Positions 1-32,269 of a stretch of DNA of 32,269 nucleotides are shown piece after piece (positions within the stretch are counted from its first letter, which is position 1; every line of letters begins with the position of its first letter). Below the pieces are notes generated by a model. That model saw only the letters and a program-made list of their open reading frames with translations, searched no databases and was not told the DNA's origin. The DNA comes from Candidatus Komeilibacteria bacterium CG_4_10_14_0_8_um_filter_37_78 (GTDB taxonomy: Bacteria; Patescibacteriota; Patescibacteriia; UBA1558). The translations under genes were made by a program, and so were the position numbers. Location: assembly GCA_002785295.1 (NCBI GenBank), contig PFMC01000070.1, positions 1-32,269 of the forward strand, given 5' to 3'.

Positions 1-91
1 AACTCCAGACCGAGAAAAAGACTTGGCTGGAAGACCCCTTATGAGGTATTCTATGAAAAGACAGGTGTTGCACTTCGAGTTTGAATGTACC
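1..91 (+). mobile_element. Right end of an IS30-family insertion sequence (transposase C-terminus plus terminal inverted repeat), truncated by the window
   Basis: Frame 1 of 1-84 reads NSRPRKRLGWKTPYEVFYEKTGVALRV*, matching the IS30 transposase C-terminal NxRPRKxLGxKTP...VAL pattern. The stop lies inside GGTGTTGCACTTCGAGTTTGAATGTACC (64-91), which resembles ends of this IS30 subgroup. Exact end inferred. Confidence 0.85.
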
Positions 92-101
92 AAAGCTAGT
101 T

Positions 102-130
102 TTGACAAATAAAAAAAATTGTGTTATTAA
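102..130 (+). promoter_or_regulatory. Putative sigma70 promoter for rpsU-yqeY
   Basis: TTGACA (102-107), 17-nt spacer, TG-n-TATTAA (125-130). Confidence 0.5.
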
Positions 131-149
131 TATAGTATAACCACAAGTC

Positions 150-177
150 AAAAGTTAGAATTTAAAAGTTAGAATTT
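150..177. repeat. 14-bp direct tandem repeat
   Basis: AAAAGTTAGAATTT at 150-163 and 164-177. Confidence 0.9.
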
Positions 178-203
178 AACCAATATTATGTATTTTTAAC
201 TTT

Positions 204-319
204 CCCGCCTGCAACGCTTTGTGCAGCGTCTGCATCGCTACCTGCCCACCGCCTGCCTGTCGTTAGGCAGGGTAGACATGGTGTGAAGCATTGTTGGTAT
301 TGGTAGTATTGCTGGCAGG
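204..319. repeat. GC-rich nested REP-like palindromic elements
   Basis: Innermost CCTGCCT(252-258)/AGGCAGG(265-271) sits inside CCTGCCCACCG(241-251)/GTAGACATG(272-280), inside degenerate CCCGCCTGCAACGCT(204-218)/AGTATTGCTGGCAGG(305-319). Confidence 0.7.
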
Positions 320-365
320 TAAGTTTTTAATTATAAATTAATGTTATAGAAAGGAGGTGTTCACG

Positions 366-611
366 GTGTTAGAGGTAAAACGAAAACAGAGTGAAACCTT
401 TGAAAGTCTACTACGTAGATTTACCAAAAAAACAATCCAAAGTGGAAAATTATTACAAGCTAAAAAAATAAGATTCCATCAAAAACCTAAAACTACTCTC
501 AAGCGGAAAGAGTCAGCTTTAAAGCGTGAAGAATTTAAGAAACAGCGAGAGTATTTAAGAAAGACTGGTAAACTCGATGAATTTTTAGAGAAAATGAAAA
601 AACGAAGATAA
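366..611 (+). CDS. rpsU: 30S ribosomal protein bS21
   Basis: EVKRKQSETFESLLRRFTKK...RFHQKP pattern, very basic, upstream of yqeY as is typical. Start moved from 357 to GTG 366 because AAGGAGGT (351-358) overlaps 357 and lies 7 nt before 366. Confidence 0.92.
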   Translation: MLEVKRKQSETFESLLRRFTKKTIQSGKLLQAKKIRFHQKPKTTLKRKESALKREEFKKQREYLRKTGKLDEFLEKMKKRR

Positions 612-1057
612 TGACTTTGTACCAACAAATAGAGGCAGATCGTATGATAGCAATGAAAGCCAGTGATGAGCTGAGGCTGTCCACTTTGCGTATGATTTCA
701 ACGGTTATGAAGAATGCCATGATTGCTAAGAAGGGTGAATTGACCGATGAAGAAGTGCAGAAAATATTGCGGACTGAAGTAAAAAAGAGAAAAGAAGCTC
801 ACGAGGCATTTTTGAAGGCAGACTATCAGGATAAAGCTGCTCAGGAGAAGACTGAAATGGCAATGATCGAAGCTTATTTACCAGCACAAATGTCAGATCA
901 AGATTTAGAGCAGTTGGTTAGCAAGACTTTGCAAGCGGCAAACATGTCAGAGCCTAGTCAATTTGGTCAGGCTATGGGAGTGGTGATGAAAGAACTTGCT
1001 GGACAGGCTGATGGTGCCAAAGTTCAAAGTTTGATTAAGAAAATCCTCAATACTTAG
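611..1057 (+). CDS. yqeY: GatB/YqeY domain protein
   Basis: AMKA-D--RLSTLRM, KKRKEA, YLPAQMS, MGVVMKELAGQADG motifs; 148 aa; coupled to rpsU by TAATG. Confidence 0.93.
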   Translation: MTLYQQIEADRMIAMKASDELRLSTLRMISTVMKNAMIAKKGELTDEEVQKILRTEVKKRKEAHEAFLKADYQDKAAQEKTEMAMIEAYLPAQMSDQDLEQLVSKTLQAANMSEPSQFGQAMGVVMKELAGQADGAKVQSLIKKILNT

Positions 1058-1112
1058 ATTTTTTTAAGATATTTCCGTTTAGACGGAAAATACAAAAAAT
1101 AAAAAAATTACC

Positions 1113-3443
1113 ATGCTTGAGTCAGTAAAAATATTTTTATCTAAAAGAAGAATTGCGATCTTATCGATTTATTTTTTGATAGCAATTCTTTTTTTGTTGG
1201 CAGTTCCAGTCTTTGCAGCAGATAGCTTCAATTTAGATGAAACGGGGACAGGACTTGGTTTGACACCGGTAGCTGAGGATTTTAGCATCCGGCAAACAGT
1301 GATCAATATTGTGAAGTACTTGATTGGCTTCATTGGTATCGCTGCTATTGTGATGATCCTTTATGGCGGTGTCAGGTGGATGACAGCGGGTGGTAGTGTT
1401 GATAAAGTGGCTAAAGCAAAGAAGACAATTATTAATGCTGCAATTGGGCTGATGATTTGTATTTTATCTTATGCCATTGTTTATTTTGTAGCTTTTCAGT
1501 TGGGTGATGAAGTTTTTGGTGATGGTTCGGGTGGTGATGGAACAGCACCATACTATTCTGGTGGTTTGGGTGGCGGGGCAATTGCCAGTCATTATCCACC
1601 ACGTGGGGCTGTTGGGGTACCGCGTAATATTAATATAGTAGTTACTTTCCGTGATCTAATAAATCCAGGTTCAATCACTGCCGACACAGTGGAGATTAGA
1701 AACAATACACAAGATAGTGTTAATACTTGGACTAATAGTACGACAGATAATAGAACCTTTGTATTTTTTCCAGATAATGACCTTGGTAGTGATGCTGAGG
1801 ATAATATTTATATAGTTACTTTGAAAAATGGTATTGAAAATTCTGAAGGTGACCTGATCTTTGGTAATCTAGGTTATGAATATACTTGGCAGTTTACTGT
1901 CTCTATAGAAATTGATGTTACGCCACCGACTGTTGTTGGGATTTACCCAGCTGATAATGATGGCACAGCATATCCTCGCAATACAATTGTGCAGATGGTT
2001 TTTAGTGAACCAGTGATTGGTTCTACTGGAACTTTTACAATTCAGGAACCGAACTTTACTAATATCCAGGTTTATGCAGTATGGGGCGTTAACGAAGGTC
2101 TTTATGGTACCTTTGTAGCTTCTAATAATTATCGGACAACAGAATTTATTCCAGCCGCTGTTTGTGGTGAGAATGGTTGTGGTGATGTAATGCATTGTTT
2201 TTTAATGGATAGTATGTGTACTGATATTCCTGATGGAGAAGACTGTATTCATGAACATGGAGTGAGGATCAAGACCGATCTCACGCCAGGTTTTCCTTTT
2301 GAGGGCATTGTAGATATGGCTGGCAATCCGCTAGACGGAGATGAGGATGGAACAGGCGGTGAAGGCACAGAAGATGACAAGACTTGGAGCTTTGATCTTA
2401 TTGATGAGCTTGATCTGACACCACCACAAATTATAGAGAAATCACCTGGCGCTTTTGAGAATAGCGTACCATTAAATAAGCCAGTTAAAGTTACTTTTTC
2501 AGAATTAATGATGTCTAGTACTTTAAATGCAGATAATTTAGCGATTGGCATATTTGGGTTAGAAGACGGAATACCTTATTGGGTGACAAGTGATATAGCA
2601 GAAGTGGATATCGATGGTGATTTAATAGAAACAACAATTGCTAATATTAATCATGATGTTTTTAGCTCTTTCACGGTTCATGAAAATAGAGTGCTGAGTA
2701 GTTGTCAGGATATTAACCAGAATTGTTTGTTAATTATTGAAGATCGTAGTGCTCAAGGAAGGGGATTTATTGCGCCACAATTATTAGAGGGTTTAGTAGG
2801 TCATTGGAACTTTGATGAAGGTGCGGGAATGACAGTTGCTGATTTATCTGGGACAGGAAATGATGGTACATTATATCGATTACAAGAAGATGATTGGGTG
2901 ACCAACAGTACTGGTTCGGCAATTGATTATGATGGAGATAAGGGCTATGTCAATGTCTTACATGATGAAAGTTTGATGTTCGACGGACCATTCTCTGTGT
3001 CATTATGGGTTAAATTAACAACAGATCCTTTATCTTATAAAAATGGTCAGCCGAATTGGGTTCCACAGTTTGTTTCTAAGAGTAGTTGGGGTGCTGATTT
3101 TCGTGTCAGATTTTGGACAGGCGGTAAAATAGCATTTGCTACTTATGGACTGAGTAATTCATCATTAACAACAAAGAATCAAGTATTGTTTCAAGACAAG
3201 TATGTTCATGTGGTTGCTGTTTGGGATGGTGTCAGTAAACTTATTTATATTGATGGTGAGGAGAATGCAAGATTTGATGGTGTGACTGGTCAACTCGCTC
3301 ATCTTGATCACAACCTTGGTATAGGCGCGAATCGGTTTGGTTCAGAATCTTTTCTGGGCCTAATAGATAATGTCCGTATTTATAATAGAGCATTAACTCC
3401 ACAAGAGGTAGGATTATTATATGATATTGAGTTTGTAGAATGA
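1113..3443 (+). CDS. Surface protein: signal peptide, T4SS-pilin (VirB2/TrbC-like) domain, three Big_5-like Ig domains, C-terminal LamG-like domain
   Basis: Signal ending VFA; two-helix IVMILYGGVRWMTAGG-S-DKV-KAKK-IINAAIGL-I---SYAIV pilin motif; repeated P-V----P------VP-N--I-V-FSE Ig starts; GLVGHWNFDEG...FLGLIDNVRIYNRALT LamG signature. Confidence 0.85.
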   Translation: MLESVKIFLSKRRIAILSIYFLIAILFLLAVPVFAADSFNLDETGTGLGLTPVAEDFSIRQTVINIVKYLIGFIGIAAIVMILYGGVRWMTAGGSVDKVAKAKKTIINAAIGLMICILSYAIVYFVAFQLGDEVFGDGSGGDGTAPYYSGGLGGGAIASHYPPRGAVGVPRNINIVVTFRDLINPGSITADTVEIRNNTQDSVNTWTNSTTDNRTFVFFPDNDLGSDAEDNIYIVTLKNGIENSEGDLIFGNLGYEYTWQFTVSIEIDVTPPTVVGIYPADNDGTAYPRNTIVQMVFSEPVIGSTGTFTIQEPNFTNIQVYAVWGVNEGLYGTFVASNNYRTTEFIPAAVCGENGCGDVMHCFLMDSMCTDIPDGEDCIHEHGVRIKTDLTPGFPFEGIVDMAGNPLDGDEDGTGGEGTEDDKTWSFDLIDELDLTPPQIIEKSPGAFENSVPLNKPVKVTFSELMMSSTLNADNLAIGIFGLEDGIPYWVTSDIAEVDIDGDLIETTIANINHDVFSSFTVHENRVLSSCQDINQNCLLIIEDRSAQGRGFIAPQLLEGLVGHWNFDEGAGMTVADLSGTGNDGTLYRLQEDDWVTNSTGSAIDYDGDKGYVNVLHDESLMFDGPFSVSLWVKLTTDPLSYKNGQPNWVPQFVSKSSWGADFRVRFWTGGKIAFATYGLSNSSLTTKNQVLFQDKYVHVVAVWDGVSKLIYIDGEENARFDGVTGQLAHLDHNLGIGANRFGSESFLGLIDNVRIYNRALTPQEVGLLYDIEFVE

Positions 3444-6400
3444 TCAAGAAAATAAACATTGTAGCTTTAATCATTGTCATCGGTATTATAATAATACCAA
3501 GTCTTGTTTTTGGTGCTGACGGGTTTGGTTTAAATGAGACAGGTGAAGGATTAGGCTTTGCGCCGCGTGGTGCTGATTTTAGTATCCGTGGTCTAGTAAT
3601 TGGGATAGTCAAATATTTGATTGGCTTGATTGGCGTCGCTGCCATTGTGATGATCCTTTATGGCGGCGTTCGTTGGATGACAGCTGGCGGTAGTCCAGAC
3701 AAGGTCAATAAAGCAAAAAAAATAATTATCAATGCGGCTATTGGCTTGGCTATTTGTATTGCTGCTTTTGCTATCGTTAGCTTTATTCAGTATCAAGTGA
3801 CAACATGGATTGCACCAGGAGACGATGATGACGATGATGATGGCGATGGGCTATCTGATCCAATAGTTTTTATTATCTCAGATTGGGATCCAGAAGATGG
3901 CGAGGTTAATTTACCTCGTAATCTGAACATTGGCATTGATTTTAATCAGAATATAGACGTAGTAAGTATTAATCTCAATCAGATCACATTAACTCAGACG
4001 GTGGCCGGAGTTGAAGAACCAATTGATTTAGAAATAGAAGATCTTACTATCACAAACCGAAGAATAGAAATAAGGGCGCCGGGTAATTGTGATGAGCCAA
4101 ATATTGATTATTGTTATGATGCTAATGCTGTTATTAGTGTAGTGGTTGGTGCTAATACTATTTTATCAGCTGATGACGGTGAGAGTATTAGTTGTGCTAG
4201 TAGTGAATATAATTGTAATATCTCAATTTCAGTAGGTGAGTTGTTTGATACAGAGCCGCCAACTGTCCAGGTTACTTATCCTATTAATGGTAGTAGTTTT
4301 AGAAATGGGCAAAATTTTGGTTTAGAAGCTCATACTACTGATAATGTTGATGTCACTAATGTGATATTTTATGCTAATGGTTTCAATATGAATGCGCTGG
4401 TTGTTGAAGTACAAGAGAATTCTTGGGCTGCTTCTTGGACTCTTAGCGGTTATCAGGATGGGAATTATATTTGGCTCATAGCTAGGGCGATTGACAGCAG
4501 TGGTAATGAGTCATTATCCAATTTTGTCAGGATTAGACAAATACCAGCTCACTGTGTTGATGGTTTGCAAAACGAAGATGAAACAGGTCTTGATTGTGGC
4601 GGCAGTTGTGGGGCCTGTGAAGGCGAATCTTGTGATACGAATAATAATGAAAATATTTGTGATCCAAATGGTGATTGTGCGGCAGAGCTTTATTGTGATG
4701 AAGTAAATTGTCTTTGTGAAGTCGCCACAATCATTACGAGCATATCTTCAGATAATGGTGCTGTTGGCAATTTGGTCACAATTAACGGCATAAATTTTGG
4801 TGAAGGGGAAGGAGAAATATATTTTAATAATGGTCAAGTGTTGGTGCCAGCACGAATAGCTGAATGTAATGGTGCATGGACGGACACCCAGATTATTGTC
4901 GTGGTACCAGAATTACTGGAAAGTGGGGACCTGGCCGTTATTAGTGTGTACACAGAAGGAGGTAGTGGAGACGATACTGTTAATAGTCGAGGGTGGCAAG
5001 GCGTCTTTGAGGTTAATGATATTTTACGTCCAGGAATTTGTGCAGTAACGCCACCGGAAGGTAGAGCATTTAGTACTATAGTTGTTAGTGGTGAGCAATT
5101 TGGTAATACTACAGATGTACTTGAAGTTGGTGGTTTTAATGCTGCTATAAATGATTGGACTAATACTGATATTGAAGGCACTATTCCTAATATCAATCCA
5201 GGTACAGTTGGCGTGCGTGTCTTAGTAGATGGTGAGTATAGTAATGTGCTTAATTATACAATCGCAGCAGATGATATTAATCCGATCATTGCTTATTTAA
5301 ATCCGGCAGCTGGTCCAGTAGGACAGTATGTGACAATCTATGGAGATAATTTTGGTTATGATGAGAACGCTATCAGTATTACATTTGGTGGTGTAGCAGC
5401 AGACATCTCCTTTCCAACACAGTGTGGTGCATGGGAGATAGATAATAATGAAATTTTAGTTAAAGTACCAAGCAATTTAGCTTTAGACACTGTTAATGTA
5501 GTAGTGACGAGAAATGGTTATCAGAGTGATCCAGTAAACTTTACAGTAAATAATGATCCTTTATTACCAGGGCTTTGTTTATTAGAGCCAAATCATGGAT
5601 TACCAAGTTCAGAGATAAATATTTATGGTGAAGGATTTAGTAATGCTAATGGTCAGGTATTTTTTTATAATAATCGAGAAGCAGTTTTTGATTCATGGAA
5701 TAATACTACAGTCAATACAGCTGTTGTGCCTTTGGAGGCAGTGACTGGACCAGTGCAATTGGAAAATAGCGCTGATGTGATCAGTGGTAATACTTTAAAT
5801 TTTACAGTTGATATTTGTACTGAAAGTAATACTCCTCCAGATAAAGAATGTTGTATTGATGGTAGTATTGCAGACATTGGACAATGTGAAAATAATGGTG
5901 TACCTGGCGTAACAGAAGACACCTGGATGTTTACAACTGGCGTGCCATTTGAAGTAACTGACTGGACACCAACTTGCGATAGTGCCTGTTTGAACGCGGC
6001 AATTCAAGTAAATTTTAGTCATTCTATTTTACCAAGCAGTATATTAAATAATGATTGTGTACAAATTGAATGTTTGTCTGATAGTTGTCCAGATATTGAT
6101 CCAACTATTTCATTGGCAGAGGGAAACCTGGTTATTAATTATGCTGGTGAACTACAAGCTGATTCTCAGTACCGGGTGATTGTGCACACTGGTGAATATA
6201 ATGATGGCCAATGCGTATTAAGTGCTGCCGATGGTTGGCCTTTTGTGAATGTTAATTATGATACTGATGATGATCAAGTAGCAGATAGTTTTGCTTGGGT
6301 TTTTGCCACATCAGATGAGTTCTGTACTTTGGAGAGGGTAGAGGTAGATCCAGAGTTCGTGGAATTTTTATACCAGGATAATGAGGTGGCAGTCTTAGCC

Positions 6401-9400
6401 AAGGGTTATGGTCAACCAGATAGTTGTCAGGCAGAAGGTCAATTGTTAAATGCTTATGATTATGATTGGGATTGGCGGTCAGCAAATGCTAGTTTAGCAA
6501 CTCTGACTCAGAGAAATGAAAATTTTGATGACAAAATAGATCCGATTGCTGATGTTTATCCTTTTTTCAATGAAGCGACTGGCCGCACCTTTGGGGATAC
6601 TCAGATTATAACTGAGACGACTAATGAAGAAGGATATCAAGTAACTAATAATATGGATGTCAGCGTTGATCTTGATGTGCCGATTATTACTGAAATAGAT
6701 CCAATAACAGTATTTTTGAATCCAGAAGTAGTTACCTATACAACAATAGATGGTGTGAACTTTGGTGATCCGCAAGGTAGTAGCTATGTTATGGTAGGGA
6801 ATCAAATTGCTACTATTGCTGGTTGCCAAGGGGCGTGGAGTAATAATCAAATTGTCATTGAAGTACCTGCTGGTACTAGCACTGGTGATAAAATAAGAGT
6901 GATCAAAGCTAGGGGAGAGGATGAATCAGATGATGTCTTGGGTGTATTAGAGGATGAAGATGATTTGACTGTTATTTTGTGTAGTATTAATCCAAGCTAT
7001 GGACAAGGCAATACAGCAATTACTTTGCATGGTTATAATTTTGGTGATACGCAGATTGATAGTCGCGTTATTTTTAACGATGACGAAGCGCATTATAAAT
7101 ACGCAACAGTTAATTTATGGGCCAATGAACGTATTGTAGGATTTGTTCCTAGTAATATAGCTATTCGCCAAGAACCAATAGTTGTCTTTGTGAATGTTTT
7201 GGACAATGAAAATGGATTAGATGTTAATTCCAATCCAGTTAATTTTGACATCGCTCCACATATTGACTATATTAGCCCAAACAATGGTCCAATTGGACAG
7301 TATGTTACTATTTATGGTCGTAATTTTGGTGATCAGTCAGGGATTGTCAATTTGGGTAATACAGCAATGACTGCTACACCAGATTTCTGTGGCGATACTT
7401 GGACTAATAATGTGATTGTGCGAGTAGTGCCAGCTGGTTTAAGTTTAAGTGATTATGAGTTGGCTGTTACTACTAGTACGGGTTTAACTTCGAATGCTGT
7501 TAACTTTGTTTTGAATAATAATGTGCCAGGACCAAATTTATGCTTATTAGAACCTGATAACGGTGATACGGACGATAATATAGTGTTGAGTGGTGATAAT
7601 TTTGGTGCTGATTCAGATTTGATCCAACCTCTGGTCAGTGGTGCCAATCTTTGCGAGGTTGATGATACTAGTTTTAGTAATACTAATATTAGTGGTCCAA
7701 TTACAGCAGGAGTGAGAAGTGGTGAAGCTGTAGTTAGAAAATCTTATATTATTAGCCATGAATGTAATGGCTTTCATATTGGAAACTGGTGCCCCTTTGG
7801 TTATACTGATGTTTATGGCTATTTATTTAGTAATAGTTTACCGTTTAGTAAATTGAATAGTAGTAGTGGGGGGGAGGGGTGTAGTAATTTACCAAACACT
7901 TGTGTACCTGATTCTAATATTTGTGAAGAAGGGTTGATTTGTAATGATAGTTGTGTTTGCGTATCAGATGATGGTTCAAATGGACAGTGTGGTGATGGTA
8001 ATATAGATGCAGATGAGCAATGTGAAAATAATCCACCAAATAATATAGATGGCGATGGCTGCAGCGCTACTTGTCAGAATGAATTTGATGATTTGGTGTG
8101 CGGTGATTGGATTATTCAAGTGCTTAATAGTGATGGAGTTAATGAGGAGTGTGATGATGGTAATAATATTGATAATGATGGTTGTAGTGCAACTTGCCAA
8201 AACGAAAATGACGATAATATTGTGGTGCCAGTAGGCGCTTCACAGTGTGGTAATGGCACACTAGATGGTGGAGAGCTGTGTGATTTTGATACTGATGGTA
8301 CTGTTTTATGGTCAGACGGAGAACCGCTTTGTACAGATTTGGGATTGTATCAGGGTGGTTCTGTTGGTTGTGATCCTAGTGATTGTAGCTATGATACAGC
8401 AATGTGTATTTATGGTTCACCTAGTAGCGGAGTTTGTGTTAATACTGAGGCGTCTGTGACTTTTGAAGGTTTTATGGATAGTACAACTTTTGTTTATGGG
8501 ACTGATGACAGCGTACAATTAGAGAGCTTTGATGATGAAGCTTGTAGTGCAGGTTGTTTAGTATCAGCAACACTTGATTTTGAAATTTCTGGTGAGCAGC
8601 CATTCAGTTTTAGGAAACTATATATTATGCCAATTGATTTCTTAGATCCAAATACTGATTATCAAGTTACTTTAATTGGTGGTGATGCTGGAATATTATC
8701 AATTGAGGGTAATCAGTTAGACAGTGATTTTATTTGGTCATTTGATACTGGCAGTTCATACTGTACAATTAGTCGAGTCGAGATTGCGCCAGCTAGTTAT
8801 CAATTCAATTCTTATAACGATGAGCAACCATTTATTGCTAATGTTTACGATCAGAATAATAATTCTTTGCATGGTAGTTGGATCGATTATGTTTGGGTTG
8901 AGAATGAGCCAAACAATAGTAATAAGCTTGATATTTATGGCGCAAACTCAAAAGAGTCTAGCATTTCTGTGTTTAATGATTCTATTAGTGGTCACACCTT
9001 CCTCAATGTAAATGTCAGTAGCGAGGTTGATGGCATTAGCTATGGATCAGCGTCAGATCAAGCGAGGATTGATATTGTTGTTTGTGATGAACCGGTTGAA
9101 TATACAAATGCAACTTATAATTTTAGAACTTGGTATTGCCGAGATGGTAGTGGTGATGAATTGTTACCAGAATTGGACCCACATGAATCGAATAATTTGG
9201 GAGATAATATTTTGTATGATGTTTTGTATACTCAAGATGGTAGTGTTGATGGTATCGGGTTGAGAATTTATACCAACTTCTATCATTATGATCCATTATT
9301 ATGGTATCAAGAAAATATAGATATTATGGGTAGTCCGGCAGCTACTAGTATTGATGGCTATGAAGCGATTCAAGAAGGCCGGTCTACTTATATTAACGCT

Positions 9401-10006
9401 GTCAATCAACCAGTAGAAGATATCTATACTAATATTTTTGTTTGGTCATACACTCAAAATGCTTCACCAGGAACTATTAATTTATATAATCAGTTAGTCA
9501 ATAATCTAGAGTTTAATACTAATATACCAAGTCAGGCTACCAAACAAGGGCTGACACGTGATGCCAAGAGGGTAGCAGATTATCGCGAAATTAAGTTAGT
9601 TTTGGGTGATGGCAATTATCCAGCACTTGATTCAGGAAGTTATTTGCAGCACACCTCTGTCTCTACTTGGGATTCATGGCAAAATGCATTAGGAGCGGAA
9701 CTGGGTGTGACTTTGCCGGTTGATCCTCTTAATCAACATGTTAACTGTGATTTGCCAGGCTTTGACCCCATCACTTGTTGGAATCAAACAACAGAAGAGT
9801 ATAGCTGTACTTTAGGCTCTCGCATTTATCGTTATGATTATCTAGCAAATGATTCATATTTGATCAATATGGAATTTGATATTACGAACAGTTTATGGAA
9901 AGGCGACCTTTTTTCAGATATTCCTGATTTCTTTGTTGATCACAATGATTGTGCTGTTGAGCCGATCAATATTCAGGATGATGCCGATAATAGTGATAAT
10001 CAATAA
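3440..10006 (+). CDS. Giant surface protein (2188 aa): signal, T4SS-pilin-like domain, Ig-like domains, 8 IPT/TIG repeats, DUF4215/Myxococcus-type Cys-rich repeats, C-terminal pseudopilin-like segment
   Basis: Same pilin motif as the upstream gene; eight I----P--G--G--VTI-G-NFG repeats; CGDG-----E-CDDGN----DGCS--CQ-E repeats; acidic and Cys-rich; ATGA overlap with the upstream gene. Confidence 0.85.
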   Translation: MIKKINIVALIIVIGIIIIPSLVFGADGFGLNETGEGLGFAPRGADFSIRGLVIGIVKYLIGLIGVAAIVMILYGGVRWMTAGGSPDKVNKAKKIIINAAIGLAICIAAFAIVSFIQYQVTTWIAPGDDDDDDDGDGLSDPIVFIISDWDPEDGEVNLPRNLNIGIDFNQNIDVVSINLNQITLTQTVAGVEEPIDLEIEDLTITNRRIEIRAPGNCDEPNIDYCYDANAVISVVVGANTILSADDGESISCASSEYNCNISISVGELFDTEPPTVQVTYPINGSSFRNGQNFGLEAHTTDNVDVTNVIFYANGFNMNALVVEVQENSWAASWTLSGYQDGNYIWLIARAIDSSGNESLSNFVRIRQIPAHCVDGLQNEDETGLDCGGSCGACEGESCDTNNNENICDPNGDCAAELYCDEVNCLCEVATIITSISSDNGAVGNLVTINGINFGEGEGEIYFNNGQVLVPARIAECNGAWTDTQIIVVVPELLESGDLAVISVYTEGGSGDDTVNSRGWQGVFEVNDILRPGICAVTPPEGRAFSTIVVSGEQFGNTTDVLEVGGFNAAINDWTNTDIEGTIPNINPGTVGVRVLVDGEYSNVLNYTIAADDINPIIAYLNPAAGPVGQYVTIYGDNFGYDENAISITFGGVAADISFPTQCGAWEIDNNEILVKVPSNLALDTVNVVVTRNGYQSDPVNFTVNNDPLLPGLCLLEPNHGLPSSEINIYGEGFSNANGQVFFYNNREAVFDSWNNTTVNTAVVPLEAVTGPVQLENSADVISGNTLNFTVDICTESNTPPDKECCIDGSIADIGQCENNGVPGVTEDTWMFTTGVPFEVTDWTPTCDSACLNAAIQVNFSHSILPSSILNNDCVQIECLSDSCPDIDPTISLAEGNLVINYAGELQADSQYRVIVHTGEYNDGQCVLSAADGWPFVNVNYDTDDDQVADSFAWVFATSDEFCTLERVEVDPEFVEFLYQDNEVAVLAKGYGQPDSCQAEGQLLNAYDYDWDWRSANASLATLTQRNENFDDKIDPIADVYPFFNEATGRTFGDTQIITETTNEEGYQVTNNMDVSVDLDVPIITEIDPITVFLNPEVVTYTTIDGVNFGDPQGSSYVMVGNQIATIAGCQGAWSNNQIVIEVPAGTSTGDKIRVIKARGEDESDDVLGVLEDEDDLTVILCSINPSYGQGNTAITLHGYNFGDTQIDSRVIFNDDEAHYKYATVNLWANERIVGFVPSNIAIRQEPIVVFVNVLDNENGLDVNSNPVNFDIAPHIDYISPNNGPIGQYVTIYGRNFGDQSGIVNLGNTAMTATPDFCGDTWTNNVIVRVVPAGLSLSDYELAVTTSTGLTSNAVNFVLNNNVPGPNLCLLEPDNGDTDDNIVLSGDNFGADSDLIQPLVSGANLCEVDDTSFSNTNISGPITAGVRSGEAVVRKSYIISHECNGFHIGNWCPFGYTDVYGYLFSNSLPFSKLNSSSGGEGCSNLPNTCVPDSNICEEGLICNDSCVCVSDDGSNGQCGDGNIDADEQCENNPPNNIDGDGCSATCQNEFDDLVCGDWIIQVLNSDGVNEECDDGNNIDNDGCSATCQNENDDNIVVPVGASQCGNGTLDGGELCDFDTDGTVLWSDGEPLCTDLGLYQGGSVGCDPSDCSYDTAMCIYGSPSSGVCVNTEASVTFEGFMDSTTFVYGTDDSVQLESFDDEACSAGCLVSATLDFEISGEQPFSFRKLYIMPIDFLDPNTDYQVTLIGGDAGILSIEGNQLDSDFIWSFDTGSSYCTISRVEIAPASYQFNSYNDEQPFIANVYDQNNNSLHGSWIDYVWVENEPNNSNKLDIYGANSKESSISVFNDSISGHTFLNVNVSSEVDGISYGSASDQARIDIVVCDEPVEYTNATYNFRTWYCRDGSGDELLPELDPHESNNLGDNILYDVLYTQDGSVDGIGLRIYTNFYHYDPLLWYQENIDIMGSPAATSIDGYEAIQEGRSTYINAVNQPVEDIYTNIFVWSYTQNASPGTINLYNQLVNNLEFNTNIPSQATKQGLTRDAKRVADYREIKLVLGDGNYPALDSGSYLQHTSVSTWDSWQNALGAELGVTLPVDPLNQHVNCDLPGFDPITCWNQTTEEYSCTLGSRIYRYDYLANDSYLINMEFDITNSLWKGDLFSDIPDFFVDHNDCAVEPINIQDDADNSDNQ

Positions 10007-10017
10007 GTCTTAAGTTT

Positions 10018-13000
10018 ATGAAAAAAAATATTTTAATATTAATAGTTATTCTACTGACAATGGGTTTTTTTAATATTACTAGCCTTCGGGCTGAGACAGT
10101 AGCTGAATGCGTCCAAGATATTGAGAGTAGACAAAATATTGAGCCGTTGAATGAAATCAGTGCTGGCATTACCCCTAAAAATATTTTTTATTTTTTAGAT
10201 GGTTTTGGTGATTGGATCAAGTTGCATTTATTTTCATTTACCACTGATGCTCAGATCAATACCCTACTCGAACAAGCCCAAGAAAGAGTAGCTGAGCTAG
10301 AGTCCTTACAACAGAGCAATGATTTATCTCTACTCCATATTAATACGATTACTGAAAGTTATAATAGCATTATGGATCAGTTGGATCTTGAGGTTCAAGG
10401 TTTAGTTGAGAGCAATAAAGATATTAGTGATATTTTGGCACGAGTAACCAAGCTGAATGCTAAAAACAACTTAATTATTAGCCAACTAATGGTTAGGGTG
10501 GGAGTTAGTAATTTTACTCCTTTAAGCGGTGTTTATAATAGTACTAAAGATAGTTTATGCGCCACGATTGATCTTTGGCAAGATGTCATAACGGAGTGTA
10601 ATGACAGTGCATTTATTTCTCAGAAGCTGTCAGTCTATTATAATGATGCGATCAATGAAATAGCTGATCTGGACGCTTCTCTAGAGCAAATTTCTACGGA
10701 TCAAGCAATGTTGACAGACTATTATGATCAAGTTTCGGGCGTGGTTAATAATATTAATACAGCCACAGCACTGCTCAATAATGTGATTGATAGTGGTTCG
10801 ATTTCGATTACTGATAAAGAAAGCATAATTAGTAGCTTTATCGCTGATGTTAATAGTGATGGTAATTATAGTAATATCAAAAATTCACAGCCAAATAGTG
10901 CAGAACTTGTCGAATATGGTTTGTCTGGAGTTTTGGCTACTGCCAATACTAGTTTGATCAATATTTTAAATCGCTTGGAAGACTTAACAGCAGTAGATAA
11001 TGATCAAGGGTTGGCAAGTTTTGTGGGAGATGTTTTGGCATTACAAAGTGATAGTGCTGAGTCACGTTTGGCTAGTATTCAAAGTCTTAGTGATAATATT
11101 GGTCAGGATCGAGCCAATCTACTTAGTAGTAAAAATAGTTGTCAAGCCTTGCGGAGTAAGTTTTTGAAAATCAGCGACGCCTTGGAAGATAGTAAATTGA
11201 CTAGCGCTACTGTTCTCTTAAACAATTTACAAACAGAGATTGATGATGTTGTTAGTGATTTATTACCTCGTTGTGGAGTGGGTGGACTTGTTGATTTTCT
11301 TTCTGAAGTATTTGCTGAAAGCACTGTTTTGAATAGTGATGGGCAGTGTCAAAGTGAGCAGTATCTACACGAGCTTGGTCAGTGGTCTCGCAATCAGCTA
11401 GCTTACTGGGATGAAACGATTTCTTATGTCGATGATTTAGCTGACAAGGTTGGTGAACAACAGACAGCTTTGGGTGGGTTTATAAATGGTCAACAAACAG
11501 CTGTTAGTATTGCTCAAAACAATGCCGCACAATTGAGTCAACGACCAACTAACAGTTTTAATATTAATGAGTTTTATAGTTTTGACCGTGGTTGGTTGAC
11601 CGATGAAGTGGTTGATTTTCAAGATCAGATGGCTGCTTTAGGAATAGAGATGGCTATTTTACAGGATGATTTACAAAATGCACAGATAATAGTTAATAAT
11701 TTACAGAACAATGTATTGGTTGCGGCGCAAAATAATGTCAATCAATTACAATCCGAATATGACCAATTAACTAGTGCTGTTCAAATATTGACTCAAGATA
11801 TTGTTCAGACACAGGCGCAGGTGGCCATTTCTCAAGCCAGCTTTGAAAATGCGACAGCTGGTGAGGCTAGTAGCGACCATGCAGTGCAGAGTGCATCTAG
11901 CATTGTTACTGCAGCTGAATTGGCTTTAGAAGAGGCGCAGGCCGCTTATGATGCTATGATCAGTAATGATGATCTAAATGTTGCGGTTAAAAATGGCGTG
12001 GATTATTATTATACTACTGCAAAAAGCCCCATCACGAATGGTATTTATTTTGGTGGTTTAGGAAGCTTCATTACTTATTATACTTTTGATCTTCCAAGTA
12101 GTGGCACGTATAATTTTTGGGTAGAAACATTGAATTATCCAGTTGATATGGCAAAAGACGGATATAATATTCCGCTGCGTCTTTACTATACGGCGCAAGA
12201 TACAACACAACTCGTCTACTGGAGCCCTATTATTAATAACCCTGCATCTAATCCAGAGATGCAGATCGCTACTTGGCCTAATAAATCTTTGATTGCTGGA
12301 ACCTATATTTTTAAACTTTATTATGCGGTCGATCGTACCTTACCGACTGAAGTTTCTAGCAAAATAAATATGTTGATCAATCGTGTTGGTATTGATAGTA
12401 CTCAATCTGGTAGACAGATAACGGTTTCAGAATTGGAGAATGCCGTAACTAGTGCCCAAACAGCATTAAATAATGCTCAAACAGCATTAAATAATGCTCA
12501 AAACAATTATGATCAGGCATTACTTGTCTTGGATTCAGCCGAACTTAATTTAGAAGTAGTGCAACAGAGTTTAGCAACTTTACTAGCTGATTTGATGGAG
12601 CAGCAGGAACTAGTGACTACAGCCGAGGAAGAGTTAGAAATTGCACATGCGAATTTGAGCGATCTTGTTGATAATCAGATTCCGGCTGCTCAAGCAGAAG
12701 TGATTAATCTCCAAAATCAAGTAAGTAATTTTGCTGATATTTTAGCTAGTGGTAGTGCTGAAGATATTATCAATCAAGAAATGAAGGCAGATATTATCAA
12801 GCAAGAGATCAACACAATCGTTAATGACAGTTTATCCGGTATTGCTAGTAGCTATCAAGACTTGGTGACTGAACTGTCAACTTATCAAAACACAGTGGCT
12901 GAAACGATCGCTTTGTATAGTGATTTGGCCACGGAGCTAGTCGCTGTGAATCAGTCATTGAACAATAATCAACTCGCTCAAGCTAAACAACAGATCAATA

Positions 13001-13710
13001 ATATTTTATTTAATTCATTGCAGGACTTGAAAACTAGCGAGTATGCAGAGCCAGCTTATTTTATAGGACACAATCTTAATGTCTTACAGTGGTTGATTGA
13101 TATTGATCAGCTTGATTTTGCTCGGCAAGATTTATATTTAGCAGAGGTAAGGGATGCTTTTGTACAATTACGAGAATTGTCATGTCCAGCTGCTCAACAA
13201 TTCTATAACACTGGAGTTAATGGTTTCTGCTCAATATCTATGAATAATAGTTTGTCTGCTGGTTGTGATTATATGACCAATTTGCAAATGTTGATTACTG
13301 AGGCTTGTACTACGGGCAGACAAGATTATTGCGGTGATGGTATAATTGATAGTGGTGAAACATGTGACGATTTCAATGATGTTTCAGGTGATGGTTGTGG
13401 TTCAACTTGTCAAAACGAGATTCTTTATTATTGTGGAGATGGTATCATACAGACACCAAACAGTTTGGGCATCAATGAAGAGTGTGAGAATACACCACCA
13501 AATCAGTTTGACGATGATGGTTGCTCAGCACAGTGTCAAAATGAAAATGAAGCATATTGTGGTGATGGTATTCTGCAGCAACCAAACGATGATGGTTTTA
13601 TGGAGCGTTGCGATGATGGTAATAGATTTGCTAGTGATGGCTGTAATAATCTTTGTGTTATAGAAAGAGGACAAAATAGTGGAATTATTATTAAATCTAT
13701 TAGACCTTAA
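10018..13710 (+). CDS. Large secreted coiled-coil protein: DUF5667-like N-terminus, central beta-sandwich insert, C-terminal DUF4215 Cys-rich repeats
   Basis: Signal peptide; AGITPKNIFYFLDGFGDWIKL...LEQAQERVAEL resembles DUF5667; long Q/A/L/N heptads; three CGDG...DGC...C repeats at the C-terminus. Confidence 0.75.
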   Translation: MKKNILILIVILLTMGFFNITSLRAETVAECVQDIESRQNIEPLNEISAGITPKNIFYFLDGFGDWIKLHLFSFTTDAQINTLLEQAQERVAELESLQQSNDLSLLHINTITESYNSIMDQLDLEVQGLVESNKDISDILARVTKLNAKNNLIISQLMVRVGVSNFTPLSGVYNSTKDSLCATIDLWQDVITECNDSAFISQKLSVYYNDAINEIADLDASLEQISTDQAMLTDYYDQVSGVVNNINTATALLNNVIDSGSISITDKESIISSFIADVNSDGNYSNIKNSQPNSAELVEYGLSGVLATANTSLINILNRLEDLTAVDNDQGLASFVGDVLALQSDSAESRLASIQSLSDNIGQDRANLLSSKNSCQALRSKFLKISDALEDSKLTSATVLLNNLQTEIDDVVSDLLPRCGVGGLVDFLSEVFAESTVLNSDGQCQSEQYLHELGQWSRNQLAYWDETISYVDDLADKVGEQQTALGGFINGQQTAVSIAQNNAAQLSQRPTNSFNINEFYSFDRGWLTDEVVDFQDQMAALGIEMAILQDDLQNAQIIVNNLQNNVLVAAQNNVNQLQSEYDQLTSAVQILTQDIVQTQAQVAISQASFENATAGEASSDHAVQSASSIVTAAELALEEAQAAYDAMISNDDLNVAVKNGVDYYYTTAKSPITNGIYFGGLGSFITYYTFDLPSSGTYNFWVETLNYPVDMAKDGYNIPLRLYYTAQDTTQLVYWSPIINNPASNPEMQIATWPNKSLIAGTYIFKLYYAVDRTLPTEVSSKINMLINRVGIDSTQSGRQITVSELENAVTSAQTALNNAQTALNNAQNNYDQALLVLDSAELNLEVVQQSLATLLADLMEQQELVTTAEEELEIAHANLSDLVDNQIPAAQAEVINLQNQVSNFADILASGSAEDIINQEMKADIIKQEINTIVNDSLSGIASSYQDLVTELSTYQNTVAETIALYSDLATELVAVNQSLNNNQLAQAKQQINNILFNSLQDLKTSEYAEPAYFIGHNLNVLQWLIDIDQLDFARQDLYLAEVRDAFVQLRELSCPAAQQFYNTGVNGFCSISMNNSLSAGCDYMTNLQMLITEACTTGRQDYCGDGIIDSGETCDDFNDVSGDGCGSTCQNEILYYCGDGIIQTPNSLGINEECENTPPNQFDDDGCSAQCQNENEAYCGDGILQQPNDDGFMERCDDGNRFASDGCNNLCVIERGQNSGIIIKSIRP
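12457..12502 (+). repeat. Perfect 21-bp tandem duplication encoding one heptad (QTALNNA)
   Basis: CAAACAGCATTAAATAATGCT at 12457-12477 and 12478-12498, then CAAA. Confidence 0.95.
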
Positions 13711-13733
13711 ATAAAAAATAATTAACAATAACT

Positions 13734-14492
13734 ATGTTTGAAGATTTACAAGCAAAAAAAATAAATGATCCAGCCGCTGCTGGAGGAGCAATACCACCAG
13801 TCAACACACCGCGACCAGCGCCAAGTCTAGACATGGACAAAGAGCCAGAAGATATGTTTGAGGTTATGGATAGTGCTAGTCCTGGAGCACCAAAGATTGT
13901 TATACCACCAACTCCTGGACCAATGCAGGCTAAGCCAGCACAAAGGGATTTGGGGCCAGCAGAGCCTCTCAGCACTTTGCCAGGTGGCAAGGCTACTAAG
14001 GGGGCTAAAAAGGCCAAATTAATTAATTTTAAACTGCTCAGTATCATTGGCAGCATCATTATCATCGCTGTTATTGTTGTTATTGTGGTCGTTTATACAA
14101 TCCCTACTCAGGAGGCTGATTTAGAAAACGATTTGCTATTAAATTCAAACTTAAATCAAAGCGACCCTGCTTTACCAGATTTGGGCGCACCAGTGACAGA
14201 CAGTATCAATGATAGTCAAGATCAGATTGATCAACCTGCTGAGATTATTGATTCTAATATTGATAGTGATGGTGATGGTTTGACTGACAGACAGGAAACA
14301 GTAATTGGTACAGATCCTTTTAATCCAGATAGTGATGGTGATGGTTTGTTTGACAATGAAGAGGTGGTCCTTTATGAGACAGATCCTCTTAATACTGATT
14401 CTGATGGTGATACTTTTCTTGATGGTGATGAAGTGAAGAATGGCTATAACCCAGCCGGTGAAGGAAAACTTTTACAATTACCTGTCGAGTAA
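13734..14492 (+). CDS. Single-pass membrane protein with Pro-rich N-terminus and bacterial TSP3-like Ca-binding repeats
   Basis: Hydrophobic [18 protein letters not shown]; three DSDGD repeats ([10 protein letters not shown]...[14 protein letters not shown]). Confidence 0.8.
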
Positions 14493-14569
14493 TTAGTTGT
14501 GAAGTTCAGCGATTAGAAATAGTAATTAATCTAAACAAAACTTAAAGGATAATATATTAGATAAGTCGT

Positions 14570-16222
14570 ATGATACCAAATGATAATTTAAGAGATAGTG
14601 AAATAATTGTTAATGGTGTGGATGCAGCAGCAGAGATTGGCATGCCTAGTAGTAGTGATTCTGGCCAGGCAATCAATGATGATTTTTACACTATGCCAAC
14701 TAAATTCAATCAGCCACGAACTAAGAAAATCAGCAAGTCCTTATTGATTATTATTGGTATTATAATAGTTGTTGGTTTATTAATTGCTGGCGCCATTTAT
14801 CTTTTTACTGCTAATATTTATGATCAAGGTAGTGATTTGTTAAACCCAAACTTGGTCAATCCAGGCGTCTTGGACGGTACCCCTAATGGTCTTCTAAACC
14901 CAGGAGAAAATAATAGTGATTATTTAGTAGAAGATCAGGAAGTACCAAAGGAGAGAGATGAGCAGAGGATAGCAGATATAGGAGATCTCCGTTCGGCTTT
15001 GGCTTTGTATTATTATGACAAGTCTGCTTATCCAGACATTTTGACAGATTTGATTAGTAAATATTTAAATGATATTCCGGTTAATCCTAGTCCCGGTGGT
15101 AGTACCTATCTTTATTTACCACAAGATAATAATCAGTCTTATAAACTGACTTTTGCTCTAGAACAGGGTGGGCAAATAGGTGGCTTGAAGTTGGTAGCAG
15201 GGGAGTATCAGGCTGATCCCAATATGATCAAGCCAATTTTAGGTGAGATTGACGATGGTCCAGAAACTACAATTCTACCGATCGATTTAATTGGTGGTTT
15301 GGATAGTGATAATGATACTTTAACGGATATTGAAGAAAATCTTTATAATACTAGCTCCATTTTAGTAGATACTGACGGTGATGGCTATTCAGACGCGGCA
15401 GAATTGGTCAATCTTTATGATCCAGCAATTGGTGGTAGTATACGATTGATTGATTCAGACAAGGTTGAGCAATATATCAACACTACTCAAAATTATTCCA
15501 TTTATTATCCTAGTGATTGGACAGTTATGGCCTTAACTGAGGACAAAACAGAGCTCTTGTTCAATTCCAATACAACAGAATTTATTCAAGTGATCATTAT
15601 TGATAATCCTTTGGGGTTGTCTGCTGAGCAATGGTATCTGCAATATAATCTTAGTGCCACTAAAGCAGATCTGACTGAGATAGTTGTCAATAATACTATT
15701 GGTATTCAAACTAGAGAAGGCTTGAGCACTTATTTCAGTTTGGGTAGCAAAGTCTATGCAGTGATTTATAATATGGGTACCACTAGTCAGTTAAATTATG
15801 AAATTACCTACCAGATGATGTTAAAGAGTTTTAATTTAATTACTATTGGATTAGCAGATCCTTTGGCTTTGCGCGATGCTCAACGATTGAGTGATATTAA
15901 TGCTATTCGTTTGGCATTGCTTAGTTATCAGGTAGACCAACTAGCCCTACCAACAGAGATTGATGATGATGTGGAGACTTATCAAATGATTGGTTCAGCA
16001 ACTGATAGTTGTGTGGTTGCTAGTAGTAGTCGCACAATAGTGGAGCAGTGCGTTGATTTGTATGATTATTTGGTGCCAGAATATTTATCAGATTTTCCCT
16101 ATGATGCACTATTGGGATCCACTAGTAATACTGGATATTATTTGAATCTATTAACAGATGGCACCTTGATTCTGGGAGCGATCCATGCGGAAGTAGAGGA
16201 TGTTTTAGAAGTAAATAATTAA
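14570..16222 (+). CDS. Single-pass membrane protein with two pseudopilin (GspG)-like globular segments, TSP3-like repeats and a central PsbP-like region
   Basis: One TM helix; RDEQRIADI..L.SAL.LYY.D...YP and RDAQRLSDI..I..AL..Y..D...LP motifs; DSDNDTL/DTDGDGYSD repeats; YSIYYPSDW...YQMMLKSF. Confidence 0.7.
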   Translation: MIPNDNLRDSEIIVNGVDAAAEIGMPSSSDSGQAINDDFYTMPTKFNQPRTKKISKSLLIIIGIIIVVGLLIAGAIYLFTANIYDQGSDLLNPNLVNPGVLDGTPNGLLNPGENNSDYLVEDQEVPKERDEQRIADIGDLRSALALYYYDKSAYPDILTDLISKYLNDIPVNPSPGGSTYLYLPQDNNQSYKLTFALEQGGQIGGLKLVAGEYQADPNMIKPILGEIDDGPETTILPIDLIGGLDSDNDTLTDIEENLYNTSSILVDTDGDGYSDAAELVNLYDPAIGGSIRLIDSDKVEQYINTTQNYSIYYPSDWTVMALTEDKTELLFNSNTTEFIQVIIIDNPLGLSAEQWYLQYNLSATKADLTEIVVNNTIGIQTREGLSTYFSLGSKVYAVIYNMGTTSQLNYEITYQMMLKSFNLITIGLADPLALRDAQRLSDINAIRLALLSYQVDQLALPTEIDDDVETYQMIGSATDSCVVASSSRTIVEQCVDLYDYLVPEYLSDFPYDALLGSTSNTGYYLNLLTDGTLILGAIHAEVEDVLEVNN

Positions 16223-16223
16223 C

Positions 16224-16622
16224 ATGGCTATTGAATTAATTGATTTTGATCTATCTACCCAAGAAATGAGGGTTTTAAGAAAGACAGCTGCTCAAGCTGT
16301 TATTTCTTTGCGTTTAAAGGATATTGAGATTAGTATTATTAGTATTATTAGTCAGCGTATTAAAAATCTCAATAAGCTATATCGTCAGCAGGACGTGGTA
16401 ACAGATGTTTTGTCTTTTCGTTATGAGGATGAGGGGGAGATCTTTATTTGCTTACCGCAAACAAAGCGTCAAGCTAAAGAGAATAAAGTCACGCTTAGAG
16501 AAGAGCTACAGAAATTGATAGTTCATGGCATGGCTCACTTGGCTGGCTATGACCACATCAAGACAAGAGATTTCCAAGAAATGAAAAAGATCGAAGATAG
16601 AATTCTTAACAAAGTTAAATAG
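16224..16622 (+). CDS. ybeY: rRNA maturation endoribonuclease YbeY
   Basis: LN--YR--D--TDVLSF, GEIFIC and HGMAHLAGYDH metal motif. Confidence 0.95.
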   Translation: MAIELIDFDLSTQEMRVLRKTAAQAVISLRLKDIEISIISIISQRIKNLNKLYRQQDVVTDVLSFRYEDEGEIFICLPQTKRQAKENKVTLREELQKLIVHGMAHLAGYDHIKTRDFQEMKKIEDRILNKVK

Positions 16623-16682
16623 TTGATTGGTTGGTGGGATCAGATAATTAACTAATAACTACAAAACTAAAAACATAAAGAT

Positions 16683-17036
16683 ATGTGTTTAAAGAAATTT
16701 AGCAAAAGTTTGTTCAGGGCCTTAAAGGGTTTACGCCAAGTTTGGCATGATGAAAACAATTTCCGTATTGAAATTGTTATTGCTATAATGGTGATAGTTT
16801 TAATGTTTTATTGGCAACTCCCTATTTTGGAAAAGATTAGCTTAATCAGCATGATCGCCTTGGTCTTGTCTCTAGAAGTTTTAAATACGGCTATTGAAAG
16901 GATAATGGACATTTTAAAGCCCAAGATTCATGACTATGTCGGGACAATCAAAGATATGGTAGCAGCAGCAGTGCTGATTGCCAGCTTAGCGGCTTTGATT
17001 ATTGGTCTGATTATTTTTTATCCATATTTATTTTAA
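16683..17036 (+). CDS. dgkA: Diacylglycerol/undecaprenol kinase (DgkA family)
   Basis: ENNFRI, EVLNTAIE, KDMVAAAVL motifs; three TM helices; follows ybeY. Confidence 0.92.
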   Translation: MCLKKFSKSLFRALKGLRQVWHDENNFRIEIVIAIMVIVLMFYWQLPILEKISLISMIALVLSLEVLNTAIERIMDILKPKIHDYVGTIKDMVAAAVLIASLAALIIGLIIFYPYLF

Positions 17037-17072
17037 GAACAAATTAATTGTTCAGCAGAAATATTATTTTAT

Positions 17073-17101
17073 TTGGCAGAAACCCTATATTTTGTTATAA
17101 T
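17073..17101 (+). promoter_or_regulatory. Putative sigma70 promoter for ftsA-ftsZ-nrdR
   Basis: TTGGCA (17073-78), 17 nt, TG-T-TATAAT (17096-101). Confidence 0.65.
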
Positions 17102-17125
17102 TTTTATAATAAAATAAAGTAGCTT

Positions 17126-18370
17126 ATGGCTCAATCAGAGATAATAACCGGTATCGACATTGGTACCAGTAAGGTCAAGATCGTTAGTCTGCAAAGATTA
17201 GCTGATGGTGGCGTACAAATCATTGGTGCAGCAGATAATGAGATGGAAGGTGTCACAAAAGGCTCTATCAAAAGCATTGAAGAGTCTGTTTCGAGTATTT
17301 CAGAGTGTTTGGAGAAGGCTGAGCGAATGGTCGGTTTCCCGATTGAGAATGCTGTCATTGGTATTTCAGGTTCACACATTATGACTCAAGAGAGTAAGGG
17401 TGTGATTGCTGTGGCCAAAGCCAATGGTGAGATCCAGGAAGATGATGTTGACCGGGTGATTGAAGCTGCACAAGCAGTGGCCACTCCACCAAACTATGAG
17501 ATTCTCCATATCATCCCAAGAGATTTTACAGTCGACAGTCAAGAGGGTATCAAAGATCCTATTGGTATGACCGGTATCAGACTTGAAGTGAATGCCCAGA
17601 TCATTCTTGGTTTGACAGCACAGATTAGAAATCTAACTAAGTGTATTTATCGTACTGGAGTAGATATTGTTGATTTGGTGTTTTCGATTTTAGCTAATGC
17701 TGAAAGTACCTTGACGAAGAAGCAAAAAGAGCTGGGAGTTTGTCTGATCAATATTGGTGCTGCTACGACATCAATGATTGTTTATGAAGAAGGTAATATT
17801 TTACACACCACAGTCTTACCGATTGGTTCCAATCATGTCACCAATGACATCGCGATTGGTTTACGGATTGCTATTCCGACAGCAGAGATTATCAAACTAG
17901 AATACGGTCAAGCCATAGCTAAAGACATTTCAAAGAGAGATGAGATTGATTTATCAGCCATAGCAGACACAGAAAAAGAGGGTAGTATGGTTTCACTAAA
18001 ATATATTTCAGAGATTATCCAAGCGCGTTTAGAGGAATTGCTAGAGATAGTAAATAGTGAATTAAAAAGTATTAATAGAGATGGTCTTCTGCCTTCTGGT
18101 ATTGTGATCACTGGTGGTGGTGCAAAGCTACCAGATTTGATCGAGTTGGCAAAGAAGAAATTAAATCTCCCTGTCTTTATGGGTTATCCATTGGAGGTCA
18201 ATACTACTATTGATAAAGTTAATGATCCAGAGTACACTCAAGCCTTGGGATTGGCTCTGTGGGGTATGCGCCATACAGGTGGTAAGAGCAGCTTCACTTC
18301 CGGAAATTTTTCTTCAGTAGAAAAGGCCGTTGATCGGATGAAGGGTTGGTTTCAATCACTTTTACCTTAA
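17126..18370 (+). CDS. ftsA: Cell division protein FtsA
   Basis: GIDIGTSKV, IKDPIGMTGIRLEV, GSNHVTNDIA, ITGGGAKL; directly upstream of ftsZ. Confidence 0.97.
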   Translation: MAQSEIITGIDIGTSKVKIVSLQRLADGGVQIIGAADNEMEGVTKGSIKSIEESVSSISECLEKAERMVGFPIENAVIGISGSHIMTQESKGVIAVAKANGEIQEDDVDRVIEAAQAVATPPNYEILHIIPRDFTVDSQEGIKDPIGMTGIRLEVNAQIILGLTAQIRNLTKCIYRTGVDIVDLVFSILANAESTLTKKQKELGVCLINIGAATTSMIVYEEGNILHTTVLPIGSNHVTNDIAIGLRIAIPTAEIIKLEYGQAIAKDISKRDEIDLSAIADTEKEGSMVSLKYISEIIQARLEELLEIVNSELKSINRDGLLPSGIVITGGGAKLPDLIELAKKKLNLPVFMGYPLEVNTTIDKVNDPEYTQALGLALWGMRHTGGKSSFTSGNFSSVEKAVDRMKGWFQSLLP

Positions 18371-18449
18371 GTTAAAATCAAAAATTAAAAATTGAAATAC
18401 TAACAATCAAATTTTGACTTTCAATTATAAATTTTAAACTAATATTATT

Positions 18450-19625
18450 ATGCCGAAGATAAAAAGTATATCCAGAGAAATAAAACCAGACGTTGAGACT
18501 TTTGCCAAAATAAAAGTTGTTGGTGTTGGTGGTTCTGGCGGATCAGCTATCAATCGAATGATCAAGGCTGGTATCCGTGGTGTTGATTTTGTTAGTATCA
18601 ATACTGATGCGCAAGCACTGAGTGCCAATGAGGCCAATAAAAAGATTCATATTGGTAAGGAAACGACACGTGGTTTGGGTGCTGGCATGGATCCAGAAAT
18701 TGGTGCTCGTGCTGCTGAAGAAAATAAGGACGAGATAGTGGCCAATCTAGAAGGGACAGATATGGTCTTTATTACTTGTGGTTTGGGTGGTGGTACTGGT
18801 TCAGGTGCCGCACCAATCATTGCAGAGGCAGCCAAAGATTTAGGTGCTTTGACCGTCGCTGTGGTAACTAAACCTTTTGCTTTTGAAGGTGCGCAAAGAC
18901 GGAATATTGCCGAGCGTTCCCTTGATAATTTAATAGATAAGGTAGACACCATCATTACAATCCCTAATGATCGATTGTTGCAGGTGATTGATAAAAAGAC
19001 TTCTTTACTGGATGCTTTTGCGATCGTGGATGAAGTTCTTAAACAAGGAGTGCAAGGTATCTCTGAATTGATCACCATGCCTGGTTTGATCAATGTTGAT
19101 TTTGCTGATGTAAAATCAGTAATGAAGGATACCGGTTCTGCTTTGATGGGTATTGGTCGAGCTAGTGGTGACAATCGAGCTGTAGAAGCAGCCAAATTAG
19201 CCATTGATAGTCCATTATTAGAAATGTCGATTAAGGGTGCGAAGGGAGTACTATTTAGTATCACCGGTGATGCTAGCGTTTCGATGTATGAGATCAATGA
19301 AGCTGCTGAAGTGATCACTTCCTCGGTTGATCCTAATGCGCGTGTCATTTTTGGTGCAGTGATTGATGATCGGATGGAAGATGAGGTGAAGATCACTGTC
19401 ATCGCTACAGGCTTTAATGCTAAGCAACAACTAGATGAAGTATCTGCAGTCAAAAGCTATACACCAAATCCAATGTTGAATATTAAGCCGGAAGATAAAG
19501 AAGATGATAAATTAAAGAAGGGTGATCGAATGCCAGAAGTGTTTAGAAAGAGAAAAGAAATAGAGGTTAAAGAAGAAGATGATGAATTAGATATCCCTAC
19601 CTTCATCAGAAAGAAAATGAATTAA
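18450..19625 (+). CDS. ftsZ: Cell division protein FtsZ
   Basis: IKVVGVGGSG, GLGGGTGSG tubulin signature, INVDFADV, C-terminal LDIPTFIRK. Confidence 0.99.
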   Translation: MPKIKSISREIKPDVETFAKIKVVGVGGSGGSAINRMIKAGIRGVDFVSINTDAQALSANEANKKIHIGKETTRGLGAGMDPEIGARAAEENKDEIVANLEGTDMVFITCGLGGGTGSGAAPIIAEAAKDLGALTVAVVTKPFAFEGAQRRNIAERSLDNLIDKVDTIITIPNDRLLQVIDKKTSLLDAFAIVDEVLKQGVQGISELITMPGLINVDFADVKSVMKDTGSALMGIGRASGDNRAVEAAKLAIDSPLLEMSIKGAKGVLFSITGDASVSMYEINEAAEVITSSVDPNARVIFGAVIDDRMEDEVKITVIATGFNAKQQLDEVSAVKSYTPNPMLNIKPEDKEDDKLKKGDRMPEVFRKRKEIEVKEEDDELDIPTFIRKKMN

Positions 19626-20080
19626 TGCAGTGTCCACTTTGTTTGAAAAAAGATACAAAGGTTTTGGATTCAAGACTGATCGCCGATGGCTTTGCTGTGA
19701 GAAGGCGCCGAGAGTGCCAGGATTGTAGTTTTAGATTTTCGACATATGAGGAAATGGAGATACTAAATATTTCTGTTGTTAAAAGAGATGGTCGCAGTGA
19801 AAATTATAGTCGCGAGAAGATGGCACGGGGGATTGAGAAGGCTTTGGAAAAGAGATCGTATACTTCAGATGATTTTAAAAAATTATTAAATCGGATTGAG
19901 AGAGATATTCAGAAATTGCGTCGAGATGAGATCACAAGCAATAAGCTTGGTGAAATAGTGATTAAGCAGTTGAAGAAGTTTGATAAAGTTGCTTATATCC
20001 GTTTTGCTTCAGTCTATTATTCTTTTGAAGATGTAAAATCTTTCACTAGGGAAATAAAAAATTTAAAGATCAAAAAATAA
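19625..20080 (+). CDS. nrdR: Transcriptional repressor NrdR
   Basis: CPLC..DTKVLDSR..RRRRECQDC..RFSTYE zinc ribbon, ATP cone VVKRDG, VAYIRFASVY. Confidence 0.97.
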   Translation: MQCPLCLKKDTKVLDSRLIADGFAVRRRRECQDCSFRFSTYEEMEILNISVVKRDGRSENYSREKMARGIEKALEKRSYTSDDFKKLLNRIERDIQKLRRDEITSNKLGEIVIKQLKKFDKVAYIRFASVYYSFEDVKSFTREIKNLKIKK

Positions 20081-20081
20081 A

Positions 20082-20549
20082 ATGAGAGTTAATCATGGGT
20101 TTGTTATTAGAATAATATTACTAGTTTCTTTAGCTGTAGTGGTTTGGATAGCTGGGGTGATGGTTGGTCAAGAAAATACAGTGACTATTCTCAATCCAGA
20201 AACTTCTGTCACTGGCAGACAATCTTTTTCCAATCCTCAAGTCAGTATTATGTTGGATTTTGGTAATGGTCAGATTGATGTTTATGATCAACTATTTATT
20301 ATTAATGATAAAGATCTTTGGGCCGCTCTAAAAAATCTTGCAGTTAGAGAAGATTTGCAACTGGATTATAATAAAGATTGGGCGATCAATGGGCTTGATT
20401 GGTACCGTTTGCAAAACAAATTGACTGGTGAAAGTGGTGTCACCTGGCATGTCTGGGTCAATAATCAGTATCGGACTGAAGATTTGACAGATATTGTTTT
20501 AAAGAATGGTGATGTGGTCAATTTTAAATATTTATACTATCAGCCATGA
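20082..20549 (+). CDS. Membrane-anchored protein with DUF4430-like domain
   Basis: N-terminal TM helix; WHVWVNN....L..GDVVNFKY resembles the DUF4430 C-terminus. Confidence 0.55.
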   Translation: MRVNHGFVIRIILLVSLAVVVWIAGVMVGQENTVTILNPETSVTGRQSFSNPQVSIMLDFGNGQIDVYDQLFIINDKDLWAALKNLAVREDLQLDYNKDWAINGLDWYRLQNKLTGESGVTWHVWVNNQYRTEDLTDIVLKNGDVVNFKYLYYQP

Positions 20550-20869
20550 CAAACTACGCCGGTGCTTCTATGGAAGACCAAATAAAAAAATTACTGCAGG
20601 AAAATTTGGAATACTCAAAGGAAATTTACGAAATTAATCAGAAAGTTAAACGTTATATTTTTTGGGGTAGAATCATCAGTCTAGTACAACTACTATTAGT
20701 GATTGTACCAATAATTTTGGGTATTATTTATTTACCATCGCTTGCTAGTGACTTTATTCATAATTTTACAGGTCTCAATGCCGTCAAAGGAGAGGTGCCT
20801 AGTGTTGATGGTGGTTCTTTAAATATCTTATTAGATCAATACAAAGAACTGCTGAATTATAATAAGTGA
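20546..20869 (+). CDS. Small hypothetical membrane protein
   Basis: Coupled by ATGA overlap; coiled N-terminus (KKLLQENLEYSKEI) and one TM helix. Confidence 0.75.
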   Translation: MTNYAGASMEDQIKKLLQENLEYSKEIYEINQKVKRYIFWGRIISLVQLLLVIVPIILGIIYLPSLASDFIHNFTGLNAVKGEVPSVDGGSLNILLDQYKELLNYNK

Positions 20870-20883
20870 TCATTTTTGTGATA

Positions 20884-20908
20884 GAGAGCACCTTTTCGTG
20901 CTTTTTTT
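20884..20908 (+). terminator. Intrinsic terminator
   Basis: GAGAGCAC-CTTTTC-GTGCTTTT followed by further T residues. Confidence 0.65.
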
Positions 20909-20927
20909 GATACCCTAAGTAGAGGAT

Positions 20928-20957
20928 TTGCATTTTTAAAATAAATTGGATTATAAT
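20928..20957 (+). promoter_or_regulatory. Putative sigma70 promoter for htrA-prfB-vanZ
   Basis: TTGCAT (20928-33), 18 nt, TATAAT (20952-57). Confidence 0.5.
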
Positions 20958-20982
20958 AAATGAGCTTAATAATTAACTTTTT

Positions 20983-22245
20983 TTGCGTATGAATGACAAA
21001 AAATATTCAAAAAATTTATTAATTGTTACTATTATTATTAGTGTTGTAGTGGGTTCATTTGCTGGTGGTGTCACCGGTTTTCTAGCTGGTACTTTTTTTT
21101 CAGTGGACATTGGTAATATTTTAAGTAATTTTGGTTGGGATAATAATCAAAATAGTTCTTTGTTTGGAATTAGGGAGAGAAGTGGAGACAAACTTTCAGT
21201 CGAACAGATTGTAGTTAATGCGACACCGGCAGTAGTTTCTATTGTAGCTACTAAAGAAGTTACTCAATATAATCAGACTGGATCAATTTTTCCTTTTGAG
21301 GATTGGTTTAATTTCAACTCACCATTTGGTTGGCAATTGCCTCAATATCAGGTACCACAACAAGGGCCACAAACAGAGATTCAACAGATTGGTGCGGGTA
21401 CAGGATTTATCATCTCTAGTGATGGTTTGGTTTTGACTAATAAACATGTTGTTGATGATCAGGCAGCGACTTATACCGTGACTTTGAGTGATGACACTTC
21501 TTATGAAGCCGAAGTTTTGGGTAGAGACCCTTTCAATGATTTAGCGATTCTAAAAATAGCAGCAAGTGATTTGCCAATTTTATCATTGGGAGATTCAGAG
21601 AGTATCAATATTGGTGAGTCAGTGGTGGCGATCGGTTTTGCTTTGGGTGAATATAGCAATACAGTCACTACTGGTATTGTTTCTGGACTTAGCCGTGATG
21701 TGGTAGCTGGCAATGGCTTGTCTTCGGAAAAATTGGAAGGCGTAATTCAAACTGATACAGCGATCAATCCAGGAAATTCTGGTGGACCATTGATTAATAT
21801 GTATGGTGAAGTCATTGGCATCAATACAGCAGTTAATCGGGAGGGCCAGTTGATTGGTTTTGCCATCCCCATCAATGGGGCTAAGCAGATGGTCAATGGC
21901 GTGAAAGAATTTGGACGAATAGTCAGACCATATATGGGTGTCAGATATGTAATGATCAATGAAGCAATGGCTATTGAAAATAAGCTCGCTGTTGATTACG
22001 GAGCACTAGTGGCGCGCGGTCAAAACATGACAGAGTTAGCGGTTATTCCTGGTAGTCCGGCTGATAAAGCTGGGATTGTCGAGAATGATATTATTTTAGA
22101 AATAGAAGGAGTCAAGCTTGAGAATGATAATACTCTAGCGAAATTAATTGCTAATTATCAGCCAGGTGATAAAATAGAAGTAAAGCTATATCATCGTGGT
22201 GAATATCAGGATGTTAATGTAGTTTTAGAAGAATATCAAGAATAA
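20983..22245 (+). CDS. htrA: HtrA/DegP-family serine protease with one PDZ domain
   Basis: TM anchor; GTGFII, TNKHVV, DLAILK, TDTAINPGNSGGPL; PDZ GSPADKAGI. True start may be ATG 20989. Confidence 0.96.
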   Translation: MRMNDKKYSKNLLIVTIIISVVVGSFAGGVTGFLAGTFFSVDIGNILSNFGWDNNQNSSLFGIRERSGDKLSVEQIVVNATPAVVSIVATKEVTQYNQTGSIFPFEDWFNFNSPFGWQLPQYQVPQQGPQTEIQQIGAGTGFIISSDGLVLTNKHVVDDQAATYTVTLSDDTSYEAEVLGRDPFNDLAILKIAASDLPILSLGDSESINIGESVVAIGFALGEYSNTVTTGIVSGLSRDVVAGNGLSSEKLEGVIQTDTAINPGNSGGPLINMYGEVIGINTAVNREGQLIGFAIPINGAKQMVNGVKEFGRIVRPYMGVRYVMINEAMAIENKLAVDYGALVARGQNMTELAVIPGSPADKAGIVENDIILEIEGVKLENDNTLAKLIANYQPGDKIEVKLYHRGEYQDVNVVLEEYQE

Positions 22246-23343
22246 ATGAAAGAATTAAATGCCAATATCAATGACTTAGCGGGTAAGATTGAAAAGTTGC
22301 CCGCTTTGTTGCATTTACCAAAACAAGAAAAAAAATTAGCTGATTTAACTAGTAAAGCAAAGGCTGATGATTTTTGGCAAGATAGTCAACACGCTGCTAG
22401 TATTAACAAAGAAATATCAGATATTCAAGATGAGATCAGCAATTATCAAGTTTTGCGAGATGAAATTGAAGCTTTGCAGGGTTTGATGTTAGAAATCGCA
22501 GAAGAGGATATTGGTTTATTAAAGGAAATTGAGGTTAAATATCGTGAAATTGCTAATGCTTATCAGAGTTTAGAGTTTTTAACTCTTTTTTCCGGTCAAT
22601 ATGATCGCTATGATATTGTGATGACTATCAACTCAGGCGCTGGTGGTGATGAGGCACAGGACTGGGTAGCGATGTTGTTGCGGATGTACTTGCGTTTTGC
22701 CGAACAAAGAAATTGGACTGCTGAGATTATCAGTGCTAGTCGTGGTTCAGAAGCAGGTTATAAAAATGTAGTTTTGGAGATCAAAGGTAAATACGCTTAT
22801 GGTCAATTGCGCAGTGAATCTGGTGTTCATAGATTGGTTCGGCTTTCACCTTTTGATGCTGATCAAGCCAGACATACATCTTTTGCCATGGTTGATATTT
22901 TACCAATCATTGAGGAGGCTTTGGCTATTCAAGTTGATCCCAAAGATATCCGCATTGATACTTATCGAGCATCAGGTGCTGGTGGCCAAAAAGTGAATAA
23001 AACAGATTCAGCTGTACGTGTAGTCCATGAACCAACGGGTATTGTGGTTACTTGTCAGAATGAAAGATCACAAGCGCAAAACAAAGAAACAGCAATGAAA
23101 ATTTTAAAGAGTAAGTTACAAATCTTACAAGATTTGCAGGTAGAAGACGAAAAAAGAAAGTTGAAGGGAGAGATTACTGACGCAGCTTGGGGTAATCAGA
23201 TTCGTTCTTATGTCCTGCATCCTTATAAATTGGTGAAAGATCATCGAACTGATTTTCAAAGCACAGATCCGGACAAAGTCCTAGATGGTGATTTGGCTGA
23301 GTTTATTCAAGCTTATTTACTACAGCAGCAACATGAAGCATAA
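22246..23343 (+). CDS. prfB: Peptide chain release factor 2
   Basis: SPF tripeptide (RLSPFD), GAGGQ motif, WGNQIRSYV; one uninterrupted frame. Confidence 0.97.
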   Translation: MKELNANINDLAGKIEKLPALLHLPKQEKKLADLTSKAKADDFWQDSQHAASINKEISDIQDEISNYQVLRDEIEALQGLMLEIAEEDIGLLKEIEVKYREIANAYQSLEFLTLFSGQYDRYDIVMTINSGAGGDEAQDWVAMLLRMYLRFAEQRNWTAEIISASRGSEAGYKNVVLEIKGKYAYGQLRSESGVHRLVRLSPFDADQARHTSFAMVDILPIIEEALAIQVDPKDIRIDTYRASGAGGQKVNKTDSAVRVVHEPTGIVVTCQNERSQAQNKETAMKILKSKLQILQDLQVEDEKRKLKGEITDAAWGNQIRSYVLHPYKLVKDHRTDFQSTDPDKVLDGDLAEFIQAYLLQQQHEA

Positions 23344-23770
23344 ATTGATTCACTTTATCAAGTATGGAGCCTTCACAATTTTGTGGATGGCTTTTATTTT
23401 TTTTCTTTCGGCGCAGTCACGATTAGATATTGGTTTAGAAGATTTGTGGGATATAATATTTAAAAAAGCAGCTCATATTTTTGTCTATACTATTTTGGCA
23501 TTATTGATTACAAAACTTTTGTATGGTTATCGACACTGGTCTCAGCAAGGAGGAAGGGTTAATAGTTTGCTGATAATTATCTTAGCCTTTTTGGTTGGTT
23601 TTGTTTTTGCCTTGTCTGATGAGTATCACCAAGCTTTGGTGCCAGGCAGAGATGGCAATATGATGGATGTCTATATGGATTCTTTAGGATTATTCATGGG
23701 AGTAGTTTGGGGTTACCGTTTACATCTTGATAAATTAAGACACGGCTTAAAAGTTTTATTTTCTAAATAA
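23333..23770 (+). CDS. VanZ-family membrane protein
   Basis: WMAFIFFLS, KKAAHIFVY, SDEYHQALVPGRDG..DV..D motifs. Start moved to ATG 23333 to reduce the prfB overlap. Confidence 0.9.
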   Translation: MKHKLIHFIKYGAFTILWMAFIFFLSAQSRLDIGLEDLWDIIFKKAAHIFVYTILALLITKLLYGYRHWSQQGGRVNSLLIIILAFLVGFVFALSDEYHQALVPGRDGNMMDVYMDSLGLFMGVVWGYRLHLDKLRHGLKVLFSK

Positions 23771-23856
23771 TTCTTTGTTGTTTTTTAAGGGGTTTTTAGT
23801 CAAGTTCAAACAGTCGAAAGTCTCTATTTATTCGATAGAAACAAGAAGATTCTATT

Positions 23857-23890
23857 AGAGGCCGGGCCTCTATATAGAGGCCCGGCCTCT
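23857..23890. repeat. Perfect 34-bp palindrome made of two self-complementary units
   Basis: AGAGGCCGGGCCTCTAT/ATAGAGGCCCGGCCTCT; each arm is itself AGAGGC-nnn-GCCTCT. Confidence 0.95.
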
Positions 23891-23900
23891 GCCAGTGTTG

Positions 23901-23929
23901 TTGACAAATCAAACTAAAAAGAATAATTT
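23901..23929 (+). promoter_or_regulatory. Putative promoter for comEC
   Basis: TTGACA (23901-06), 17 nt, TAATTT (23924-29). Confidence 0.45.
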
Positions 23930-23961
23930 AATATCGAGGTCGCTTAAAACAGCGGCCTTTT

Positions 23962-25467
23962 ATGTTTACAAAAAATAACAGAATAATAATATATTCCCTG
24001 GCCTATATGATCGGCATTGTTTTGGGTAATCAATTAGATCTTGATTTGACTTTTTATTATTTGTTAATCTTTGTGCCACTCATTTTTTTATTTTGGCAAA
24101 CAAAAAAGATAAAATTTATTTTATTAGTACTGATAGCAATAGTGTTTGGCATAGTGCGTTTGCAATTTTCACATCCAGAAATTAATGAAGAACAAATTGC
24201 ATTTTATAATAATTCTGCTGGTTTAGAGTTTAAACAAATGTCAGAAATGCAGTGGCAAGGAATCGTAACTAAGGAACCAGATATTAGAAATGATCATATT
24301 AAGTTAACATTACAGACTAGTCAGGTCTTAGTGGATGATGTGTGGCAAGCGGTAAATGGTTTGGTATTAGTGAAAAGCAATTTATATCCCGAATATAATT
24401 ATGGTGACCAATTGGAAGTCAGGTGCAAGTTAGTTCAACCCGATAAAATCGATGACTTTGCCTATGATGATTATTTATCGCGCTATGATATTTATTCCCT
24501 TTGTTATAGTCCCAAAATAGAATTAATAGCTACTGAGCAGGGAAACTACTTAAGTGCAAATATTTTGAAGTTTAAGGACAAAGTTCATTTATTATTCAAA
24601 CAAAATATTAATGAACCAGCGAGCAGTTTATTGTCAGCTATTTTGTTAGCGCGTAAAAGGGGATTGTCAGACGAGCTATTAAACAACTTTAGTCGGGCTG
24701 GTGTTTCCCATATGATTGCAATTTCAGGCATGCATATCAGTATTATTTCCTTATTAATCGCTCGTTTATTAGCTGTTTTATATTTACCAAAGAAAGTGGC
24801 TTATCCGATTGCTTTATCATTGTTAGCAATTTTTATAATTTTGGTCGGGGCACCAGCTTCGGCAGTGAGAGCTGGTATTATGGGAGCGATTGTTTTGATT
24901 GCTGATTATTTTGGTCGTTTCAATCAAAGCTATCGCGCCCTGATCTTTGTTGCCACCGCTACACTGCTTATTAATCCAAAATTAATCATTTTTGATTTGG
25001 GTTGGCAGTTGTCATTTTTGGCAGTTCTTAGTTTGATTTTTTATTCACCGGTGATGGATAAACTTTTTAAGAGAATACCACAACTTGGTGGTCTGACAGC
25101 GATCTTAAAGACCACTTTGGCAGCTCAAGTCCTTACTTTGCCATGGATCGTCTATAAATTTGGGATCATCTCTGTGGCGGCGCCAGTGGCTAATATAATG
25201 TTATTACCCAGCTTACCAATTATTATTATTGTTAGTATCCTGGCGATTGTGATCAGCTTTATTTACGCGCCACTGGCGTCGCTATTTTTTTGGTTGGTCT
25301 GGTATATTTTAAATAAGTTAATTGAAGTTATCAATCTCATCAGTTCATCCTCCTTAGCAGTGATTGATAATATTACCATCTCTATTTGGTTTGTAATCTG
25401 TTTGTATCTGGCAATTTTTTGTATAACAAAAGCTGCCACGTTTAAGCGGCAGCTTCCCAAGATTTAG
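23962..25467 (+). CDS. comEC: ComEC/Rec2 DNA uptake channel (OB and Competence domains, no MBL domain)
   Basis: GVSHMIAISGMHI, ASAVRAGIM, INP...DLGWQLSFLA; many TM helices. Confidence 0.96.
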   Translation: MFTKNNRIIIYSLAYMIGIVLGNQLDLDLTFYYLLIFVPLIFLFWQTKKIKFILLVLIAIVFGIVRLQFSHPEINEEQIAFYNNSAGLEFKQMSEMQWQGIVTKEPDIRNDHIKLTLQTSQVLVDDVWQAVNGLVLVKSNLYPEYNYGDQLEVRCKLVQPDKIDDFAYDDYLSRYDIYSLCYSPKIELIATEQGNYLSANILKFKDKVHLLFKQNINEPASSLLSAILLARKRGLSDELLNNFSRAGVSHMIAISGMHISIISLLIARLLAVLYLPKKVAYPIALSLLAIFIILVGAPASAVRAGIMGAIVLIADYFGRFNQSYRALIFVATATLLINPKLIIFDLGWQLSFLAVLSLIFYSPVMDKLFKRIPQLGGLTAILKTTLAAQVLTLPWIVYKFGIISVAAPVANIMLLPSLPIIIIVSILAIVISFIYAPLASLFFWLVWYILNKLIEVINLISSSSLAVIDNITISIWFVICLYLAIFCITKAATFKRQLPKI

Positions 25468-25778
25468 TTCACTTGGATTAAATCGTGATCACGAAGATAT
25501 TGGATAACATTGAGATCAGTACCATTGGCTGGCGTGATAGTGCAATGCCAACCTTTGTCTGTCGTCAGGACATGGACTTTGATGTATTTGCCATGCAAGC
25601 CACAGTTAACGATTCGAGCAAAATGTAACATCGCGTTGTGGCTTGGTGTTTCGCCAAGAGGGTCAAGATTGATATCAGGGACTCGCTGGTCGTGTGAAAG
25701 TTGGATAAAGCCAGAAGCGATGATAGTCGGATTAATGCGACAGTTTATTTCGTGATCGATAGTAGTGATTGAGCTCAC
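25464..25778 (-). CDS. Orphan hypothetical protein (104 aa)
   Basis: GTG start with AAGGAGG 4-5 nt upstream on the minus strand; fills the gap between the comEC halves; stop overlaps the comEC stop. Confidence 0.7.
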   Translation of the reverse strand: MSSITTIDHEINCRINPTIIASGFIQLSHDQRVPDINLDPLGETPSHNAMLHFARIVNCGLHGKYIKVHVLTTDKGWHCTITPANGTDLNVIQYLRDHDLIQVN

Positions 25779-25852
25779 TAGTCCTCCTTATTCGGTTAGT
25801 TGTTGAATGTACAAATAATATTCATTTCCTAATTTACCAGTAAGTCGTACAA

Positions 25853-26767
25853 ATGTCAATAGGTATAAAAAAAATGATTAAATATGCTAGTTTATTCGCG
25901 ATGATTATCATTAGCTTGCTTTTTTATTATCAGTTAGAACAGAACGATCAAGTAGCGAAAGTTGTCTTTTTTGATGTTGGGCAAGGAGATGCAATCTTGA
26001 TTACCACGCCAGCTAAAAAGACTATTTTGATTGATGGCGGTCCAGATAATGCTTGGTTGCCACAGCTCGGCGAACAATTACCATTTTATCAAAGAAAGAT
26101 TGATTTGATGATTTTGACCCATGCTCATGCTGATCATGTTGTTGGCTTAGTAGAAGTATTGAAAAGATATCGGGTTGATTTGATTCTTTATCCAGGTTCA
26201 ATTGATTATGATTCAACGCCATATTTAGAATGGTTAAAAGTGATTGAGGAAAATTCTTTAAATTTACAAACTACTAAACAAGGGGATTATTATGATTTTA
26301 ATGATCATAGCTTTTTATTAACTCTTTATCCTTTAATTGAATATAATGGTCAGAAAGTTGATGATGTGAATAATACTTCGGTCATTAATCAGTATTGTTT
26401 TCTTGAAATATGTTTTCTCTTGACTGGCGACGCTACTGCTGAGTCTGAAGTCGAGATGATTGCTAGCGGACAGGATATGCATTCAGAAGTATTAAAGGTG
26501 GGGCATCATGGTAGTCATTATTCAAGTACAGAAGAATTTTTAGCAGCTGTAGCTCCTCAGGAAGCTATTATCCAAGTTGGGCAGGATAATAGTTTCAATC
26601 ATCCTCACCCTCGGACACTGAAAAAACTGATTAGGATGAACATCAAAATTAGACGAACCGACCAAGATGGGATGATCATTTTCTATACGGATGGGCAAAA
26701 TTATTGGCTTGAGCCCACCTTGTCAGACAGTCCTTTATCGGCTATAATGGACTTAATTAAGAAATAA
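25853..26767 (+). CDS. ComEC-type metallo-beta-lactamase-fold nuclease domain protein
   Basis: DVGQGDA, LIDGG, THAHADHVVG, LLTGDA, KVGHHGS, HPHP, RTDQDG; N-terminal TM helix. Confidence 0.95.
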   Translation: MSIGIKKMIKYASLFAMIIISLLFYYQLEQNDQVAKVVFFDVGQGDAILITTPAKKTILIDGGPDNAWLPQLGEQLPFYQRKIDLMILTHAHADHVVGLVEVLKRYRVDLILYPGSIDYDSTPYLEWLKVIEENSLNLQTTKQGDYYDFNDHSFLLTLYPLIEYNGQKVDDVNNTSVINQYCFLEICFLLTGDATAESEVEMIASGQDMHSEVLKVGHHGSHYSSTEEFLAAVAPQEAIIQVGQDNSFNHPHPRTLKKLIRMNIKIRRTDQDGMIIFYTDGQNYWLEPTLSDSPLSAIMDLIKK

Positions 26768-26772
26768 TAACC

Positions 26773-27150
26773 ATGGTAATGGCCAAAAAAATATTGATTA
26801 TGGAGGATGAGGATACTTTAGCTAATATGTATAAGTTGAAGTTTGAGAAGTCTGGTTATCAGGTTATTTTAGCTGATAATGGCGAGGCGGGATTAGTATT
26901 GGTCAAAGAAGAAAAGCCAGATTTGGTTTTGCTTGATATTATCATGCCGAAGATTGATGGTTTTGTAGTTTTAGAGAGAATGAAGCAGGATCAAGAGATC
27001 AAAAATATTCCTGTTTTTATGTTGACCAATTTAGGACAAGCAGAAGATATAGAAAAGGGGAAAGACCTTGGTGCTAATGGTTATTATGTTAAAGCCAATT
27101 TAACACCCGGTGAACTTGTTATTAAGATTAATCAATTTTTTAAGATATAA
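26773..27150 (+). CDS. Single-domain response regulator (receiver only)
   Basis: KILIMEDE, PDLVLLDIIMPKIDG, MLTN, YYVK. Confidence 0.95.
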   Translation: MVMAKKILIMEDEDTLANMYKLKFEKSGYQVILADNGEAGLVLVKEEKPDLVLLDIIMPKIDGFVVLERMKQDQEIKNIPVFMLTNLGQAEDIEKGKDLGANGYYVKANLTPGELVIKINQFFKI

Positions 27151-27158
27151 TTATCACT

Positions 27159-28247
27159 ATGAAAAAGTACAAAGAAGAAAACCCAATAGCACTAACTAAG
27201 ACTGTGGTTGATGGTTTGACTACAAAATTTAATCTGTCACTTCTAGATGAGAGGGAGAAATATTTTGAAGCAAAAGTTGGTAAAGAGATAACGGAGTTAA
27301 AAAAATATTTTGAAAATAACACATTTATTGCTTATTGGATGGGCAAAAAAAATTCTGGTAAAGGCACATACTCTAAATTTATGGTGGAAATATTTGGTAA
27401 GGACAGGATAGCTCATGTATCAGTTGGCGATGTGGTAAGGAGTGCCCATACAGATATGGCTGATGAGGATAAGAAAAAAGAGTTATTAGATTATTTATCT
27501 GTTCATTATCGTGGTTATATTTCGCTCGATCAAGCAATAGATGCTTTGTTGGGAAGAAATACTGCTTCATTATTGCCTTCTGAGTTTATTTTGGCATTGA
27601 TCAAGAGAGAAATTGATAAGACGCCAAAGAAGATCATTTTTATAGACGGCTTTCCTAGGGAGTTAGATCAAGTATCATATACTTTGTTTTTACGAGATTT
27701 GATTGACTATCGTAAGGATCCAGATGTTTTCATTGCTATTGATATTCCAGAATTTGTGATAGATGAACGAATGAAAAATAGAGTAGTTTGTCCAGAATGT
27801 CATACACCTAGAAGTTTGAAGCTATTAACGACGCCTGAGGTGGGTTATGATCAAGAAAAGAAAGAGTTTTATTTGATCTGTGACAATCCAAAATGTAATA
27901 ATGTGCGCATGGGGTCAAAAGAGGGTGACAATGCTGGTATTGAATCAATACGTGATAGATTAGAATTGGATGAAAAGCTGATTGAAACGGTTTTTTCTTT
28001 GCATGGTGTACCAAAGATTTTATTGAGAAATTCTATACCAACAAAAGACGTTAATGGTTTGGTGGATGATTATGAAATCACGCCAGAATATAGCTATCAA
28101 CTCAATCCAGATAATAGTGTCAAAACAATAGAGAGTGAGTGGATCATTAAGGATGATGAGGGTCAGGATGCTTATAGTCTATTAGCACCAGCAGTGGTTG
28201 TCTCTCTAATTAAGCAACTCCACACATTATTCCTCAAAGATAGTTAG
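27159..28247 (+). CDS. Adenylate-kinase-like nucleoside monophosphate kinase, enlarged
   Basis: P-loop GKKNSGKGT, HVSVGDVVR, IDGFPR, LID with CPEC...CDNPKC. Confidence 0.8.
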   Translation: MKKYKEENPIALTKTVVDGLTTKFNLSLLDEREKYFEAKVGKEITELKKYFENNTFIAYWMGKKNSGKGTYSKFMVEIFGKDRIAHVSVGDVVRSAHTDMADEDKKKELLDYLSVHYRGYISLDQAIDALLGRNTASLLPSEFILALIKREIDKTPKKIIFIDGFPRELDQVSYTLFLRDLIDYRKDPDVFIAIDIPEFVIDERMKNRVVCPECHTPRSLKLLTTPEVGYDQEKKEFYLICDNPKCNNVRMGSKEGDNAGIESIRDRLELDEKLIETVFSLHGVPKILLRNSIPTKDVNGLVDDYEITPEYSYQLNPDNSVKTIESEWIIKDDEGQDAYSLLAPAVVVSLIKQLHTLFLKDS

Positions 28248-28270
28248 TCTATAATTTAACTGTTATATCA

Positions 28271-28310
28271 AAATCCCGTTGCGTCTGACACAGCGGGATT
28301 TGACTTTATT
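28271..28310 (+). terminator. Probable intrinsic terminator after the kinase gene
   Basis: AAATCCCGTTG-9 nt-CAGCGGGATTT stem followed by a T-rich tract. Confidence 0.6.
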
Positions 28311-28479
28311 GTTTGGATTGTTATACCGGGAATAGGTATAAATATATGACAGACATTTGTTTCACAACCTGGATGAAGTCTGATCACCGTAATGAGTCAA
28401 ATTACGGTACTTTTGGTTGTGGACTAATGGCTAATATTTATATCTGATAATAATCACAAAAACTATATTATTGATATGG

Positions 28480-28514
28480 AAATTAGCCTGAAATAGGGCT
28501 AATTCTTTATTTTT
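28480..28514 (+). terminator. Intrinsic terminator-like hairpin
   Basis: AATTAGCC-TGAAATAG-GGCTAATT then CTTTATTTTT. Confidence 0.6.
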
Positions 28515-28766
28515 ACGGGGTCTTACGAGCTAGATTGAGGAATCTTGCCAACGAAGAATCGGTGAAAAAAATATAGTAATATTATTTTTATAAAAAAGGA
28601 CGCAAATTGAGACAGTTAGTCTTTACCCAGCTAAGCTGGGTTTGATAGGTAAAAACTGTCCTAATATCCTCATGTCTTCAGATTGACCAAAATGGCCATT
28701 GCACCTTTTTGTATCCTAACAAATGGAGATAGGAAAATCAATGAACATTAACAAAAAGGAGAACAT

Positions 28767-28853
28767 ATGAAACAAAAAGTCACCACTGTATTTATTAGTT
28801 ACAACAAAATCACTGGCTATCTGTCTGGTTGGTACCCTCAGGGTGGGTCTTGA
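28767..28853 (+). CDS. Small ORF (28 aa), possibly the N-terminal remnant of a disrupted gene
   Basis: AAGGAG SD 5 nt upstream; MKQKVTTVFISYNKITGYLSGWYPQGGS*. Confidence 0.4.
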   Translation: MKQKVTTVFISYNKITGYLSGWYPQGGS

Positions 28854-28879
28854 CAAAATGATGAAAATAACCGTACAAT
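28850..28879 (+). promoter_or_regulatory. Putative sigma70 promoter
   Basis: TTGACA (28850-55), 18 nt, TACAAT (28874-79). Confidence 0.55.
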
Positions 28880-28938
28880 ATGCTATCCTATAAATGAAAG
28901 AACTTTAACATAAAGTCATTTTACCAAGGAGGTATAAA

Positions 28939-29073
28939 ATGAAGAACACATTCATGTTAATAGTCATTCTTTTGACTAGTATGGTAATGGGTCAGTGGCC
29001 AGTTTTATCACGGCGAAGTTTCGGTACAACACGTGAAACAGTATGTCGTGTATGCAGGTTTGAATGCACTTAA
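28939..29073 (+). CDS. Small ORF (44 aa) with signal-peptide-like N-terminus
   Basis: AAGGAGGT SD; MKNTFMLIVILLTSMVMGQWPVLSRRSFGTTRETVCRVCRFECT*. Confidence 0.4.
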   Translation: MKNTFMLIVILLTSMVMGQWPVLSRRSFGTTRETVCRVCRFECT

Positions 29074-29260
29074 TCAAGCTATTGCCATGGCGCGTAGCTT
29101 GCAAGTACAAGCAGACGTGCCAGTCACTGTAGTCTCTTGCGACTGTGAGCAAGATAAAAAAAAGAAAATGTTAGCTAATACAAATATCAAGCTGATTCCA
29201 TGTGAATGTGGTGGTCACAAAACCTTGGCCAAAATGGTAGCAGATGTTTTAGCTAATTAA
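28988..29260 (+). CDS. Cys-containing hypothetical protein, probably 5'-truncated
   Basis: Frame is open from 28988 (after TAA 28985-87), upstream of GTG 29033, which has no SD; contains SCDC and CECGG. Confidence 0.55.
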   Translation, partial: WVSGQFYHGEVSVQHVKQYVVYAGLNALNQAIAMARSLQVQADVPVTVVSCDCEQDKKKKMLANTNIKLIPCECGGHKTLAKMVADVLAN

Positions 29261-29277
29261 ATAAGAAGGAGTTAGCA

Positions 29278-29481
29278 ATGTCTCAACAAGTAATGCCACC
29301 TGTCGAGGGTGGGGGATTTGATAGAGCCAGTGAGATCTTTGGTCAGATTGTTGTCTTTGATGAACATGCTCATCAGCAATATGATGCCAGACACTGCCAA
29401 GAAAGAGTGACAGATGCAGAGGTGCATTGCAATTGCTCTTTCAGTGAGTCTGAAGAGGCTCACTCAGCTTGTTTTCTATAG
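29278..29481 (+). CDS. Small His/Cys-rich hypothetical protein (67 aa)
   Basis: AAGGAG SD 6 nt upstream; HAH, HC and HCNC motifs; 17 nt after the previous stop. Confidence 0.6.
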   Translation: MSQQVMPPVEGGGFDRASEIFGQIVVFDEHAHQQYDARHCQERVTDAEVHCNCSFSESEEAHSACFL

Positions 29482-29487
29482 GAGGTT

Positions 29488-29628
29488 ATGATGACAAAAG
29501 AAAAAGATAAACCAATCGTCAAATGTGCTTGTCAAAAGCTAAAAGAAGCAATTAGAAAGTTTTATTTTGCAAGAGATAAAACTAATCCACAGGACAGAAC
29601 TAAGTGTCAATGTGGACTGAATCCCTAA
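29488..29628 (+). CDS. Small basic protein with two CxC motifs (46 aa)
   Basis: AGGAGGT SD overlapping the previous stop; MMTKEKDKPIVKCACQKLKEAIRKFYFARDKTNPQDRTKCQCGLNP*; terminator follows. Confidence 0.55.
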   Translation: MMTKEKDKPIVKCACQKLKEAIRKFYFARDKTNPQDRTKCQCGLNP

Positions 29629-29653
29629 TCTTAGCAAGTACGAATGATGAAAT

Positions 29654-29685
29654 AGGAAGTTGACAACAATTGTCAGCTTCCTTTT
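29654..29685 (+). terminator. Intrinsic terminator
   Basis: AGGAAGTTGACAA-CAA-TTGTCAGCTTCCT, 13-bp stem followed by T residues. Confidence 0.75.
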
Positions 29686-29687
29686 GA

Positions 29688-29716
29688 TTGACATTAAAAA
29701 GGTGTCTTTATATAAT
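29688..29716 (+). promoter_or_regulatory. Consensus sigma70 promoter
   Basis: TTGACA (29688-93), 17 nt, TATAAT (29711-16). Confidence 0.85.
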
Positions 29717-29722
29717 GAAAGT

Positions 29723-29931
29723 GTTCTTATCATTGTTGTAGATTGAAGCTCTATAACCTTTGTATTAGGGAGTTTGCGTGAATTAGGATTGTGATTCTAG
29801 TTCTAAAGCACCCAGCGGCGATAGTTTTACAGGATTGAACGAGATACGGTTTTACTATATCTTATTTGATCTGTAATAACTGCCCGGTTGTTATTGTGGA
29901 ACTTCCAATCGAGAACTGCAATGGTAAGAAC
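29723..29931 (+). ncRNA. Structured ncRNA of ~209 nt, 6S RNA-like
   Basis: Begins 7 nt after a perfect -10; 14-bp closing stem 29723-36/29918-31 continuing as an irregular rod; second long arm 29816-29886; terminator follows; no ORF. Confidence 0.7.
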
Positions 29932-29938
29932 TTAAAAT

Positions 29939-29968
29939 CGCCGAGCCAGGCTCGACGTTTTTATTTTA
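29939..29968 (+). terminator. Intrinsic terminator of the ncRNA
   Basis: CG-C-CGAGC-CAG-GCTCG-A-CG followed by TTTTTATTTT. Confidence 0.7.
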
Positions 29969-29991
29969 TTTTGTTAAGCTTAATTTATTAG

Positions 29992-30069
29992 CAGGGTGTA
30001 GCTCAGTTGGCCTAGAGTGCCGGGCTGGGGGTCCGGAGATCGGAGGTTCAAATCCTCTCACCCTGACCA
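29992..30069 (+). tRNA. tRNA-Pro (GGG)
   Basis: Acceptor CAGGGTG/CACCCTG + A + CCA; D arm GCTC/GAGT; anticodon arm CCGGG-CTGGGGG-TCCGG; T loop TTCAAAT. Confidence 0.97.
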
Positions 30070-30085
30070 GTTTATTAGAAGTCAA

Positions 30086-30415
30086 ATGAAAGTTATCAAA
30101 TTTACAAATGATTTAATGTATAAAATAATCAAGGGCGAAAAAGATTTCACTTGGTGATTTTTTGATGATAAGGATCTTATTATTGATGATAATTTATTGT
30201 TAGTGAATAGTGACAATGGTCAAGAGTTTGCTAAAGCAGTTATTACTGGTATGGTGATTAAAGCTGTGCACGATTTAACTGAACTAGATATGAAAGATAA
30301 ATTTGAGAGTATCGAAGAGGTTTGTGAAATATTTTCAAATTATTATGGAAAGACTATTACACTTGATGACAGAGTTAAGATCATTAGATTTAGGGTTGAG
30401 GAAATACTTGTTTAG
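30086..30415 (+). pseudogene. ASCH/PUA-like domain gene with in-frame TGA at codon 24
   Basis: ATG 30086 is in frame with the listed 30197 ORF: MKVIKF...IIKGEKDFTW*FFDDKDL; TGA 30155-57 occupies the Arg position of the ASCH GxKxxTxR motif. Confidence 0.75.
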
Positions 30416-30442
30416 TAATCAGAGTAAAATTATATAAAAAAT

Positions 30443-30778
30443 ATGGAAGAAATAAATTGGAATGAATTTGAAAAAATATTTTTAGCTGTTGGTACGATCA
30501 TCAAAGTTGAGGATTTTCCAGAAGCTAAAATTCCTGCTTACAAAGTCGAAGTAGATTTTGGTGAACACGGTATCAAGAAATCGAGTGCTCGAATCACAGA
30601 TTTATATACCAAAGAAGAGTTACTGGACAAACAGATCATTGGTGTGATTAATTTTCCGGTTAAACAAATTGGTCCTTTCCAATCCGAATTTTTATTAACT
30701 GGTTTCTATCGTGAAGATGGCAAGGTGGTGATGGCTATCCCAGAGAGACAAGTAAAGAATGGTAGTAAGTTGGGCTGA
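30443..30778 (+). CDS. csaA: tRNA-binding OB-fold protein / CsaA chaperone
   Basis: [43 protein letters not shown]. Confidence 0.92.
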
Positions 30779-30852
30779 TAGGTTTGACAAAAGTGTTTTC
30801 ATTTTATAACGTTCTAACATTAGTGTTATTTAAAAGCGATAAGGAGATAAAT

Positions 30853-31017
30853 ATGAGAGTACTGGCAATGGGCAGATTTATTTTATTTATGATCGGCATT
30901 GTCTTGCTGGCCATATTTATTTTGATCTGTTGCGTTTGGGGAGTGTTCTTATCAATTCTCATCGGTCTTATAATGTTCTGGGCTTATCGCTTGGGACACA
31001 AACATGTTGCACAATAA
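30853..31017 (+). CDS. Small two-helix membrane protein (54 aa)
   Basis: AAGGAG SD 6 nt before ATG 30853 (the listed TTG 30784 is part of a TTGACA -35 element); hydrophobic throughout. Confidence 0.6.
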   Translation: MRVLAMGRFILFMIGIVLLAIFILICCVWGVFLSILIGLIMFWAYRLGHKHVAQ

Positions 31018-31053
31018 AAAAACAGCCCTGTCGAATGACAGGGTGTTTTATTT
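31016..31053. terminator. Bidirectional intrinsic terminator
   Basis: A-run, CCCTGTC-GAAT-GACAGGG, T-run, between convergent genes. Confidence 0.8.
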
Positions 31054-31215
31054 ACGAAAATTTTTGATACACTTAGTGCAGATTCTTAGTTTTTTACCAT
31101 CAACTGTCTTGGTCTGTAAGTTTATCTTTACCTCACGTTTAGTTTTAATCTGGGAGTGGCTTTTCTGTTGGCCAGAAGTGGTGCCACGACTGCAGATTTG
31201 ACAATTTTTAGCCAT
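31048..31215 (-). CDS. rpmB: 50S ribosomal protein bL28 (55 aa, absent from the ORF track)
   Basis: MAKNCQICSRGTTSGQQKSHSQIKTKREVKINLQTKTVDGKKLRICTKCIKNFRK*; CxxC..SHS..KTKR..NLQ..CxxC zinc-type bL28. Confidence 0.93.
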   Translation of the reverse strand: MAKNCQICSRGTTSGQQKSHSQIKTKREVKINLQTKTVDGKKLRICTKCIKNFRK

Positions 31216-31291
31216 GTTTCTAAATATTTAATTGTAAGGTATAATAGGTAGCGTTAATACTTTATACTATTATTAAGTAAACGTCAAGACC

Positions 31292-31921
31292 ATGTTGATT
31301 ATTATTAAAATACTATCGATTTTATACGCGATTGTTATTCATGAGTTTTCTCATGCTTATGTCGCTTTTAAGCAGGGGGATTTGACAGCTAAATTGAATA
31401 ATCGCTTAACTTTAAATCCCATTCCACATATGGATATGTTTGGTACTATTATGTTGCCAGCTATTTTGATTTTATCAGGCAGCCCTTTGGTGATTGGTTG
31501 GGCTAAGCCAGTACCAGTCAATCCTTTGAATTTTAAGAATAAGAAGTGGGGCAATACTTTAGTCAGTTTAGCTGGGCCGGCTAGCAATCTGATCAGCGCT
31601 TTGCTTTTCGTGATTATTCTCAAGATTATTTTTGTTTGGCAGTTAGTTGGTGTAGATAGTTATTTGATAGTTTTTTTATCTTATTTGATTATTATCAACG
31701 TTGTCTTAATGGTTTTTAATTTGATTCCTATTCCACCACTTGATGGTTCAAATTTCTTGTTTGATATCTTACCAGCCAAATATAATAGTGTAAAAGTGTT
31801 TTTGTCTCAGAATGGTCCTTGGTTATTATTAATACTATTAATAGCTGATAGTTTTTTCGGATTAGGGATTTTTAGTAGAATTATAGGATTTTTTATAGAC
31901 ATAATCTATGGTTTAGTTTAG
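31292..31921 (+). CDS. Site-2 protease (M50 family) membrane metalloprotease
   Basis: HEFSH, GWAKPVPVNP, VSLAGPASN, FNLIPIPPLDG. Confidence 0.96.
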   Translation: MLIIIKILSILYAIVIHEFSHAYVAFKQGDLTAKLNNRLTLNPIPHMDMFGTIMLPAILILSGSPLVIGWAKPVPVNPLNFKNKKWGNTLVSLAGPASNLISALLFVIILKIIFVWQLVGVDSYLIVFLSYLIIINVVLMVFNLIPIPPLDGSNFLFDILPAKYNSVKVFLSQNGPWLLLILLIADSFFGLGIFSRIIGFFIDIIYGLV

Positions 31922-31924
31922 CAC

Positions 31925-31955
31925 TTGACATAATAGTATATACATGCTATTATGT
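31925..31955 (+). promoter_or_regulatory. Sigma70 promoter overlapped by an inverted repeat
   Basis: TTGACA (31925-30), 17 nt, TG-C-TATTAT (31948-53); ACATAATAGTAT/ATGCTATTATGT arms at 31928-39 and 31944-55. Confidence 0.7.
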
Positions 31956-31961
31956 TTTATT

Positions 31962-32269
31962 GTAATCTGGATCGCATTTTTAGCAATCAAAAATACATCT
32001 ATGTGTGGATTATGGGGTACAGCCGCGGTTATTTATAACCTCGCATAGAGAGAGTCGGATTACTAGTACAGGCGAAGCATGGCGGTGAAGAAGTAGATTG
32101 CTTATTTTTTCACAATAGGGCCGAGTAAACATCTTATTTAACCCCAGTCATATAATGACTAAAGAACGAATAAGGCGTGGCTCTCCGTCAACTAGTGTGA
32201 TAGTTTAGTATCCAAATTAGTGGCAAAAAGGCTAGTGTCATTTTAGCAATATAAGTATCAATGTTTCTA
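31962..32269 (+). ncRNA. Candidate large multi-stem ncRNA or structured leader of unknown family; 3' end may lie beyond the window
   Basis: Starts just after the promoter, no ORF of 60 aa or more, about nine mutually compatible stems with G-U pairs favouring the + strand. Confidence 0.55.

Follow-up and report, generated by a model that had tools for sequence, protein, structure and literature searches.

The analysed window comprises 32,269 nucleotides of Candidatus Komeilibacteria bacterium CG_4_10_14_0_8_um_filter_37_78, and at positions 1113-16222 it holds five closely spaced open reading frames, here named g1 to g5 (Table 1). The spacings between successive frames are -4, 11, 23 and 77 nt, and ybeY starts 1 nt past the end of g5. 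The surrounding region is a housekeeping operon, rpsU-yqeY ... ybeY-dgkA-ftsA-ftsZ.

Table 1. Genes and features at the adhesin locus (positions in the window)
Feature	Position	Strand	Basis
rpsU (ribosomal protein S21)	357-611	+	Pfam Ribosomal_S21
yqeY (YqeY)	611-1057	+	Pfam YqeY
g1, pilin-headed adhesin, 776 aa	1113-3443	+	Pfam, AlphaFold, Foldseek
DNA repeat, family D1, copy in g1	1209-1481	+	Sole DNA repeat common to g1 and g2
VirB2-like pilin module of g1	1218-1514	+	PF18895 and TrbC PF04956 profile matches
Laminin_G_3 (concanavalin-A-like lectin), distal tip of g1	2931-3410	+	Pfam, 89.5 bits
g2, giant pilin-headed adhesin, 2188 aa	3440-10006	+	Pfam, NCBIfam, composition
DNA repeat, family D1, copy in g2	3506-3778	+	71% identical to the g1 copy
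VirB2-like pilin module of g2	3515-3811	+	PF18895, 40.7 bits
Conserved C-terminal region of g2	8807-10003	+	Relatives' giants; without family assignment
g3, secreted protein, 1230 aa	10018-13710	+	Pfam, NCBIfam, hydropathy
g4, bitopic membrane protein, 252 aa	13734-14492	+	TSP3_bac, alignment A4
g5, bitopic membrane protein, 550 aa	14570-16222	+	AlphaFold, Foldseek, alignment A1
ybeY (YbeY)	16224-16622	+	Pfam
dgkA (diacylglycerol kinase)	16683-17036	+	Pfam; followed by ftsA, ftsZ

The g1 protein begins with a signal peptide (aa 1-35), with an A-x-A site in which A35 is invariant (orthologue alignment A2), and continues with a pilin module (aa 36-134), a Gly-rich linker, three Ig-like domains of the Big_5 type (aa 157-540) and a LamG tip (aa 607-766). 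Pfam recognises T4SS_pilin (PF18895) at aa 61-126 with 39.4 bits (cut-off 26.6), Big_5 in two stretches, and Laminin_G_3 along the tip. The AlphaFold model m42d95f99eb8f has two helices (residues 59-90 and 96-134, pLDDT about 80) followed by beta domains (157-540); Foldseek matches of g1 include the Ig domains of LdtMt2, the S-layer protein SbsC and cadherins. The LamG region, with pLDDT below 50 in this model, is restricted to the source genome and its closest kin, being missing in 13 of 14 aligned orthologues, with a different C-terminal extension in one. The pilin module runs from the mature N-terminus through helix 1, the basic loop WMTAGGSVDKVAKAKK and helix 2, and retains the family-invariant residues G75, G86, W89, G94 and G112. 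Scanned alone, it scores 43.5 bits against PF18895 and 21.6 bits against TrbC (PF04956); all scores of g1 against the latter, 17.8 to 21.6 bits, are under the cut-off of 27.9.

In g2 a signal peptide (aa 1-25) precedes a pilin module (aa 26-124; T4SS_pilin at aa 56-116, cut-off 26.6) and a poly-Asp linker, beyond which lie Big_7 (aa 274-343), six TIG stretches (the best at aa 615-703), a Cys-rich DUF4215/myxo repeat (aa 1553-1590) and Big_5 (aa 1663-1770), as recognised by Pfam and NCBIfam; the protein contains 68 cysteines. Its C-terminal region of about 400 aa, conserved and without a Pfam match, is 50% identical to the end of the giant at one related locus and has matches at two others; its best Atlas feature score, 0.75, is a lead only. 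The orthologues of g2 are 2184-4619 aa long in the order and 1949-3296 aa long at 12 class-level loci, and their linkers are low-complexity and variable. In a comparison of two congeneric genomes, identity falls from 72% in the proximal 1350 aa of g2 to 54%, with indels, in its distal half; YbeY is 80% and DgkA 91% identical between them. Reading by eye revealed a short D/S-A-T-G motif past helix 2 in about 11 of 18 relatives.

The g3 protein has a signal peptide as its only hydrophobic segment, a DUF5667 domain (aa 50-141), a long helical region and three C-terminal Cys-rich acidic repeats (aa about 1097-1220, NCBIfam); Pfam reports DUF5667 and DUF4215, and weak matches to SMC and PgrA (E 0.002-0.003) hint at the coiled coil named in the earlier note. 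In g4 a cytoplasmic tail with conserved MFED and EDIF motifs is followed by a membrane segment (aa 94-130) and three Ca-binding TSP3 repeats (aa 177-240; TSP3_bac 54.1 bits in Pfam), the D/G columns of which are invariant among 21 orthologues. The g5 protein consists of a cytoplasmic IHTMPxKF-type motif, a membrane helix (aa 56-83), a disordered linker, a GspG-like pseudopilin-fold domain (aa 126-222), TSP3 Ca repeats (aa 245-280), a PsbP/Mog1-like domain (aa 295-425) and a second pseudopilin-like domain (aa 431-550), the last found in family f1 only, to which the source genome belongs. Its TSP3_bac score of 19.7 bits is under the cut-off of 25, and its D-x-D-x-D-G motif is invariant in 21/21 orthologues. 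Its AlphaFold model, mb2914450d104 (mean pLDDT 76.8), matches cyanobacterial PsbP (2xb3, E 4e-6), BT_1490 (3hlz, E 3.4e-6) and EpsG (4lw9 and 3gn9, prob 1.00 and 0.99, 24% identity) in Foldseek. By hydropathy, g1 and g2 each have a signal peptide and two hydrophobic segments, and g4 and g5 one membrane segment each. The earlier note had described five co-directional, tightly packed genes, two of them with a signal peptide, a pilin-like domain and large Ig/TIG/LamG/Cys-rich cargo, one secreted, and two membrane-anchored with Ca-binding repeats; ORF coordinates, Pfam and hydropathy agree with this description. Pfam likewise upholds its statement that VirB4, VirD4 and relaxase are missing from the window: 18 other ORFs of at least 80 aa were scanned there, and no T4SS ATPase or relaxase family was among their matches.

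By their sequence, the N-terminal domains of g1 and g2 are genuine pilins of the VirB2/TrbC-like family. The 44 aligned modules, 34 fused and 10 free, all match PF18895, and 30 of them match the canonical TrbC/VirB2 family PF04956 at E <= 0.1 (best 1.9e-9). Used as a profile, the 44 modules retrieved no solved VirB2, TraA or TrbC chain (best E 0.44, spurious), and tblastn against 72,556 plasmids gave no matches. The fusion point is located where free pilins end (alignment A3). G86, G94 and G112 are present in 100% of the fused modules, and G75, W89, T91 and K103 in 97%. The family signature, inter-helix loop included, is at least as strong in fused as in free modules, which is more than a mere membrane anchor would need.

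The modules of g1 and g2 in the source genome are 77% identical over a 74-aa core. Identity of this core between g1 and g2 averages 73% within a genome (49-97%, n = 15 genomes) and is 48-50% between genomes. In blastn comparisons of g1 with g2 in seven genomes a single tract of 250-341 nt, 72-92% identical, covers the mature pilin module only; in relatives it is the D1 tract that has been homogenised between g1 and g2. The AU test rejected a tree in which the g1 modules form a single clade (p = 0.00024), and to judge from these comparisons the g1 and g2 modules evolve in concert. The closest free pilin is one of the same genome for 12/12 fused modules in 6/6 genomes, by margins of 1-13 identity points, and in the tree the two fused modules of the source genome group with its free pilins 6 and 7 (98/96). 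Sequence exchange with free pilins can be only suggested, since a tree with all fused modules in one clade apart from the free pilins was not rejected (p = 0.18).

The giant pilin fusion, g4 and g5 occur together at all 20 order-level and all 12 class-level loci, and gene order is retained at the 32 loci examined. Upstream of g2, g1 is present at 18/20 order-level and 3/12 class-level loci; the other nine class-level loci have a single pilin fusion. Between g2 and g4, g3 occurs at 4/20 order-level loci, all of family f1, and is missing in a fifth f1 genome. The conserved unit is therefore the giant fusion with g4 and g5, whereas g1 is patchy and g3 a family-specific accessory, and the idea of the earlier note that all five genes form one unit does not hold. 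The flanks, rpsU-yqeY and ybeY-dgkA, are kept at nearly all loci that reach far enough: rpsU-yqeY lies upstream at 12/20 order-level loci (the remaining eight end short of it) and 11/12 class-level loci, and YbeY follows g5 at 20/20 and 11/12. Within the class, 147 of 151 genomes yielded a g5-type protein, against none of 237 from other Patescibacteria classes; its PsbP part (E <= 1e-20) was found in 14/14 same-class and 0/237 other-class genomes, and the full-length g1-type protein has the same taxonomic limits. By a hand count among the matches listed, a g5-like match lies no more than about 12 kb away, on the same strand of the same contig, for 23 of 29 giant pilin frames of at least 1500 aa.

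The source genome also encodes a VirB4-like ATPase and free pilins, on contigs other than that of the adhesin locus: contig C48 carries an array of nine free-pilin genes, and C74 a VirB4-like ATPase gene with PrgI (VirB3) and a pilin-domain gene. The 96%-complete source genome has no match to relaxase PF03432, consistent with the non-conjugative system proposed earlier, nor to the VirB6/TrbL family. A VirB4-like gene is present in 143 of 151 class genomes. The other eight, which hold g5 and pilin genes, have no VirB4 match at E <= 1e-5; four are rated 100% complete and all eight are drafts of 30 to 130 contigs. Where both positions are listed, as in four example genomes, the adhesin locus never adjoins the VirB4 gene.

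The locus is best read as a lineage-specific cell-surface contact apparatus whose core is the giant fibrillar adhesin g2 with a complete VirB2-type pilin as its N-terminus, joined in this order by the shorter adhesin g1 with the same module. The cargo (TIG, Big_5, Big_7, Laminin_G_3) looks adhesin-like, and the modelled Ig-like rod of g1 resembles S-layer and cadherin stalks; the task of the module would be export, anchoring or polymerisation, and that of the cargo host attachment. After Sec export, signal peptidase I would cleave past the conserved A-x-A site. The two-helix hairpin would then span the membrane, its Lys-rich loop facing the cytoplasm and the Gly/Asp-rich linker and entire Ig/TIG/LamG/Cys-rich ectodomain lying outside, as predicted from the positive-inside rule and VirB2 architecture. 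That a VirB2-like hairpin holds a surface adhesin in this manner is very probable. In the least certain step, the module would still be a pilin: the T4SS-like machine whose genes lie elsewhere (VirB4, VirB3/PrgI, nine free pilins) would recognise it and build it, sparsely or at the tip, into the free-pilin pilus, which would carry the adhesin off the cell surface towards the host cell. The strict synteny suggests that g4 and g5, bitopic envelope proteins that carry pseudopilin-fold and PsbP-like domains and putatively bind Ca2+, may be fixed partners holding or guiding the adhesins in the envelope. The whole chain, with g1 and g2 as modular conjugation-type pilins that display fibrillar adhesins and dock into a T4SS-type pilus, is offered tentatively, as a proposal with not quite an even chance of being right. 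Besides the points that favour the main rival, the lack of a VirB6/TrbL match and the failure of the modules to retrieve solved pilins or plasmid sequences count against it. Of the earlier note's interpretation, the pilin family, the predicted position of the cargo outside the cell, the machinery elsewhere and the lack of a relaxase stand, and the five-gene unit falls.

In the main rival explanation, conceivable if somewhat doubtful, the hairpin has been co-opted solely as a Sec-inserted two-helix membrane anchor. Then g1 and g2 would be ordinary cell-bound fibrillar adhesins crossing the wall and any S-layer and never entering a pilus, and their similarity to free pilins would reflect common descent and local gene conversion; homogenised neighbouring paralogues can arise by gene conversion for purely mechanical reasons. 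The position among housekeeping genes away from VirB4, the eight VirB4-negative genomes and the fused-module clade that was not rejected all suit this explanation, as does cargo size: a cargo of 650-4500 aa would be awkward to accommodate sterically in a five-start helical pilus, which leaves only rare or terminal incorporation as conceivable. Neither sequence nor Pfam revealed an LPXTG or SLH anchor in g1 or g2, and some other anchor is therefore needed. A generic anchor, however, would tolerate drift, whereas in the fused modules the invariant Gly and Trp positions and the cytoplasmic loop are as conserved as in free pilins; moreover, the homogenised tract spans the whole mature module in lineage after lineage, and none of the fused modules compared has its nearest free pilin in another genome. 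It is far less probable that the module is an export tag, which takes the protein to the membrane and is then removed to yield a soluble adhesin or a free pilin. C-terminal trimming does occur in canonical TrbC and VirB2 pilins, the fusion point is the natural end of a free pilin followed by a flexible Gly/Asp linker, and the D/S-A-T-G motif follows helix 2 in many relatives; but the locus contains no protease gene, the linker offers no conserved site, and a freed 2000-aa adhesin would lose its attachment to the cell because no other anchor domain was detected.

The constant linkage of g4 and g5 to the giant fusion, the concerted evolution of the g1 and g2 modules and the pseudopilin-fold domains of g5 could also point to a self-contained short fibre, a stub or bundle of g1 and g2 modules on a g4-g5 base, independent of the T4SS and the free pilins. 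This is very unlikely: the single-fusion loci mean that g1-g2 pairing cannot be a general principle, and there is no assembly ATPase in the locus. Finally, g4, g5 and also g3 may be unrelated envelope proteins occupying an ancient operon slot with no functional tie to the adhesins, as the housekeeping character of the whole region and the dispensability of g3 in most lineages would allow. The joint occurrence of the giant fusion, g4 and g5, their constant order and the restriction of the g5-type PsbP part and g1-type proteins to one class make this improbable.

Read as a contact apparatus, the locus provides an ultrasmall groundwater bacterium with a conserved, undescribed surface device, which may explain how such bacteria grip other cells; the membrane end of its giant adhesins is the small subunit of which conjugation pili are normally built. 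The closest known systems are found in the same phylum. In the available text of Wang et al. 2023 (PMC10633639), Quinonero-Coronel et al. 2025 (PMC12102498) and a review (PMC12857230), the VirB2-like pilins of Patescibacteria T4SSs are small stand-alone proteins whose genes form arrays of 2-11, some close to virB4 and some not, and pilins fused to large cargo are not mentioned there; PMC12102498 reports, in the same portion, that no adhesins such as PrgB were detected. No paper describing pilin-headed adhesins was found in the literature, and the supplementary tables of PMC12102498 may list them among 'VirB2 homologues'. The source genome, as far as those texts allow comparison, shares with these systems the family PF18895, the lack of a relaxase, and a pilin array, VirB4 and PrgI elsewhere; here, however, modules head 776- and 2188-aa proteins, which have two membrane partners of their own and a constant place among housekeeping genes.

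With VirB2, TrbC and TraA (PF04956) the modules have in common a signal peptide, two hydrophobic helices, a short basic loop and, in most cases, the profile match; they differ in the sub-threshold score of g1, the failure to retrieve solved pilins, the large C-terminal cargo, and a chromosomal, vertically inherited location with no DNA-transfer genes nearby. In Streptococcus sanguinis the modular type IV pilins PilB, which bears a vWA module, and PilC, which bears a lectin module, have a class III signal peptide processed by prepilin peptidase. They too combine a polymerising pilin with a C-terminal adhesive domain, in one case a concanavalin-A-like lectin as in g1, but they belong to an unrelated pilin superfamily, their cargo is one domain and not 650-4500 aa, and the leaders of g1 and g2 are of the signal-peptidase-I type. 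VirB5, a separate small protein, and CagL are located at pilus tips, and PrgB of Gram-positive systems is anchored by LPXTG and sortase. T4SS-associated adhesins help target-cell contact, according to the available text of the review (PMC12857230). The role proposed for g1 and g2 is the same, but they have no homology to these proteins, and the adhesin is covalently part of the pilin. Fibrillar adhesins are composed of an Ig-like stalk, an adhesive tip and an anchor. The TIG/Big repeat stalks, the lectin-like tip, the acidic and Cys-rich composition and the fast-evolving distal parts of g1 and g2 fit this pattern, whereas their anchor is an N-terminal VirB2-like hairpin in place of LPXTG, SLH, an autotransporter or a T1SS signal.

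The five plus-strand genes g1–g5, of which g1 and g2 encode pilin-headed adhesins, g3 a secreted protein and g4 and g5 bitopic membrane proteins, belong to a genome of 758 kb in 85 contigs, rated 96% complete, and are separated by a 4-nt overlap or by gaps of 11–77 nt. ORF, Pfam and hydropathy results concur with the earlier note in recognizing five packed co-directional genes with pilin heads, and the topology proposed there matches the hydropathy profile; as was also claimed, the T4SS machinery is absent from the window, no T4SS family being found by the Pfam scan among its other genes. The GC content across the cluster is flat (0.34–0.40) and conserved housekeeping genes lie on both flanks, which rules out a mobile island. 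A scan for regulatory sites was uninformative, promoter-like sites numbering 84 (67.6 expected) and terminator-like sites 11 (8.7 expected), and predicted no plus-strand terminator within the intergenic gaps of the cluster. The 24 sequencing runs listed are all of DNA, 23 of them labelled as groundwater or aquifer metagenomes. The coordinates of the main features, including those on two other contigs of the same genome, C48 and C74, are collected in the table.

Features of the cluster, its flanks and the related T4SS components (L018 and L019, fetched loci)
Feature	Position	Strand	Content
g1–g5	1113–16222	+	776, 2188, 1230, 252 and 550 aa
Tract shared by g1 and g2	1209–1481 and 3506–3778	+	71% identity
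Upstream flank			ribosomal protein S21, YqeY (Pfam)
Downstream flank			YbeY (1 nt after g5), diacylglycerol kinase, FtsA, FtsZ, NrdR (Pfam)
Nine free pilins	C48:15700–19950 (L019:1704–5952)	-	108–190 aa; the first with a Cys-rich tail
T4SS-like core locus	C74 (L018:1–7436), 7.4 kb		PrgI (VirB3-like), VirB4-like ATPase, pilin-domain gene

Three other parts of the window may be described here. Two overlapping ORFs of 155 and 107 aa with no Pfam family lie between nrdR and the gene for an HtrA-like protease (20082–20869). Parts of ComEC are distributed over ORFs at 23962–25467 (DUF4131 and Competence) and 25853–26767 (metallo-beta-lactamase) with 385 nt between them, and represent either a split ComEC or two genes. 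A block of about 1.7 kb (28250–29990), bordered by an adenylate-kinase-like gene and by tRNA-Pro(GGG) at 29992–30069, has no ORF above 75 aa on either strand; around it Rfam recognizes only tRNA, plus a sub-threshold RT-6 match (29624–29693, minus strand, 20 bits, E 0.23).

Both g1 and g2 start with a signal peptide followed by two hydrophobic helices and a short basic loop, as seen in the sequence and the hydropathy profile. PF18895 (T4SS_pilin) matches aa 61–126 of g1 with 39.4 bits and aa 56–116 of g2 with 40.7 bits (cut-off 26.6), as well as every one of the 44 modules in an alignment of 15 g1-type and 19 g2-type N-termini, nine free, i.e., stand-alone, pilins and the pilin-domain protein of the T4SS locus, the latter two from the genome of the window. 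The profile search is thus positive for the earlier assignment of the N-terminal domains to VirB2-like pilins. PF04956 (TrbC/VirB2) matches 30 of the 44 modules at E <= 0.1, with a best value of 1.9e-9, and g1 remains under its cut-off (21.6 vs 27.9 bits). In the alignment the cargo is fused at the C-terminal end of the free pilins. The loop signature W-M-T-x-G-G-x-x-D-K-x-x-x-A-K-K is retained by the fused modules; of the 34 analyzed, 100% have G86, G94 and G112, and 97% have G75, W89, T91 and K103. At the predicted A-x-A cleavage site A35 is invariant in all 15 g1-type orthologues. The Lys-rich loop fits the cytoplasmic side of the membrane, which would place the cargo outside the cell. No solved pilin was recovered by sequence, since a profile of the 44 modules compared with all PDB chains gave only two spurious matches (E 0.44 and 1.3), and tblastn found no homologue of the g1 module among 72,556 plasmid records. 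The AlphaFold model of g1 comprises the signal helix, helices 59–90 and 96–134 (pLDDT about 80) joined by loop 91–95, and three Ig-like domains at pLDDT 70–90; its mean pLDDT is only 57.6 because the LamG part lacks alignment depth. A helical hairpin is therein predicted; the matches that Foldseek found for the complete g1 model are all to Ig-like stalks. The predicted complex of two g1 and two g2 modules scored 0.00, which counts neither for nor against assembly.

The cargo following the module contains, according to Pfam, Big_5 and Laminin_G_3 in g1, and Big_7, six TIG stretches, Big_5 and a DUF4215/myxo-type Cys-rich repeat in g2. The combination of repeated stalk domains with a binding domain by which fibrillar adhesins are recognized is therefore present (TIG x6, Big_5, Big_7, Laminin_G_3). 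No family of a canonical surface anchor (LPXTG, SLH, autotransporter, T1SS) was found in Pfam or NCBIfam, and the C-termini have no LPXTG. The g2 protein has 68 Cys residues, and its acidic residues number 329 vs 67 basic ones. Comparison of two congeneric genomes gave 72% identity over the proximal 1350 aa of g2 and 54% over the distal part, which also varies in length; the corresponding values are 80% for YbeY and 91% for DgkA. The tip of g1 varies among relatives as well, being LamG here, a different domain in one of them and missing from most. The C-terminal domain of g2 gave no usable lead in the Atlas (best score 0.75), and g3 is composed of DUF5667 and C-terminal Cys-rich repeats. In public databases the relatives of g1 are labelled 'hypothetical protein', and precomputed Pfam annotation already shows Big_5 and T4SS_pilin.

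The modules of g1 and g2 evolve in concert. Within a genome their 74-aa cores are on average 73% identical (49–97%, 15 genomes), and orthologous modules of different genomes 48–50%. In seven genomes the DNA similarity between g1 and g2 forms a single tract of 250–341 nt with 72–92% identity, which spans the mature module, the signal peptide and cargo lying outside it. In the tree the g1 and g2 modules pair by genome, and the AU test rejects monophyly of the g1 group, which was named after the identities had been seen and before the tree was built (p = 0.00024). For all 12 fused modules from six genomes the nearest free pilin is that of their own genome, by margins of 1–13 identity points and with free pilins from other genomes about five times more numerous in the comparison; as two pairs among the six genomes are close kin, this corresponds to about four independent lineages. 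The modules of the window group with free pilins 6 and 7 of their own genome (98/96). The AU test does not reject a tree that unites all fused modules in one clade separate from the free pilins (p = 0.18), and for this reason exchange with free pilins is not claimed from the tree alone; the sequence comparisons suggest a link between them.

Free pilins and a VirB4-like ATPase, which the earlier note proposed to look for elsewhere in the genome, are located on C48 and C74. PF18895 occurs in 12 places: two in the window, nine in tandem on C48 and one in a 317-aa protein on C74 consisting of the module and an extension of about 190 aa. The array on C48 lies directly behind genes for a solute-binding protein and an NTP-transferase, among recA, ftsK and rpoBC. 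The ATPase on C74 matches TraG P-loop, AAA_10 and, weakly, CagE_TrbE_VirB, and the same contig encodes three small bitopic membrane proteins with no family match. No polytopic VirB6-like gene was found on C74, no TrbL/VirB6 family in the genome, and no relaxase PF03432 in this 96%-complete assembly. T4SS-DNA_transf has only sub-threshold matches in the genome, and TrwB_AAD_bind matches two ATPase frames, on contigs C38 and C40, with a promiscuous model that also matches 11 of 14 control genomes.

The g4 protein combines a cytoplasmic part, in which MFED and EDIF motifs are conserved, with a single membrane segment and three to five TSP3 repeats, recognized by Pfam as bacterial Ca-binding repeats (54 bits). 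In g5 the TSP3 match is below threshold and that of PsbP is weak. Its AlphaFold model (mean pLDDT 76.8) starts with a cytoplasmic tail of 55 aa bearing a conserved IHTMPxKF-type motif, followed by a membrane helix (aa 56–83) and a disordered linker (aa 83–121). Further domains are a pseudopilin domain of the GspG/EpsG fold (Foldseek 4lw9, prob 1.00, TM by target 0.50, 24% identity; 3gn9, prob 0.99), two TSP3 Ca-binding loops and a PsbP/Mog1-like domain (2xb3, E 4e-6; 3hlz, E 3.4e-6). A second pseudopilin-like domain is present in the window's family only. T2SSG had no Pfam match in g5 at E <= 0.01. Pseudopilins are defined by a class III leader and an alpha-1N helix continuous with the globular domain, whereas g5 has neither, its membrane helix being separated by the linker; lacking the class III leader, it is ruled out as a processed type IV pilin. 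In one family, f7 (L040, L041, L048), g4 carries a C-terminal PsbP-like domain resembling that of g5, which indicates partial paralogy between the two proteins. At class level, L140 contains a tandem pair of g4-like genes. The second pseudopilin-like domain of g5 also has a paralogue (34% identity) that forms a separate protein of 159 aa, encoded on another contig of the genome (C58:13541–13924); each of the five remaining genomes of the family has a counterpart of this protein.

A g5 orthologue is present in each of the 41 genomes sampled from the order, representing seven families. The giant fusion (the g2-type gene), g4, g5 and YbeY follow in that order in 20 of 20 order-level loci, with two contigs (L035, L050) starting within or immediately ahead of the giant gene; a g1-type gene precedes the giant in 18, and S21 and YqeY are visible upstream in 12. 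A g3 orthologue between g2 and g4 was found in only four of the 20, all from the window's family, and is absent from the fifth genome of that family. In two loci the interval between the giant gene and g4 contains 4.5 kb (L042:12177–16667) and 1.9 kb (L141:3821–5701) matching none of the five window genes, which may be lineage-specific accessories replacing g3. At the class level PF18895 is present in 151 of 151 genomes and the g5 profile matches 147. Among the best 150 class-level PF18895 matches, 29 lie in open frames of at least 1500 aa and 13 in frames of 450–1499 aa. For 23 of the 29 giant frames a g5 match lies no more than about 12 kb away on the same strand of the contig; for the remaining six it is on a different contig, and in at least two of these (G042, G175) the giant runs off the contig. 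Twelve loci from twelve genomes and eleven families, picked from the 23, all comprise the giant fusion, g4 and g5, with S21-YqeY before and YbeY-DgkA after them in 11 and a g1-type gene in three. Of 14 same-class genomes 13 encode a full-length g1-type protein, and of 237 other-class genomes none; in the latter the matches are restricted to the pilin part, with frames of 1100–1700 aa in a few cases. Likewise, the TSP3 and PsbP part of g5 was found in 14/14 same-class and 0/237 other-class genomes at E <= 1e-20, and three other-class matches, one from an unpublished genome that carries no weight here, cover the pseudopilin-like part only. Relatives with the locus include Candidatus Komeilibacteria (the closest), Falkowbacteria, Uhrbacteria and Magasanikiibacteriota (Magasanikbacteria); NCBI taxonomy places Komeilibacteria within the Parcubacteria group of Patescibacteria. 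The locus is thus real, conserved and class-specific, and the order-, class- and phylum-level counts reveal a layered unit, with a class-wide core of giant fusion, g4 and g5, a patchy g1 and a family-specific g3, instead of the five co-occurring genes of the earlier note.

On the observed architecture, family membership, conservation and concerted evolution, we favour regarding g1 and g2 as modular conjugative-type pilins. Sec would export the protein, the leader would then be cleaved, and the hairpin would stay embedded in the membrane, its cargo exposed on the outside. A T4SS-like machine would incorporate occasional subunits that bear cargo into the free-pilin pilus or add them at its tip, and g4 and g5 would act as envelope partners, a role that we infer from synteny alone. 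That the VirB2-type pilin is a portable polymerisation handle, by which a chromosomal T4SS-like machine extracts adhesin-bearing pilins and builds them into or onto such a pilus, is a tentative proposal and, as a whole, a rather doubtful one. The main rival is a hairpin that merely anchors the cargo passively, favoured by steric considerations, by the distance of the locus from virB4 in every genome for which both positions are listed, and by the failure to detect VirB4 in eight of the 151 class genomes; that the module is strongly constrained over its entire length argues against it. The earlier interpretation, a non-conjugative system with the pilin domain as an export, anchoring or polymerisation tag for adhesins, is plausible and supported in part: the pilin-headed adhesins stand, and export, anchoring and polymerisation are possible roles of the module.

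Should g1 and g2 act as modular conjugative pilins, the first of that kind, they would give a T4SS-built adhesive fibre with giant adhesins covalently attached, the non-conjugative essential T4SS of Patescibacteria would gain a concrete job in host capture, and g4 and g5 would constitute a previously unknown class-specific envelope platform. Patescibacteria (CPR), to which much of bacterial diversity belongs, seem to live attached to other cells; to our knowledge, the mode of attachment of most of them has not been established. The locus, present in one copy as a core feature of the entire class, joins a T4SS pilin covalently to giant adhesins; it makes the link between pilus and attachment concrete and testable, and offers g2, g4 and g5 as defined targets when enrichment cultures are studied by proteomics, cryo-ET or antibodies. 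The modular-pilin principle, familiar from type IV pili, would also be extended to conjugative pilins as a superfamily.

In the single genetically tractable species of Patescibacteria the T4SS is described, in the available text of PMC10633639, as essential and devoid of DNA-transfer parts. The accessible portions of PMC12102498, PMC10633639, PMC12857230, 10.1101/2023.11.21.568195 and PMC8080830 cover free VirB2-like pilins of Patescibacteria and their arrays, and, for other lineages, giant surface proteins; the first of these reports that adhesins of the PrgB kind were not detected. No description of a VirB2-like pilin with large fused cargo was found in the literature at this level of access, and supplementary VirB2 lists may include such proteins. 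The locus differs from the known VirB2-like pilins of Patescibacteria in that the pilin heads giant adhesins and has two putative dedicated partners in the membrane. For PrgF of pCF10 a role as a VirB2-like pilin of Gram-positive T4SS was proposed recently, in the part of 10.64898/2025.12.18.695078 available. The Pam pilus of CPR, as far as it is presented in the accessible text of PMC13278184, is a different system, based on Ig-fold donor-strand exchange. Pilin arrays of Patescibacteria are said in the available text of PMC12102498 to consist of 2–11 small divergent tandem genes, whereas the pair in the window are large fusions and the true array lies on C48. Finally, canonical VirB2/TrbC pilins are stand-alone proteins of about 70–130 aa when mature and are encoded with the T4SS machinery, whereas g1 and g2 have 776 and 2188 aa, with relatives of up to 4619 aa, and lie apart from VirB4 and PrgI on C74 and from the free pilins on C48.
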